Shown: positions 1 to 64,000 of the stretch, one piece after another
Layout of the letters: each line of letters opens with the position of its first letter
How positions within the stretch are numbered: position 1 is the stretch's first letter
Source of the DNA: Thainema sp.
GTDB taxonomy: Bacteria > Cyanobacteriota > Cyanobacteriia > Phormidesmidales > Phormidesmidaceae
Direction of reading: 5' to 3'
DNA: 64,000 nucleotides
Assembly (NCBI GenBank): GCA_052168235.1
Contig: JBQLZK010000001.1
Location: forward strand, 96,001-160,000
Notes under the pieces: generated by a model
What the model saw: only the letters and a program-made list of their open reading frames with translations
What the model was told of the DNA's origin: nothing
The model's database searches: none
Translations under genes and position numbers: made by a program

Positions 1-1349
1 GCCAGTTTCCCGAACAGCGCCGCATCGCCGAGCTGTTCTGCCTGCTTGTTAGCTTCACGGGCTTTCCGCTTGATGGCGTTAGCCATCTCCTTTTGACCAT
101 GCTTATCGGCATAGCGACGAGTCTCTTCATCAACAAGATGATAGAGATAATCGTAAACCGCTTGGTGTGCGCCCCGAGCAGCACTCATGATGGCCGTTTC
201 TCCTTGGCTCCAGGCATTGATATCAGCACCATGCTCTACTAAGGCTGTCACCATGTCCAAGCGACCGTACAGGGCCGCCTGCATAATCGCCCGATAGTCA
301 TCTTCCATACCGGCGTCTGGATTTGCGCCTGCCTCCAGCAACAGTTGCAAAATGGGTAGATTATCTTTGATGATTGCGACTGCCAAGCCAGTTTCTTCGA
401 GCGTGCCTCCTTCTGGAGAAGCTCCAGCATCCAACAGCAGTTTGACCAGATCTGAGCGATTTTGCTGAATTGCCATGCCTAAAGGCCGAGCATTAACCGA
501 CCAGTCCAGTAAATCTAGATTGGCTCCGGCAGTAATCAGGGTTTGAATGATCTCCGGCTGGCCTCGGTAAACGGCTGCCACTAGAGGAACTGCTGTATCC
601 CAACCGCTAGGATTCAGCTCTGTACCTGCTTCTATAAAATGTTTAACCTGAGCTAAATCATCTTGAAGAATGGCTCGAATCAAGGGTGATGCATTTTCTT
701 CATCGTATTCAACGGCATCCTCGTCATATTCATCGGATTCATCATCCTCGTCTTCGAAATAGTCAGAATCATCGCCCATCATCTGAGCCACACCAGCCTG
801 GGCCACTGCACCTGCAAACTGTAGCCAACCATGTCCTGCATTTGATTCCTGACGGAGAGTGTACTCATCGACCATTTGAGCCACTGTCAACAGGTCTGCA
901 AAGATGACCTGTGCCGCGCCATGCTGTTGCTCGAAATCTTGCACAGTTGTCAGATGCTGCTCCAAAAGCGTAACCGCACTGAGTCCGGGAAACGACATGC
1001 GAAAGAGCTGCTGTTCGTCGTAGACATTCTGGACAATTTGTGTGGTGGTCGTTGTCAAAAAGCTGTCGTCTGCGAATTTAGCAACACAATCAATCCCGCT
1101 CAAACCGGATTCTGTCGCCATCACTGAAACAACAATGCAATGATCCGATGTGGCATAGGCGTAAATCTCGATCCGGTCAAATTGAGAGCAGGTTAATTTT
1201 CCTAAATACGTTAGACCTTGATCAAGGAGAAGTTGCCCAACCTGGCGAACGCTGGCATGTGCGGATGCCGGTAACGCTTCGTATTCAGTACCAAAATAGT
1301 TTCCGGCTTGACCGCTGTAGAGTAGGGGAATCGGCTGGTCTGCACTCAT
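1..1349 (-). CDS. Ankyrin-repeat protein (3' end runs off the window); unknown N-terminal domain + acidic linker + ankyrin repeats
   Basis: Not in the ORF track. Manual translation from ATG at 1349 (MSADQPIPLLY...) is open to base 1; D/E-rich linker (DDSDYFEDEDDESDEYDED), then repeats such as PLVAAVYRGQPEIIQTLITAGANLD, LVKLLLDAGASPE, LVEHGADINA. Confidence 0.85.
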   Translation of the reverse strand, partial: MSADQPIPLLYSGQAGNYFGTEYEALPASAHASVRQVGQLLLDQGLTYLGKLTCSQFDRIEIYAYATSDHCIVVSVMATESGLSGIDCVAKFADDSFLTTTTTQIVQNVYDEQQLFRMSFPGLSAVTLLEQHLTTVQDFEQQHGAAQVIFADLLTVAQMVDEYTLRQESNAGHGWLQFAGAVAQAGVAQMMGDDSDYFEDEDDESDEYDEDAVEYDEENASPLIRAILQDDLAQVKHFIEAGTELNPSGWDTAVPLVAAVYRGQPEIIQTLITAGANLDLLDWSVNARPLGMAIQQNRSDLVKLLLDAGASPEGGTLEETGLAVAIIKDNLPILQLLLEAGANPDAGMEDDYRAIMQAALYGRLDMVTALVEHGADINAWSQGETAIMSAARGAHQAVYDYLYHLVDEETRRYADKHGQKEMANAIKRKAREANKQAEQLGDAALFGKL

Positions 1350-1455
1350 GAAAAACCTTTGAACGACAACTGGAACAAATTGTTTGTCCTAGAGTGCCCG
1401 AAATCGTCTATGGACTCATACCAGCTTTATGAAGTAGTGCTATGGTTCAGGAATA

Positions 1456-1530
1456 CAGTAGACAACTAGACAACGACAGTAAATAGCGGCAGTAGACAAC
1501 TACAATAGACAATGCCGCAATAGAGCAGCA
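1456..1530 (+). repeat. Degenerate short tandem repeat (CAGTAGACAAC-like units)
   Basis: cagtagacaacta at 1456 and 1490 plus diverged copies (tagacaacga, caatagacaatg, caatagagcag). Confidence 0.5.
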
Positions 1531-1796
1531 ATTAGCTCAGCATGCTTATCATGTCCTGCAATTTAGGATAGACTTCGTTGCTACGAAATATTTTTGGCTG
1601 AACGATTACAATGGCGGCGGATTAATCCAGCAAAGCAGTTTATATCAGTCTCTCCATTCAGTTGTTTCTGTTAAGAAAGTTGACACAAATAGACTCCAAA
1701 TCTGAAAAAGCGGAAGAGGTCTTCTAGGCATCTTTCTATTTTGGGATTGAGTTTTATTGGTTCGTTATTGATGACAAACATTTACATATTGATCAA

Positions 1797-2642
1797 ATGG
1801 CTATGATTGACTCGACGCGATTAACGCGATCGCGCTTTTTGCGACAAACATGTTTAGGATTGAGTGCCCTGCTGTTGGTCACGGCCTGCGGTGGTGGCGG
1901 CACTGATACGGCGAGTGGAGACGGCGCAGCCTCAGCCGACGGTGCCCAAACACTGACCGTTGCCACTGAACCTGCGTTTCCACCGTTTGAAGCTCAGGCC
2001 GCAGATGGTAGCCTAGAGGGTTTTGATATTGACCTGATGACGGCGATTGGCGAACAAGCGGGTTATGAAGTCGAATTTGAGAGCTTGCCCTTTGACGGCA
2101 TTATTCCGGCACTGCAAGCGGGTACGGTAGATGCAGCGATTAGCGGCATGACGATCACTGCTGAACGGGAAGAAAATGTTGATTTTACCGATCCGTACTT
2201 TCAGGCTGGACTTGCGATCGCAACTCGCAAGGATGAAGGTACGGTGCAGTCGTTTGAAGATCTAGAAAACAAGCGCATCGCCGTTCAAATTGGTACCACA
2301 GGCGCAGAAAAGGCGAATGAAGTATCGGGTGCAGAAGTCAGCACCTTTGATTCGGCTCCACTGGCCCTCCAGGAACTCCGAAACGGCAATGTTGATGCCG
2401 TGATCAACGATGCCCCGGTAACGCTCTATGCCATCAAAGAGGGCAACTTGGATGATCTGGAAGTGGTGGGTGAACAACTGACATCGGAGTATTACGGCAT
2501 CGCCTTGCCGACAGGTTCCGAGGATCTAGAGGCGATTAATCAGGCTTTAGATGAGATCATCGCCAACGGCACGTACGCGGAGATCTATCAAAAGTGGTTT
2601 GGCACTGAACCGCCTGAGCTACCGGAAAACTACACGCCATAG
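1797..2642 (+). CDS. Polar/basic amino acid ABC transporter substrate-binding lipoprotein (GlnH/ArtJ family)
   Basis: Lipobox LVTAC; EPAFPPFE, GFDIDL, FDGIIPALQAGTVDAAISGMTITAER, AVQIGTTG. Confidence 0.92.
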   Translation: MAMIDSTRLTRSRFLRQTCLGLSALLLVTACGGGGTDTASGDGAASADGAQTLTVATEPAFPPFEAQAADGSLEGFDIDLMTAIGEQAGYEVEFESLPFDGIIPALQAGTVDAAISGMTITAEREENVDFTDPYFQAGLAIATRKDEGTVQSFEDLENKRIAVQIGTTGAEKANEVSGAEVSTFDSAPLALQELRNGNVDAVINDAPVTLYAIKEGNLDDLEVVGEQLTSEYYGIALPTGSEDLEAINQALDEIIANGTYAEIYQKWFGTEPPELPENYTP

Positions 2643-2680
2643 GTTGTGTTCAGAATGCTCGGTTCTTAACTCGATTTGAT

Positions 2681-2813
2681 TAGGAGTTATGCAATTTAGC
2701 CTAGCCAACGCTACTGATAGAGTTATGATCCCCCCTGCCCCCCTTAATAAGGGGGGTGGCGATAGCCGGGGGGAGCCTGCAAGCTGTAAAACTTGTCAAG
2801 TGCGTAAGTCCTA
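2681..2813. mobile_element. MITE-like element with TAGGACTTACGCA-type terminal inverted repeats and a GC-rich double-hairpin core
   Basis: taggagttatgca (2681) vs tgcgtaagtccta (2801-2813), 11/13 complementary; core ccccccttaataagggggg. Confidence 0.7.
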
Positions 2814-2845
2814 CTGATGTCATTCACTTAAATGGAGCCTGTATT

Positions 2846-3598
2846 GTGCTGATTCTTGGAGCAATTGATCTAGCACGGTCAATGGAGATTATCGCCGCTG
2901 CTCTTCCCAACCTGCTGCGCGGGGCGCTGATCACGGTTGAGCTAACGGCCCTAGCCGTTCTATTCGGTCTCGTTTTTGGATCGCTGATTGGTGTTGCTCG
3001 CCTGTCACCGATTCTGCCCCTGCGCTGGTTGACACGGGTTTATGTTGACTTCTTTCGCGGAACGCCACTGCTGGTGCAGATTTTCATGATTTACTTTGGC
3101 ATCCCGTCCCTGGCTGGGGGATTGGATCTAGAGTTTCGCTATCCCAATCGGCTGCTGCCTGCCGTTCTCGCCCTGTCGCTCAATGCCGCAGCCTACATTG
3201 CCGAAATTGTGCGGGGTGGTATTCAGTCGATTGAACTGGGGCAACAAGAAGCTTCTCAGTCGCTGGGTCTGGGTTCGGCGCAAACCATGTGGTACATCAT
3301 TTTCCCGCAAGCCTTTCGCCGCATGATTCCGCCGCTGGGTAATGAGTTTATTACCCTGATGAAAGATACGAGTCTGGTTGCTGTGATCGGCGTCGAAGAA
3401 TTGTTCCGTCGAGGTCAGCTCATCTATGCCAATAACTATGCCGTGTTCCAGATTTTGATTGCGGTTGCCGCGATGTATTTGGTGCTGACGCTGTTGTCGT
3501 CTCAGCTCTTTAGCTTCTTAGAACGCTGGATGGACCCGGTGAATAAGGCCAAACGTCGATCTTCAACGGCTGAATTGGCTCAAGAACCTACCGTTTAG
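2846..3598 (+). CDS. Amino acid ABC transporter permease (GlnP/HisM family)
   Basis: FRGTPLLVQ, AAYIAEIVRGGIQSI...GQQEA, NEFITLMKDTSL; GTG start 2846 after GGAG. The longer ORF-track start lies inside the MITE. Confidence 0.9.
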   Translation: MLILGAIDLARSMEIIAAALPNLLRGALITVELTALAVLFGLVFGSLIGVARLSPILPLRWLTRVYVDFFRGTPLLVQIFMIYFGIPSLAGGLDLEFRYPNRLLPAVLALSLNAAAYIAEIVRGGIQSIELGQQEASQSLGLGSAQTMWYIIFPQAFRRMIPPLGNEFITLMKDTSLVAVIGVEELFRRGQLIYANNYAVFQILIAVAAMYLVLTLLSSQLFSFLERWMDPVNKAKRRSSTAELAQEPTV

Positions 3599-3651
3599 GA
3601 ATTCACAATTGCATTTCTAGACAGAGCATCCTATAGGGGCCCAAACATCCC

Positions 3652-3679
3652 GTAGGGGCGAATGGCCATTCGCCCCTAC
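3652..3679. repeat. GTAG-type REP palindrome
   Basis: Perfect 28-bp palindrome gtaggggcgaatggccattcgcccctac between convergent genes. Confidence 0.85.
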
Positions 3680-3706
3680 AAAGGTTTAAACGCCTCTACC
3701 ACATTT

Positions 3707-5815
3707 TTAGGATGTTAGCGCTGTGTCAACCCACTGTTTAATCAGCGAGACGACTTCTTCAACGGGTACATCCTGCGATTCGTGATCGGCGCGCTTCACG
3801 ACTTCTACCTTGCCGTCTTTCAGTGAACGACCTGTGACAATCCGGAAGGGAATGCCCACCAGATCGGCATCTTTGAACTTGACTCCGGCTCGCTCATCCC
3901 GATCATCCAGCAGTGTTTCTACACCCGCCGCATTTAGCTCATTGTAGATTTGCTCGGCAGTCTTCATTTGATTTTCGTCGCTGATGTTGGGGACGACAAC
4001 AACGGCATGATAAGGCGCGATCGCAACTGGCCAAATAATCCCATCTTTATCGTAGGATTGCTCGACAGCGGCCTGTGCGAGACGGGATACACCAACACCG
4101 TAGCAGCCCATGACCAGCGGCTTCTCTTCACCCTGCTCATTGGTGTAAGTTGCGCCCATTGCCTCAGAGTATTTGGTGCCCAACTGGAAGATGTGACCGA
4201 TCTCGATGCCCCGTGCGGTTTGCAACGTTTGGCTTTGGTCATGCACCGCGCGATCGCCTGCTGCGGCTTTCCGCACGTCTACTACGTTGTCAGGCAGTGT
4301 AAACTGAGCGCCCCAGTTGGCCCCAACCACGTGACTATCCGTTTCGTTTGATCCAGTGGCAAAATCCTTCAGGTCAACAGCGGTTTCGTCCACTAAGCGA
4401 AGAAATTTTATTTGTGCTTCTCCCCTATTATTCAGCGTTTGCAGTTGCGCAAGCTGTCTCAACAGACCCTTCTCTCCGGTCAGTACTGAATCTTTAGTTA
4501 ATTCTTCTTCTGAGTTTGGTAGATTTCGAGATCGCTGTATGGCTGTTCCCCAAGCTTCGATAGCAGTATTAAGGTTTGAAAGGTCTTTGTCTTCCGGGAT
4601 GAATTTTCTCAAACTGTTGGCTTTGCCTTGTTCTTCCAAGTCAAAAACCTTTTTCAAGTCTTCCGCAGTCTCTAACTTTATCTTGGGATCAAAGTACAAA
4701 GTCCAATCCAACTCAGGCGACAAATATCCATTTGGTAAAGGCTCTAGATCCTCTGACTGTTGAGCATCCCAATGCTGAGCATCCACACTCAAAGCTTCTG
4801 TTTTTAAAACGGTGACACTACCTTCTATACCTGGATGCTGCAAAGCAGAAATCAGTTTATTCTGAAGTTTGACTTCGTTTACCTCTTGATCACCACGAAT
4901 ACTGACTAGAACAATTGCTCGAAGCTTTATATAAAAAGGACTTTGAAGATATTGAATATCATACAGAACGTTTTTGACAACGTTGGTCGGCGAACAGTTC
5001 AGATGCTCACAAAGGGTTGCGATCGTCGGTGTATTCGGCGTGTCTAGCTTTTCGTACTTCTTAAACGGCGAGGATTCAGCATCGGCAGGTAGCGATACAG
5101 CACGCTCAACGTTGGCAGCGTACTGGCCATCTTCGGTGTAGAGCACCTCGTCTTCACCCGCTTCTGCCAGCACCATAAACTCCTGGGATTTGGCACCTCC
5201 GATCGCACCGGAATCGGCTTCTACTGCGCGAAACGCCAAGCCCGTTCGCCGCAAAATGTTGCAGTAGGCTGTATACATCTTCTGATACGACTCTTCCAGC
5301 CCTGCCTCATCGGCATCAAACGAGTAGGCATCCTTCATGATGAACTCGCGTCCCCGCATCAGACCAAAGCGAGGCCGAATTTCGTCGCGGAACTTGGTTT
5401 GAATTTGGTAGAGATTCTGCGGCAACTGACGATAGGAGCGAATCATCTCCTTGGCAATCGTCGTAATTACCTCTTCATGGGTCGGCCCCAAACCCAGCTC
5501 TCGCTGCTGACGGTCGGTGATGGCAAACATAATGCCTTCGGCTTGGGTGTAGGTATCCCAGCGACCGGACTCGCGCCACAGCTCGGCAGGCTGAATTTGC
5601 GGCAGCAGACACTCCTGCGCTCCGGCTGCGTCCATTTCTTCTCGGACAATCTTTGATACTTTTTTGAGCACGCGCCACATCAGCGGCAGATAGGAATACA
5701 CCCCGCTACCAATCCGCCGAATATAGCCTGCCCGTACCAGCAGCTTATGACTCGGAATCTCCGCCTCGGCTGGATCTTCCCGCAATGTGACAAAAAGCAT
5801 CTGAGACAATCGCAT
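3707..5815 (-). CDS. proS: Proline--tRNA ligase with an extra insertion of about 90 aa in the editing domain
   Basis: [72 protein letters not shown]. Confidence 0.97.
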
Positions 5816-5981
5816 GGGCGCGTTTCCCTCTCTCAACCCTACTGAATAGTTACACACCAGTTAAGTCTACATGTTCCAGCGCGATGCAACATAGATACGG
5901 ATTGGCTAACAGGTTACAAATGAGATCATCGCCAGCGTATCTTGGATGGTGTGCGTAAAAAGTGCGATCGCACATCAGAAG

Positions 5982-8147
5982 TCAGGGTTTTACATCCCGT
6001 ATTCTCCATTCTGACCTGCCAACCACCGCAAATTGCCGCCAGTGGATGCCGGCCAGTATCGTTGTGAGGCCACCCATCAAACTCAGAGGAATGACAAACA
6101 TCGCCACTTCAGGGGGCAGTCCTAAAATATTGACATCGCTTAATGACGCAGGTACCAACCCGATACCAATCGCCAGCGATAAGCAGGGAAACAGCAGGCA
6201 ACTGACGCTGCCAATGGAACCAAACCAAAACCGGCTTTTTTGCCGCTTGGCGAGCAACAACACCTGGCTTGCCATTGCAGCAAAGAAAACGGAACCTATG
6301 AACATTAAAGTACTGCCCACCAGTCCGAAAAGGTCGAGTTTGTCATTTAGAAAATGCCGATAACAGAGCATAAACCAAGCGGCGAAGAGGGTTGCCATCA
6401 GTAACAGATTGAGGCCTATACCTATGATTGGGGAGCTGGTATCGCCGACGAGTAAATCTCGCCACAGCGGTAGCCGACCTTCGTGGGTCATGCGGGCGGT
6501 GCGAAATCTGGCCCAGTCTTGCAAAGTCTGGCGATCGCAGCTAAGGCTCGGCACTAATAGCAAGCTATAGAGCAAACACAAGATGGCAATCAATGACAGC
6601 AGCGGCAACAAGTCATACCCCTCAACTTGGGTCTCCGACAACCCTAAGACGATGAACATAAACAGAGCAGTCAGCCAATAGCTATATCGTCGAGCCAGTA
6701 AAGACTTTGTAGGGTGTTCAAACCGCCGCTGTAGAGCATGACCTAGCAACACACACCAGCCACAGGCATGCAACACCGTCAATAGGGTGTATTCCACAAA
6801 ATTGACCCGAAAGATGCTCAGGGGCAGGTTAAGACCATTCGAATGGATCAGACTGTCTACATCAATGAAATAGCATGCACTTCCCAGAGGCGAGAACAAA
6901 ACAGCCCAGTCCAGCGGTGTGGACGGCATAGGTATATTGCTATCCCACCTTGCTAGCGAAAAAACTCCTACCAGAAACTGAAAACTCAAGCCCCCAGCCG
7001 CTGCTAGCCAAGGTATTAGGGACATTAACATCGGTGCTCTGGTGGCCAACCCCAACAGCAACGCTGCTACATACAGAATAATCGTTTGGCTCAGCAAGGC
7101 AATGTTAAAGCCAATCAAGTAAAATCCATTGAACCCTGCAGAGAGTCCCGCATAGATTTGAAATGGCACCATAGCCGCGATCGCAAGATACAGACAAATC
7201 GGTACGCCTGCTAGTTTGCCACCCAAAATAGTCAGGGCCGAACGGGGACTCATACGCAAGAAATTCAGCGTACCCCGCCGTTGTTCTTCCACCAAGTTGT
7301 TAGTCAATAGAAAGATGCCAAAGCCCATCAAGCACAAGGTCATCAATCCCGACAGGGTAATGAAGATGTTTTGGTACCACTGAGGCCAGTCAATTTGATA
7401 AGACAATTTATCTGTCGACAATTGACACCGTTGCTCGTCAGTATCGCCTATTAAACAGTAGTCAACCCGTTTATTTGATATGGCGATGCGGGATACTTGC
7501 ACCGTAAACTGTCCTCGATCAGGACGATAGAGTGTCAGCTCAACAGTGGAGTGAATCAGCGGCAGGGTTTCTGTTGATAACTGTTGGTGCTCAGTCCCCC
7601 GAATTAGGTTCGCTACATTTTCTTCGTGAACCGGACGGTAATCCCCTTGCCAATCAGAGGCTGGGTTTCCAGTGATCTCGGCTATGGTTGCTTTTTCCAA
7701 TTGTTCTATGGGCACACCATTTAAGGCTACCAAGCGATCCCCGACCTGTAACTGCTGCAAAGCAAACTGCCCTGCCTCATAATCGCCCCGTGCCACTGCT
7801 GGAGCCGCAATATTCTCGATGAAAAGTCCTCTTTGCCTACTAACCGTTCGCTCTGACCAGTTAGTAGGCATCACTTTCTCGTACACCTCATCAGGTAAAC
7901 GCACTGCTGGAGACAAATTAATCTGTGGATAGGTGGTCAACTCTAAATCCGCTGGATCGACTCCGGGCAGCGCATTAATGAAGCAAAACAGCACAATGAC
8001 CTGTACCAGCAATGACAACCCGATCGCTGTCAAAACTGAAAATCTTCTTAAGCGGCCTTTGAGTTCTCGGAGTAGTTGCGGATTCCAGTCTCCTAGGCGA
8101 TCAAGGACAGACGTTGTGAGGGTACCGATGGATCTAAACGTCAGCAT
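5982..8147 (-). CDS. ABC transporter permease (cyanobacterial WNPQLLRELKGR family) with a PDZ-like loop
   Basis: Many TM helices; EEQRRGTLNFLRMSP motif; follows an ABC ATPase gene on the same strand. Confidence 0.75.
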   Translation of the reverse strand: MLTFRSIGTLTTSVLDRLGDWNPQLLRELKGRLRRFSVLTAIGLSLLVQVIVLFCFINALPGVDPADLELTTYPQINLSPAVRLPDEVYEKVMPTNWSERTVSRQRGLFIENIAAPAVARGDYEAGQFALQQLQVGDRLVALNGVPIEQLEKATIAEITGNPASDWQGDYRPVHEENVANLIRGTEHQQLSTETLPLIHSTVELTLYRPDRGQFTVQVSRIAISNKRVDYCLIGDTDEQRCQLSTDKLSYQIDWPQWYQNIFITLSGLMTLCLMGFGIFLLTNNLVEEQRRGTLNFLRMSPRSALTILGGKLAGVPICLYLAIAAMVPFQIYAGLSAGFNGFYLIGFNIALLSQTIILYVAALLLGLATRAPMLMSLIPWLAAAGGLSFQFLVGVFSLARWDSNIPMPSTPLDWAVLFSPLGSACYFIDVDSLIHSNGLNLPLSIFRVNFVEYTLLTVLHACGWCVLLGHALQRRFEHPTKSLLARRYSYWLTALFMFIVLGLSETQVEGYDLLPLLSLIAILCLLYSLLLVPSLSCDRQTLQDWARFRTARMTHEGRLPLWRDLLVGDTSSPIIGIGLNLLLMATLFAAWFMLCYRHFLNDKLDLFGLVGSTLMFIGSVFFAAMASQVLLLAKRQKSRFWFGSIGSVSCLLFPCLSLAIGIGLVPASLSDVNILGLPPEVAMFVIPLSLMGGLTTILAGIHWRQFAVVGRSEWRIRDVKP

Positions 8148-8182
8148 AACTATCTCCAAGATGGATGGGTGACAGTGGAAGA

Positions 8183-8237
8183 GATGGGTGGATGGGTAGT
8201 GGGTAGATGGGTAGACGGGTAGATGAGTAGGTAGGGC
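8183..8237 (+). repeat. Short tandem octamer repeats (GATGGGTA), STRR-like
   Basis: gatgggtg gatgggta gtgggta gatgggta gacgggta gatgagta. Confidence 0.75.
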
Positions 8238-8320
8238 AGTTTCGAGTTAGGGGATGGATACTTTTATTTCAAACATACCCCTAACCAGAATGCTGGGACA
8301 GCAGGCAATTTCGCATCTGA

Positions 8321-9271
8321 TTAAGTTGCTTGGGTATGACCAATTTTGCAGAAAATATCCTCCAGGCTTTCCCGAAATTGATGGAATTCATAAAGGGGAA
8401 TGTTGGCATTAATCAGCGATCGCAACAGGTCGGCGGCATCATCAGAATTTCCTACAAACTGAATTGTGATCTGATTAGCTACAGGATCAGCCGCAATTTC
8501 TGAAACCAGTGAGCAGTGAGCTAATTCAGCGCGTAAATCCTGTAGACTGCCGCGAGTACCGATAATGATTTTTGACTGGCTGAGCCGCTGATAGAGTGTT
8601 TCTAACGGAGCGCATTCCACCAAGTAGCCAAATTCTAGAATGCCGATCGCGGTACAGAGTTCTGCCAAATCGCTGAGCACATGGGAGGAAATCAAAATGG
8701 TCATGCCTAGACTATGAAGATTGCGCATGACCTGGCGAAATGTTTGCCGGGCAATGGGATCAAGCCCCGATACTGGCTCATCCAGCAGCAAAATCGACGG
8801 CATGTGAATTACCGTTCTGGCCAGTCCGAGTCGCTGCTTCATGCCCCGCGAAAGCGTTGTAATCAAACTCTCGCGTTTGTGCCCAAGATCGACCAACTCC
8901 AAAACCTGCTGAATGCTACGCACTCGCCGTTGCCCTTTCAGGTGATACAGCCGTGCAAAGTAATCTAAATAGTCCCAAACGGTCAGGTCTTCGTATAGCG
9001 GAAAATCATCGGGTAAGTAGCCGATTTGTCGCTTTAAGTCTGCCTGCGGACGACTGGGATCTAATCGCTCGCCCTGGAGTAGGATATCGCCAATAGTAGG
9101 GGATTCGGCGATCGCTAATAGGCGAATGAGGGTCGTTTTGCCAGCGCCGTTTGGCCCGATCAGACCAAATACAGCACCAGACTCAATTTCCAGGTCAATG
9201 TCTCGCAAAACAATTTGGTGATCAAATCGCTTGGTTAGCCGCTGTGTCTGAATAGCAAGGGAAGTATTCAT
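8321..9271 (-). CDS. ABC-2 type transporter ATP-binding protein
   Basis: GPNGAGKTT, LSRGMKQR, LLLDEP, ISSH; ATG 9271 preferred because the longer ORF start lies within a palindromic element. Confidence 0.93.
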   Translation of the reverse strand: MNTSLAIQTQRLTKRFDHQIVLRDIDLEIESGAVFGLIGPNGAGKTTLIRLLAIAESPTIGDILLQGERLDPSRPQADLKRQIGYLPDDFPLYEDLTVWDYLDYFARLYHLKGQRRVRSIQQVLELVDLGHKRESLITTLSRGMKQRLGLARTVIHMPSILLLDEPVSGLDPIARQTFRQVMRNLHSLGMTILISSHVLSDLAELCTAIGILEFGYLVECAPLETLYQRLSQSKIIIGTRGSLQDLRAELAHCSLVSEIAADPVANQITIQFVGNSDDAADLLRSLINANIPLYEFHQFRESLEDIFCKIGHTQAT

Positions 9272-9335
9272 AGTATGAGTAGTATTTATACACAGTAGGC
9301 ACGGACGAATGCAGCCTCTTGAGCCTGGCCTGCAA

Positions 9336-9446
9336 CTCATATCAAGTCCGTGTGTGAGAACCCATTGTTTATTTTTTATGAAATGCTGGCTAAGCCAGCA
9401 TTTCATAAAAAATAAACAATGGGTTTTTAACCGGATTTCATATCAG
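9336..9446. mobile_element. TIR-flanked long-palindrome miniature element (32-bp arms, TAA loop)
   Basis: TIR ctcatatcaagtccg / cggatttcatatcag; perfect arms 9359-9390 and 9394-9425; core ggc-taa-gcc. Confidence 0.75.
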
Positions 9447-9881
9447 TCACTGATTCGCTAATTGACAGAAAAAACTCGTGTTAATCAAGGTGCGCTCTCT
9501 GAATATCAACTTGAGTTGCCATTAATCCAGCTTGCTCGCCTGATCAACATCCTTGATCCGTGAAACGACTAGTAGAGTACCCAAAATGATTCCATTAATT
9601 ATATCCGCGATCAACCGTTGTCTGGGTTGGTAGGTCTGCTGGGTGAAACGTCATCTCTTAAGGCTTTAGGAAAAGCAGCCAAAAGAAATTAGCTTGACGG
9701 TTATGCTCAAAGCCGCTGCCGCTGCAACCCATTAGGCCGAAGTCGAATTTCATCACAGAGTAATGGCTATGAAAGATTGCGTGCGTGGACAATTTGGCAT
9801 CAACAGTGACAAAGTCCAAGCCGTTGGCTACCAGAAAAAAGATGCGATCGCACTTTTCTTTGATGCAATCCCACCACTCAT

Positions 9882-10754
9882 TCAATTAATCTTCAGCAAA
9901 TCAGTTGCCGCCGCGTATTCCGCTGCCGTTAGTGGTTCTTCCCGTAGTTCAATACCAAACTCGGCTTGAGCAGCAGTCGCCAATGATTCGATTAATTCTG
10001 AAATAGAAACTCCAAACCGCTCAACACCCAAACATTGTCCTGAACTTAGCGATGATTCTTCGAGCCTCTCGCCTCTCGCCTCTCGCCTCACCATCAATTC
10101 GGTGCGTTGCGCTTCGCTTAACGGCACCCTACGATCTTCTTCGTCAAAGCCTTTACCGTCCTCTACAGCCCTCTCCCCCTCACTCATCATTGAGAATACC
10201 TCTTCCAACAGCCCCACATCTTGCTGCACCCGAATCGAGCCATGCTGTAGAATGCCCTGTCGTCGTCGGAGTTGAGCGCTGCCAATTAGTTTTTCTCCAG
10301 TCGGTAAGACTAAATCCGCTGCGGTTGCCGTGCCGAAACAGTCAGGATTGTGAATATAGCCCCGTCCGGCTTCGCCAAATTGGAGAGAGAGATTGTGCGA
10401 TCGCAATCCTGTAATCAAAAATTGACAGAGATAGCGGTAAACCTCCATCCGCGATCCAAGCAAGTTAGAGGTAATTACCGCATAGGTTAAATCGCCTTGA
10501 TGCAGAACCGCTCGTCCGCCAGTCGGTCGTCGCACCAAGTCAATTAGCTGGCCTTGCCAGGTGAGATGCTGCCAGTGTTCTGGCCATGACCGTTGATGAT
10601 AACCCAGTGAAATTGCCGCAGGTGACCAGGTATAGAACCGCAGCACGCTCGGCATTTTGCCCGCCAAATGCTGCTCCAAAAGCCACGCATCAATTGCCAT
10701 CTGTACCGCACCCGGAGCGTCGATCAGCGGTATCAAACGCCAAATATTCGCCAT
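9882..10754 (-). CDS. Lipoate--protein ligase / octanoyltransferase family protein with a repeat-derived insertion
   Basis: QMAID, LRFYTW, VRRPTGGRAVLH, KLIGSAQ, LQHGSI. Confidence 0.9.
   Translation of the reverse strand: MANIWRLIPLIDAPGAVQMAIDAWLLEQHLAGKMPSVLRFYTWSPAAISLGYHQRSWPEHWQHLTWQGQLIDLVRRPTGGRAVLHQGDLTYAVITSNLLGSRMEVYRYLCQFLITGLRSHNLSLQFGEAGRGYIHNPDCFGTATAADLVLPTGEKLIGSAQLRRRQGILQHGSIRVQQDVGLLEEVFSMMSEGERAVEDGKGFDEEDRRVPLSEAQRTELMVRREARGERLEESSLSSGQCLGVERFGVSISELIESLATAAQAEFGIELREEPLTAAEYAAATDLLKIN
10101..10132 (-). repeat. GTAG-type REP hairpin embedded in frame in the lipoate ligase CDS
   Basis: Minus strand gtagggtgccgttaagcgaagcgcaacgcacc; adjacent to (gcctctc)x3 heptamers at 10064-10089. 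Confidence 0.65.
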
Positions 10755-10773
10755 CAATCACCCCAAACACACC

Positions 10774-10827
10774 GTAGGGGCGTTAGCGTAGCCATACCCG
10801 AAGGGTTATATGGCCATTCGCCCCTAC
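10774..10827. repeat. GTAG REP interrupted by a 26-nt insert
   Basis: gtaggggcg[ttagcgtagccatacccgaagggtta]tatggccattcgcccctac; compare the intact copy at 3652. Confidence 0.75.
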
Positions 10828-10901
10828 GTAAAATTGAAAGACACCAAACTAAATTTATTCCTATGAATTGTGGATTGAATAGCCTATAAATCGTTCCATC
10901 C

Positions 10902-10930
10902 GTAGGGACACGGCATTGCCGTATCCCTAC
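10902..10930. repeat. GTAG-type REP palindrome
   Basis: gtagggacacggca-t-tgccgtatccctac. Confidence 0.8.
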
Positions 10931-10961
10931 CCAAGGATTCCAACTTATTAAATCTGCGTTT

Positions 10962-11435
10962 CTATACGTTGCCGTATTCCTGCTGGAGCGGTTCATCGAC
11001 ATCATCGGCAATGGTAGCCACGATAGTCATAATCCGCGAGGTTTCAGCCGGAGTCAGTTCCTCCAGCGTCCGGCTCGATACCACCACAACTTCATTACCA
11101 ATGATGGCAAACCGAGCTTCAAACGTCTCCGACCAGTTCATCTTGAGTAGCTTTTGCATGAGCTGCGCTTCGTTCTTTGCGGGCAAATTTAGCACAGGTG
11201 CCCAAACGGTTAACGTATCCTCGTCCTCGGTGCCGGAAAGCTGCACCATCACCTCAACCGTGCCGTACTTGAACTTCCATAGATACTGATCGTTGGCATG
11301 GCTGACCATTGCCGTTTGGTCAGTTTCCAGGCTGGAGATCACCGTTTCAATCACTTCAATGTGATTGGCGGCGGTATCCTCTTCAAACTCTTCAGTCATC
11401 GTGGGCACCGATTCAAGACTAGATTGGTAAGTCAT
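10962..11435 (-). CDS. YbjN domain-containing protein
   Basis: WKFKYGTVEVMVQLSG...LMQKLLKMNWSETFEARFAI...VATIADDVDEPL, typical cyanobacterial YbjN-like sequence. Confidence 0.75.
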   Translation of the reverse strand: MTYQSSLESVPTMTEEFEEDTAANHIEVIETVISSLETDQTAMVSHANDQYLWKFKYGTVEVMVQLSGTEDEDTLTVWAPVLNLPAKNEAQLMQKLLKMNWSETFEARFAIIGNEVVVVSSRTLEELTPAETSRIMTIVATIADDVDEPLQQEYGNV

Positions 11436-11529
11436 AAGGAATGAACAAGAGACGTACGCTATCTCAACTCTACAATCTAAAAAAAGCGATTACCGGATCT
11501 AGAACGCAGTTCTTTATAAATCCTTTTCT

Positions 11530-11624
11530 CTTACATCTTGCACGTTGAGAGCCTGAAGAGGTTATTTTGCCGCCGCGATGCGGCGGCAAAATAACCTCTT
11601 CAGGGTTTTGGTGCAAAATATGAG
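11530..11624. mobile_element. TIR-flanked long-palindrome miniature element (25-bp arms, GAT loop)
   Basis: TIR cttacatcttgcac / gtgcaaaatatgag (11/14); perfect arms 11552-11576 and 11580-11604. Confidence 0.75.
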
Positions 11625-11731
11625 TTTCTTCGATATTTGCCTAAATCCTACTTGGTTCGGTATTTTCGCTTTGAGTGCTGCCCATTATCAGACACAATTA
11701 AACACGAGAGTTAAATCCGTTAGGAAAGATC

Positions 11732-13447
11732 ATGCCGCCGTTTAACTGGTTTCGTCGCGAGTTTGATGAAAAGGCCCAATCTGAGCAGTCTGCTGAATCG
11801 CAAGACCAGCAGACTGCTCAACCCGATGTTGCTGAGTCCAAATCGGATTCTGAATTAGCTGAATCAGCTGCTCCATCGGACTCGCAGCAACAGGCACTTG
11901 ATTATCTGGAGTGGGCGAAAGCAGCGTATCAAAATATTCAAAAGCAGCAGACTGCAACATCGGCGACTCCTACGGATGCCTCGACTGCAGATCCACCATC
12001 ATCTGCATCCAGTTCTGAACCAGCAGTTGCAGAACCGGGCGTTGCTGAAGCAGAAGTCACGGAACCAGAAGCCGAAGAAGCAAAAGTAGATGTGCAGGCT
12101 GCTCCAGAACCGACGCCAGAGCTAGAATCAGACACGGCGGCTGAAACAACTGAAGCGCCATCCGACGCTGAACCTGCTACGACTTCAGCATCTGTATCCT
12201 CTGCCTATGCGGCGGTGGAAGAACCGCTAGAAACACCTGTAGAGGAAGCAGTTGAAGCAGCGTCCACAGAACAGCCGGCTGCCGCCACGCCATTTTGGAT
12301 GCAGGCCAACGCAGAACGTCAAGAGCGCTTAGAACGGCTGAAAGCCACTGCTGAGGAAGAACCAGAGCTAGAGCCGACACCTCAACCCGCTGCTGCAACC
12401 ACAAAAACAGCACCACCTAAAATTCCGCCAGAACTGGTTGATTTTGACGAAGGCTTTATGTGGTCAGCGGAAATTTTGGCGGCTCAGGGACGGCGACCTG
12501 AAGAGATCTCAGTTGAAGAGATTACTTGGCTGAAGCGGCTGCGACAGGGACTTGGCAAAACTCGACGGGGCTTAGTGAATCAGCTCAAGGCCGTTGTCGG
12601 TCAGGGGCCACTGAACGAAGATGCTGTCATGGAGATTGAGGCACTGCTGCTCCAAGCTGATGTGGGTATTGAAGCCACCGATGAGATTATCAGTGGCCTG
12701 CAAAAGCGCTTACGGCAAGAGTCACTCCCCCCGGACGCTGCGATCGCATATTTAAAAGAGCTTCTGCGCAATATGTTGGATCAGCCGCTCCAGGGTAAGT
12801 ACAACGCTACGTTCGCGCCAGAAAAGGACACGTTTAATATCTGGCTGATCACGGGCGTTAACGGTGCCGGTAAAACGACTACGATTGGCAAAATCGCTCA
12901 TTTGGCCAAGAAGTCAGACTATCGCTGTCTGATTGCAGCAGCAGACACCTTTCGAGCGGCAGCGGTGGAGCAGGTCAAAGTCTGGGGCCAGCGCAGTGAT
13001 GTGGAGGTGATTGCCAACCCTGGCAAGAATACCGATCCAGCGGCAGTAGTTTACGATGCGATCAGCGCCGCTCAGTCCCGTGAAACGGAACTCTTGCTGG
13101 TGGATACGGCAGGGCGACTCCAGAATAAAAAGAATCTGATGGAAGAGTTGAGCAAAATCCGCCGCATCATTGATAAACGCGCCGACAATGCCAAGATAGA
13201 GTCGCTGCTGGTGCTAGATGCCACGCTGGGCCAGAACGGTCTGCGACAGGCGGAAGTGTTTGCCGAAGCAGCCCAACTCAGCGGTGTTGTCCTGACCAAG
13301 CTGGACGGTACGGCCAAGGGTGGTATCGCTCTAGCCGTGGTGCAGCAGTTGGGTTTACCGATCCGCTTTATTGGAGCGGGTGAGGGCATTGAAGACCTGC
13401 GCCCGTTTTCCAGCTATGAGTTTGTTGAAGCGCTACTCAGCGGTTAG
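11732..13447 (+). CDS. ftsY: Signal recognition particle receptor FtsY
   Basis: Acidic N-terminal region; GVNGAGKTTT, DTFRAAA, DTAGR, TKLDGTAKGG. Confidence 0.97.
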   Translation: MPPFNWFRREFDEKAQSEQSAESQDQQTAQPDVAESKSDSELAESAAPSDSQQQALDYLEWAKAAYQNIQKQQTATSATPTDASTADPPSSASSSEPAVAEPGVAEAEVTEPEAEEAKVDVQAAPEPTPELESDTAAETTEAPSDAEPATTSASVSSAYAAVEEPLETPVEEAVEAASTEQPAAATPFWMQANAERQERLERLKATAEEEPELEPTPQPAAATTKTAPPKIPPELVDFDEGFMWSAEILAAQGRRPEEISVEEITWLKRLRQGLGKTRRGLVNQLKAVVGQGPLNEDAVMEIEALLLQADVGIEATDEIISGLQKRLRQESLPPDAAIAYLKELLRNMLDQPLQGKYNATFAPEKDTFNIWLITGVNGAGKTTTIGKIAHLAKKSDYRCLIAAADTFRAAAVEQVKVWGQRSDVEVIANPGKNTDPAAVVYDAISAAQSRETELLLVDTAGRLQNKKNLMEELSKIRRIIDKRADNAKIESLLVLDATLGQNGLRQAEVFAEAAQLSGVVLTKLDGTAKGGIALAVVQQLGLPIRFIGAGEGIEDLRPFSSYEFVEALLSG

Positions 13448-13449
13448 TC

Positions 13450-13498
13450 TTTAATCAAAAAAGCGGGATGGCAGCGCCACCCCGCTTTTTTGATTAAA
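13450..13498. terminator. Bidirectional terminator-like palindrome between ftsY and the aminotransferase
   Basis: tttaatcaaaaaagcggg-a-tggc-agc-gcca-c-cccgcttttttgattaaa; A/T tracts on both sides. Confidence 0.85.
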
Positions 13499-14660
13499 CC
13501 AGCGATTTAGTAAAGCGATCTAGGCGCTCCATACCCTTTTTAATCGTTTCCATATCGGTCGCGTAGGAAAGGCGAATATTGTCATCAGCGCCAAAGGCCA
13601 CGCCGGGAATCGCAGCCACATGCTCAGTTTCGAGCAGCTTCGTGCAGAAATCCATCGACTTGATGCCTAGTTTAGAGATATTGGGGAACATGTAGAATGC
13701 GCCCTGCGGTTCTGGGCAGACAAACCCTGGAATTGAATTTAGCGCTTCATAGATATAGTTGCGACGTTCCGCAAAGGCAAGACGCATTTCTTCCACACAG
13801 TCTTGTGACCCTTCTAAAGCTGCGATCGCACCATACTGGGCAAAGGTACACACATTCGACGTGCTGTGGCCTTGAATTTTGGTTGTTGCCTGAATCAGTT
13901 CTTCTGGCCCCGCTAGATAGCCAACCCGCCAGCCCGTCATCGAGTAGGCTTTGGCAAACCCGTTGCTGGTAATCGTGCGGGCAAAGGCGTCTGGACTGGC
14001 TGCACCGATGCTGAAGTGAGTTGCACCATCGTAGAGAATCCGCTCATAGATTTCGTCTGCCACCACCCAAATGCCTGCATCGACAACCACCTGTGCGATC
14101 GCACGCACCTCATCGGGTGAGTACACCATGCCCGTCGGGTTAGACGGTGAGTTGAAAACAAATAGCTTCGTCTGAGGCGTAATCGCCTGCTTCAACTGCT
14201 CCGGCGTAATCTTGTAGCCTTGATCTACGGTGGTTTCGACAATGACCGACTTGCCACCCGCCAGCTTCACCATTTCGGGGTAGCTGACCCAGTAAGGAGC
14301 CGGAATAATTACCTCGTCGCCTTCCTCAATCAGCGCCTGAGTCAGATTGTAAAGGGACTGCTTGCCGCCATTGGTCACAGCAATATTTTTCACTTCGTAG
14401 GGAAGCTGATTCTCGGTTTGCAGCTTATGTGCGATCGCAGATCGCAAAGCGGGTTCACCTGCGGCTGGCCCATAGCGAGTTTTGCCATCATCTAATGCCT
14501 GCTTAGCGGCAGCTTTAATATGTTCCGGTGTATCAAAGTCCGGTTCTCCAGCGCTAAAGCTACAAACATCTAACCCATCGGCTTTCATGGCTTTGGCTTT
14601 TGCAGAGATGGCCAAAGTTAATGAAGCTTCTACCCGATTGACCCGTGCGGCTAATTTCAT
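13494..14660 (-). CDS. aspC: Aspartate aminotransferase (class I PLP)
   Basis: [35 protein letters not shown]. Confidence 0.88.
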
Positions 14661-14839
14661 CCCGTTCTTCCTGCGCACTCACCTACGCACTCACATTCAG
14701 CTCTATTTGAATCAATCCACCAGTCAAATTACTGATGAAATCAGCAGGTTGACGGCACATGTTAACGACACATAGTGCTGTCAGCAATCTGACTAACGCC
14801 ATAATTCAACCAACCTAGTCTACTTCAGAGAATAAAATC

Positions 14840-14855
14840 TGACCGTTAACGGTCA
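14840..14855. promoter_or_regulatory. Perfect 16-bp palindrome, candidate operator upstream of aspC
   Basis: tgaccgttaacggtca, with imperfect aatc.../...gatt extension. Confidence 0.35.
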
Positions 14856-14986
14856 AGATTCGATCACATCTCGATCCACGACCCCATTTAATCAGCCTGT
14901 CGTAAATCAGCCTGTTATGGACTGTTGTAAAGTGGGCATCACCCACCAGCCCCAATCTTTGGTCAGCCAAAGTCAGGCCAACCCTG

Positions 14987-15304
14987 TTAAGAGACCGTTT
15001 CTAAAACCGCCTGTAGCCGACTCCGAAATTCACCTTTCGGATGTCCCCCTTTTACTTCACCCAAAATCTGAAACTCATCGCTTTCGGGTTCCTCACAGAC
15101 TAAATAGGTCGGCCATCCCATTGCTGATTTATCAGGATACTGAGCCAGCAGAATCTGGCGGTACTTCCGATAGGTAGCCGTATCCTGCATTTTGACGTTG
15201 ATGAAGTCCATCCCTAGTTCGGCGGCAACTTTCTCGTCATAAAAGGACATTTTGTGGCAGATGCCACAGTCTTCAGACGAAAACTTAATGACAGCACGAC
15301 TCAT
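14987..15304 (-). CDS. Thioredoxin-fold protein (CGIC)
   Basis: KFSSEDCGICHKM CxxC and GWPTY cis-Pro loop; ATG at 15304. Confidence 0.8.
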   Translation of the reverse strand: MSRAVIKFSSEDCGICHKMSFYDEKVAAELGMDFINVKMQDTATYRKYRQILLAQYPDKSAMGWPTYLVCEEPESDEFQILGEVKGGHPKGEFRSRLQAVLETVS

Positions 15305-15390
15305 GAGCGTTTCAATCTCTTTCGGTACATTGCAATTCCCCATTTTCCCAGAGATACTCTGAACTCGTGCCGAAACCGATGTAAATCGTC

Positions 15391-15429
15391 AAGAAAAATC
15401 CCCAGACTCTCCGAAGAGAGGCCAGGGAT
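15391..15429 (-). terminator. Intrinsic terminator in the leader of the thioredoxin-fold gene
   Basis: atccctggcctctc-ttcg-gagagtctggggat followed by ttttctt. Confidence 0.75.
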
Positions 15430-15434
15430 GAATC

Positions 15435-15572
15435 AGGGTGCATCTACTAATCACTCTTTTCCAAAGGCTATGAAGGCGATCCGGACAGTTTTACTAAATT
15501 ATCGGGTTTTACCGAACTTTGTATGAGACCCAAAGCGATGTGGGATTACCACGACACCAGGGGGTCATGATA
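15435..15572 (-). ncRNA. Structured leader RNA, probable manA RNA motif
   Basis: Minus strand tcatgacccc...ggtaatccc...gggtctcatacaaagttcggtaaaacccga...aaaactgtccgg...ttcatagcctttggaaaagagtgatta; several complementary segments. Identity as manA is from recall of the motif, not from a covariance search. Confidence 0.6.
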
Positions 15573-15688
15573 GTCAATCACTCCACTACCATCTCGTTTA
15601 CTGCGATTGGGATGCGATCGCATCCCAATTACATGAGTGGGAAAACCGTTTAGAGAACGATTCAGAAAACAGTTGAAAAATCTCAAAT

Positions 15689-15730
15689 CATCTGAATAGA
15701 TATTCAAATGGAAATGATTCTCAGTATCAT
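15689..15730. promoter_or_regulatory. SmtB/ZiaR-type inverted repeat and adjacent Fur/Zur-like box in the divergent promoter
   Basis: catctgaata-ga-tattcaaatg (15689-15710); on the minus strand tgatactgagaatcattt resembles TGATAATnATTATCA. Confidence 0.55.
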
Positions 15731-15787
15731 AGATCTGAAAGATATTTCTCAACTGTCTTTCAAATCAAGACGTTATTAATTTTGCTC

Positions 15788-16180
15788 ATGGCTGATTCTC
15801 GCTCTACAAAGAACTCCAACAATCAGAATGCTGATGCCCCTAGCTGTGAAAAGTCCCTCGTGCATTTGGACAATGTACGCCAGGTGCAGCCTGAGGTCTT
15901 GGAAACAGAAAAAGCTCAGCGGATGGCGGAGTTTTTTAGCGCCTTGGCCGACCCCCATCGGCTGAAGCTCTTGTCAGCGCTGGCGCGGCAGGAACTCTGC
16001 GTCTGTGACTTAGCGGCAGCGGTCAAAATGGGGGAATCAGCGGTATCCCATCAACTCCGAGTATTGCGATCTCAGCGTCTGGTTAAGTACCGTCGCCAGG
16101 GCCGCAACGTTTACTACGGACTAGCAGACGACCATATCATGGCTCTTTATCGCGAAGTGGCTGAACATCTGGATGAGTAA
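15788..16180 (+). CDS. ArsR/SmtB-family metal-sensing repressor (ZiaR/SmtB-like)
   Basis: [19 protein letters not shown], alpha5 site DDHI...EH. Confidence 0.92.
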
Positions 16181-16216
16181 ACCCTGCCACCATTGCCGCT
16201 ATCGCGAATTCGGTGT

Positions 16217-16242
16217 AACATCTGAATAACCTTTCAGATATT
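16217..16242. promoter_or_regulatory. SmtB/ZiaR 12-2-12 operator upstream of the P1B-ATPase
   Basis: aacatctgaataacctttcagatatt with TGAA-N6-TTCA core. Confidence 0.8.
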
Positions 16243-16264
16243 CATAAAGTTTCCAGGTGGCCCT

Positions 16265-18280
16265 ATGGTCGAGTCTCATTCCCCTCACGCTGGCGGTTGC
16301 TGTGGTGCCGAATCAGCCTGTAGCCAGGAAACGGCGACCCCCCATCCCGTCGAGGAGCAGAGCGGGTGCTGTGGCCATGACCACGGACATGCCCATGATC
16401 GCAACGCCTTTGATCTCCGGCAGGAGCTAACTCCGATTGCGATCGCAGCCGTCCTTTTCCTGATCGGCCTGATCTTCAATCAAGCGCTGCACAATACCCC
16501 ATTCGCCATTGCCGAATACGCCGTTCTAATTCCGGCCTACCTAATCAGTGGTTGGAGCGTCCTCACCACAGCCGGACGCAACATTCTGCGGGGGCGGATT
16601 TTTGATGAGAATTTTCTGATGACGATTGCTACGCTGGGTGCGATCGCGATTCATGAAATTCCTGAAGCAGTGGCGGTGATGCTGTTTTTTCAGGTGGGAG
16701 AACTGTTTCAAGGCTATTCCGTGATGCGATCGCGCCGCTCCATCAAAGCGCTACTAGAGGTGCGACCTGATACAGCCAATCTGAGGGTGCAAGATGACGT
16801 GCGAGTCGTCTCTCCAGAATCAGTCAAAGTTGGAGACACAATCCTGGTGCGTCCCGGTGAAAAAGTACCCCTAGATGGCGAAATCCTAGAGGGTAAGTCG
16901 CTAGTGGATACCTCGGCCCTCACAGGAGAATCCGTCCCGCGCACTGTTGCAACTGGTGACACTGTACTGGCGGGCATGATCAACCAGTCAGGAGTGCTCA
17001 CTGTGCAAGTCACCAAGCCCTTCAGTGAATCGTCCATCTCCAGAATTTTGGAACTGGTCGAAAATGCCAGCAGTAAAAAAGCTGACACTGAAAAGTTCAT
17101 CACCCGTTTTGCTCGCTATTACACCCCGGTTGTCGTGTTTCTCTCGCTCGCGGTGGCTATTCTGCCACCTCTATTTCTAACGGGAGCAACTCCGGCTGAG
17201 TGGACTTACCGAGCCCTAGTCCTGCTAGTTATTTCCTGCCCCTGCGGTCTGGTCATCAGCATTCCCCTGGGCTACTTTGGCGGCGTAGGTGGAGCAGCTA
17301 AGCGCGGCATTCTGGTAAAAGGCTCCACCTTTTTGGATGCCCTGACCCAGGTAAAAATGGTGGTCTTTGATAAAACCGGCACCTTGACCCAGGGCAGCTT
17401 TCGCGTCACCGATGTGATTACTCACAACGGTTTGAGTCAGCATCAACTGTTAGAGCTAGCAGCCCAAGCCGAGTCTCAGTCTAATCATCCTGTCGCCCAA
17501 TCAATTCGACAGGCCTACGGACAGGTCATTGATCCCGCAGCGGTGCAGGATTATGAAGAGATTTCAGGCCACGGCATTCGCGCCCGAGTCAATGGACGAG
17601 CGGTGCTGGCAGGCAATGACAAACTCCTGCATCGCGAAGCGATTCCCCATGATGTTTGTGTCGTGGACGGCACTGTCGCGCATCTAGCCGTTGATGGTCA
17701 GTACAGCGGACGCATCATCATTGCCGATAAACTGAAGGAGGACGCTGTCGAGGCCATTCGCGCCCTTCATGCGCAGGGTATCCAAACCGCCATGCTTACG
17801 GGCGACAGCCAATCTGTGGCCGACAGGATTGCCCAAAAGCTGGGGCTTGACCAGTATCGAGCTGAACTGCTGCCCGAAGATAAGGTCGAAGTGCTGGAGG
17901 AATGGCTGCATCGAGTCCATCAAACTAAAGGCAAAGTCGCTTTTGTTGGGGATGGAATTAACGACGCACCGGTAATCGCCCGAGCCGATGTGGGTCTTGC
18001 AATGGGTGGACTCGGTTCAGATGCCGCCATTGAAACTGCTGATGTGGTGATCATGACTGATGCACCCTCTAAGGTTGCTGAAGCGATCCAGATTGCTCAC
18101 AAAACGCTGCGCGTTGTTTGGCAAAATATCATTTTCGCGATGGCAATTAAGGGGATTTTCATCGCCCTGGGCGCGATCGGGTTTGCTAGTCTCTGGGAAG
18201 CGGTGTTTGCCGATGTCGGTGTAGCACTGCTGGCCATTCTCAATGCGAGCCGGATTATTCGGAACCCTCAATCACATTAG
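16265..18280 (+). CDS. Zn/Cd-translocating P1B-type ATPase (ZiaA/CadA-like) with a Cys-Cys/His-rich N-terminus
   Basis: TGES, SCPC, DKTGT, HP, GDGINDAP; N-terminus GCCG...GCCGHDHGHAH. Confidence 0.95.
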   Translation: MVESHSPHAGGCCGAESACSQETATPHPVEEQSGCCGHDHGHAHDRNAFDLRQELTPIAIAAVLFLIGLIFNQALHNTPFAIAEYAVLIPAYLISGWSVLTTAGRNILRGRIFDENFLMTIATLGAIAIHEIPEAVAVMLFFQVGELFQGYSVMRSRRSIKALLEVRPDTANLRVQDDVRVVSPESVKVGDTILVRPGEKVPLDGEILEGKSLVDTSALTGESVPRTVATGDTVLAGMINQSGVLTVQVTKPFSESSISRILELVENASSKKADTEKFITRFARYYTPVVVFLSLAVAILPPLFLTGATPAEWTYRALVLLVISCPCGLVISIPLGYFGGVGGAAKRGILVKGSTFLDALTQVKMVVFDKTGTLTQGSFRVTDVITHNGLSQHQLLELAAQAESQSNHPVAQSIRQAYGQVIDPAAVQDYEEISGHGIRARVNGRAVLAGNDKLLHREAIPHDVCVVDGTVAHLAVDGQYSGRIIIADKLKEDAVEAIRALHAQGIQTAMLTGDSQSVADRIAQKLGLDQYRAELLPEDKVEVLEEWLHRVHQTKGKVAFVGDGINDAPVIARADVGLAMGGLGSDAAIETADVVIMTDAPSKVAEAIQIAHKTLRVVWQNIIFAMAIKGIFIALGAIGFASLWEAVFADVGVALLAILNASRIIRNPQSH

Positions 18281-18465
18281 GTATTCAGCTTGCCACTGGG
18301 AGGATATCGCTGTCTCAGTTCGTAGCGTGCCAATAGCCCTGAGCTAAGTAATATGGGTGCAGTGCGCGCGAGCGGCTTGTAGAGGAAAGTTGCTGTTAGC
18401 AAGACGGTTGCCCAACCCCTCATTTTCACTAGTTTAGGCAAATCCCTGGACGATTGCTGTTTCAA

Positions 18466-18555
18466 TAGACTTTATCGGAAATTGTTTTGTAGCGCGGCGA
18501 AGCCGCGCTACAAAACAATTTCCAACCCCAAAAATTTTATTTCCAATAAAGTCTA
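18466..18555. mobile_element. TIR-flanked long-palindrome miniature element (22-bp arms, GAA loop)
   Basis: TIR tagactttatcggaaat / atttccaataaagtcta (16/17); perfect arms 18477-18498 and 18502-18523; core ggc-gaa-gcc. Confidence 0.8.
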
Positions 18556-18633
18556 ATACCTTTCCCTCAATCACCCAAAATCCTGATCCAGTCTAGCTAA
18601 TCCATTTTGCTGACCTATCCGCCAAAAACACCA

Positions 18634-18676
18634 TGAAAATAGGGTGGAATTGTTGAACAATTCCACCCTATTTTCA
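18634..18676. repeat. Perfect 21-bp-arm palindrome between convergent genes; possible bidirectional terminator
   Basis: tgaaaatagggtggaattgtt-g-aacaattccaccctattttca. Confidence 0.75.
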
Positions 18677-18732
18677 AACTGACGACACTCCGCTGACTTG
18701 GCTTTGATGTAGCGTTGGTTTCGCGTTATAAA

Positions 18733-19521
18733 CTAAGGTTCGGTTCTGAACTGCTCAGTGGGCTGAAGATACTCAACCATTTGCTCAATACCGCGCTGGA
18801 TACGGCGGGTAACGGTCATGGGGCTGACCCCGATTTTCTCAGCCACTTCTTTACGAGATAGACCTTTTAGAAACACATAGTCAATGGCACAACGGGTCTT
18901 TTCTTCCAGTTGACTCATCGCCCGATGGAGCTGTTGGCGATCTTCCTCTAGCTGTTGTAATACCTGGTAGTGAGCGTCGGGAATCGTGTCGCCCAGAGTT
19001 AATGAGGAATCAGACTGATAGCTAACGGTGGCATCTAGACTGAGCAGGGAACGATTTTTAGAGGCCATCTTCACTTCGCGCCACTCATTCACTGCAACAC
19101 CCATCCGTTCAGCAATTTCGATATCGTTGGGTTGGTGGCCAAGCTCGCGGGTGAGGGCTAGGCGGGCTCTTTGACCTTCTTTTTGTAGATCTTGCCAGCG
19201 ACGGGGAATTCTAACTGTATTGCCGCGATCGCGCAGGAAGTGCAGCATCTCACCGCGAATGTAGGGAACCGCAAAGGAGCTGAATGCACAACCTTGGGTA
19301 GGGTCAAACCGCTCAATGGCACGGATCAGGCCGAGGTAGCCAATTTGCTCTAGATCTTCATAGGGTTCAGAGCACTGATGGCAAACCCGGTGAGCAATCT
19401 TACGGACGAGACCAGCATTTAAGCGAACCAGTTGGTTCCGGAGTCTTACAGAGGGATTCTGCTTGTAAGCAATGAGCAGTTCCATACCACGGGTGCGAAG
19501 TGAGGTTGTTTGAGTAGCCAT
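18733..19521 (-). CDS. sigF: RNA polymerase sigma factor SigF (group 3)
   Basis: EPYEDLEQIGYLGLIRAIERFDP, FSSFAVPYIRGEMLHFLRD, GVSPMTVTRR. Confidence 0.9.
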   Translation of the reverse strand: MATQTTSLRTRGMELLIAYKQNPSVRLRNQLVRLNAGLVRKIAHRVCHQCSEPYEDLEQIGYLGLIRAIERFDPTQGCAFSSFAVPYIRGEMLHFLRDRGNTVRIPRRWQDLQKEGQRARLALTRELGHQPNDIEIAERMGVAVNEWREVKMASKNRSLLSLDATVSYQSDSSLTLGDTIPDAHYQVLQQLEEDRQQLHRAMSQLEEKTRCAIDYVFLKGLSRKEVAEKIGVSPMTVTRRIQRGIEQMVEYLQPTEQFRTEP

Positions 19522-20222
19522 GTCTGCGGAGTACCTTAGTGTTTTGGAGTTCAATCATCGTTGAATTTATTCTCGGCAGAATGACCAATCGAAACCATCG
19601 TTGTTTTACGGGACTCTCACCCCTCATTTCGGCCTGATTCAGAGGAAACACGTATAATTTCGGAAAACCGCACTCAAACTGCTTAACATTTCGCAACAAT
19701 TGAAGTAGCAAAAGCATAATATCGTTAAGCAAATAGCTGCTAGTTATTGCTTACAATCCTTATTTCGCAAGGCTTTCACGCATCATCCATCGGATTTGAG
19801 TCGAAGCGCTAAAGACGAGCCGACCTTTTCCTTTTGCTTTGGGAAATTTGGGAAAGCGACTTGTGCTAGTTGGGTGACCTGTCTGGATAACCCTATAGTG
19901 CCCGCATAAACTGTTAAAATCGCGACCAAAATTGCGATTGTGTCGTGCCGCAGCTTCTAAGGTTAAGCCAGATCTTAGACGTAGCTCTCAATAGGGTTGT
20001 TCGTTCTCCTAGCGGCTTAGATGGTGACGCAGGATTAAAAAACGAATTAGACGGATTTAAGCTTGATGAGGAGAAGGTTATGTTTTGTTTAGGCGTAACC
20101 TAGTGGTCTTAAAGATTAACGTTCTGATCAAGTGTTGTTGAACAGAAAATAGCAAGTCCTTAATATTTCCATGAAAACCTAACAGGTGTTGTCTAAGAGT
20201 GCATAGCACAAACACCTCAGTT

Positions 20223-23200
20223 ATGGCCACTTTAAACGGATTTGCGTCATTGCCCGCCGATACATTTGCCGATGGGCCACCGTCGGGTACCGATAATGGA
20301 GCAATCGATGCGATCGCACGTATCCAGCCTGTGTCGGGTAACGGTCGCACTGGCCCCTTTGACGGTCAGCCCGTGCAGGGATTTAGCGGTGTGCAGTTTG
20401 CCCCCAGCGGTACGGGCGATACGTTCTGGTTCCTGTCGGATAACGGTTTTGGCAATGAAGCTAACAGCACCGACTACCTGCTGCGGATTTATCAGGCTGC
20501 TCCCAGCTTCAGCGGTAACGGTGGGGACGGCAGCGTTGAAATTGAGGGCTTCGTCCAGCTCAGCGATCCAAACGGCCTGATTCCGTTTGAGATTCAAAAC
20601 GGCGATACCTCCGAGCGGCTGCTCACGGGTACGGATTTCGATATTGAATCGTTTGTGATTGATGGCAACGGCGATATTTGGGTCGGTGACGAGTTCGGCC
20701 CCTTCATCCTGCACTTCAACAGCAGCGGTGAACTACTGGCAGCACCAATTCCCACGCCCAATCCGGTTGAGTTGAATACCCTGAATAGCCAAGATCCGCT
20801 CGTCATCGGCCACCGGGGGGCCAGCGGTGATTTTCCAGAGCATACGTTAGAGGCATACCGAGCCGCGATCGCAGCTGGGGCTGATTTTGTTGAACCTGAC
20901 TTGGTGATCACCAGTGATGGAGTGCTAATTGCCCGCCACGAGCCGCTCCTGGACGACACCACCAACGTTGCCGAGGTGTTTGGCCCGGAGCGGATGTCCA
21001 CTAAAATGCTGGACGGAGTAGAAGTCACGGCCTACTTTGCCGAAGATTTTACTCTAGAGGAAATCAAGAAGCTACGAGCCGTACAGTCCCGCGATGGCCG
21101 CGATCCAGCCTTTGACGGGCTGTTTGAGATTCCGACGTTCCAAGAAGTAATTGAGCTGGTGCAGCAGGTGGAAGCTGAAACGGGCGTCCAGGTTGGTATC
21201 TACCCGGAAACCAAGCACCCCACCTTCTTTGATCAGCAGGGGCTGTCGCTGGAAGAGCCGCTGATTGAAACGCTACAGGCAACGAGCTTCACTGACCCCA
21301 ACCGCATCTTCATTCAGTCCTTTGAGTTCCAAAACCTGATTGAGCTACAGGGCATGCTGGATGCAGAGGGTTTGGGCGATATTCCGCTGGTGCAGCTCTA
21401 TGGCAGCACGCTACCGGATGCGCCCGTGGATGATGGGTTCTCGGCTCCCTACGACATTCGCTTCAACGTTGAGCAAGGTAACGACCTGGAGGCCATCTAC
21501 AGCGCGGATTTCCTGGCAGCAGCGAAAAATCCACTATCGACCACAACGGTTTACAGCGATCTCGATAGCCCAGAATTCCTGCAGGTGATCAGCGATCTCT
21601 ATGCCGAAGGTGCTGGCCCCTGGAAAAACAACATTTTGCTGCGCGAGAGCCTGGATACGCCTGTCGATGGCAATGGCGATGGCGTGGCTGAAATCACGAC
21701 GCAGCTGACGGGCGAGATTACCTCATTCATTGACGATGCCCATGCCGCTGGGCTGCAGGTGCATCCCTACACGCTGCGGGATGAAGAGCCGTTCCTGACG
21801 CTGAATCCGGACGGCACGCCGCAAACCCCAGAACAGGAGTTTGAGCAGCTGATCGAGATTGGGGCGGACGGCTTCTTTACCGACTTTCCTCGCACGGGTG
21901 ATCCGGTGCGCGATCGCATTGTTGCCGATGAAGTCCGCTCTCCCCAAAATCCGGACTTTGACTTCAATACGCTCAACGGTCAAACGCCGCTGGTCATTGC
22001 CCACCGGGGTGCCAGCGGTGACTTTCCAGAGCACACCCTGGAAGCCTATCGCCTGGCGATTTACCAGGGAGCCGACTTCGTTGAGCCAGATTTAGTGATC
22101 ACAAAGGATGGGGTGCTAATTGCCCGCCACGAGCCGCTCCTGGACGACACCACCAACGTTGCCGAGGTGTTCGGCCCGGAGCGGATGTCCACCAAGATTC
22201 TAGACGGTGAAGCAGTTACCGCTTACTTTGCCGAAGACTTCACGCTGGCTGAAATCAAGCAGTTGCGAGCTGTGCAGCCTCGTTCCAATCGGAATCAGGA
22301 GTTCAATGGTGAGTTCGAAATTCCCACCTTTGCCGAAGTCATCCAACTGGTGCAAGAGGTCAGCGCGGCAGTGGGTCGCAACATCGGCATCTACCCCGAA
22401 ACCAAGCATCCCACCTTCTTTGATGAGCAGGGGCTATCGCTGGAAGAGCCGCTGGTGCAAACGCTGCTTGATACCGGATTCACTAATCGCGATCGCATTT
22501 TTATCCAGTCGTTTGAAGTCGCTAATCTGATTGAGTTACGCAATGAGCTTCTGCCTGCGGCGGGACTGGATGATCTGCAACTGGTGCAGCTTTTCGGCGA
22601 TATCGAAGATACGTCGATTAACGCAGGTGGCGGCGGGTTTTCAGTTCCGTATGACTTTGTCGCCAATGCGGGCAAGTCTGAAACCGAACTGCGCCAGATC
22701 TACGGTGACTTAGTAGATCTGATTGATTTCTCCGCCGCTCCTACCTATCAGGATCTGGCTAATCAAGCAGTCATTGACTTTATTAGTTCCTACGCCGAAG
22801 GTCTTGGCCCCTGGAAAAACAGCATCCTGCTGCGGGAACCGTTGGCGACTCCAGTGGACGGCGACGGCGATGGCGTCGCTGAGATCACCACGCAGCTCAC
22901 GGGTGAAATCTTTCCGCTGATTGACTTTGCCCACAATGCCGGATTACAGGTGCATCCCTACACGCTGCGGGATGAAGAGCAGTTTCTGACACTGGATGCA
23001 GACGGCAATCCCCAAACCACAGGCGATGAGTTCCGACAGCTCATTGAAATTGGCGCAGACGGCTTCTTTACCGATTTTCCAGAAACCGGACGAATCGTTC
23101 TAGAACAGTACGAGACGGCAGAAGAGTTTGCCAACCTCGGCGGTTCGCGCGGCTACGAAGGCATGGCGTTTAGCCCCGATCGGCTGACGCTCTACCCCAT

Positions 23201-24248
23201 GCTGGAAGGTACCGTCTTTGGCGATCCAGTCGGCTCATTACGGATCTATGAGTTTGATGTCACCACCCGTTCATTCGTTGACATCGTCGGTCTCTACCAG
23301 ATGGAGGCCACAAACCACGCCATTGGAGACTTTACGCCGATCAACGAGAATGAATATCTGGTGATTGAGCGGGATAATAATCAGGGTGCAGGCGCGGAGT
23401 TCAAGAAAATCTTCAAGGTCGATCTGTCTCAGGTGGATGAAGACGGGTTCGTCGAGAAAACCGAAGTGGTTGATCTGCTCAGCATTGCTGACCCCAATGA
23501 CCTGAATGGCGATGGTGACACCACGTTTACCTTCCCCTTCGTCACGATTGAAGACGTGCTGGTAATTGACGAAAGCACCATTTTGGTGGCGAACGATAAT
23601 AACTATCCGTTTTCTATCGGTCGCGATTTCTCTGGTCAGGAAATTGACAACAACGAGATTATTCTAATTGGTCTCGATAACCCGCTGGATCTGGATTTGC
23701 GGCTGGGATCAGCATCCCTCACGCGGGACATCACTCAGGGATCGCGCGAGGCCGATATCCTAGCAGGCGGCACTGATGGCGATGACGTCATGTTTGGCAG
23801 CGATGGCGACGATATCCTGCGCGGTGACCTCAATTCATCGAACTCTCAAAATGGCATTGGCGACAATGACACCATCTTTGGCGAAGGCGGCAACGACAGG
23901 ATCGGCGGCAAAGGCGGTAACGACTCGCTGTTTGGCGGTGAAGGCAATGACAAGATCTGGGGCGATGATGGCGATGACCTACTGCACGGTGGTCTCGGCA
24001 GCGATCGCTTAATGGGTGATTCTGCCGGAGGCCACGGTAGCGACACCTTCGTCCTCGCCTTAGGTGAAGGCACAGACCGAATTGTAGACTTTGAAGTGGG
24101 CACGGACTTCATCGGTTTGGCGGATGGTCTAGAGTTTGGCGTACTGTCCTTTGCTGGAAACGCCATTTTAGCGGGTAGCGAAACGCTAGCTATCCTGAAT
24201 GGCGTAAATACCACAACCCTGAGTGAACTATCATTCGTGGTGGTTTAG
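20223..24248 (+). CDS. Secreted multidomain protein: phytase-like/esterase-like propeller with two nested glycerophosphodiester phosphodiesterase domains + RTX tail
   Basis: Two HRGASG...PEHTLEAY...EPDLV...YPETKHP units; QPVQGFSG, LSDNG, DEFGP, GYEGMA, NDNN propeller motifs; GGxGxD repeats. Confidence 0.88.
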   Translation: MATLNGFASLPADTFADGPPSGTDNGAIDAIARIQPVSGNGRTGPFDGQPVQGFSGVQFAPSGTGDTFWFLSDNGFGNEANSTDYLLRIYQAAPSFSGNGGDGSVEIEGFVQLSDPNGLIPFEIQNGDTSERLLTGTDFDIESFVIDGNGDIWVGDEFGPFILHFNSSGELLAAPIPTPNPVELNTLNSQDPLVIGHRGASGDFPEHTLEAYRAAIAAGADFVEPDLVITSDGVLIARHEPLLDDTTNVAEVFGPERMSTKMLDGVEVTAYFAEDFTLEEIKKLRAVQSRDGRDPAFDGLFEIPTFQEVIELVQQVEAETGVQVGIYPETKHPTFFDQQGLSLEEPLIETLQATSFTDPNRIFIQSFEFQNLIELQGMLDAEGLGDIPLVQLYGSTLPDAPVDDGFSAPYDIRFNVEQGNDLEAIYSADFLAAAKNPLSTTTVYSDLDSPEFLQVISDLYAEGAGPWKNNILLRESLDTPVDGNGDGVAEITTQLTGEITSFIDDAHAAGLQVHPYTLRDEEPFLTLNPDGTPQTPEQEFEQLIEIGADGFFTDFPRTGDPVRDRIVADEVRSPQNPDFDFNTLNGQTPLVIAHRGASGDFPEHTLEAYRLAIYQGADFVEPDLVITKDGVLIARHEPLLDDTTNVAEVFGPERMSTKILDGEAVTAYFAEDFTLAEIKQLRAVQPRSNRNQEFNGEFEIPTFAEVIQLVQEVSAAVGRNIGIYPETKHPTFFDEQGLSLEEPLVQTLLDTGFTNRDRIFIQSFEVANLIELRNELLPAAGLDDLQLVQLFGDIEDTSINAGGGGFSVPYDFVANAGKSETELRQIYGDLVDLIDFSAAPTYQDLANQAVIDFISSYAEGLGPWKNSILLREPLATPVDGDGDGVAEITTQLTGEIFPLIDFAHNAGLQVHPYTLRDEEQFLTLDADGNPQTTGDEFRQLIEIGADGFFTDFPETGRIVLEQYETAEEFANLGGSRGYEGMAFSPDRLTLYPMLEGTVFGDPVGSLRIYEFDVTTRSFVDIVGLYQMEATNHAIGDFTPINENEYLVIERDNNQGAGAEFKKIFKVDLSQVDEDGFVEKTEVVDLLSIADPNDLNGDGDTTFTFPFVTIEDVLVIDESTILVANDNNYPFSIGRDFSGQEIDNNEIILIGLDNPLDLDLRLGSASLTRDITQGSREADILAGGTDGDDVMFGSDGDDILRGDLNSSNSQNGIGDNDTIFGEGGNDRIGGKGGNDSLFGGEGNDKIWGDDGDDLLHGGLGSDRLMGDSAGGHGSDTFVLALGEGTDRIVDFEVGTDFIGLADGLEFGVLSFAGNAILAGSETLAILNGVNTTTLSELSFVVV

Positions 24249-24314
24249 GATTTGCCTAAACTGCTGAGATCAAGACGTTGATCACCAATTCATAAACTCG
24301 CAATACGATTCTGG

Positions 24315-24342
24315 GGGGCACGGCGACGCCGTGCCCCTGTAC
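24315..24342. repeat. REP-like GC-rich hairpin
   Basis: ggggcacggcg-a-cgccgtgcccc followed by tgtac; resembles the REP at 10902. Confidence 0.65.
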
Positions 24343-24347
24343 TTTAT

Positions 24348-24457
24348 CTCATACCGAACTCGACTAGAAAAAAGCCGAATTATTTTTTGTGAAAGTCAGG
24401 TTATGCCTGACTTTCACAAAAAATAAAGGCTGGATTTATGAGCAAATTTTGTATCAG
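24348..24457. mobile_element. TIR-flanked long-palindrome miniature element (21-bp arms)
   Basis: Degenerate TIR ctcataccgaactcg / caaattttgtatcag (10/15); perfect arms 24380-24400 and 24406-24426. Confidence 0.6.
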
Positions 24458-24492
24458 TCGTTCAATTCTAAAATTCAAGACATAATGTCTGA

Positions 24493-24533
24493 ATAAACCA
24501 GCCTTTAACTTCAACGACTCTAGTCTTTAACTT
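24493..24533 (+). promoter_or_regulatory. Candidate Pho box (SphR/PhoB)
   Basis: ataaacca (24493), tttaactt (24504), tttaactt (24526): YTTAAYYW-like units in 11-bp register upstream of a phytase gene. Confidence 0.55.
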
Positions 24534-24643
24534 GAGCTGATATTGTCGTCTGCGGAGTGGAAACACCGAATCATCCAGTATTTTTCCTCACACCGAATAG
24601 GTTAAGTGTTTCTCCCTGATAAACGACATGTGAGCCCCTTCCT

Positions 24644-27600
24644 ATGACTGGTGAAATCCGTTTTGCAAGCTTCAATGCCTCTCTCAATCGTTCCAGTGCT
24701 GGCCAGTTAATTGACGACTTATCCACACCGAATAATGCTCAAGCTCAAGCCGTTGCTGAGATTATTCAACGCACTAATCCAGATGTGCTGCTGATTAACG
24801 AGTTTGACTACGACGAGAACGGCGAGGCAGCTGATTTATTTCGAAAAAATTATTTAGCAGTCAGCCAAAACGGTGTTGACCCGGTTGAATATCCTTACGT
24901 CTACATTGCACCTTCTAATACAGGCATTCCTTCGGGCTTTGATCTCAATAATGACGGCACAGTTGGTGGCCCGGATGATGCGTTTGGCTTTGGCTTTTTC
25001 CCTGGCCAGTTTGGTATGGTGGTTTACTCCAAGTACCCAATTGATGAAGCCAATGTGCGGACGTTTCAGAACTTTTTGTGGAAAGACATGCCAGGGGCGC
25101 TGCTGCCCGCCGATCCGGCAGATGTAGATGACAACGGCGATACGGCTAACTGGTATACCCCAGAGGAATTAGAAGCAGTTCGCCTCTCATCTAAAAGCCA
25201 CTGGGATATTCCAATTCAAGTCAATGGCGAAACCATTCACGTTCTGGCTAGTCATCCCACTCCGCCTGTATTCGATGGGCCAGAAGATCGCAACGGGACA
25301 CGCAACTTTGACGAGATTCGATTTTGGGCAGACTACATTGACGGAGCCAACTATATCTACGATGATGCCGGAAACTTCGGTGGTTTAGACTCCAATGCTC
25401 GCTTCGTTGTCATGGGCGATCAAAACTTCGATCCGTTTGATGGCGATAGCATTCTCGGTGCAATTCAGCAGCTTTTAGAAAATCCCCGCGTCAATACGAC
25501 GGTCACGCCGTCCAGCCTTGGTGGGCCAGATGCTACCAAGAGGCAGGGCAGCAATAACCTCAGTCATCTCAGCGATCCGGCTTACGACACGGCAGACTTT
25601 GGTGAAGCGGAGTTTGGTGGCCCTGGCAATTTGCGAGTTGACTATGTGTTGCCGTCCAATAACCTGGATATCGCTGAAGCATCGGTGTTCTGGCCAGAAG
25701 CAGGCGGTGAGAACTTTGATTTAGTAGGGGATTTCCCCTTTCCCAGTTCTGATCACCGATTGGTTTACGCTGATGTTGCGATCGCACGTCCTGGTTCTAA
25801 CCAAGATCGGGTTTCAGTAGATGGGGTTGAGTTTCTGGGTGAAGTCACCTTTGCGACGGGCACTGAGCTGAATGACACTGAAATTGGTGGACTGTCGGGG
25901 CTGACCTATGATGCAGCTCAGGGTGTGTACTATGCGCTATCGGATGACCGCAGTTCTGATGCTCGCTTCTATACGCTGGAGATTGATCTGAGTGACGGTA
26001 GCCTGGATGAGGGAGATATCGAGTTTGTAAGCGTAGCTCAACTTGCCGATGCAGCAGGCAATCCATTTGCTGATGGCACGTTAGATCCAGAAGGAATTGC
26101 GCTGACGGGAATTGGTACGCTCTACATCTCGTCTGAAGGAGATGCCAGCCAACTGATTGATCCATTTGTCAATCAGTTCTCGATTACCGGACAGCAGATC
26201 AGCGAGCTGCCCGTACCCGACACCTATTTACCGACTGCGGATCAGACCAGCGGCATTCGCAACAACCTGGCGTTTGAAAGCTTGACCATCACACCGGATC
26301 AGCGTTTCCTCTATACGGCTACTGAAAATGCGCTGTTTCAGGATGGCTCCGAGGCAACACTCGACACAGGCAGCCTCAGCCGCATTCTCAAATATGACCT
26401 CACCACTGGGGAACCTGTGGCCGAGTTTGTCTATGAAGTTGATGCCGTGCCCGATGTGCCCGTTTCGGCTGACGGCTTTACGACCAATGGCCTGGTTGAA
26501 TTACTCGCAATCGACAATAACGGCACCCTGCTAGCGCTGGAGCGCGGCTTTTCGGTTGGGGTTGGTAACACGGTCAAGCTCTATCAGGTGAACACCCAGG
26601 GGGCGCTGAATGTCCTGGATACCCCGGATCTGTTCCGGGAAGACTCTGTGGAAGACGATGGTGAAATTTTGCCGCCAGGGCCGTTTGAAGTTGATCCAGC
26701 TGTAACCAAGGTCGAACTGCTGGACATTGAAGCAGACTTAGGGATTGAGCCGGACAACATTGAGGGCATGACCTTGGGGCCTGTTTTACCCGATGGTCGC
26801 CAGTCTCTCATTTTGGTCAGCGACAACAACTTGAGTGATGCTCAAACGACCCAGTTTATTACTCTAGCTCTGGACTTGGAGACCACACCAGCGGCACAGC
26901 CAGTGGTTGAAACGCCGCTGACGGTTGACGATGAGGACGGTGCGACGCCGCTTCAAGGCGACTCCGACGATCCAGCGATTTGGGTGCATCCCACTGATCC
27001 CGCTCAAAGTGTGGTGCTGGCTACGCTGAAAGATGGTGGCTTGGTCAGCTTCGACCTAGAGAGCAATATCCTCGATACCTTTCGCCCCGATAACTATGGC
27101 GATATTCGCTATAACAATGTCGATTTGGTTTACGGCCTGGAGCGCCCGTCGATGCTGGGCGGCACAACGCCCGTTGATGTTGCTGTCATTAGCGATCGCG
27201 CCAATGATACGCTCGTTGTGCTGCAAATTGATCTGGAAACGGGAGATCTGACCGATGTTACTGCTCCCGATATGCTGGAAACCATCTTCGGCGTAGACGA
27301 TGGTGAAACGACGGCCTATGGCTTAGCGACCTATACCAGCCCAGTGACCGGAACGTCCTATGCGTTTGTCACTCAGGCCAGTGGTAACCAGGTTGCTCAG
27401 CTTGAACTGGTATCCTATCTAGGGCCAGCAGATCAGTTCTATGTCCGAGCCGAAGTAGTGCGGATGATTGATTTGCCTGTGCCAACAGGTGATCCAGTTG
27501 ATTCCCAGTCCGAAGGTTTAGTCGTTGATCAGGAAATGGGACTGCTGTACGTGGCCCTGGAAAACGAGATCGGCATCCTCAAATTTTTGGCTGAACCCGA

Positions 27601-28621
27601 TGGCGGCGATGACTACGCGGTTGTGCAATCGATTGGCGCAGACTATTTAGTACCCGACATTGAAGGACTAAACATCTACTACGGGCCTGACGGGACTGGC
27701 TATCTGATTGCTAACAGTCAGGGTGATTCGTCCTATGCCGTCTTCAGCCGCGAGGGCATGAACGAATATCTCGGCAGCTTTATCGTTGGCGGCAATGGCG
27801 ATATCGATCAGGTAAATGAATCGGATGGCCTGGACGTGAGCAACGTGCCACTCGGCCCTAACTTCCCGAATGGCTTGCTAGTGCTACAGGATGGTGCCAA
27901 CGATCCGCAGAATGTGGTCGAAGATGACACCGAGCTAGAAAACAACAGCACCAACTTCAAATTCGTTCCCTGGGAAAATGTGGCTAATACCTTCGACAAT
28001 CCGCTCTTAGTAGATCCCAGCAGTTATGACCCCCGTCATCCCCAAAGCCTGATCCGTAGCGGCACCAACGCAGATGACGAGCTAGAAGGCGATGGCAGTA
28101 ATATGACGCTGGCTGGCTACGCTGGAGACGATGCGATCGCAGGTGGCCTTGGTAACACAACTATTTTTGGTGGCGATGGGGATGATGTTTTGAGGGGCGA
28201 TCTCAACTCCCGTCAGTCCGGCGGTAGCGTTGGTGGCGACGACACTATATTTGGCGGCGACGGCGATGATCGGATCGGTGGTAAAGGCGGCAATGACTCA
28301 CTGTTTGGCGGTGCTGGCAATGACCAAATTTGGGGCGATGACGGTGATGACCTGCTGCGCGGCGGCCTTGGCAGCGATCGCTTAATAGGCGATTCCGCTG
28401 GTAGCCAGGGTAGCGATACCTTTGTCTTGGCGCTAGGTGAAGGCACAGACCGAATTGTGGACTTCGAAGTGGGCACGGACTTCATCGGTTTGGCGGATGG
28501 TCTAGAATTTGGCGCACTGACCTTTGCCGGAAATGCAGTTCTAGCTAATGGTGAAATGTTGGCCATACTGAATGGCATCAATACGGCAACATTGACTGAA
28601 TCATCATTTGTAGTGGTCTAG
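24644..28621 (+). CDS. Secreted multidomain phosphatase: EEP (endonuclease/exonuclease/phosphatase) + phytase-like propeller + beta-propeller phytase + RTX tail
   Basis: SSKSHWD, HPTPPVFDG, GDQN, LRVDYVLP, SSDH; GGLSG, DPEGI, FESLT; DDPAIW, YNNVD, DIEGL; GGxGxD repeats. Confidence 0.88.
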   Translation: MTGEIRFASFNASLNRSSAGQLIDDLSTPNNAQAQAVAEIIQRTNPDVLLINEFDYDENGEAADLFRKNYLAVSQNGVDPVEYPYVYIAPSNTGIPSGFDLNNDGTVGGPDDAFGFGFFPGQFGMVVYSKYPIDEANVRTFQNFLWKDMPGALLPADPADVDDNGDTANWYTPEELEAVRLSSKSHWDIPIQVNGETIHVLASHPTPPVFDGPEDRNGTRNFDEIRFWADYIDGANYIYDDAGNFGGLDSNARFVVMGDQNFDPFDGDSILGAIQQLLENPRVNTTVTPSSLGGPDATKRQGSNNLSHLSDPAYDTADFGEAEFGGPGNLRVDYVLPSNNLDIAEASVFWPEAGGENFDLVGDFPFPSSDHRLVYADVAIARPGSNQDRVSVDGVEFLGEVTFATGTELNDTEIGGLSGLTYDAAQGVYYALSDDRSSDARFYTLEIDLSDGSLDEGDIEFVSVAQLADAAGNPFADGTLDPEGIALTGIGTLYISSEGDASQLIDPFVNQFSITGQQISELPVPDTYLPTADQTSGIRNNLAFESLTITPDQRFLYTATENALFQDGSEATLDTGSLSRILKYDLTTGEPVAEFVYEVDAVPDVPVSADGFTTNGLVELLAIDNNGTLLALERGFSVGVGNTVKLYQVNTQGALNVLDTPDLFREDSVEDDGEILPPGPFEVDPAVTKVELLDIEADLGIEPDNIEGMTLGPVLPDGRQSLILVSDNNLSDAQTTQFITLALDLETTPAAQPVVETPLTVDDEDGATPLQGDSDDPAIWVHPTDPAQSVVLATLKDGGLVSFDLESNILDTFRPDNYGDIRYNNVDLVYGLERPSMLGGTTPVDVAVISDRANDTLVVLQIDLETGDLTDVTAPDMLETIFGVDDGETTAYGLATYTSPVTGTSYAFVTQASGNQVAQLELVSYLGPADQFYVRAEVVRMIDLPVPTGDPVDSQSEGLVVDQEMGLLYVALENEIGILKFLAEPDGGDDYAVVQSIGADYLVPDIEGLNIYYGPDGTGYLIANSQGDSSYAVFSREGMNEYLGSFIVGGNGDIDQVNESDGLDVSNVPLGPNFPNGLLVLQDGANDPQNVVEDDTELENNSTNFKFVPWENVANTFDNPLLVDPSSYDPRHPQSLIRSGTNADDELEGDGSNMTLAGYAGDDAIAGGLGNTTIFGGDGDDVLRGDLNSRQSGGSVGGDDTIFGGDGDDRIGGKGGNDSLFGGAGNDQIWGDDGDDLLRGGLGSDRLIGDSAGSQGSDTFVLALGEGTDRIVDFEVGTDFIGLADGLEFGALTFAGNAVLANGEMLAILNGINTATLTESSFVVV

Positions 28622-28682
28622 CCAGTTGCTCAAAATCAGCAATCCCAAAATTCCCATCAGTCAACCGAAAAATCAGCATCCA

Positions 28683-28737
28683 TAAAAAGAAAGATACGGT
28701 TGAGAAAAACATTCCTCAATCGCACCTTTCTTTTTTA
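28683..28737 (+). terminator. Intrinsic terminator
   Basis: aaaaagaaagatacggttgag...ctcaatcgcacctttctttttt. Confidence 0.6.
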
Positions 28738-28772
28738 TTTGTCGACATTTATATTTTCGATAGCACCTTTAT

Positions 28773-28801
28773 TTTAACTTCATTTAACCTCAGCTTCACC
28801 T
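28773..28801 (+). promoter_or_regulatory. Candidate Pho box
   Basis: tttaactt, tttaacct, cttcacct direct repeats at 10-11 bp spacing. Confidence 0.5.
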
Positions 28802-28883
28802 TGATCAGGCAAACTCAAATTGTTGTGAATAAGCATGACGATCTAATTACTTCTGCACTGTTCTAACTGCTACTTTCTTACCG

Positions 28884-29429
28884 ATGGCTCTAGATAGATT
28901 TCCAATTTTCTGCTTAAGTCAGATATTTTGTCGTCAAATATTGAAAGCGATCGCAACAACAATCTTGGTGTATTGTTTGGCAGGAGGATATCAGCCAGCT
29001 AGGGCGCAGACAGATAGCATCACACTTGAAATTCCGGTTGATGGACAGGTTCCATACCACGATTTAATGAACCAGGCTGAGTTTCTATCAACGAATGCAA
29101 TCAGCCGCGAGTTTAGCCGAGACAACAGTCTTATGACAATCGAGGTCGTCGTTCTCGGTAATCGGCTCGGTGAAATTATTCCAATTCTGTCAACTACGGT
29201 TTCTCGCAACCAGTGGCAAGAAACTCCACAAGCGAGTACTTGGAGTCAGTACTATAACGCTTCCTATGCGCTGTTTCAGCGCCATGATCTTGGAGTAAAT
29301 GCAACCATAGCTCAGGCACCTAGCAGATCCGATATTTCAAATATTAGCGCTGTTCAGATTGACCGTGCTCTTGATGAAAGGCGGTTAACAGGAGAACAGG
29401 CGCAGCAATATTTGGATGACTTAGATTAG
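28884..29429 (+). CDS. Hypothetical exported protein
   Basis: 181-aa ORF with a signal-peptide-like segment ending ARA. Confidence 0.65.
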   Translation: MALDRFPIFCLSQIFCRQILKAIATTILVYCLAGGYQPARAQTDSITLEIPVDGQVPYHDLMNQAEFLSTNAISREFSRDNSLMTIEVVVLGNRLGEIIPILSTTVSRNQWQETPQASTWSQYYNASYALFQRHDLGVNATIAQAPSRSDISNISAVQIDRALDERRLTGEQAQQYLDDLD

Positions 29430-29634
29430 CTAATATCAAGCCTAATCAATAATTGGGAGTGAGATATATCGTTGCTCCCAGTCACTTAAAAGCTTTTCTA
29501 GTTTAGATATGCAGATTTAGGGTTTAGTAAAACCTAAATTCTGATCGATTTTTTCAATAGTATCGAGCTAGAAAAGATGCGATTTCCGTTTGCTGTTATT
29601 TATAACCAAGGCAATATTTGAGAGGAGAACATCA

Positions 29635-31533
29635 GTGATTCATGACGACGGTATTAGTAACAAGTCGGGCAATCGTCCATTTGAGGACGTTCTGCGAGTT
29701 CGGATGTCCCGACGCAATGTATTGGTGCGCGGAGCAGCCCTATCAGCCACTGGCTTTTTAGCGGCGTTGGCCGGTAACAAAGCATTGGTTGGGCGAGCAG
29801 TTGCGGCAACCAATGCTTCTGAATCGAGTACTGTTATCGGTAGTGGGATTGGTAGTGGTACCCAAATTGCCCAGAACAGCAGCCTGATTAATTTCCCGTT
29901 TGTGCCTCCTGCTGAGAGTGCTGGTGCTGTACCGGCTATTTCGACAGATTATCAATACGAGGTGCTGATTCCCTGGGGTACCCCAATTCAGCCCGGTGGT
30001 CCGAGCTACGATGGTGAACCCAATACCCGTCCCACTGCCAATGAACAAACGGAAATGGTGGGGATTGGTCATGACGGCATGTGGTTCTTCCCGATCGACG
30101 ACAGCAACGACCACGGCATGTTAGCCATCAACCACGAATTTGGAACAAACGACCATGTTTTAGGCAAGGCAGAGCCAGATAGTTTGGCAGATGTGCGGCT
30201 TTCCCAGCATGCTCACGGCGTTGCGGTGGTGGAGATCAAGAAAGTCAACGGTAGCTGGCAAAACGTCCAGAGCAGCAATGCCCGCCGCATTCATGTCAAC
30301 ACTCCAGTCACCTTCAGTGGGCCTGCTGCTGGTAGCGATCTACTCAAGACTGCTGCAGGCAATAGTCCTCTAGGGACAGTTAACAATTGTGCTAACGGGT
30401 ACACTCCTTGGGGAACATACCTCACCTGTGAGGAGAATTTCAACGGCTACTTTGGAGCCTCCGGGGACTGGACTCCCACGCCAGCTCAAGAACGCTATGG
30501 TTTCAGCGCTGATGGGTTTGGTTACGGCTGGCATCTGTTCGACTCTCGCTTTGACCTGTCCAATCCTGATTATGTCAACGAAGAAAATCGCTTTGGCTGG
30601 GTTGTTGAGATTGATCCGATGAATGGTTCTCAAACTCCGGTGAAGCGAACCGCTCTAGGCCGATTCAAGCATGAAGGGGTCGCATTCGCTGTGGGCCGAG
30701 GTGGTCGGGCCGTCTGCTATATGGGAGACGACGAGCGCTTTGACTATATCTATAAGTTTGTGTCAGACAGCAATTGGCGCTCCATGCAGGCACGGGGTAT
30801 CAGCCCGTTGGATCGCGGCAAGCTCTATGTTGCTAAGTTTAATGACAATGGCACTGGCGACTGGCTAGAACTCACCGTTGATAATCCAGTTCTAAAAGCT
30901 CAATTCGCCGATCAGGCTGAGATACTGACCTACGCCCGACTGGCAGCAGATGCTCTGGGTGCTACGCCGATGGATCGTCCGGAGTGGACGACGCTGGCAC
31001 CGACAGGTGAAATTTACTGCACCCTGACGAATAACTCTCAACGCCAGGTCGCGGATGCCGCTAATCCTTTGGCACCCAATCCCGATGGTCACATTATCCG
31101 GTTCAAAGATAGCAATCAGCATGTCGGTACTACCTTTACCTGGGACATCTTTGTATTAGCTCAGGACACCTTTAATGATGAAGCCGGTGCCTTTGCTAGC
31201 CCTGATGGTCTCTGGGCTGACCCTGATGGCCGCCTGTTCATCGAAACCGATGGTGGGCAACCAACGGTCAACGGGGTAACGCTTAACGACCAAATGCTGG
31301 TAGCTGACACCAATACGGGTGAGATTCGGCGCATGTTTGCTGGGGTGACAGATTGCGAAATAACCGGAGTCGCAGTGACCCCCAATCGCCGCACCATGTT
31401 CATTAACATCCAGCATCCCGGTAACGGCGACCCTACAGCCACTAACTTCCCTGCGGCCCAGGGCAGTGGCCGGATTCCACGAGATTGCACCATTGTTGTC
31501 ACCAAGAAAGATGGTGGTGTGATTGGCTCCTAG
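29635..31533 (+). CDS. phoX: PhoX-family alkaline phosphatase (Tat-exported)
   Basis: SRRNVL twin-arginine; NNCANG, TPWGTYLTCEEN, GRFKHE, MDRPE, NIQHPG; GTG start after GAGGAG. Confidence 0.92.
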   Translation: MIHDDGISNKSGNRPFEDVLRVRMSRRNVLVRGAALSATGFLAALAGNKALVGRAVAATNASESSTVIGSGIGSGTQIAQNSSLINFPFVPPAESAGAVPAISTDYQYEVLIPWGTPIQPGGPSYDGEPNTRPTANEQTEMVGIGHDGMWFFPIDDSNDHGMLAINHEFGTNDHVLGKAEPDSLADVRLSQHAHGVAVVEIKKVNGSWQNVQSSNARRIHVNTPVTFSGPAAGSDLLKTAAGNSPLGTVNNCANGYTPWGTYLTCEENFNGYFGASGDWTPTPAQERYGFSADGFGYGWHLFDSRFDLSNPDYVNEENRFGWVVEIDPMNGSQTPVKRTALGRFKHEGVAFAVGRGGRAVCYMGDDERFDYIYKFVSDSNWRSMQARGISPLDRGKLYVAKFNDNGTGDWLELTVDNPVLKAQFADQAEILTYARLAADALGATPMDRPEWTTLAPTGEIYCTLTNNSQRQVADAANPLAPNPDGHIIRFKDSNQHVGTTFTWDIFVLAQDTFNDEAGAFASPDGLWADPDGRLFIETDGGQPTVNGVTLNDQMLVADTNTGEIRRMFAGVTDCEITGVAVTPNRRTMFINIQHPGNGDPTATNFPAAQGSGRIPRDCTIVVTKKDGGVIGS

Positions 31534-31561
31534 TTCCTGAATCGAGATAACTAAGTTAATC

Positions 31562-31590
31562 GCTGGGGACGATCTCAGATTGTCCCCAGC
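31562..31590 (+). terminator. Hairpin after phoX
   Basis: gctggggacgatc-tca-gattgtccccagc; no clear U tract. Confidence 0.45.
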
Positions 31591-31834
31591 TATCGGTTTA
31601 AGGCTCGTGGCATTGGACAGCATGGGGTTGAACTGCGATCGCAACTCCTGCTAAAGCCGTTCTCCTGGGTTGGAATGTCGAATATACAAGCTACGTAGAA
31701 GCTTTTTTGAGAAGAATATACATTTGGATATACACACCCATAGATAGAAGCCATCTTTTTGCTTAAGAAGTAGCTAGATCATGGGTAGCGCATGTTACGT
31801 TGCAGTCAACTGTTGTTGTGGTTGAACTGTTGAG

Positions 31835-32065
31835 ATGAAAAAGTCTATAGTTGCTGCATTCCAGCCGCTATTGGCCAAAGCTTCTAAATACGGATTGGCC
31901 TGTCTGACATTGGAGGCGGATAGCTGTCGGATTCAGCCTTGCAGTGATCTGCCAGAATGGTATCTCGTCGCTCAAGACGATCGGTGGTTGCTCGTTGTTC
32001 GAGGTATTCCGCAAATTCAATTTGGCCCTGAAGAAGCGCTGAAGTTTCTGGATCGCTTTGCCTAG
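31835..32065 (+). CDS. Small hypothetical protein, paralog A
   Basis: Shares WLLVVRGIPQIQFGPEEALKFLDRFA with the ORF at 35985. Confidence 0.75.
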   Translation: MKKSIVAAFQPLLAKASKYGLACLTLEADSCRIQPCSDLPEWYLVAQDDRWLLVVRGIPQIQFGPEEALKFLDRFA

Positions 32066-32082
32066 AAAGAGCAGGGACTCAA

Positions 32083-34227
32083 TTGAACAACCAGAGCTGC
32101 AACGACGATCAAGAATACAGCGATTTCACTTCTCTCGCTAATGACGCTTCGCTGGGGCATTTTATCGTCTGTGGCTTGGGTAGTCTGGGGCAGCACTGTA
32201 TTTTGAATTTGGATCGATTTGCCTCAGACGAGTTTGGCATTACGCTAGTCGGGGTTGATCAAGAACCTGCGGGTGATTGGGAGATTGATAACCTCTCCGA
32301 TTTGCTGGCCCAGCCTCCCATCCGGGGAGATTGCCGTCGAGAGGATATCCTTAAGCAATCTGGCATTCACCACTGCCGCGCTATTTTGCTGGTGACGAGT
32401 GATGAGAGTATTAATGTTGAAGCCGCGATCGCAGTTCGGCGACTGAATCCAACGGTGCAAATTGTCGTTCGATCATCTCGCGAAAATCTGAATCAACTAC
32501 TCGAACGGCAGCTTGGTAACTTTGTAGCCCTGGATGCGACGAAGCTACCTGCGATTACCTTTGCCTTGGCTGGTTTGGGAGGTGAAATTCTAGGCATCTT
32601 TAACAAAGGCAGCTACTGGTTTCGGGTTGTTCAGCAGCGAGTTGCTCCAACAGACTATCGCTTCGATAAATTTCCCATTCATCGGCTCCATCGCAAGCAT
32701 CATCGGCTACTGGACTTCCAACCTGCTTACCCATACGATCTATCGCTGAGAAGGGCCACGACTGGATCATCTATTTTTCATCGCTGGCTGCCGGATATGT
32801 CCGTTAATGCAGGTGATTGGGTTGCCTATGTTGAGCTGATGGAAAATAGCCCGAATTCAACGCCACAGGCACAACTGCGATCGCAGGGCATTTGGCAGCG
32901 GATTCAGAGCAGACTGCAAGATCTGATTCAAGATGATTGGCGGCAGCGGTTGGCACGCTTTTGGCAGTGGGGCCGAGAAAAGCGAATTCAACGAATGTTG
33001 GTGTTTAGCACGTTAACCGCTGTTAGCCTGTGGGTGATTGGAACGATGCTGCTGAAGCTCAGTGTCTCTGGGCTCACCTGGCAAAAGGCCATGTCGCTTG
33101 GCGTCATCTTGTTACTGGGCGGTTATGGCGACGTATTCGGTGGTTTAGACGCCGACCCAATTCCCGGTTGGATTCAGTTCGTCTGCTTACTCATTACGTT
33201 AACCAGCCTTTTAGTGGTGCTGGGAATTCTGGGTTTGATCGCTGAACAGTTGCTGAGTTCTCGATTTGAGTTCTTGCAGCGCCGCCCACCCGTGCCGAAG
33301 TCAGATCACGTTGTGGTTGTTGGATTGGGACGCGTGGGGCAGCAGATCATTCAGTTTCTGCAAACGCTTAACCAGCCTCTGGTTGTGATTACCGAGCAAA
33401 TCCCCGCATCTGATTTGTTAAGCCGAGTACCCGTTTTTTCTGGCCCTATTCTGCGCGAACTCGCTAACGTGAATTTGGCTACAGCAAAAAGCGTGATCGC
33501 TGTGACCGATGACCAAATGCTGAATTTGGAAGTTGCGCTCACAGCCGTAGAAACAGCAGACCAGGTAAAACACCCGATTCACACCATCATCCGCACCTCT
33601 GATCAAAGCTTTAGCAACAACCTCGTGGCGCTGCTGCCCAATGCTAGAGCCTTCAGCGCCTATGCTCTGTCTGCCGAAGCGTTTGCAGGTGCTGCATTTG
33701 GTGAGGATATGCTGAGCCTGTTTCCCTTGAGTGGACAAACGATTCTGGTCGCTGAATATGAGGTAACCGAGGGCGATACGTTGGTGGGTAAGCTATTGGC
33801 TCAAGTAGCTTATGGATATGGGGTTGTGCCTGTTTACTATCTGCGATCGCAAACTATCACGGGCGAAGTGGCAGAGCTGATCATGCCGTCAGACGATTGG
33901 CGACTCCATGCTGGCGATCGAGTGGTGCTGCTGTCGTCCATCAATGGGCTGCGACGGATTGAGCGCGGCGAATTGACACCGCCCCGACGCTGGCAACTCA
34001 TCGTCAAACAGCCCCTAAATCGAGAGTTCACGCTAGAAGCAGGCAACACCCTAGCCAATATCTCAGGCTGCGATTTGGAAATAGCCAGAGCCTTTATGCA
34101 GCAGTTGCCGGGAGAAATGGAGCTTGAACTCTATGATTATCAAGCCCACCGTCTGCTGCAAGAGCTACGAAAGCAAATCCCCGTCAAGCTCATGCCACTT
34201 GAAATACCTCATGAATTGCCGACCTGA
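32083..34227 (+). CDS. TrkA/RCK-domain potassium channel family protein
   Basis: Two NAD-binding RCK motifs (IVCGLGSLG, VVVGLGRVG) around TM segments with GGYGD. Confidence 0.8.
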   Translation: MNNQSCNDDQEYSDFTSLANDASLGHFIVCGLGSLGQHCILNLDRFASDEFGITLVGVDQEPAGDWEIDNLSDLLAQPPIRGDCRREDILKQSGIHHCRAILLVTSDESINVEAAIAVRRLNPTVQIVVRSSRENLNQLLERQLGNFVALDATKLPAITFALAGLGGEILGIFNKGSYWFRVVQQRVAPTDYRFDKFPIHRLHRKHHRLLDFQPAYPYDLSLRRATTGSSIFHRWLPDMSVNAGDWVAYVELMENSPNSTPQAQLRSQGIWQRIQSRLQDLIQDDWRQRLARFWQWGREKRIQRMLVFSTLTAVSLWVIGTMLLKLSVSGLTWQKAMSLGVILLLGGYGDVFGGLDADPIPGWIQFVCLLITLTSLLVVLGILGLIAEQLLSSRFEFLQRRPPVPKSDHVVVVGLGRVGQQIIQFLQTLNQPLVVITEQIPASDLLSRVPVFSGPILRELANVNLATAKSVIAVTDDQMLNLEVALTAVETADQVKHPIHTIIRTSDQSFSNNLVALLPNARAFSAYALSAEAFAGAAFGEDMLSLFPLSGQTILVAEYEVTEGDTLVGKLLAQVAYGYGVVPVYYLRSQTITGEVAELIMPSDDWRLHAGDRVVLLSSINGLRRIERGELTPPRRWQLIVKQPLNREFTLEAGNTLANISGCDLEIARAFMQQLPGEMELELYDYQAHRLLQELRKQIPVKLMPLEIPHELPT

Positions 34228-34298
34228 AATTCAGCTTCCTGCTTCCCGCTTGAAAAGCCTGATTAATAGCCGTTTCCTAAAATTCAGCTTCCTGCTTC
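34227..34298. repeat. 19-bp direct repeat duplicating the pstS 3' end
   Basis: aaattcagcttcctgcttc at 34227 and 34280. Confidence 0.8.
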
Positions 34299-35386
34299 AG
34301 CAGTTCTTCAATCGTCAGATCAAAGCGAGCCTCGCCCTCAAAGACGGTGCCCACTTTGCGGTTTTTCAAGTGCTCATGTGCGATCGCATGAGCCTCTTCC
34401 GGCAGCGCCGTGTATCCTACCACTGGAATCAGATAACGAGCGTTCGTCAGGTAATAATCTACAAATGCCTCTAGTTCAGGCTTTTGCTCCAGCGCATCGA
34501 CACTGACATAGATAAACAAAGGCCGGGTCAGCGGCTGGTACTCCCCACTGCTCACCGTTTCGTCTGATGGTGGCACTGGCCCATTGCCGTTGTCGATACT
34601 GAGCGCCTTCAAAGCCGTTTGGCTCTCTTCGTAGTAGGCATAGCCAAAATATCCCAGGCTGTTTGGATCGGTACGAACACCCCGCACCAATTCGGTATCG
34701 TCTTCGCTGGCGGTGTAATCGGTGCGGCTCGCTCCGGATTCACCCATAATGGCCTCAGTGAAGTAGTCAAACGTTCCCGAATCTTGATCTGCACCATAGA
34801 GGTTAATTGGCTCATCCGGCCAGTCTGGGCGAATCTGATTCCAGCGGCTAATCTGCCCTTCTGCTGCTGGTTCCCACAGCATCTTCAACTCATCAACGGT
34901 GATGTCCTCAGCCCAGTCGTTGTCGGGATGAACCGCAATGGTCAAGGCATCAAAGGCCACTGGCAACTCGATATATTCCACACCAGCATCCTTACAGGCA
35001 GCCATCTCATCTTTGGTAATCGGGCGAGATGCCCCGTTAATATCGGTTTCTCCCGCACAGAATTTGCGAAAGCCACCCGTCGTACCAGAGAACGCCACGT
35101 CGATTGAAGGAGCAGCCTCCGCCTTTTCAAACTGATATTCCTTCGCCACTTCATCCGAAATTGGATAGACCGTACTCGATCCATCAATTGCGATCGCAGT
35201 TGGTGATGATACCTCTGCCAATTCAGGCTGAGTAGATTCAGTTGATTCAATTGAAGCGGAACAGCCAACAGTTGTCAGCAATAAACTTAAGGCCATCACG
35301 CAGCGACGTTTCTGAAATATTGCCCATTGTGGAACCGATAATTGCGGCGTAGATGATTGGGGAGCTGGTGAAAGCATAGCCATCAT
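34277..35386 (-). CDS. pstS: Phosphate ABC transporter substrate-binding protein
   Basis: IDGSSTVYPI, SGTTGGF, DSGTFDYF, YQPLTRPLFIYV; lipobox TVGC. Confidence 0.9.
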   Translation of the reverse strand: MMAMLSPAPQSSTPQLSVPQWAIFQKRRCVMALSLLLTTVGCSASIESTESTQPELAEVSSPTAIAIDGSSTVYPISDEVAKEYQFEKAEAAPSIDVAFSGTTGGFRKFCAGETDINGASRPITKDEMAACKDAGVEYIELPVAFDALTIAVHPDNDWAEDITVDELKMLWEPAAEGQISRWNQIRPDWPDEPINLYGADQDSGTFDYFTEAIMGESGASRTDYTASEDDTELVRGVRTDPNSLGYFGYAYYEESQTALKALSIDNGNGPVPPSDETVSSGEYQPLTRPLFIYVSVDALEQKPELEAFVDYYLTNARYLIPVVGYTALPEEAHAIAHEHLKNRKVGTVFEGEARFDLTIEELLKQEAEF

Positions 35387-35495
35387 GCCTCCTGTGAAGA
35401 CACTATGTTTATCAGCAAACCAAAATTGTTTAAATTCTCAAGTCATGCAGAATACATCATGAAGCAACGACACGACATGAACTGCCATCCCTGTC

Positions 35496-35771
35496 TCACG
35501 CTTCATCAGCTTGAGACGATTCATTATCTGCAATTCCCAGTCCTTTCTTCGTGCGCTTGAGTTCTTTCCACGCCTGCTTAATCCCTTGGTACGCTTCACC
35601 CGCTGGAATTTTGCCACCCGTCTCTAAAGCACACAGATAACTAACCTGATGCGCAAACTCCTGCAGATTAATATTGAACGCCAACTGCTCAGGGCTGAAC
35701 TCACCGTAGTATTGGCTACGGGCTTGTAAGAACTCTTGTTTTCCAATCACCGGATGATTATCAGTATTCAT
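35496..35771 (-). CDS. Conserved cyanobacterial small protein
   Basis: YYGEFSPEQLAFNINLQEFA...CALETGGKI pattern recalled from cyanobacterial hypotheticals. Confidence 0.75.
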   Translation of the reverse strand: MNTDNHPVIGKQEFLQARSQYYGEFSPEQLAFNINLQEFAHQVSYLCALETGGKIPAGEAYQGIKQAWKELKRTKKGLGIADNESSQADEA

Positions 35772-35984
35772 CGCTACATCACCTCAAACGAATATATTTA
35801 AATTAGCCTAAACTTTGACTGCTCTCTCTGCGACGGAAGAGAAGATTTACAACAGCCTCGTATAGTAAGGTTGCGAGCGGACTTCATCTGTTTCGCTAAA
35901 GAGAGTGTCAGCTCTTACTGATTTGGTTAGCTAGCCGTTTATGTTTAACGTAAATTTAAACTGTTATTCTGTTTGGACAGCGCG

Positions 35985-36224
35985 ATGAAACAGGACATGG
36001 CTGCCGTCTGCCAGCAACTGTTAACTAAAGCCGCTAATTGTGGCTTAGCCTGTCTGCTCTCTGAACAAGAGGGTTGCCGGATTCAACCTAACGGTCGGGC
36101 ACCAGAGTGGTATCTGATGGCTCAGGATGAAAATTGGCTGCTCGTTGTCCGAGGTATTCCGCAAATTCAATTTGGCCCTGAAGAAGCATTGAAATTTCTC
36201 GACCGCTTTGCCAAGAGAGTTTAA
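35985..36224 (+). CDS. Small hypothetical protein, paralog B
   Basis: Homologous to 31835..32065 over its full length. Confidence 0.75.
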   Translation: MKQDMAAVCQQLLTKAANCGLACLLSEQEGCRIQPNGRAPEWYLMAQDENWLLVVRGIPQIQFGPEEALKFLDRFAKRV

Positions 36225-36625
36225 CCAGTTCCTAATCGTCTGAACAGGACTCAATATTTAAACGGCTCCGCTTTCTCAAGCACGCCATCATCTGTTGCCG
36301 CACCAACCTAGACCACTCTTTAAACTGCTGCGGGTCTAAGCGGGCAGGTTGTGTCACATGCAGAGAATCGGCTTCGACTTGATTGATCATGGCTCGTCCT
36401 CCGATCGCTTATCTACATCATTGATCTTGACAAATTTATGCCGCGAAAGAGTTTAATTGGCATTTAAGATTTGGTAGTCTTTACGTCAAATCTGCGTGTA
36501 AAAACTCAATTTCCTTTTGCGAAACGCTCGCCAAGCAAGCATTTCACAAAAAGAAATGGCGAATTTTCAAACGGACTTCATACTACGTTGAATTACGTTA
36601 GAAAGCCTTACACCAGCAAGCCAGT

Positions 36626-38188
36626 TCATTCGCACCAAGAATGGAGTGCTCGTAGCTGTGGTGTTTTCTTCATCTGGTGGGCTTCCATCCGAGTCAGGAC
36701 ATCGTCCAGAATTGTAATGGCTTCTGCGATGAATGGCCCCTTATTTAGCATGACGCATTCGGCTCGTTCCGCCATTGCCGCATCGGTCATTTCTCCACGA
36801 GAAGGTGCGCCCTTCTTCACCAAATTTTCTAGCACTTGTGTAGCCCAGATAACAGGCACATGAGCCGCTTCACAGAGCCAAAGGATTTCCTCCTGCATCT
36901 CTGCCAAGCGCTGATAACCAATTTCAACGGCGAGATCTCCCCGCGCAATCATCACCCCAAATGACCGCTTACCTGCTGCGTGAATGATCAGCTCAGGCAA
37001 GTTGCGGACTGCCACAGGAGTTTCAATCTTGGCCACAATCGCTGGATTTTTTTCTGTCCCCTGACATCGCTTATCAAGCTCTGCCTGAAGCAAATCGATA
37101 TCACCCGCATGTTGAACAAACGAATAGCCAATAATGTCAGCATGACGTGCAACAAAGTCCAGATCTTTAAAATCTTTCTCTGTCAGAGGACTTAGGGGCA
37201 AAACTGTACCCGGAAAGTTGAGCCCTTTTTCTGATTTTAATCTCTCGCCTTTGGGGCGAGCGTGGGTTACTTGAAGTAACAGCGCATCTTCGCCATCGGG
37301 TAGCGGATAGTGAAGATCCACAACGCGGGTACGAATTTTGCCATCATCAATGTAAACAGGGGTATCTACAGTGAGCTGCTCTAGAATTTTAGGCACTGTG
37401 CAGGATGTTTGGAAGTAGCTTGTCGGCGATGGAGGTGGGCTGTCAAGTTCTTGCATGATGCTGAAGTGAGGAACTGAGCGAGACAAAATCAGATAGTCTC
37501 CATGAAATAACCGTTTCTGATCCGGCGGGACGAAAACTGGGCCAGTGCGAATTTTAGGCCCAGCCAGATCCATCATGACTTTGCAGGCTCTGTCAGTTTC
37601 CAACTCGGCTCGACAGGTATGAGCAATCATACTGCCCCAAGCTGTTGCATCATCATGAGCACAGTTGATTCGCACACAACTTGCCCCTCGCACCACAATC
37701 TCTCGAACTAGGTCATAATTTGTGGCTGCCTCAGTGGGCAGAGTGACCATAATTTGAACACGGCGATGACCTAAAGGTTGACCCAGCAAGTTTGCAGCGT
37801 GGCGTTGAAGTATGCGATCGCCTTCAAAAAACGCCTCAAGGGGTGGATGAATCGCTCCTTCTCTTTCACCACAGATTACTTTGAGGGTAGCAATCACTGC
37901 ATCTAAATTGGGCATCACCCGTGCTTCAATGCGGCCCAGTGACGACAGACCCCAAGGCATCAAGGTCGTTTGGAGAGAGCGGAGGTCGTGGCGACGTAGC
38001 GCCAGATAGCGAGCTAGATTCAACGCACTTGGCAGAAATTCTGGGCGTTGAATATAAGCTCTCCATTCATTAAAGATCTCTAGTGCTTCGGTCTCAACAT
38101 CCTGGCGCAGGATTTGTAGCGTTGCCAGCAAATCGTGGGGGGGCAATGGGGATGATGGTTTGACTTGACCCTGAAGTTGATTAACCAT
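36626..38188 (-). CDS. pyk: Pyruvate kinase (variant with N-terminal extension)
   Basis: RINCAHD, DLAGPKIRTG, AKIE, IARGDLAVE, WATQVLE, ECVMLNKG. Confidence 0.9.
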   Translation of the reverse strand: MVNQLQGQVKPSSPLPPHDLLATLQILRQDVETEALEIFNEWRAYIQRPEFLPSALNLARYLALRRHDLRSLQTTLMPWGLSSLGRIEARVMPNLDAVIATLKVICGEREGAIHPPLEAFFEGDRILQRHAANLLGQPLGHRRVQIMVTLPTEAATNYDLVREIVVRGASCVRINCAHDDATAWGSMIAHTCRAELETDRACKVMMDLAGPKIRTGPVFVPPDQKRLFHGDYLILSRSVPHFSIMQELDSPPPSPTSYFQTSCTVPKILEQLTVDTPVYIDDGKIRTRVVDLHYPLPDGEDALLLQVTHARPKGERLKSEKGLNFPGTVLPLSPLTEKDFKDLDFVARHADIIGYSFVQHAGDIDLLQAELDKRCQGTEKNPAIVAKIETPVAVRNLPELIIHAAGKRSFGVMIARGDLAVEIGYQRLAEMQEEILWLCEAAHVPVIWATQVLENLVKKGAPSRGEMTDAAMAERAECVMLNKGPFIAEAITILDDVLTRMEAHQMKKTPQLRALHSWCE

Positions 38189-38323
38189 TTTGCCAACTCC
38201 TTATTAGGGCTTTTACCTTTAGTTTCAGACGAAAGCAGGAGCGCAATTGATAAATGTCAAATTTCGATACTTAATTAAGAAAAGGTAAACCCTCACTCTG
38301 CAATTTGCCACAAACAATAAGCG

Positions 38324-40078
38324 TTAATACATTTGGCATAGCTGCCCATCTTCTTCGGCCTGATCTGGCATCTTGGTAGAGATAGTCTCAGTTGGTTCTA
38401 ATTGACTGCTCTGTAACTGAACCGGCAGAAAAATTGTAAACCGTGTTCCATGCCCTACCTGGGATTCGCAGGTCATCTGTCCTTGATGCCGATCGATAGC
38501 ACGACAACTGATCGCTAGACCCAAACCCGTGCCAATATCGGCAGGTTTAGTGGTAAAAAACGGCTCAAAAATGCGTTCTCTCACATGCTCGGGAATGCCA
38601 GGGCCATTATCAGCAATTTCAACATAAATTTGTTCGTTATTATATTGCCCAGTTGTAATTTGGATCTGCTTCACTGAATCTGTAGCTTGTTCTTCTAACG
38701 CATCAACCGCATTACCGATTAAGTTGGTGAAAACCTGATAAAGCGAACCTGCATATCCTTCAATTTCAGGAATTGAGCCATAGTGGCAATTGACTTGAAT
38801 ATGATTTTTAATTCGATTTCGCAAAATCAATAACGCACCATCAATACAATCATGAACTTTCAAGAGATGCGTTTCCGATTCGTTCAATCGCGAGAAATTG
38901 CGTAAACTGAGCACAATCTGTCTTGCCCGTTCTGAACCAACTTTCATTGATGACAAGAGCTTAGGCAGATCTGATTTGATGAACTCTAAATCCAGTTCTT
39001 CTCTCGCATCTTGTATCCGGTCAGATGACGGCGAGAGTTCTGTCTCATAGATTTGAATTAGCTGAAATAGATCATTGATATAGTTTTCAGCAAAATTGAT
39101 GTTTCCATAGACGAAATTGATGGGATTATTGATTTCGTGAGCCACACCAGCGAGCATCCGGCCTAAGCTAGCCATTCTCTCACTTTCAATCAATTTTTCG
39201 GCTTGTTCCTGCCGTTGGGCATCTAATAAACGTCTAATTTGCTGAATCAACTGATTAAAGCTTGTTGCCAAATCTCCCACTTCATCAAAGCTGGCGACAG
39301 GTACATGTAGATCCAGATTATTTTCATCCCGCACTCGACGAGCAATCTGCGTCACCTGATTCAGCGGCTTTGTAATCGCGCGACTCGTCAGCCAAGCACA
39401 TAAAATTGACAAAATAATTGAAATAAAAGCGCTAGCAATAATGATATGAACTTGTGCTCTTTCAGCAGCATTTAAATTTTGCTGAGCGACCTGATAGCGC
39501 TGGGAGGCTGTTTGCACAAATGGCGCAATATCTTGAGTCAACAGATACAGTCGTCGGGACTTGGGACTTTTAACAAATTTTAGATAAGTCTGTATTGAAA
39601 CGTTTCGCTGCTCGCCTGTGCTGGAATATACCGGAAACTCGTCGATCAGGATTTCCAGTTCACGTTGATAAACGCTAAGGGTTGTGCGATGCGAGTCTAA
39701 TAGCGCTAACAATTTTGGAGAACTTACAACAGTAGCATCACCCCTAAGTTGCTGAAAAGACTGCTCGGCAACGGCTAGCCTTTGATTGATTTCCAGTTGC
39801 TGACGCTGAAACTCTTCGGGACTGCCCAGACTATTTAGCAAAATTTGTTGATGAAACGGTAGCGCAGCAATGTTTGTCTGCAAATCCCTCAAACGGCTTT
39901 CCTGCAAGCGTGTTTCGGCCAGATTTCGGATAGCTGCACGCTCATATCGATGGGAAATGGCAAAGCCAACACCCGTTCCAATCACGGTGATACTGAGGAT
40001 CAAGATATAGCCAACGCTAATCTTGTCACGAATGCACAACTGTCGCCGGAAGGTACGTATAGCTTTCTGTATAAGCAT
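38324..40078 (-). CDS. Membrane sensor histidine kinase (HAMP-HisKA-HATPase)
   Basis: Two TM segments, DEVGDLA HAMP, AHEINNP H-box, N/G1/F/G2 boxes. Confidence 0.92.
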
Positions 40079-40644
40079 GACTGGAAATTTATTTACTAGC
40101 CGATGATAAGTTTATCTAAGCCCCGTATTTAGTATCTCCGAATCAACGTAAAAAAGGCAACAATGCATTTCCAGATTATACGGATTTCACTGAAACGCAA
40201 TTAGGCAAATCTAAAAAATCCGGTTAGTTAAATTGAACTAATTCTTAAGGCCAAAATCATCAAAATTGATTATTGGGGTAGTTAAAATACAACTTTTATT
40301 AATGCATTCTTAACGACTTGATTAACTGCCTGATCAATTGACCGAAGTACTAGTTCCGCTCCCACATTCAATCATATTTTCAAAATTGATCAGGTGCTTT
40401 ATTTAGTAAATTCAGGCAGCAAAATATTATACGGTCAAAAAATATATAAGCCACTCAAGTCACTTTACTTAAGAAAGCGCGATCGCACTTTGGGTAGGAA
40501 GCACAGGAAGGAGAAACCAGCTGAGTCGAACGAGAACTGACGAGGCGCGAGCTACGGAGACTTTTATCCGGTAGTCAATTTTTGATTTTTGCCAGACACT
40601 GGATATACAGCTTTTCACAAATTTCATACCTGATATCACAGCTT

Positions 40645-41779
40645 ATGGATGTATTGGACATTAAACGCGACGTAGAACAACTGTCGAGTCGCCTGGGCAA
40701 AGCCCAGGACTATCTTTGACGTTCCCGCACTTACCGCCAAGATTCAAGATTTAGAGCAGCTCGCGGCTCAGCCCGACTTTTGGGACAACCCCGATCATGC
40801 CCAGCAGCAGATGCAGGAGCTTAACGATCTAAAGTCTCACCTGGAGCAGATGGATCAGTGGCGATCGCAACTGGACGATGTTCAGTCCTTTGTTGAATTA
40901 ATGGACGGCGAAGCCGCTGATGAGGCGCTGCTTCAGGAAGCGCAAGAGAACGTACAGCAGCTTTATCGGGCGCTGGATCAGTGGGAACTGCAGCAGTTGC
41001 TGTCAGGCCCGTATGACCAGCGGGGCGCAGTGCTGTCGATCAACGCGGGTGCAGGCGGCACGGATGCCCAAGACTGGGCGGAGATGCTGTTGCGCATGTA
41101 TACCCGCTGGGGTGAAGCTCAAGGATACAAGGTTCACCTGACGGAAATCTCAGAGGGCGACGAAGCGGGAATCAAGTCCGCCACGTTAGAAATTGATGGT
41201 AAGTATGCCTACGGCTATCTCAAGTCGGAGAAAGGCACCCATCGGCTCGTGCGCATTTCGCCATTCAATGCCAACGGCAAGCGCCAAACCAGCTTTGCTG
41301 GGGTGGAAGTGATGCCCGTGTTGGATGACACGATTGAGCTGAATATTCCCGAAAAGGATTTGGACATTAACACTTCGCGCTCTGGTGGTGCGGGTGGTCA
41401 GAATGTAAACAAAGTAGAAACGGCGGTACGGATTACCCACATTCCCACTGGGATTTCGGTGCGCTGTACCCAAGAGCGATCGCAACTGCAAAACCGCGAG
41501 AAAGCGATGGCGATTCTAAAAGCCAAGCTGCTGCTAATTGCCCAAGAACAGCGAGCCAAAGAGGTTGCTGATATTCGAGGCGATATGGTTGAAGCAGCCT
41601 GGGGCAACCAGATCCGCAACTATGTCTTCCATCCCTATCAGATGGTGAAAGATTTACGCACTGGGGAGGAGACAACCGCGATCGACGATGTAATGAATGG
41701 TGAATTGGCCGAGTTTATTGAAGCGTACCTGCGGCAAGAAAATAATTTAGTTGACGATACGGCTGCTGAGCTGGTCTAA
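40645..41779 (+). CDS. prfB: Peptide chain release factor 2 with programmed +1 frameshift
   Basis: ORF1 [24 protein letters not shown] ends in CTT TGA C (40714-40720); +1 frame continues into the SPF/GGQ-containing ORF. Confidence 0.96.
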
Positions 41780-41786
41780 ATAGCTA

Positions 41787-41847
41787 AAAACCGAGCGAAT
41801 AGGCAAAAGGCAGGCTGAGCCTGCCTTTTGCCTATTCGCTCGGTTTT
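41787..41847. repeat. Perfect 29-bp-arm palindrome just after prfB (terminator position)
   Basis: aaaaccgagcgaataggcaaaaggcaggc-tga-gcctgccttttgcctattcgctcggtttt. Confidence 0.9.
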
Positions 41848-41905
41848 ATTATGAGGATTTGCATACATCTCCACACCATTTATAGAGATCAAACTGAGAA
41901 CGATT

Positions 41906-41923
41906 GTTACAATGTGTTACGTA
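41906..41923 (+). promoter_or_regulatory. Candidate HLR1 (RpaB) site upstream of the ABC1 kinase gene
   Basis: GTTACAAT-gt-GTTACGTA vs consensus KTTACAWW-nn-KTTACAWW (one mismatch). Confidence 0.5.
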
Positions 41924-42129
41924 ACGTGTTTAAGAATGACACTCTACAAACGATGGCGTAGTTTTTCTACTGCTCAGCCGATGTGGCAATTGGAAGAAGT
42001 TGATACCTTGGTTCTAAGCGGCACACATTCAATTCGCCTGAATTGCAACAATATCGTTGATTGGAGTTGTTCTTAAACGCTCTGCTTTAATATCCGCTCA
42101 TTTTGCTCAATTTTGCCTTCGGAGGCTGT

Positions 42130-44262
42130 ATGACGACGAGGTTATCTGAAACTCAAGCGACGGCACTTGCAACTCCTGCAGCTTCTGCAGAGGCCGCCCC
42201 ATCTTCAATTGCGGTAACAGATCCAATCGAGTCGTCCACTCAGCATCAGTCCGCCTATGCAGTTCCCAGTGTTGATGGCTCATTTGCATCCGACTACCCG
42301 CTTCAGAAACGCTCTACAGGGGAGGCGGTTGCAGAGTTTGAGTCTGGAGAAGAAATCGTCTATGACCCAGATGCGATCGCAGCCATCTATCGCAGTCGTC
42401 CGTTTCAAGTCGTGGGGCGGATCTTTGGCATCTTAGGGCCAATGCTTTTCTTTTACCTGAAACTTTGGTGGGACGGTCGCACGGGTCAGGCTAAGAAGAA
42501 TGAGCTTAAGCGGGCTGTGCAGTTACGGAACTTACTGACTAATTTGGGGCCAGCCTACATCAAGATTGGGCAAGCACTCTCTACTCGCCCCGACTTGGTT
42601 CCGCCACTGTATTTAGACGAGCTAACTCAGCTCCAGGATCAGCTGCCCGCATTTCCGAATGAAATTGCTTTTCACTTCATCGAAGAGGAACTTGGCGCAC
42701 CGCCGAGTTCTCTGTATGCCGAACTGTCACCCAATCCCGTTTCAGCCGCTTCGTTAGGACAGGTCTATCGCGGTCGGTTATTTTCGGGCGAAGAGGTAGC
42801 CGTTAAAGTTCAGCGTCCTGGCCTTGCAGAGCGAATCACCCTGGACTTATTTATTCTGCGGGGACTAGCGAAATGGGCCAGCAACCTTAAGCAGGTGCGC
42901 AGCGACTTAGTCGGCATCATGGATGAGTTCGGTGCCCGCATTTTTGAAGAGATGGATTACACCCATGAGGGACGAAATGCCGAGCGCTTTGCCGATCTCT
43001 ATGGTCACTTGCGCGATGTTTACGTGCCCACGATTTACTGGGAGTATACGGGGCGGCGTGTCCTGACGATGGAGTGGATTACGGGCACGAAGTTGACTCG
43101 ACCCGATTTGTTAGCTGCACAAGGAATTGATGCCCGCTACCTGATTGATGTGGGGGTTCAGTGTTCTTTACGGCAGCTACTGGAGCACGGCTTTTTCCAC
43201 GCCGATCCGCATCCGGGTAATTTGCTGGCAACACCCGACGGCAAGCTAGCCTATCTCGACTTCGGTATGATGAGCGAAGTCAAGCCCTATCAGCGCTATG
43301 GCCTGATTGAGGCGGTTGTCCACATGGTCAACCGGGATTTTGAGTCGCTGGTGAAGGACTATGTGAAACTGGAGTTCCTGACGCCCGACACTAACCTCGC
43401 GCCGATTGTGCCTGCGCTGGCAAACGTATTTGGCAACGCCTTGGGTGCCAGCGTGGCTGAGCTGAACTTCAAGAGCATCACCGATCAGCTCTCGGAGTTG
43501 ATGTACGAGTACCCGTTCCGGGTGCCCGCTTACTATGCGCTAATTATCCGTTCACTGGTAACGCTGGAAGGGATTGCTATTAACGTCGATCCGGAGTTTA
43601 AGGTTCTGAGTCAGGCGTATCCCTACATCGCTAAGCGACTGCTGACTGATCCCTCACCTGAACTGCGCGCCTCCTTACGAGATTTACTGTTCAAAGACGG
43701 TAGCTTCCGTTGGAATCGCTTAGAAAACCTGCTACGCAATGCCAAAGACAGCCAGGACTACGATCTGGATGCGGTGCTGGATCAAACCGTTGACTTCTTG
43801 TTCTCCGAACGGGGCACATTTATCCGCGATCGCATTGCCTCGGAAATCGTCAACAACGTTGATTACCTAGGACAGAATGCGATTCAGCGGTTTACCCGTG
43901 GCATCAGCGAACGCATTGGCTTTGAACCTCGGATTGGCGGTGCGGCTCCAGCCAAACCAACTAATAATGCTGAAGCACAAAAGAATTTAGAGCATATCCA
44001 GCGAATTATCGGCATTCTGCGGGAAACGCAGGGATTTGATCCGATCAAAGTCGCGTCCCTGGTGCCTCAGCTCTTGACGAAGCCAGAAACCCATCAGATG
44101 GGCCAGAAAATTGCGGGTCAATTGGCCCAGAGAGCAGCGGCTCGCCTGATTCGCCAGTTTCTAGTACCGGAACCCGATCCGGCAGCACTGCCACCGGTAA
44201 CTTCATCCGCAAGTTCACCTCGTTTAGCCGCGATCGCACCTACTGCATCGAGAAGGGTTTAG
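42130..44262 (+). CDS. ABC1/AarF/UbiB atypical kinase
   Basis: IKIGQALSTRPD, AASLGQVY, VAVKVQRP, FFHADPHPGN, DFGMM. Confidence 0.93.
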   Translation: MTTRLSETQATALATPAASAEAAPSSIAVTDPIESSTQHQSAYAVPSVDGSFASDYPLQKRSTGEAVAEFESGEEIVYDPDAIAAIYRSRPFQVVGRIFGILGPMLFFYLKLWWDGRTGQAKKNELKRAVQLRNLLTNLGPAYIKIGQALSTRPDLVPPLYLDELTQLQDQLPAFPNEIAFHFIEEELGAPPSSLYAELSPNPVSAASLGQVYRGRLFSGEEVAVKVQRPGLAERITLDLFILRGLAKWASNLKQVRSDLVGIMDEFGARIFEEMDYTHEGRNAERFADLYGHLRDVYVPTIYWEYTGRRVLTMEWITGTKLTRPDLLAAQGIDARYLIDVGVQCSLRQLLEHGFFHADPHPGNLLATPDGKLAYLDFGMMSEVKPYQRYGLIEAVVHMVNRDFESLVKDYVKLEFLTPDTNLAPIVPALANVFGNALGASVAELNFKSITDQLSELMYEYPFRVPAYYALIIRSLVTLEGIAINVDPEFKVLSQAYPYIAKRLLTDPSPELRASLRDLLFKDGSFRWNRLENLLRNAKDSQDYDLDAVLDQTVDFLFSERGTFIRDRIASEIVNNVDYLGQNAIQRFTRGISERIGFEPRIGGAAPAKPTNNAEAQKNLEHIQRIIGILRETQGFDPIKVASLVPQLLTKPETHQMGQKIAGQLAQRAAARLIRQFLVPEPDPAALPPVTSSASSPRLAAIAPTASRRV

Positions 44263-44405
44263 ATGCCAGTTCTAGGGAATAGCGCTATAGATGAGGTACT
44301 GGGTTTTGGGCTTTAGGTGCTGAGTGCTGAGGAGTAATTTTCACCCATAACCCAGGGAAGCGGCATAATTCTCTCTCGTTGCAGTGTGATTGCAATTAAC
44401 AAGCC

Positions 44406-44450
44406 CCAGAACCGTTTTAGCTTAACCGCTAAAACGGTTCTGGAGTTTTT
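44406..44450 (+). terminator. Terminator-like hairpin
   Basis: ccagaaccgttttagc-ttaacc-gctaaaacggttctgg + agttttt. Confidence 0.6.
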
Positions 44451-44643
44451 AAGCTGAGTTGAGGCTGAATTGCGTCTGGGGAATTTAAAGTTCTTACTTA
44501 GGGGACAGGATAATGGGAAGCCAGTTCGTTAGCCTGATTGAAAGCAGTAGTTCTCGGCTGATTTGATTTGACTAATAGAATTGCTCAAATTAGCTATCTC
44601 TGCCACTTTGTTTTTATATCTGCCAATAATTAACCGTATTAAT

Positions 44644-44892
44644 ATGTCCCAGACTCGACCTTTAACTGGAACGGATTTAGTTGATTGCGCTAAAGCCAAT
44701 GCCGCTCAAGGCACCGATGTCGCTGCATCTCGCTGTGGCTATGACGATATTGATTCATTCATGAGCGCACTGCGTCAAGCGGCTGGAGAAATGGGAGTTG
44801 AACTCACGAATCTCAACGATCTGGTTTCAGATGGTGGCACGATTCAGCGCGGCGGAGTTGAGATTTCACCCGATGGGCCAGGACAGCTATAA
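44644..44892 (+). CDS. Small conserved hypothetical protein
   Basis: LTGTDLVDCAKANA...CGY pattern; followed by a terminator. Confidence 0.7.
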   Translation: MSQTRPLTGTDLVDCAKANAAQGTDVAASRCGYDDIDSFMSALRQAAGEMGVELTNLNDLVSDGGTIQRGGVEISPDGPGQL

Positions 44893-44941
44893 GCATCGCT
44901 GTAAGTACTGCTGTTTTGATCAAAATTTTAAAACTCGGGTA

Positions 44942-44974
44942 AGGGGTTTGTCAGCAGACAAACCCCTGTTTTTT
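44942..44974 (+). terminator. Intrinsic terminator
   Basis: aggggtttgtc-agca-gacaaacccct-gtttttt. Confidence 0.85.
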
Positions 44975-44979
44975 GCGAA

Positions 44980-45088
44980 CTAGTGCTTTGTCAAGTGTGT
45001 TTTGAGGGGTAGAAGAATTTTGAAAATATTGCGGAGCAATATTTTCAAAATTCTTCTACCCCTCATCTTTACTTTGACAGACTACTAG
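44980..45088. mobile_element. TIR-flanked long-palindrome miniature element (30-bp arms, GGA loop)
   Basis: TIR ctagtgctttgtcaa / ttgacagactactag (12/15); perfect arms 45003-45032 and 45036-45065. Confidence 0.8.
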
Positions 45089-45138
45089 GACAGGGCGGAG
45101 AAAAGTCAGGCGACTTTATTTCCTTCAGCATCAGCACC

Positions 45139-45231
45139 TATAGTGATTCCAGTTAAGAGTGAGAGAATGAGAGATAAGAGTGCCTCAGGATGAGGCACTC
45201 TTATCTCTCATTCTTATCTAGAACCGCTATA
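45139..45231. mobile_element. TIR-flanked long-palindrome miniature element (24-bp arms, GGA loop)
   Basis: TIR tatagtgattccag / ctagaaccgctata (11/14); perfect arms 45164-45187 and 45191-45214. Confidence 0.75.
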
Positions 45232-45249
45232 AAACCCAAAACCCAACTC

Positions 45250-46032
45250 TCAACCCTCAGCACTTCTCAAATACTGTGCCAGTTCACAAAAGCCTTCGGC
45301 TTCGGCAGCAAGAGTGACATAACGAGGCTGGTACTGCATGCGATCGCAGTAATCTCGAATATTCGCGACCCCAACCGAATGAGGAAATAGATTTGGATTA
45401 AATAGACTTTCGTCGTTGGGGCTATCACCGACGGTGAGCAGTTGAGTAGGTTCCACCTGGGGAAAGTGCTGTTGCAGGACGGACTGTAGACCCGCCGATT
45501 TTTCTTGTTCAGCCAGCTTAATGTGGCACTGTACGGTGCTATAGGTGAAGCCCCAGCCCTGCTGCGCCAGATGTGCTCGCATCCAGTCCAGTTCTGCGGG
45601 GCTGAAGCCTGCGACATCAAACGTCCAGTCGGTTAGTCGATAGGCATTGTCCGCTGCTTCACGCAGGTGGGGAAACTTGACCTGTAGGGATTGAAACGCC
45701 GCTTGGAGCGCCTGCCGATGCTGAATTAAGTCAGTAATCGGTACCAATAACTCAGGTGCTGTCGTATCGCGATCGCATTTGGGGATAAATAATGCGCCGC
45801 CATTTTCTGCGATCGCACCTGCAACTGGGAGGTAATGTGCGATCGCGCTCACCCAGCCAGCGGAGCGTCCGGTCACAATCAGCACGGTGATATCAGCCTC
45901 AGCCAGATCGGTCAAAGCCTGTAGTAGTGCAGGCGTAAAGCGACCGTGGCGCGTCAGCGTGCCATCCATGTCGGTGGCGATGAAACAAATCTTTTCAAAA
46001 GTTTTGGCTGTAAGGGACTGCATTTTCGCCAT
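45250..46032 (-). CDS. HAD-superfamily subfamily IIB hydrolase
   Basis: DMDGTLT, VTGRS, GDSPND. Confidence 0.88.
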   Translation of the reverse strand: MAKMQSLTAKTFEKICFIATDMDGTLTRHGRFTPALLQALTDLAEADITVLIVTGRSAGWVSAIAHYLPVAGAIAENGGALFIPKCDRDTTAPELLVPITDLIQHRQALQAAFQSLQVKFPHLREAADNAYRLTDWTFDVAGFSPAELDWMRAHLAQQGWGFTYSTVQCHIKLAEQEKSAGLQSVLQQHFPQVEPTQLLTVGDSPNDESLFNPNLFPHSVGVANIRDYCDRMQYQPRYVTLAAEAEGFCELAQYLRSAEG

Positions 46033-46086
46033 AAAGCACATACATTGTGATGGATTTCACTCTATCCTTCGCAACTGTATCGGATC

Positions 46087-47790
46087 ATGGCACCTCTGGT
46101 TTCCCCACAGCGAGACGCACTGTATGCCCAAGCGGCAGCCCGAACGGGCATTCATGCGCCCTTACTGGCAGCGCTCTATGCTGTACAGCGACAGCCCTAT
46201 TTGCCCGATGGGGACAGCGGTTTGGGAATGACGCCCGCCAATCAACTGCCGGGAGATGCCGTCAATACGGTTGTGAACCAGGTTCACTATGCCGCCAATA
46301 CGCTGCGCAGTCTAGTCAGCTACCTGACCGCGAAGGGGTGGCAACCCGATGATTTTTGGCAGTCGGGGCAGGATCGCTACAGCGATCGCTTTATTCGTGC
46401 TGTGGCGGATGGGTATGTGCCACCGGAAACGGTGCCGCTGGCCGCGCGGTTAGAACCGTCTGATCCACAGGCTTTGCTGGCAGCTTATCGAGACGCTATT
46501 CCAGCGGTAGACAGTCCTGAATCCCAAACGATTGATGCCGCTCAGGACGTTGCCGACTCCGGTTTAGATAGGGCATTGCTCAGCTTTGTCCGCACCGTGC
46601 CGCGTACTTACAGTGGCTTGGGCTATCAGCGGCAGGCGCTGATGGAGCTGCTGCGGCTCTGGCGCAAGCTGGACACGCCACAGGAGGTGATTCAGTCCTT
46701 GGATCTGGAGTTGCCCAAAGGACAAACCCTGGACAGCTTTGACCCGACGCTGCTGGATCAGCCGCTGCTGATTTTTGCGCAGCAGGTGCCCCAGTTCTAT
46801 GCGGGCTATCCCCACCAGCGGGAAGCCGTGATTCGGCTGGCTCAGCTTTGGGGTCGCTATCCAACCCGCGAAGCTGCGATCGCAAATCTCCAATCTGTCT
46901 CCACGATTCAGCCAGATTTGGCCTTGCTTGATCCGGTGCTGATGGCCTTTGTCCAGTCGATGAGCAACCGCTATCGCGGGCTGGGGCAACAGCGGCTGGC
47001 GCTGACGGATTTTTTTCAAACCTGGAACCAGTTGCGATCGCGGGAAACGGCTATTATCGAGCTAGGGGTTGATCCCAGCCACCTCAATCCCAATGTGGCA
47101 ACGGATGAGATCGTGGCCAATACGGCGCTCCAGATGGATCGATCCCTGCTAGCCTTCATGCAGCGCCTGCCGCAGCAGTACCAGGCAACAGAACAGCAGC
47201 GAGAGCATCTGCTTCAGCTTGTGCAGCACTGGCACCCGTTCGACGATCGTGACATGGCCGTGCAGCACCTATTCAGTCAACTGCGACAGATGGAGACAGC
47301 CAATCGCACTGCCCCGGAAGCCTCGCCAGTCCCCACGCCCTATCCCGCCACCTTCCGCCCTGACCGCTGGACAGTGGAAAATCTCCAGCTCATGCAGTCC
47401 ATTGTGCCCAACGGCAGCTTCACCTGGGCCGATGCCACTCAAGGGGGGCGCTATTTACCTGTGAATCAAGCCGCAATCAACAGCATTGTGCAGTGCGCCA
47501 CGCAGCTTCAGGCCGCTTGCGATCGCATCGGTCGTCCGTTTCGCATTACTCGCTGGTACGCACCAGATATATCGTCACAGAAGCTTGCAACCGATGCCCA
47601 TCGGTTTGCCCTGGGAGAAGCCGTTGAATGTTACATACCGGGACTAACTGCTGATCAGGTCTACTGGGCGCTTACCCCCTGGTGGTCGGGTGGATTAGGG
47701 CGCTATCAAATCTATCCTTATCTGATTTATTTGGATATCAGCTCGTACCCCGTGCGCTGGAACGTGAAGGAAGTGCGTCATGTCCGGTAG
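46087..47790 (+). CDS. Repeat-containing protein with a degenerate C-terminal peptidase M15A-like domain
   Basis: Repeated LD-x-x-L-x-x-F...Y-x-G...QR-x-AL units; C-terminal FTWADATQGG...ITRWY...WSGGLGRY...YLD. Confidence 0.65.
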   Translation: MAPLVSPQRDALYAQAAARTGIHAPLLAALYAVQRQPYLPDGDSGLGMTPANQLPGDAVNTVVNQVHYAANTLRSLVSYLTAKGWQPDDFWQSGQDRYSDRFIRAVADGYVPPETVPLAARLEPSDPQALLAAYRDAIPAVDSPESQTIDAAQDVADSGLDRALLSFVRTVPRTYSGLGYQRQALMELLRLWRKLDTPQEVIQSLDLELPKGQTLDSFDPTLLDQPLLIFAQQVPQFYAGYPHQREAVIRLAQLWGRYPTREAAIANLQSVSTIQPDLALLDPVLMAFVQSMSNRYRGLGQQRLALTDFFQTWNQLRSRETAIIELGVDPSHLNPNVATDEIVANTALQMDRSLLAFMQRLPQQYQATEQQREHLLQLVQHWHPFDDRDMAVQHLFSQLRQMETANRTAPEASPVPTPYPATFRPDRWTVENLQLMQSIVPNGSFTWADATQGGRYLPVNQAAINSIVQCATQLQAACDRIGRPFRITRWYAPDISSQKLATDAHRFALGEAVECYIPGLTADQVYWALTPWWSGGLGRYQIYPYLIYLDISSYPVRWNVKEVRHVR

Positions 47791-47918
47791 CAATATCTAC
47801 AAAATGGTCGATGCGCAATTGTTACTGTTCGGAGTCTTGCCGGATTTAGGCAAAATCCTTACTCTATAGAAGACCGTAGCCCAGATCGCCCCAATTATTC
47901 ATCACCTGAAGTCTGCGG

Positions 47919-50900
47919 ATGACCAGTCCTGATCCCAATCGGCCCCAGCCGGAGTCAGAATCGCCTCCGTCTTCTCGGCGACGCCGACGCATTCTTAATG
48001 CGATCGCAATTACGGGCATCTCATTTGGCACACTGGGCATCCTGGGCTATTTGGCGCTGAGCACCTGGATCTATCGTGAACTGCCGTCGTTCCTGGAAAA
48101 TCGGCTAGAAGAAACGCTAGATCGAGAGGTGAAAATTGGTGGGGTTGAGAACTTTACCCTGACTCGGATTCGCTTTGGCCCTTCCTCCATTCCGGCTACG
48201 CCTACCGATCCAGACCGGATTGCCACGGAAGCGATTGACTTAAGCATTAATCCATTTCCCCTGATTAGAAAGAATCTGCATCTCGACATTGAGCTGCTGG
48301 AACCCGTTCTCTACATCGAGCAAGCAGAAGATGGCAGTTGGCTCGATCTGGAATTTGATTCTCAAGGCGGCGAGTTTCCGCTCGATATTGACGCCACGAT
48401 TGAGCTGAAGGAGGCAGAGGCCGCCTTTTTACCGCTCAATACCAACAAAGCGATCGGGGTTGCTGCCAACGGTACATTACAGGTCGTTGGGGACTCAGAG
48501 CAGCAAACCTTCAGGTATGACTTCATTGCCGAACTGGCGGATGGCGTGGCCGAAATTCAGGGTGAAACTTTAAACGACGAAGCGGCTACGAAGGCGACTG
48601 CTTTACTCCGCGATATTCAGTTAGCCCAGCTCACGCCGCTATTAGACTCACTCGGACTGCGCTTACCCGTTGAGGTGGTGGATGGTGAACTGAGCGCGAA
48701 TTTGCGGGTTGATCTGCCGTCCATTCGAGAACTGTCGTCGCTGTCTCTCTATGGCACGGTGGCGCTGGATCAGCTGGCGGCCCAGGTGGAACCGCTGGAG
48801 CCGCCCATTACTCTGGAGGGCATGGCTCGCTTTGTCGATCAAACGGTTGTTCTGGAATCACTGGAAGCGGCGGTTGACGATACCGTGGCGGAGCTAGAGG
48901 GCACGATTAATTTCGATAGGGGCTACAACCTCGACATTGACGTACCCTCGGTCGAATTTGAAGACGTACTGGCTCTAGCTGAGATTGAAGAGTTGCCGAT
49001 TGAGCTGCAAGGAGCTATCCAAGCTGAGTTCGAGCTGACGGGAGAGATCGACGATCCGCAGTTGGCTGGGGTAATTCGCAATCTCCGCACGACTCAGATT
49101 GACGAAGTGGCGCTTGATGATCTGCAAGTTGAGTTCGAAGCCAGCTTGGAGCGGTTTGTATTAGAAGAACTGGCAGTTTCACCAGTCGTAGGAGGAGATA
49201 TCCGGGCAGAGGGCTTTATTCAGTTTGAGAGTTTTGAGGAGTTTCTGAGTAATCCCATCGCGCTGGATTTAGAGGTTGAGAATTTACCGACTGATACGCT
49301 GGCAGCCCTGTATGGTGTAACCACACCGAATATCCGCTTTGGCACATTGAACGCCAACGGTCGAATCGGCGGCACCCTGGAGGATCTCACAGGCGGCGTC
49401 ACCTGGCGATTACCCAATGCTTATGCGGAGGCGACAGGCGCGATCGCAGCTTTGGGTGAACTCCAGTTAGATGGCTCAAATTTACTGATCCGAGACACGC
49501 GCTTCAATCTGGTTGATCAGGCGGGGGCGGTGCTGGTGACCGGACAGGCCAATCTCGACACCAGCGCCTGGCAGTCGCAAATTCAGGCGCTGAATGTGGA
49601 CTTGTCGCAGATTCCAGCTCTGCGCGATGCGCTGCAATCCTCGGCAACGCTGGCTTCAACGGCTCGATCTGATCGGCTCAATGCTCAGCTTGCTCTATCG
49701 GGTAACTTTGCCAGCTTATTCAACGACACGCCAACCACCACGATTACCGCAGATGCGATCGCAGCTCAACTGGGCGACCAGGCAGTTACCGCTGCCGGAC
49801 AGTTTGACATTACGCAAGTGCCCGGTGGATCGCTGATTGTCTCAACGCTGCTGGATGTGACAGCTCAATCAAACCTGGCCTCACTGCCCCAAGCGCTGAT
49901 TAACCAGCAGGTGCGCGATCGCAACATTGACCTGCGCGGTCTAGCTAACTTCCAGGGCCAGCTCCAGGCTGATAATCTGCTTAGCGGCCTGACGGCACCC
50001 GGTAACTTGAACCTGACGGGCAATCTGAACCTAGCCGATTTTGCGCTGAATCAAATCGCCTTTGAGTCGCTGTTATCTGGCCCCGTCAGCATCACACCAG
50101 GACAGGAAATTGTGCTGGATTTGCGGGGACAAACGCGGGCTGCGGGTCGCGATCGCATTGCCGCTCGGCTCACGCCCTGCGTTGAAGCACGCTGTCAGCT
50201 CCCCTATCTGCCGGAATTTATTGCCCTGCGCCAGGGCGGACTATCGCCAGATGCGGTTATTGTTTCCGGTGAGCGCCGGGGCGATATTTTAGATGTCTCG
50301 CTTGAAAACTTCTCGCTGGCGCTCTTCGATCTGGCACCGGGGCAACAGGTGGGGCTGCAAGGCCCAGTACAGGGGCAGGTGACAGGTGATATTGCCTTTA
50401 ATCTCTTCACCTTTGACACCAGTGGCAGCATTACCGTTGAGCAACCCGGCTTGGACTACATCTTGGCCAATCAGTTTACGGCGGATTTCACCTATCGAGA
50501 TGGCATTGTTGAACTGACTTCTGGTTCACTCTCCCTGCTCGATCGCGCTCAGTCCACAGAGTACGCGTTGCAGGGTCGGCTGAATCTCGCGACCGGGGCG
50601 CTGAACGCTCAAATCGACGTGGTGCGCGGCTATGTGCAAGACCTGTTCTTCCTCACCAAAGTGTTTACGGTTGGAGATGTGCAGCGCGGACTGGCGGCCC
50701 CAACGTACCTGACGGCCAATCAGATTTACACCAATCCCCAAGGTACGCCCTACGCCTCGCTGGAATATCAGATTAAGCTGCTGATTGCCGTAACGCGAGA
50801 TTTACAGCAACTTGCGATCGCACGTCAGCAGGCGACCGCACCGGAATATTTGGATATCCAAGGCGAGTACACAGGCGAGGTTAACATCAGCGGTACGCTT

Positions 50901-53129
50901 AGCAGTCCCACAGTCGCGTTTGACATTGCTATGCCGCCGGACGAGAACTGGGTCTGGTATCCCGACGCCCCCTACCTGGTCTACGATGAGCCGCTTGATC
51001 TGACGGCTGAACCAGAAGTCGTGGTTGAGCGACCAGAGGCGGATCTCGACACGCAGCAAGAGATCGAAGCCGCCGTTGTAGAAGCTGCGATCGAGCCAGA
51101 GGATGATTACAATCGGGCGGAACTGGTCAGGGGGCGCGAGCTGATCATTTCTGACTTCAGTGTCTCAGGTGTCTACCAAAACGGCGCGATTTCTGTGGCA
51201 CCGGGGACACAGATTGAACTGGAAAATCAGACGCTTCTTACCGTGGCTGGCCCGCTGGCCCCCAGCACCGCTGCCGAGTTTGAGCTATCAGATTTAACGG
51301 TGGACGTAATCCGCGAATTTGTCAGTGTCCCGTTTGATATCGAGGGCGAAATCAATGCCAGCGGCCTGATCCAAGGTGGCTTGGGCAATCCGACCGTCAC
51401 GGGCAATGTTGCCTTTACCGATGCCGAGCTGAATCAGGAACCCGTGACCCCGATCCTGGGCGACTTTCGTTATGCCAATGCGCGGCTCAACTTTGTTACT
51501 ACACCGGATTCACTGGTTACGGCCAACGCAAGCATTCCGCTGCCGCCTTCACCCGGCAATGACGATTTTGAGGCAGACGTTTATCTCGATACGGAAGCGA
51601 TTCAGGTTTTGTTGGCCTTCACCGATGATCAGGTTGAATGGGTTGACGGTGAAGCGACAGTGGATTTGGATGCTCGGGGACGGCTCGACTTTTCACCCGC
51701 TGGACTGCAAGCACTGCGAGCGACTGGGGAAGCCAATTTTGACAATGCCACGGTCGATATTGCCCGCATTCAGCAGTATGTAGTTGACGAGCAGCTTATC
51801 CTCAACGGTGAACTTCTGCTCGATCAGGGGCGCATTCGCGCTAACGACGTGGTGGCCCAGTTTGCCGAGGGCGACGTGCTGATTGGCGGTGTACTGCCAA
51901 TTATTGCCCCCATCGGTTCAGCTGATCCCGATGCCGCCACGCCGCTGACGGTGCTGATTGAGGAGCAGGAATTTGATATCGACAGCTTCTACGATGGCGA
52001 GGTGGACGGCAGCGTTGTGCTGACGGGTTCCGCTGCGGCTCCCATTGTCAGCGGCAGTGTCACTCTCTACGATGGCGAGGTTTCAATTCCTGAACGGGAA
52101 TCCGTCGATCCAGATGACAGCGATCTGGATGATGAGCCTGATACGACCTTTGCTGCGATCGCATCTCTTACCGAAGCACCAGAACCTCAATCGAACTTCG
52201 GCTGGACGCCCATCTTTGACGATTTTCAGCTTGTACTCGGTCGAGGCTTCGGCGTAGATAACTTCCCGCTGTACTCGGTTCGCGTCCGAGGGCCGCTAGC
52301 CATCAACGGCACCTTAAACAACCTCCAGGCCAATGGGGTAATTGACGTGACTCGGGCTCGCATCAATCTATTTAGCAGCCAGTTTTATCTCACTCGCCGC
52401 CCAGAAGGTCAAACTATCACCTTCTCGCCGGAATTAGAACTGACCAATCCCTATGTGAACGTGCAGCTTTCTGCTACGGCGTTCGAAAACTTTGCCCTGC
52501 GGCGCGAGGAAGTTTCAGAATCCGAAATTCGCGATGACATTATTCCTAATATTCGTCCCGAAGAAATCGAGGTGTTTCTGACGGTAGATGGCCCAGCCCA
52601 AAGTCTGCTGCCTGATGATCCGCTGACTTCTGCCGCTGAATATTGCCAAGTGCGATCGCCCGCTACGTTTTTGGGTGAAAGTTTAGTTACGCCCGAACAT
52701 CTCCAGTCGCTGGAAGACTGCTTGTTGCTCACGGCTCTATCGGGCGACCTGCAAGACCAGCAGGTAATTCAGTCCCCCGTTGTTGAATTGAGCAGCGTTC
52801 CGGAGCGGAGCAATAGCCAAATCGTGTCGCTGCTGGGTAATCAGTTTTTGGCCTTTGCCGAAGAAGCAGAAGAGGTCATTTCCGGTGGCAGTGAAGAAGA
52901 TATCGTCCTATTTGGTGTGTCTGAATTTGTGGTTAAGCCGCTGATTCAGAACTGGCTGCGGGATGTCGATGACTTTACCGATTCCTTAGGCGAAGAAGTG
53001 GGCCTCTCGCAGTTTCGTGTTTTGCCAACGGTGCGAGCGACTCGTCAACTTGATGAGGATTCTGCGCTTGATTTTCAGTATGACTATCAATATGGGCAGT
53101 TTCGAGTGCAGTATCGGTTGAGGTTTTAG
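47919..53129 (+). CDS. TamB/AsmA-family translocation and assembly module protein
   Basis: N-terminal TM anchor, long beta-rich body, C-terminal SSVPERSNSQIVSLLG...QYRLRF. Confidence 0.8.
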   Translation: MTSPDPNRPQPESESPPSSRRRRRILNAIAITGISFGTLGILGYLALSTWIYRELPSFLENRLEETLDREVKIGGVENFTLTRIRFGPSSIPATPTDPDRIATEAIDLSINPFPLIRKNLHLDIELLEPVLYIEQAEDGSWLDLEFDSQGGEFPLDIDATIELKEAEAAFLPLNTNKAIGVAANGTLQVVGDSEQQTFRYDFIAELADGVAEIQGETLNDEAATKATALLRDIQLAQLTPLLDSLGLRLPVEVVDGELSANLRVDLPSIRELSSLSLYGTVALDQLAAQVEPLEPPITLEGMARFVDQTVVLESLEAAVDDTVAELEGTINFDRGYNLDIDVPSVEFEDVLALAEIEELPIELQGAIQAEFELTGEIDDPQLAGVIRNLRTTQIDEVALDDLQVEFEASLERFVLEELAVSPVVGGDIRAEGFIQFESFEEFLSNPIALDLEVENLPTDTLAALYGVTTPNIRFGTLNANGRIGGTLEDLTGGVTWRLPNAYAEATGAIAALGELQLDGSNLLIRDTRFNLVDQAGAVLVTGQANLDTSAWQSQIQALNVDLSQIPALRDALQSSATLASTARSDRLNAQLALSGNFASLFNDTPTTTITADAIAAQLGDQAVTAAGQFDITQVPGGSLIVSTLLDVTAQSNLASLPQALINQQVRDRNIDLRGLANFQGQLQADNLLSGLTAPGNLNLTGNLNLADFALNQIAFESLLSGPVSITPGQEIVLDLRGQTRAAGRDRIAARLTPCVEARCQLPYLPEFIALRQGGLSPDAVIVSGERRGDILDVSLENFSLALFDLAPGQQVGLQGPVQGQVTGDIAFNLFTFDTSGSITVEQPGLDYILANQFTADFTYRDGIVELTSGSLSLLDRAQSTEYALQGRLNLATGALNAQIDVVRGYVQDLFFLTKVFTVGDVQRGLAAPTYLTANQIYTNPQGTPYASLEYQIKLLIAVTRDLQQLAIARQQATAPEYLDIQGEYTGEVNISGTLSSPTVAFDIAMPPDENWVWYPDAPYLVYDEPLDLTAEPEVVVERPEADLDTQQEIEAAVVEAAIEPEDDYNRAELVRGRELIISDFSVSGVYQNGAISVAPGTQIELENQTLLTVAGPLAPSTAAEFELSDLTVDVIREFVSVPFDIEGEINASGLIQGGLGNPTVTGNVAFTDAELNQEPVTPILGDFRYANARLNFVTTPDSLVTANASIPLPPSPGNDDFEADVYLDTEAIQVLLAFTDDQVEWVDGEATVDLDARGRLDFSPAGLQALRATGEANFDNATVDIARIQQYVVDEQLILNGELLLDQGRIRANDVVAQFAEGDVLIGGVLPIIAPIGSADPDAATPLTVLIEEQEFDIDSFYDGEVDGSVVLTGSAAAPIVSGSVTLYDGEVSIPERESVDPDDSDLDDEPDTTFAAIASLTEAPEPQSNFGWTPIFDDFQLVLGRGFGVDNFPLYSVRVRGPLAINGTLNNLQANGVIDVTRARINLFSSQFYLTRRPEGQTITFSPELELTNPYVNVQLSATAFENFALRREEVSESEIRDDIIPNIRPEEIEVFLTVDGPAQSLLPDDPLTSAAEYCQVRSPATFLGESLVTPEHLQSLEDCLLLTALSGDLQDQQVIQSPVVELSSVPERSNSQIVSLLGNQFLAFAEEAEEVISGGSEEDIVLFGVSEFVVKPLIQNWLRDVDDFTDSLGEEVGLSQFRVLPTVRATRQLDEDSALDFQYDYQYGQFRVQYRLRF

Positions 53130-53133
53130 GTTA

Positions 53134-53192
53134 GTTCATAGTTGATGGTTTGTAGTGGCTGATGGTTCATGGTTATAGCTTATTAGTTTGTA
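53134..53192 (+). repeat. Degenerate heptamer tandem repeats (STRR-like)
   Basis: gttcata gttgatg gtttgta...gctgatg gttcatg gttata. Confidence 0.5.
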
Positions 53193-53311
53193 GAGCGGGT
53201 TGGCGACAAAACAGTACGTCTAAACTAATATAGATGCAGCCCAGAAACGCAGATCCCCTGCTCCCTCGTCCCTAACTCTGTATCTCTGTTAATCAGCAAC
53301 GAATTAAGCCT

Positions 53312-54484
53312 ATGCCCCTCAAACAGTCTGATATTTGGCAACAGCTCCAGGAGAAACGGGAACAGTTCAAACTTCACAATCAAGAAACGCTGAAGTATCT
53401 CCAGCAGTATCGCGCGGCGCTGCGGCATATCAGCAAGCTTTCCGCCAAAGAATGGAAACAGCGGGTGAATAGCCTGCCGCCGCTCAGTGGTGCGATTCCA
53501 ATTGAATCGTTTGTTGAAACAGAACAAGGTGCGATCGCACATCGCCTTACCTGGGGTAGTCGGGAAGAGAGCTTGGCCTGGGTGCGGGACAAAATTACCG
53601 GAGTGGCCACGTTTGCGGTGGATGGGTCGCAGATTTATCCCAGCAAGGATATTTCGCTGCTGGTAGCGCTAGTGCAGGTGGGCTGGTACGAGAACCTGCA
53701 TAAAGACGAGGGGGCGTATAGCAAAGATATTGAAGTGGAGGTGATGACGCCAATTGATCTAGCAGTTGAAGATCGGCGGGAGCTGATTGACCGGAAGGTA
53801 AATATGCGCCGCTTTCAGATGGAAACTGACTGTCTGGTGCGCTATATGGAAGCCCATGAAGGTGATGAAAACTGCCTGGTCTTCTTCGATGGTTCACTGG
53901 TGGCGACGTTCGCTGAAGCCTTTGACTTAAACAGTCAAAAGTTTTACGTCTCCTGTCTCACTCGCCTGCTCAATGCCAGTCAAACCTTTCGCGTTCCCCT
54001 GGTCGGCTATGTCGATACGTCCTACGCCCGCGACTTGACGACCATGCTTCAGCACATGGAGCAACTGCCCGATGTGGAATCAATTCACGACGCCCAGATT
54101 TTGAATACGGTTTTGAAAGACCGCTGGGGCGATCGCACTCCCTTATGCTTGTGCGATCGCAGCGGCATCCTGCGCGAATATGGCCACCAGCAGGATCAGA
54201 TTACGTTTACGTATCTCAAAACTAACCAAAGCTATCCCGCTCGTTTGGAACTGCCTGCCTGGATTTACAAAGCGGGACGCCTAGAACAGGTGATTGACTG
54301 GGTTCGCAGCGAAGTGGTCATTGGCGGTGGCTATCCCTATGTGATTGAAACCGCTGACCAAACCGCCGTTCTGCAAGCTGGCGATCGCAACGCGTTCTAC
54401 CGCATTCTGCAAGACTGGGCCGACACCGAGCAGTTGAATCTCCGCCTCTCGCGCAAGATGGTCAGCAAAGCCCGCCGCCGCTAA
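53312..54484 (+). CDS. NurA-family nuclease
   Basis: AVDGSQI, FFDGSL, GYPYVIETAD motifs. Confidence 0.82.
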   Translation: MPLKQSDIWQQLQEKREQFKLHNQETLKYLQQYRAALRHISKLSAKEWKQRVNSLPPLSGAIPIESFVETEQGAIAHRLTWGSREESLAWVRDKITGVATFAVDGSQIYPSKDISLLVALVQVGWYENLHKDEGAYSKDIEVEVMTPIDLAVEDRRELIDRKVNMRRFQMETDCLVRYMEAHEGDENCLVFFDGSLVATFAEAFDLNSQKFYVSCLTRLLNASQTFRVPLVGYVDTSYARDLTTMLQHMEQLPDVESIHDAQILNTVLKDRWGDRTPLCLCDRSGILREYGHQQDQITFTYLKTNQSYPARLELPAWIYKAGRLEQVIDWVRSEVVIGGGYPYVIETADQTAVLQAGDRNAFYRILQDWADTEQLNLRLSRKMVSKARRR

Positions 54485-54492
54485 GTTCAATG

Positions 54493-54532
54493 AGTCGTTC
54501 CAGGTTTGGGCTGAGCCAAACCTAGAACGACT
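54493..54532. terminator. Imperfect hairpin between convergent genes
   Basis: agtcgttccaggtttgggc-tga-gccaaacctagaacgact. Confidence 0.55.
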
Positions 54533-54543
54533 TCAACTGCTGC

Positions 54544-54765
54544 TTATGAGGCGAGGGAGCAGTTGGGAAATCGACCGGCTTGGCAGGCGCTGACAATCGC
54601 ATTGCGGCAGTGCAATGGACTTTCCCCCGTCTGCTGAGCCACTTCTTTCAGATTAATTAGCGGATGACTGCTTTCAGGCGCTTGCAGATAGAGATCGTAA
54701 GCAACTTCTAAGATGTCCTGATCAAGGGGGCGGACGTTGAGCGTTTTGGCAATGACGTTAAACAT
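54544..54765 (-). CDS. Small hypothetical protein (possible helix-turn-helix)
   Basis: 73-aa ORF filling the gap; INLKEVAQQTGESPLHCRNAI resembles an HTH. Confidence 0.5.
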   Translation of the reverse strand: MFNVIAKTLNVRPLDQDILEVAYDLYLQAPESSHPLINLKEVAQQTGESPLHCRNAIVSACQAGRFPNCSLAS

Positions 54766-55018
54766 GGGAAGAATCTTAAAGAAATTTGGCTTAAAGGCGA
54801 TTGATTCCGTAAATATACAGAAGCCGCTCTTCGTTCCAAAATCTCCTAAAGATAGACCTAGTGGACGAGAACTCTTTCTCCTGATACATATCGGGCGATA
54901 GAAAACGGCATAGGGGAATCCGATACAGCCAAAGCCAGCTAGATTCGTCATCATAACTAAATGGGGTATTTTCCCCGTTGCTGTTCAAAAAACCGCTATA
55001 AAAACCAAACCTATACAT

Positions 55019-57037
55019 ATGGCTAACTTTTCCATCCAGGCCCCTTTTGAACCAATGGGCGATCAGCCAAGTGCGATCGCACAATTAACGGCTGGACTGC
55101 GCCAAAATCATCGCTATCAAACCCTGCTCGGTGCCACGGGTACGGGTAAGACGCATACGATTGCGCGGGTGATTGATCAGATTGGTAAGCCGACGCTGGT
55201 TTTGGCCCATAACAAAACTCTGGCGGCGCAGTTGTGCAACGAGCTGCGGGAGTTCTTTCCAGATAACGCAGTGGAGTACTTCATCAGCTATTACGACTAC
55301 TACCAGCCGGAAGCCTACATTCCGGTTACGGATACGTACATCGCCAAGACTGCGTCGATCAACGATGAAATCGACATGCTGCGCCACTCGGCAACGCGAT
55401 CGCTGTTTGAGCGCAAAGACGTAATCGTGGTGGCGTCGATTAGCTGTATTTACGGTTTGGGAATCCCGTCGGAGTATTTGAAGGCGTCGATTCCGCTCCA
55501 GGTGGGCATGGAGGTGAATCAGCGGCAGATTTTGCGCGACCTGGCTTCGGTGCAGTATGAGCGCAATGATTTGGACGTGGGCCGGGGTCGCTTCCGGGTC
55601 AAGGGCGACGTGCTGGAGATTGGCCCAGCCTACGAAGACCGGATTATCCGGGTCGAGTTTTTTGGCGATGAGATCGACGCGATTCGCTACATCGATCCGA
55701 TTACGGGCGAAACGCTACAGAGCATGGATGCGTTGAGTATCTATCCGGCGCGTCACTTTGTCACTCCCGATGAGCGGCTAGAAGAAGCCTGCAATGCCAT
55801 TCAGTTGGAACTGCGGGAGCGGCTGGAGGAACTGGAGCTAAACGGCAAACTGCTGGAAGCGCAGCGACTGGAACAGCGCACTCGCTACGATCTAGAAATG
55901 CTGCGGGAAGTGGGCTACTGCAACGGCGTGGAAAACTATGCCCGTCACCTGGCCGGACGCCTGCCCGGATCGCCGCCGGAGTGCTTAATTGATTATTTCC
56001 CCAGCAAAGACTGGCTGCTGGTGATCGATGAGTCTCACGTGACGGTGCCGCAGATTCGGGCCATGTATAACGGCGATCGCGCCCGCAAGACGGTGCTGAT
56101 TGATCATGGTTTCCGGTTGCCCAGTGCGGCAGATAACCGTCCGCTCAAGGCGGAAGAATTTTGGGAGAAAGTCAACCAGTGTATTTTTGTTTCCGCCACG
56201 CCCGGTGACTGGGAGATCCAGATATCTGAAGGACAGGTGGCTGAGCAGGTGATTCGTCCGACGGGTGTACTCGATCCGGAAATTTTCGTGCGTCCCACAG
56301 AGGGGCAAGTCGATGACCTACTCGGAGAAATCCAGGAGCGGGCGCAGCGGCAGGAGCGGACGCTGGTGACGACTCTGACCAAGCGCATGGCCGAGGATTT
56401 GACCGAGTATTTTGAAGAGCATGGGGTGCGGGTGCGCTATTTGCACTCGGAGATTCACTCAATCGAGCGGATTGAGATTATCCAAGATCTGCGAAACGGG
56501 GTGTTTGACGTGCTGATCGGCGTGAACCTGCTGCGGGAAGGATTGGATTTGCCGGAAGTCTCCCTCGTTGCCATTCTTGACGCCGATAAGGAAGGCTTCC
56601 TGCGGGCTGAGCGATCGCTGATTCAGACCATTGGCCGAGCGGCGCGACATGTGCGGGGACAAGCGGTACTGTACGCGGACAACCTGACCGACAGCATGGC
56701 TAAAGCCATTGGCGAAACCGAGCGGCGGCGACAAATCCAGATGGAGTACAACGAGAAGCACGGCATTACACCCCAGCCGATCGTCAAGAAACCGAAGAAC
56801 TCGATTCTGGCCTTCTTGGAAATCTCCCGCCGCTTGAACGCCGAAGAACTAGAGATTGCTTATGAAAACTCCTATGATCTGCCGCTGGAAGATATTCCCC
56901 AATTGATTACCCAGCTTGAAGCACAGATGAAAGAGGCCGCCAAGAATCTAGAATTTGAAGAGGCCGCCAAATATCGCGATCGCATCAAGCAACTGCGCGA
57001 TCGACTAACGGGCCGTGCGAGTCGATCGCAATCATAA
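55019..57037 (+). CDS. uvrB: Excinuclease ABC subunit B
   Basis: [31 protein letters not shown]-terminal UVR domain. Confidence 0.98.
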
Positions 57038-57191
57038 TTGAGGGATTACTAATTTCAAGGATGGCTGTGTGTCAGGTAGCTGAATTCCCTGACACATCGT
57101 CATCCTCAGATGAAGCAACGCTGTGATAAATATGGACAGATGATGACTGTCGTGCAACTCGTCAGCAGCATGGCCAAACGGTGCCTTATTC

Positions 57192-58037
57192 ATGAGTTCG
57201 ACTTTAGTACGTTTTCTTGACCATCAATCTCGGCCTTTTCTGATCGGCCTGAGTGCTGCCTTATTCATTGCTATTAGCAGCATTGACTATTTTATTGTGA
57301 CGGCTGATCTGGGACTGTCCATCTTTTATGTTGCACCGATTTCGATTTTGGCCTGGTATGTCGGTCGCCGCAGTGCCTTTACCTTATCGATTATCAGCGC
57401 GATCGCATGGGGGCTAGCCGAATATCGCGCTAAAGAATATTACACTCTCCTATTCCCGATTTGGAATGCGGGCGTACGGCTCACCTTCTTTTGTTTGGTG
57501 AGCTATCTGATGGTGTCCTTGAGAGCGGCCTACGAGCGAGAGAAGCAGTTTGCCCGAATTGATGGCCTAACGCAGATTCTGAATCGCCGCTTTTTTATGG
57601 AGGTGCTGGAGCAGGAACTCCTGCGATCGCGCCGCTATCACTATCCGATTACCCTAGCTTATCTAGATCTGGATAACTTCAAAGCCGTCAACGATAAGCA
57701 GGGCCATCACATGGGCGATCAGCTTTTGCAGCAGGTTGCCCGCACCCTGACGGCCACCCTGCGAGATAGCGATCGCATTGCGCGGCTGGGCGGCGACGAG
57801 TTTGCTGTTTTGCTGCCCCATCTGGCCCCTCAAGAAGCAAAGATAGCGCTCAAGCGAATTCACGAACAGCTGCTGTATCAAGTTGAAGCGACCACTTGGG
57901 GCGTGGGCTTTAGTTTAGGAGCTGTGACCTGTCAAAGCTCTGCACCCTCGGTTCAAGACCTGCTGAACGAAGCCGACCGCCTCATGTATACCGTCAAAAA
58001 CGGCGGCAAAAATCAAGTTCGACACCAGGTCATTTAA
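57192..58037 (+). CDS. Membrane-bound diguanylate cyclase
   Basis: N-terminal TM helices; DLDNFKAVND, RDSD I-site, GGDEF. Confidence 0.92.
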   Translation: MSSTLVRFLDHQSRPFLIGLSAALFIAISSIDYFIVTADLGLSIFYVAPISILAWYVGRRSAFTLSIISAIAWGLAEYRAKEYYTLLFPIWNAGVRLTFFCLVSYLMVSLRAAYEREKQFARIDGLTQILNRRFFMEVLEQELLRSRRYHYPITLAYLDLDNFKAVNDKQGHHMGDQLLQQVARTLTATLRDSDRIARLGGDEFAVLLPHLAPQEAKIALKRIHEQLLYQVEATTWGVGFSLGAVTCQSSAPSVQDLLNEADRLMYTVKNGGKNQVRHQVI

Positions 58038-58145
58038 ATTAAATCTGCCGATCAATCCGCCAAAACTGCATGAAGTCAGTCTGAATTCCTTTGGGTGAAG
58101 CGCAATATTATAATAGCGAAGCCGTCACGGTAATACGAAAACACT

Positions 58146-59360
58146 ATGGCTGCTCCTTATGCCTGGATTGAACAGTCCCTCAACACCATTCATCGCGCAA
58201 ACTGGCATCGCTCAGTTCAGACCATTGAAAGTCAGTCCGGGGCAGTCGTTCTGCTAGAAGGCACGCCACTGATCAATTTTGCTAGCAATGATTATTTAGG
58301 ACTCGCCAGCGACCCCCGCCTAGCCAAAGCTGCGATCGCAGCGATTAAAGAATATGGCACCAGCAGCACCGGGTCGCGCTTACTCAGCGGTCAGCGAGAA
58401 CTACATAGCCAGATCGAATTAGCCATCGCCCGTTTCAAACAAACCGAAGATGCGCTGGTTTTTAGTTCGGGCTATCTGGCCAACATCGGCACCATCACGG
58501 CTCTCGTCGATCATCGCGATTTGATTGTGTCGGATCAATACAACCACTCCAGCCTGCGCAATGGAGCGGCGATGAGTGGCGCAACGGTGGTGGACTATGC
58601 CCACTGTGACCTGACCGATTTAAAAACTCAGCTTGAAACGCACCGCGATCGCAGTCGCCGCTGCCTGATTATTACCGACAGCGTCTTTAGTATGGATGGC
58701 GATCTCTGTCCCCTGCCCGGAATCTTAGATTTGGCCGATCAGTTTGACTGCATGGTGCTGGTGGATGAGGCCCACGGCACGGGTGTTTTGGGCGAAACGG
58801 GCGCAGGCTGTGTAGAGCACTTTGGCTGTACCACCCGTCCGCTGATTCAAATCGGCACATTGAGCAAAGCAATGGGCAGTTTGGGCGGCTATGTTGCCGC
58901 GTCGGCGCAAGTAATTGACTGGCTGCGCAACCGTGCCCCTAGCTGGATTTACACCACAGCGCTCACTCCGGCAGATACTGCGGCAGCGTTGATGGGGTTG
59001 AAAATTGTCCAGGCCGAACCGGAACGGCGATCGCAACTGTGGAAAAATGTGCAGCAGTTTCAAATGGGATTAGATCAATTGTTCAAGGAAGAGGCCGCAC
59101 AGAATCCCGATGCGCCTCAGCGCATTCCGTCCGAGTCAGCTATTGTTGGTCTCCGAGTCAAAGATGCCGAGACGGTACTGAGTATCGGCCATCGGCTTAA
59201 GGATCACGGGATTTTTGCGGCGGCGGTGCGTCCTCCAACCGTACCCACCAGCCGTCTCCGTTTTACGCTGATGGCTACTCATACGCCGGAACACATCCGC
59301 TACTTGCTGGAGGCGATCGCATGTTTGACACAGATGACAAACGCCCAGCTCGCTCAGTAG
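58146..59360 (+). CDS. bioF: 8-amino-7-oxononanoate synthase
   Basis: [30 protein letters not shown]. Confidence 0.93.
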
Positions 59361-59376
59361 GCCAAGATCAACGCCT

Positions 59377-59993
59377 ATGCCCTCTACGGTTGCCATCATC
59401 TTAGCGGCTGGAGCCTCAAGTCGGATGGGGCAGTGCAAAGCGCTTTTGCCCTGGCTCAACGGGTCTACCCTGCTGTCCTATCAGATTGCCCAGCTTCAGC
59501 AATCCGGTGTTCATCCGGTTGTCGTCCTGAGTCCTCAAACTACAGCAAACTGCGATCGCGTCTTAGCTCAATTCCAACGCAACGCTCAAAACCTGACATG
59601 CGTCGTCAATCCAGAGCCAGCACGCGGCAAAACAAGCTCCATTTTGACCGGACTCCACGCGATTCCAATCCCCTGGCACACCCTAATTGTTTCCGCCGTC
59701 GATCAGCCCCGTCCCGCCTGGTTCTACCAAACATTGCTCAATGCCCACCACCAGCACACTGCCCTAATCACCCTACCGACGTTCCAGGGACGCTCTGGGC
59801 ATCCCGTTTTATTTGATGCAACCTTGCAACCAGAGCTGGCACGTATCCAAGAAGACAGTCTCGGACTGCGCGCCGTTGTGCAAACCATGCCACCAACGTA
59901 CAAAAAATTGACCTGCAAAGTGCGATCGCGCTGGCTGATTTGAACACACCTGATATCTATCAACAGGCCCTCGAACAATTTCAATCGGCTTAG
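59377..59993 (+). pseudogene. MocA/MobA-like nucleotidyltransferase, frameshifted near the C-terminus
   Basis: LAAGASSRMG, VDQP, GHPVLF; the conserved DLNTPDIY motif is in the -1 frame after about 59885 and ends at TAG 59991-59993. Confidence 0.75.
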
Positions 59994-60012
59994 CACGCTG
60001 CATTCGGCTGCA

Positions 60013-60900
60013 TTAGTCAGTTGGCCGGAGGGAAAACTGCTGCTCTAGCTGGCGATAGTGGGGCACGTCAATAATTTGCTCAAAGTCATGAAACGAAATC
60101 GGTGTTTCCAAGCCCAGCGTTGTCTGATGCTGGTGCAAATGCTGGAAGCACTGCTGTAGAGCATGAGTGGCCGCAAACAGCCCCGCCAGCGGATGAACAA
60201 TAATCTTATAGCCTAACTCCTGGAGTTCCACTGGCGTCATCAGCGGCGTTTTGCTACCCTGAATCATATTGGCGAAGAGTGGAAAGTTGGGGAATGCAGT
60301 TGCGATCGCGCGTAACTCTTCAGCCGACTGGGGCGCTTCAATAAACAGCACGTCCGCCCCTGCGTCGATATACATCTGACCTCGATGAATCGCTTCGTCT
60401 AATCCCAACGGCGCACGGGCATCGGTTCGGGCAATCAGCACAAACTCGCTCTCGCCTCGCGCATGAACGGCGGCACGGATTTTCTGCACATGCTCAGCGA
60501 CTGGAATCACCCGCTTGCCCTCAAAGTGACCACACTTTTTCGGCCACTCCTGATCTTCCAAAATCATGCCCGCCATGCCAAACCGCAAACAGTCCTCCAC
60601 GGTGCGGATCACGTTGAGCGGATTGCCGTAGCCCGTATCCATATCGGCAATCAGAGGAATCTCAATCGCCGCTGCCATGTGTCCCACCGTTTCAATCATC
60701 TCTGTCGCCGTCACAAACCCATAGTCAGGCCGACCAAGCAGGGACGCCGCAATGCCAAAACCGCTAGTAAACACAGCTTCAAAACCCACCTGCTGAGCAA
60801 TCTTGGCGCTGAGGCAGTCATACACACCCGGTAGAACTATCGGTTCGGGACGCTGAAGCAGAGAACGAAACTGTTGAGCAGGAGTTGTAGAAGACGGCAT
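60013..60900 (-). CDS. Isocitrate lyase/PEP mutase family protein (methylisocitrate lyase-like)
   Basis: DMDTGYG, EDQEWPKKCGH, IARTDA. Confidence 0.88.
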   Translation of the reverse strand: MPSSTTPAQQFRSLLQRPEPIVLPGVYDCLSAKIAQQVGFEAVFTSGFGIAASLLGRPDYGFVTATEMIETVGHMAAAIEIPLIADMDTGYGNPLNVIRTVEDCLRFGMAGMILEDQEWPKKCGHFEGKRVIPVAEHVQKIRAAVHARGESEFVLIARTDARAPLGLDEAIHRGQMYIDAGADVLFIEAPQSAEELRAIATAFPNFPLFANMIQGSKTPLMTPVELQELGYKIIVHPLAGLFAATHALQQCFQHLHQHQTTLGLETPISFHDFEQIIDVPHYRQLEQQFSLRPTD

Positions 60901-60962
60901 TTCTGATCAGTATGAGCTGCTAATAAAGTAGAGGAGTTGAGTAAGCAAGAAATCTTACTTAC

Positions 60963-61613
60963 TCAACTCAAATCGTATAAAGTCTTAAACCAAGTCACAA
61001 ATTTCTGAGCATTAGGATGCTTGGGATCTAAAATGCGCTCCATAACGGCCTGATGGAGTCGCCGTCCTGGAGACTTTTGCCAGGCCAGCCAAGTATAAAT
61101 GTTAGCTTTATCAAGTTTTTGTTCGGCCAGCTCTGCACCTTTGCGCTTTGCCTCCTGAACAGCCTCTTGAGCAAATCGCCAAAGTTCTTCATTGTCTGAG
61201 GGAATTAGATAGGCTAGAAAAGTTTCTAACATACCCCGCATTTGGTTATCCGGCATCATCCAAATACCAAATTTAATTTCATCAGATGTAGTGTGTATTA
61301 ATCCGTTTTCAGATAGATCTGTTGGAATATCTGGAATGCTTGTTGAAACTGCTTTTATAACACTTTGCCAACGTGCATCAGGATTTTCATCGGCATCAAT
61401 TATGATTCCAAGCGCAGAAAGTCCAGAGCCTTGTAACTCAGTTGCAATACTGTCCGGATCTATTAAGTTTGAATATCCGTCACAATCGCGAATATAAACA
61501 ATTGGATCTTTTTTAGTTCCCCAATCAATGCCGTTTGCCTCTATTAGTTCTGGGATTACAAATTTATCTTGTGCTCCTTCCACTAAAAGAACGTTTGAAT
61601 GCAACTCGGCCAT
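60963..61613 (-). CDS. DUF3226-like protein with TOPRIM-type acidic motifs
   Basis: LLVEGAQD, IIIDAD, WMMPDN...GMLETFL, KANIYTWLAWQ. Confidence 0.72.
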   Translation of the reverse strand: MAELHSNVLLVEGAQDKFVIPELIEANGIDWGTKKDPIVYIRDCDGYSNLIDPDSIATELQGSGLSALGIIIDADENPDARWQSVIKAVSTSIPDIPTDLSENGLIHTTSDEIKFGIWMMPDNQMRGMLETFLAYLIPSDNEELWRFAQEAVQEAKRKGAELAEQKLDKANIYTWLAWQKSPGRRLHQAVMERILDPKHPNAQKFVTWFKTLYDLS

Positions 61614-61616
61614 CTC

Positions 61617-62678
61617 TTACCGCACCTCAATCCCGCGTTCTGCTGCAATAGCAATTTGGCGTTCAGTAAAAACGACACTAGTTGGCTTGCCTTTTTCAAT
61701 CCTTTGAATCGTGATCCCTTCCTCACTGGGGTTTTCCGCATTCGCAATAGTCGCTAAACTTGTCCAACAATCGTTACTATGAGTTGTTGCGAAAACTTGA
61801 ACGTTGAGACGCTTTGCTGTTTTCCAGATCAGCTTCCACATGTCGGCCATTGCAGTGAAGTGTAACCCAGCGTCAATTTCATCAACTAGTAAAATTCCAT
61901 CTTTTGCATTGACGATTGCCAACGCAAGCCCTAAAATACGCCAAACACCATCACCCATACTGCCTAAAGGTATACGTTCATCGCTATCACTTAATCGTAA
62001 GACCAATCCACCTGATGCCTTTTTAGATATATATTGACTAGAACCAACTGATGCGATTCGCTCAATATGTGGCTCAATGATTTTCATGGCTTGAATGACT
62101 AAATCTTCTTCTGGTGTCAAGACAACTTGATCAAATAAATCCATCATTTCTTGAGTTGTAAGAAATGAAGTCTTCATGTATTGTGTTCTTTGTGTCAGGT
62201 CTTCTCTTCTTGCAGTGAAAGGAAATAATTCAGTGGATAGACCTCCAAAGCTAGACAAAGGAGAACCCATAGCCTCATTTGTTTTTCCAGATTTACTTAT
62301 ATTTACTTCTAATTCACTATCATTAAATCTATTTGAGCGTGTATTCTTTTCGATAGAGAAAGTAAGTTTTTGTTCTTCGTCATGGTTGAACCCAAATACT
62401 GAGAACTTGCTCCCTGCCTTAATCCTATGCTCACAGAAAAGATGGCGTATATCAATTTCTTGGCTTCTATCTTCAGGCATCCAGATATATTCACCACGAT
62501 TTAATGCTGTCTCCTTTAATGCTTCAAAAATATCTTGTGACGACAGCAGATATATAGCTTCTAGAATCGATGTTTTACCGCTGTTGTTCATACCAACAAG
62601 CAAATTGACTCTGCCAAGCTGCTGAAGCTCGAAAGTTTTGAAACAACGAAAATTTTCGATTCTTACTGATTTCAGCAT
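61617..62678 (-). CDS. ABC/AAA_21-type ATPase (no membrane partner)
   Basis: IENFRCF, GMNNSGKT, SMGDG, LLVDEIDAGLH, TTHS. Confidence 0.9.
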   Translation of the reverse strand: MLKSVRIENFRCFKTFELQQLGRVNLLVGMNNSGKTSILEAIYLLSSQDIFEALKETALNRGEYIWMPEDRSQEIDIRHLFCEHRIKAGSKFSVFGFNHDEEQKLTFSIEKNTRSNRFNDSELEVNISKSGKTNEAMGSPLSSFGGLSTELFPFTARREDLTQRTQYMKTSFLTTQEMMDLFDQVVLTPEEDLVIQAMKIIEPHIERIASVGSSQYISKKASGGLVLRLSDSDERIPLGSMGDGVWRILGLALAIVNAKDGILLVDEIDAGLHFTAMADMWKLIWKTAKRLNVQVFATTHSNDCWTSLATIANAENPSEEGITIQRIEKGKPTSVVFTERQIAIAAERGIEVR

Positions 62679-62804
62679 AATTAACTAAAGCCGTGTCAAA
62701 TACAGCGTGTCTTATCAGAATAAGTGATATTTTGAGATGGATGGTGAAATCAGGAACTATTCTAAGATTGGCTGGCATAGCACATTTGTGGTTGTTGCTG
62801 ATGA

Positions 62805-63653
62805 CTACGCTATTGTGCGCGGATCAAGGGCATCGCGCAAGCCATCGCCGAGTAGATTAAAGGCCAGCACGATCAGGGTAATGGCTAAACCGGGAAACAG
62901 AATTGTCCAAGGCGACGATAGCGAATAGCCACCTTTAAACGCATCCGATAGCATTGTGCCCAGTTCTGGTGTTGGCGGTTGTGCGCCCAGCCCCAGAAAG
63001 CCCAAACCCGCAGCCTCTAGCGTGGCCGTCCCGATGGCCAGCGTCGCCTGCACCACCAGTGGCGAGAGGCTTGACGGCAAAATATGCACAAAGATAATTC
63101 GGCCCGGCGATGCGCCAAAGGATTTGACCGACTGGACAAAATTTTGCTCCCGCAGCGACAGCACCATACTGCGAGTGAGACGGATAAACTTGGGCAGTTG
63201 AATTGCGCTCACTGCCACCATGACGCTGCCTAAGCTCGGCCCCGTGACGGTGACAATTGCGATCGCAAGTAGAATCGACGGAAAGGCCAGCATGACATCG
63301 GTGATCCAGCCCACTAGGGTATCCCACCAGCCGCGAAAGTAACCCGCTAAAAGCCCCAGCAGGACACCAATCAGCAGCCCGATCAGCACTGAAATGACGC
63401 CAATAATCAATGAGGTTTGCAGACCATACCACACCTGCGTCAGCACATCGCGACCGAGTCCGTCTGTACCAAACCAGTGTTGCCAACTCGGCGATTGCAA
63501 ACGAGATGCGTAATCTCTTGCTGTAGACGGATCATAGGGGCGGAGCAGCGGAGCCAATAGCGCAAGTCCAATCAGCCAAATTGTAAGAACCAGGCCAATT
63601 CGACCTGAGGTTGACTGAAAGAAGCGCTGTTGCGATCGCGATTCAAACAACAT
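62805..63653 (-). CDS. Peptide/nickel ABC transporter permease (DppC/OppC family)
   Basis: HWFGTDGLGRD, EAAGLGFLGLGAQPPTPELG, FNLLGDGLRDALDPR. Confidence 0.92.
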   Translation of the reverse strand: MLFESRSQQRFFQSTSGRIGLVLTIWLIGLALLAPLLRPYDPSTARDYASRLQSPSWQHWFGTDGLGRDVLTQVWYGLQTSLIIGVISVLIGLLIGVLLGLLAGYFRGWWDTLVGWITDVMLAFPSILLAIAIVTVTGPSLGSVMVAVSAIQLPKFIRLTRSMVLSLREQNFVQSVKSFGASPGRIIFVHILPSSLSPLVVQATLAIGTATLEAAGLGFLGLGAQPPTPELGTMLSDAFKGGYSLSSPWTILFPGLAITLIVLAFNLLGDGLRDALDPRTIA

Positions 63654-63666
63654 ATAAAACCCAAAT

Positions 63667-63709
63667 GATATGTTGAGAGGGCTGGCTAAGCCAGCCCTCT
63701 CAACATATC
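63667..63709. repeat. Perfect 20-bp-arm palindrome downstream of smpB
   Basis: gatatgttgagagggctggc-taa-gccagccctctcaacatatc. Confidence 0.85.
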
Positions 63710-63719
63710 CCGGATTGAT

Positions 63720-64000
63720 CTAATAATTCTTCATTGCCCGCTCGATTTCCCGATTGGCCTGCTTGCGCTTCAGAGATTCTCGCTTATCGTGCAGCTTCTT
63801 GCCTTTGGCCAGTCCCAGCAGCACCTTGATCCAGCCGCGCTTGAGATACATTTTCAGCGGCACGACCGTTAAACCCTTTTGCTCGGTTTTGCCGATTAGC
63901 TTGTTGATTTCATCACGATGCATCAGCAGCTTGCGATTGCGGCGCGGCTCGTGGTTAAATGCCTCGCTGGCACTCTTGTGGGGTGAAATATGCACATTGC
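63720..64000 (-). CDS. smpB: SsrA-binding protein (5' part outside the window)
   Basis: NHEPRRNRKLLMHRDEI, LTVVPLKMY, KGKKLHDKR. Confidence 0.96.
   Translation of the reverse strand, partial: NVHISPHKSASEAFNHEPRRNRKLLMHRDEINKLIGKTEQKGLTVVPLKMYLKRGWIKVLLGLAKGKKLHDKRESLKRKQANREIERAMKNY

Follow-up and report, generated by a model that had tools for sequence, protein, structure and literature searches.

Several described systems resemble the elements analysed here. Nezha of Anabaena and Nostoc is said to be an example of a bacterial MITE, a miniature transposable element with inverted repeats. REP/REPIN elements have neither terminal inverted repeats (TIRs) nor target duplications and are built from two inverted REP units. 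Heterocystous cyanobacteria reportedly carry very small mobile repeats, the SDRs, which Elhai and co-workers are said to have described in 2008 as a 21-27-nt unit nested in many sequence contexts. For non-coding DNA of the chloroplast, Kelchner and Wendel reportedly described in 1996 that hairpin loops undergo small inversions. The Ripley model is said to be one of quasipalindrome-associated template-switch mutation. In the relevant sections of Monttinen & Loytynoja (2022, PMC8794818), template switching is described as recognisable by homogenised arms, compensatory change of several bases, insertion into a stem half and an inverted loop. For proteobacteria, the summary parts of Lavi et al. 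(2018, PMC5941160) propose that template switching preferentially turns imperfect inverted repeats into perfect ones, and a yeast study of inverted repeats, in the portion used here, deals with quasipalindrome-associated template switching (PMC8604942). The published bacterial cases, as presented in these portions, concern rRNA stems and the short inverted repeats of E. coli and related bacteria.

The six elements of this study are best read as MITE copies whose arms stay matched after insertion, most likely by template switching within the palindrome, at an unusual scale; we give this reading a probability of roughly 0.68. As in the chloroplast, their loops can take either orientation within a fixed stem and fixed flanks, but the chloroplast case is organellar and usually has longer loops, whereas here loops of 1-5 nt are combined with arm homogenisation. 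As regards the SDRs, the palindromes here are each seen with their own MITE ends. The likeness to bacterial MITEs, as these appear in parts of two reviews (PMC10969869, PMC3184786), extends from small size and lack of coding capacity to TIRs and target duplications, and further to numerous intergenic copies, a candidate parent insertion sequence (IS) with a shared TIR and a stable predicted fold. What sets the present elements apart is that several unrelated families each have a long perfect central palindrome, distinct from the TIRs. REPINs with their RAYT transposases, within the text of Bertels & Rainey (2011, PMC3116915) that was drawn on, differ in that the present elements have TIRs and target duplications and that the pattern reaches single-copy hairpins. 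A literature search found no description of in-place concerted palindrome evolution in a cyanobacterial MITE. Template-switch mutation is a known process; the present case differs in its scale, its MITE setting and arms that evolve at about the rate of the flanks.

The DNA under study, hereafter the window, is a stretch of 64,000 nucleotides of Thainema sp. (GCA_052168235.1, contig JBQLZK010000001.1, positions 96,001 to 160,000). The source genome, a draft in 205 contigs, is designated G000, and a sister species of the same genus G001. The original prediction placed in this window six elements with imperfect TIRs around a perfect inner palindrome, and all six are present, on the plus strand, with arms that are 100% complementary in the inverted-repeat listing of the window. 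E1 (9336-9446, 111 bp) has arms of 33 nt at 9359-9391 and 9393-9425 with 1 nt between them, effectively a TAA loop. E2 (11530-11624, 95 bp) has arms of 25 nt at 11552-11576 and 11580-11604 around a GAT loop; 7 nt near its left end that are present in most family members are missing from this copy. In E3 (18466-18555, 90 bp), arms of 22 nt at 18477-18498 and 18502-18523 enclose GAA, and in E4 (24348-24457, 110 bp), arms of 21 nt at 24380-24400 and 24406-24426 enclose a 5-nt loop. E5 (44980-45088, 109 bp; arms of 30 nt at 45003-45032 and 45036-45065) and E6 (45139-45231, 93 bp; arms of 24 nt at 45164-45187 and 45191-45214) both have a GGA loop. These limits are real, since BLAST coverage climbs and drops at the same coordinates when an element is searched together with flanks of 60 nt. 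The ssDNA folding energies calculated for the elements lie between -23.6 and -37.9 kcal/mol (z-scores -6.7 to -13.1), and none of 200 shuffles gave an equally good fold; a base shuffle of 890 kb held no hairpin with arms of at least 14 nt. The 36 large ORFs scanned in the window include no transposase, as had been stated. It had also been claimed that the arms are unrelated and the TIRs of different types, with a CTCATA start shared only by E1 and E4. The arms do differ between families, but E1 and E4 proved to be related in both arms and ends by BLAST cross-matches.

Four further hairpins in the window share the build of the elements, but have no TIRs, are single-copy and carry no strand assignment. 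The hairpin at 13450-13498 (arms of 23 nt, 1 mismatch) lies between convergent genes for an FtsY-like protein and an aminotransferase, and its G001 ortholog shows both-arm changes. The other three are perfect palindromes: 18634-18676 (arms of 21 nt) is downstream of a sigma-factor gene, 41787-41847 (arms of 30 nt, with an A-run and a T-run at the base) is right after a release-factor gene, and 63667-63709 (arms of 21 nt) is between two minus-strand genes.

Each of the six is a full-length member of an ordinary dispersed MITE family whose copies are small, non-coding and sharply bounded at shared positions. The source genome has 124 loci of the E1 family (79 full length), 77 of E2 (45), 103 of E3 (93), 45 of E4 (14), 17 of E5 (12) and 60 of E6 (56); the E4 family is an old one, related to E1. 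Among the first 17 TIR positions, 16 match in E3, 13 in E6, 12 each in E1 and E5, 11 in E2 and 10 in E4; random windows of equal size reach 12 or more matches with P = 0.0004. The family consensus carries the same TIRs as the window copies. The mismatches had been taken for decay, but they sit in the consensus and are common to nearly all copies, which makes them an inherited design. A similar correction applies to the asymmetry at 18466, where one arm overlaps a TIR and the other does not. It had been interpreted as a trace of copying, but it is present in 93/93 full-length E3 copies and therefore tells of the founder element, not of the window copy.

Mobility is evident from the insertion sites. 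A 3-bp ANT target duplication flanks 78/93 E3 copies, and a 5-bp duplication of variable sequence was seen in 21/50 of the E2 copies in which both TIRs were located. For E1, TGA was seen at an empty site, while the constant flanking bases of E4-E6 are indistinguishable from TIR when scored for target duplication. The check for empty sites that had been proposed gave a positive answer: the sites of three E1-family insertions of G001 (L017, L029 and L039) are clean and uninterrupted in G000, and the alignment is less clean for two others (L035 and L028). A contig of 1024 bp (C179) opens with the E3 TIR at 17/17 nt and encodes a protein with HTH_Tnp_4 and DDE_Tnp_4 domains; judged by these sequence features, it is likely the parent IS of E3, of the IS5 family, with the qualification that the IS5-family model score is below the cut-off and that only one IS end is seen on the contig. 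No parent IS for E1, E2, E4, E5 or E6 was found in the draft assembly.

The key test set by the original prediction was whether arm sequences vary among copies that share their TIRs while the two arms of each copy remain complementary, and this was the case. For the count within families, each combination of a copy and a stem pair was treated as a cell, with the expectation derived from non-arm divergence. In E3 (93 copies x 22 pairs), with a non-arm divergence of 3.65%, about 149 mismatch cells would be expected and 30 are present; cells changed in both arms (compensated) number 23, against 0.9 expected, and represent 15 distinct variants. Perfect arms were found in 68/93 E3 copies (18.7 expected) and in 8/12 E5 copies (0.3 expected). 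In E1, with 20% non-arm divergence, there are 218 compensated cells against 35 expected and 255 mismatch cells against 1031 expected. One E6 copy has a 3-nt deletion in one arm and its counterpart in the other. G:T and A:C mismatches are near parity (67/82 in E1, 45/55 in E2, 17/12 in E3 and 17/22 in E4), so that no signature of RNA wobble is seen.

The comparison with the sister species revealed that such changes occur in place. When 772 G000 hairpins with arms of at least 16 nt were compared with 720 kb of G001, matches to both flanks were obtained for 71 and an alignment for 69; a strict homology filter then retained 20 and rejected 49/69. These 20 orthologous hairpins contain 419 stem pairs, of which 314 are the same, 50 compensated, 42 one-sided, 5 double mismatches and 8 gaps, whereas independence predicts 4.7 compensated and 126 one-sided pairs. 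Because the G000 hairpins were selected as perfect, unresolved G000 mismatches were removed and the ratio of compensated to one-sided pairs is inflated, but the contrast of 50 to 4.7 is unaffected. Divergence per site is 18.1% in the arms and 18.3% in the flanks, a yardstick that consists partly of gene ends and is thus only approximately a neutral rate. The one-sided differences sit at the stem ends, both loop-proximal and distal; at positions 4-15, 31 pairs are compensated and 12 one-sided. As a single sister genome was compared, with no outgroup, the both-arm changes are unpolarised, and single multi-base events look like accumulated ones. The E1 window copy differs from its G001 ortholog (L011) by one both-arm change, a flip of the loop between TTA and TAA and a 2-nt insertion, which lengthens its perfect arm to 33 nt, and at another orthologous site (C4:41803) a C/G was inserted in both arms. 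The idea that the palindrome is corrected after insertion is upheld by these differences. Some copies escape this maintenance, such as the G000 ortholog of L016, which has decayed to about 4 arm mismatches.

The loops behave in a corresponding manner. Relative to fixed asymmetric flanks, 3-nt loops were found in both orientations at similar frequency: 31 GGA and 22 TCC, and 14 TTC and 11 GAA, in E3; 23 GGA and 18 TCC in E6; 26 GAT and 11 ATC in E2. Even 18 E3 copies that are identical at all other positions have the loops TTC (8), GAA (3), GGA (3), TGA (2) and TCC (2). Exact loop inversions were also observed at orthologous sites of G000 and G001, namely TGC/GCA with identical arms, TC/GA, CA/TG and, twice, TTA/TAA. 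GNA loops closed by C-G had been emphasised in the original prediction; the GNA loop turned out to be limited to the large families (5/103 cluster representatives), but the 5'-C...G-3' closing pair is general (82/103) and strongly preferred (384/444).

Among the origins that had been suggested, template-switch synthesis is the best fit to the arm homogenisation, the loop flips and the matched indels, and we infer it as the cause from the pattern of the differences. Non-coding MITEs of 90-111 bp would be moved by DDE transposases encoded elsewhere, and the founder of each family would already have had its palindrome. Once inserted, the arms do not evolve independently of each other: what changes in one is erased or copied onto its partner, indels are copied across likewise, and the few unpaired loop bases are inverted again and again. 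The nascent strand may fold back or cross strands at the quasi-palindrome, copy the opposite arm and return, which would homogenise the arms, could lengthen them and would invert the spacer. The TIRs would escape homogenisation because asymmetric spacers separate them. The process is not specific to MITEs, as single-copy, partly terminator-like hairpins behave alike. Quasipalindrome template switching shares with these data the both-arm changes that look like one step, the loop inversion that keeps the length, the extension of stem halves and the conversion of imperfect repeats into perfect ones; it differs from them in that a single genome here has hundreds of perfect hairpins of 20-40 bp, most of them in MITE families, and in that arm and flank rates are about equal. 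A stable hairpin is probably also favoured by selection, as nearly all hairpins are intergenic, T-rich tails occur and loop-adjacent mismatches are cheap. In the multi-copy families, ectopic conversion or transposition-coupled events could be another source of both-arm differences and flips.

Selection alone is an unlikely explanation. It would act on a functional hairpin, which could serve in RNA as terminator or stabiliser or be needed as ssDNA by the host or the element, and point mutations would be followed by selected compensation. The intergenic placement suits this idea, with 38/567 hairpin centres inside ORFs of at least 150 aa though such ORFs cover 80% of the genome, as do the T-rich tails on 59/163 singleton hairpins (2.2% background), the T-run after the outer stem of E1 and E2, the preferred closing pairs and the tolerance of mismatches chiefly beside the loop, their least costly place. 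For REPINs, too, the part of that study concerned (PMC3116915) reports that compensatory change affecting the two sides of a predicted hairpin is common. However, exact loop inversion and matched indels in both arms are not predicted by selection, and G:T intermediates are not in excess over A:C. Compensatory-evolution theory predicts rates well below neutral, whereas the arms diverge about as much as the flanks and both-arm changes are about 10 times the independent expectation. It is more doubtful still that the changes in the arms and the flips originate in exchange between copies, by ectopic gene conversion, which palindromic arms permit in either orientation, or in regeneration of the palindrome at each transposition copying. 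The families are mobile now or were formerly, GCTGGC/GCCAGC and GCTTGC/GCAAGC are frequent alleles within the E1 family, and the young, otherwise identical E3 copies carry both loop orientations. Against this, 15/20 orthologous hairpins are single-copy, with no other genome match of at least 15 nt, and yet they show 41 compensated changes (and 38 one-sided ones, rows summed by hand) and several loop flips, and 11 of the 15 compensated E3 variants occur in a single copy each.

A separate mobile hairpin system, of the REP/REPIN-RAYT type or of very small repeats, might insert ready-made palindromes into MITEs, as had also been suggested, but this is very improbable. A long central palindrome is found in about 12/21 dispersed intergenic repeat families, the hairpin tips are similar across families, and the genome has two Y1_Tnp matches, one an IS200/IS605 TnpA (132 bits) and the other inside an odd Type_ISP_C protein. 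These two are the only ones genome-wide, though, and the search for TnpA(REP) or HUH enzymes that had been recommended found no RAYT in the genome (for this TnpA the RAYT model, REP_Tyr_transpos, gives 35.6 bits against a cut-off of 80). Moreover, the palindromes travel with their own ends, the E3 BLAST coverage profile gives no sign of hairpin-only copies (93/103 loci are full length and 10/103 partial), the arms differ between families, and the single-copy hairpins show equal dynamics. That the palindromes are an artefact of short-read assembly is hardly credible, even for a draft of this fragmentation. G001 was assembled independently and has hairpins at the same sites and at a similar density, and the differences in arm sequence among copies are structured. 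Metagenome contigs, which at low depth are all that the public sequencing runs offered, pile up on the E3 bin to a depth of 15-31, against about 2-5 around it.

Template switching within palindromes most likely acts on hairpins throughout the source genome. Perfect hairpins with arms of 20 nt or more number 569 there, or about 7.5 per 100 kb; the density is 7.2 per 100 kb in G001, and the other six relatives sampled have 0-2 per 100 kb. A tentative extension, which we think possible but would not favour, is that templated correction in this genus is efficient enough to keep long hairpins without selection, so that arms drift neutrally yet remain perfect and loops scramble. If true, old MITE hairpins would outlive the traces of their MITEs as single-copy perfect palindromes, ready-made terminator-like hairpins, and the roughly 4- to >7-fold excess in density over the sampled relatives would be a lineage-specific property of replication or repair. 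Exonuclease VII, which is reported to suppress template-switch events in E. coli and was considered in view of the hairpin richness, is present in the source genome. Compared with an intrinsic terminator, in which a G+C-rich stem at the 3' end of a gene leads straight into a T-run, several MITEs have A-runs behind their inner stems.

The six elements lie in the window at 9336–9446 (E1), 11530–11624 (E2), 18466–18555 (E3), 24348–24457 (E4), 44980–45088 (E5) and 45139–45231 (E6), as was confirmed by reading the sequence. An inverted-repeat listing of the window also bore out that the internal palindrome is perfect in all six, with arms of 33, 25, 22, 21, 30 and 24 nt, respectively, and a loop of 3 nt in five of the six and of 5 nt in the element at 24348. 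The element ends are imperfect inverted repeats, in which 10–16 of the first 17 positions match (P(≥12) = 0.0004). When folded as single-stranded DNA, the elements have energies from −23.6 to −37.9 kcal/mol, a stability not reached by any of 200 shuffles. Four single-copy hairpins of the same build, which carry no terminal repeats, are found at 13450–13498, 18634–18676, 41787–41847 and 63667–63709. The window's 36 large ORFs serve housekeeping and phosphate scavenging; none encodes a transposase, in agreement with the original observation.

The window belongs to contig C1, and the genome (7.54 Mb in 205 contigs, 50% G+C, 8,963 HIP1 octamers) has dispersed relatives of every element. When the elements were searched by BLAST with 60-nt flanks, coverage stepped up and down at the boundaries originally drawn. 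The E1 family has 124 loci (79 full-length copies), E2 has 77 (45), E3 has 103 (93), E4 has 45 (14), E5 has 17 (12) and E6 has 60 (56); the E1 and E4 families are mutually related. The terminal bases are constant in E1, E2 and E4–E6, which misled the automatic target-duplication finder in these families. E2 duplications were therefore counted after locating the terminal inverted repeats (TIRs), and a variable 5-bp flanking duplication was found in 21 of the 50 copies with both ends located. In the E3 family, a 3-bp ANT duplication flanks 78 of 93 copies. Three E1-family insertions in a sister species of the same genus (L017, L029 and L039) correspond to clean, uninterrupted sites in the Thainema genome, one of which has TGA on both sides; two further loci of this family in the sister species (L035 and L028) align less cleanly. 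A likely parent IS of E3 lies on contig C179 (1,024 bp), which starts with the 17-nt E3 end (17/17 nt) and encodes a 310-aa HTH_Tnp_4 + DDE_Tnp_4 protein, probably of the IS5/Harbinger type. It shares with the E3 MITE only the terminal sequence, not the palindrome. For the other five families, no convincing parent IS was found among paired TIRs 400–4000 bp apart in the draft genome, and at contig ends only the E3 TIR was seen. The elements are ordinary MITEs and not a new kind of system. The TIR mismatches had been taken for decay, which did not hold up: they are already present in each family consensus and are thus inherited, not worn. At two intergenic spots, the Thainema genome has a MITE of one family (E6 or E2) where the sister species has an E1-like one (C2:46649 against sister contig C4; C4:159933 against L019), which suggests insertion hot spots or replacement.

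Perfect hairpins are abundant beyond these families. With a minimum arm length of 14 nt and a loop limit of 8 nt, the genome has 938, and in 569 of these the arms reach 20 nt or more; 890 kb of shuffled sequence gave no hairpin at the 14-nt arm minimum. They form clusters of 161, 89, 44, 19, 18, 17 and fewer members, in addition to 163 singletons. They are intergenic, with 38 of 567 centres inside ORFs of at least 150 aa, which make up 80% of the DNA. Loops are odd-sized in 511 of 569 hairpins and in 120 of the 163 unclustered ones, and 384 of the 444 hairpins with a loop of 1 or 3 are closed by a 5'-C...G-3' pair. GNA loops are enriched through the big families only (5/103 with one representative per cluster). 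A palindrome-blind survey of dispersed intergenic repeats returned 21 families with at least eight intervals. The median best perfect arm was at least 14 nt in ten of them; in two others roughly half of the intervals have such arms, and the remaining nine have none. The single design that had been proposed is therefore common among dispersed families but not universal.

Hairpins whose arms reach 20 nt or more number 7.5 per 100 kb in the whole genome and 7.2 in 720 kb of the sister species. In small samples of other relatives the figure was 1.0 (G003, 100 kb), 2.0 (G026, 200 kb) and 0 (G005, 200 kb; G014, G021 and G024, 100 kb each). Absence of Exonuclease VII was considered as a reason for lineage-specific template switching and rejected, as the family is present both in this genome and in the sister species. 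It is present in 30 of the 31 genomes searched, missing only in the palindrome-poor G005, and no correlation was seen.

Alignment of copies with the same TIRs showed, as predicted, that the arms vary among copies yet remain internally complementary. In the E3 family (93 copies × 22 stem pairs), non-arm columns depart from the consensus at 3.65% per site. Counting each stem pair in each copy as one cell, independence of the arms would give about 149 mismatch cells, 0.9 complementary changes of both arms and 18.7 copies with perfect arms; 30, 23 and 68 were observed. The 23 both-arm changes represent 15 distinct variants, 11 of which are private to one copy. They are distributed along the stem; of the 30 mismatches, 25 are no more than 6 bp away from the loop. 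In E5, eight of 12 copies are perfect against 0.3 expected. In E1, an old family with 20% non-arm divergence, 218 compensated cells (both arms changed, pairing kept) stand against 35 expected and 255 mismatch cells against 1,031. G:T and A:C mismatches are about equal in the family alignments, so that nothing indicates one-strand RNA wobble tolerance. Individual copies also differ by deletion: one E5 copy (C91:12550–12634) has lost one arm and the loop, the two arms of an E6 copy (C30:31870) carry matching deletions of 3 nt, and those of a further E6 copy (C45:55999) carry deletions of unequal length.

The loops invert as well. Since the flanks are asymmetric, the copies can be oriented, and loop orientation was scored relative to the flanks. 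E3 loops read GGA in 31 copies and TCC in 22, TTC in 14 and GAA in 11; E6 loops read GGA in 23 and TCC in 18; E2 loops read GAT in 26 and ATC in 11. Among 18 E3 copies without any difference outside the loop, the loop reads TTC, GAA, GGA, TGA or TCC. At the right end of E3 there is a second hairpin (window 18531–18555) with 7-nt arms and a 5-nt loop, TTCCA, which is inverted to TGGAA in seven of 93 copies by manual count of alignment rows; short stems thus flip as well. A cyanobacterium of another family (G026, C1:1000001–1200000, L094–L103) carries a palindromic repeat of its own; the arms measure 21 nt, and the 3-nt loop is TAC, GTA or ATA depending on the copy, TAC and GTA being reverse complements.

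Orthologous sites were compared with the sister species, the closest genome compared, whose genes are about 86–94% identical. Between the element at 9336 and its ortholog, one stem pair has changed in both arms, the loop is flipped (TTA/TAA), and an insertion of 2 nt turns a bulged stem into the perfect arm of 33 nt. An E1 copy on C11 shows one both-arm change; another on C36 shows three together with an inverted loop, and its inner arms are free of one-sided changes; a fourth E1 ortholog is decayed in the Thainema genome. The site orthologous to E2 has other neighbours in the sister species. For a wider sample, 772 hairpins with a minimum arm length of 16 nt were compared with 720 kb of the sister genome. 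Both flanks were matched for 71, of which 69 were alignable and 20 remained after strict filtering for homology (arm identity ≥0.6, ≤2 gaps, ≤3 inserted columns). Of the 419 stem pairs, 314 are the same, 50 compensated, 42 one-sided (a single arm changed), five double mismatches and eight gaps. Independence at the flank divergence of 18.3% predicts 4.7 compensated and 126 one-sided pairs, figures to be read with the hairpins having been selected for being perfect in the Thainema genome, the flanks including some gene ends, and the comparison being with one sister genome and no outgroup. Arm divergence is 18.1% per site, which equals the flank level. Of the 20 hairpins, 15 are single-copy in the genome, and these account for 41 compensated and 38 one-sided differences (summed by hand). 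One-sided differences concentrate beside the loop and at the stem base; at stem positions 4–15 there are 31 compensated against 12 one-sided. Exact loop inversions include TGC/GCA (with identical arms), TC/GA and CA/TG, and at C4:41803 one arm differs by an extra C and the other by an extra G at corresponding positions.

Arm pairs that change jointly at close to the neutral rate, indels matched between arms, lengthening of arms and exact inversion of the loop are thus seen side by side, at single-copy sites and without wobble bias. They correspond to the footprints that have been published for short-range template switching at quasi-palindromes, which is the most likely mechanism. PMC8794818 lists multiple compensatory mutations, loop inversion and stem-half insertion as its footprints; PMC5941160 proposes preferential correction of imperfect to perfect inverted repeats, and PMC8604942 describes arm homogenisation with spacer inversion. 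Selection on hairpin stability probably acts as well, but alone it predicts neither the flips and matched indels nor arm divergence at the neutral rate. Ectopic conversion among copies, or events at the time of transposition, could add to the pattern within families, but would leave the single-copy hairpins unexplained. Support is lacking for a separate system that inserts hairpins: the search of the genome gave no RAYT, and the sole clear Y1 transposase in it is of the IS200/IS605 type.

Template switching as the maker and keeper of perfect stems is already published (PMC8794818, PMC5941160), and compensatory changes in mobile hairpins are noted for REPINs (PMC3116915). A literature search that covered few subscription journals turned up nothing on the concerted evolution of hairpins in cyanobacterial MITEs. 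The present case is a large and unusually clean example of a known mechanism. Its value lies in scale and cleanness, with hundreds of perfect hairpins, families of different ages and orthologous sites in a sister species. It provides a quantitative natural example of stem covariation and loop flipping that most likely come from a mutational process and not from structural selection, which is a caution against taking compensatory changes to prove that an RNA is functional. Template-switch rates could also be measured here in a bacterium other than E. coli.

Among public reads, four low-depth metagenome runs contain parts of the window (shares 0.20–0.47) in contigs of ~300–500 nt that break at MITE ends. 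One contig (X1, depth 4.8) has an A after 24397 and a T after 24407, a would-be matched insertion in both E4 arms. It was not counted as evidence because a single contig of depth below 5 may be in error and its orthology is uncheckable. Other indel rows (at 11597 and 9364) look like cross-mapping of paralogous copies and were also set aside.

Some further observations were made. A 706-aa ORF (C2:256629–258749; L080:520–2640, + strand) matches Type_ISP_C, the specificity domain of type ISP restriction enzymes, with E = 5.6e-92, and contains an IS200-like Y1_Tnp (HUH) domain at aa 328–426 (E = 2.2e-13), an unusual domain combination. At 3652–3679, the window holds a perfect palindrome of 14 + 14 nt with zero spacer, which starts with GTAG and ends with CTAC; units tagged in this way were seen repeatedly in the dispersed-repeat survey. 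It resembles GTAG-tagged REP elements (PMC3733652), although no RAYT was found in this genome. Three consecutive genes for large secreted-type phosphatases occupy window 20199–31533 (GDPD + phytase-like + RTX repeats; phytase + Exo_endo_phos + RTX; PhoX), and together with a PBP-like phosphate-binding gene at 34277–35386 they make up a phosphorus-scavenging neighbourhood.
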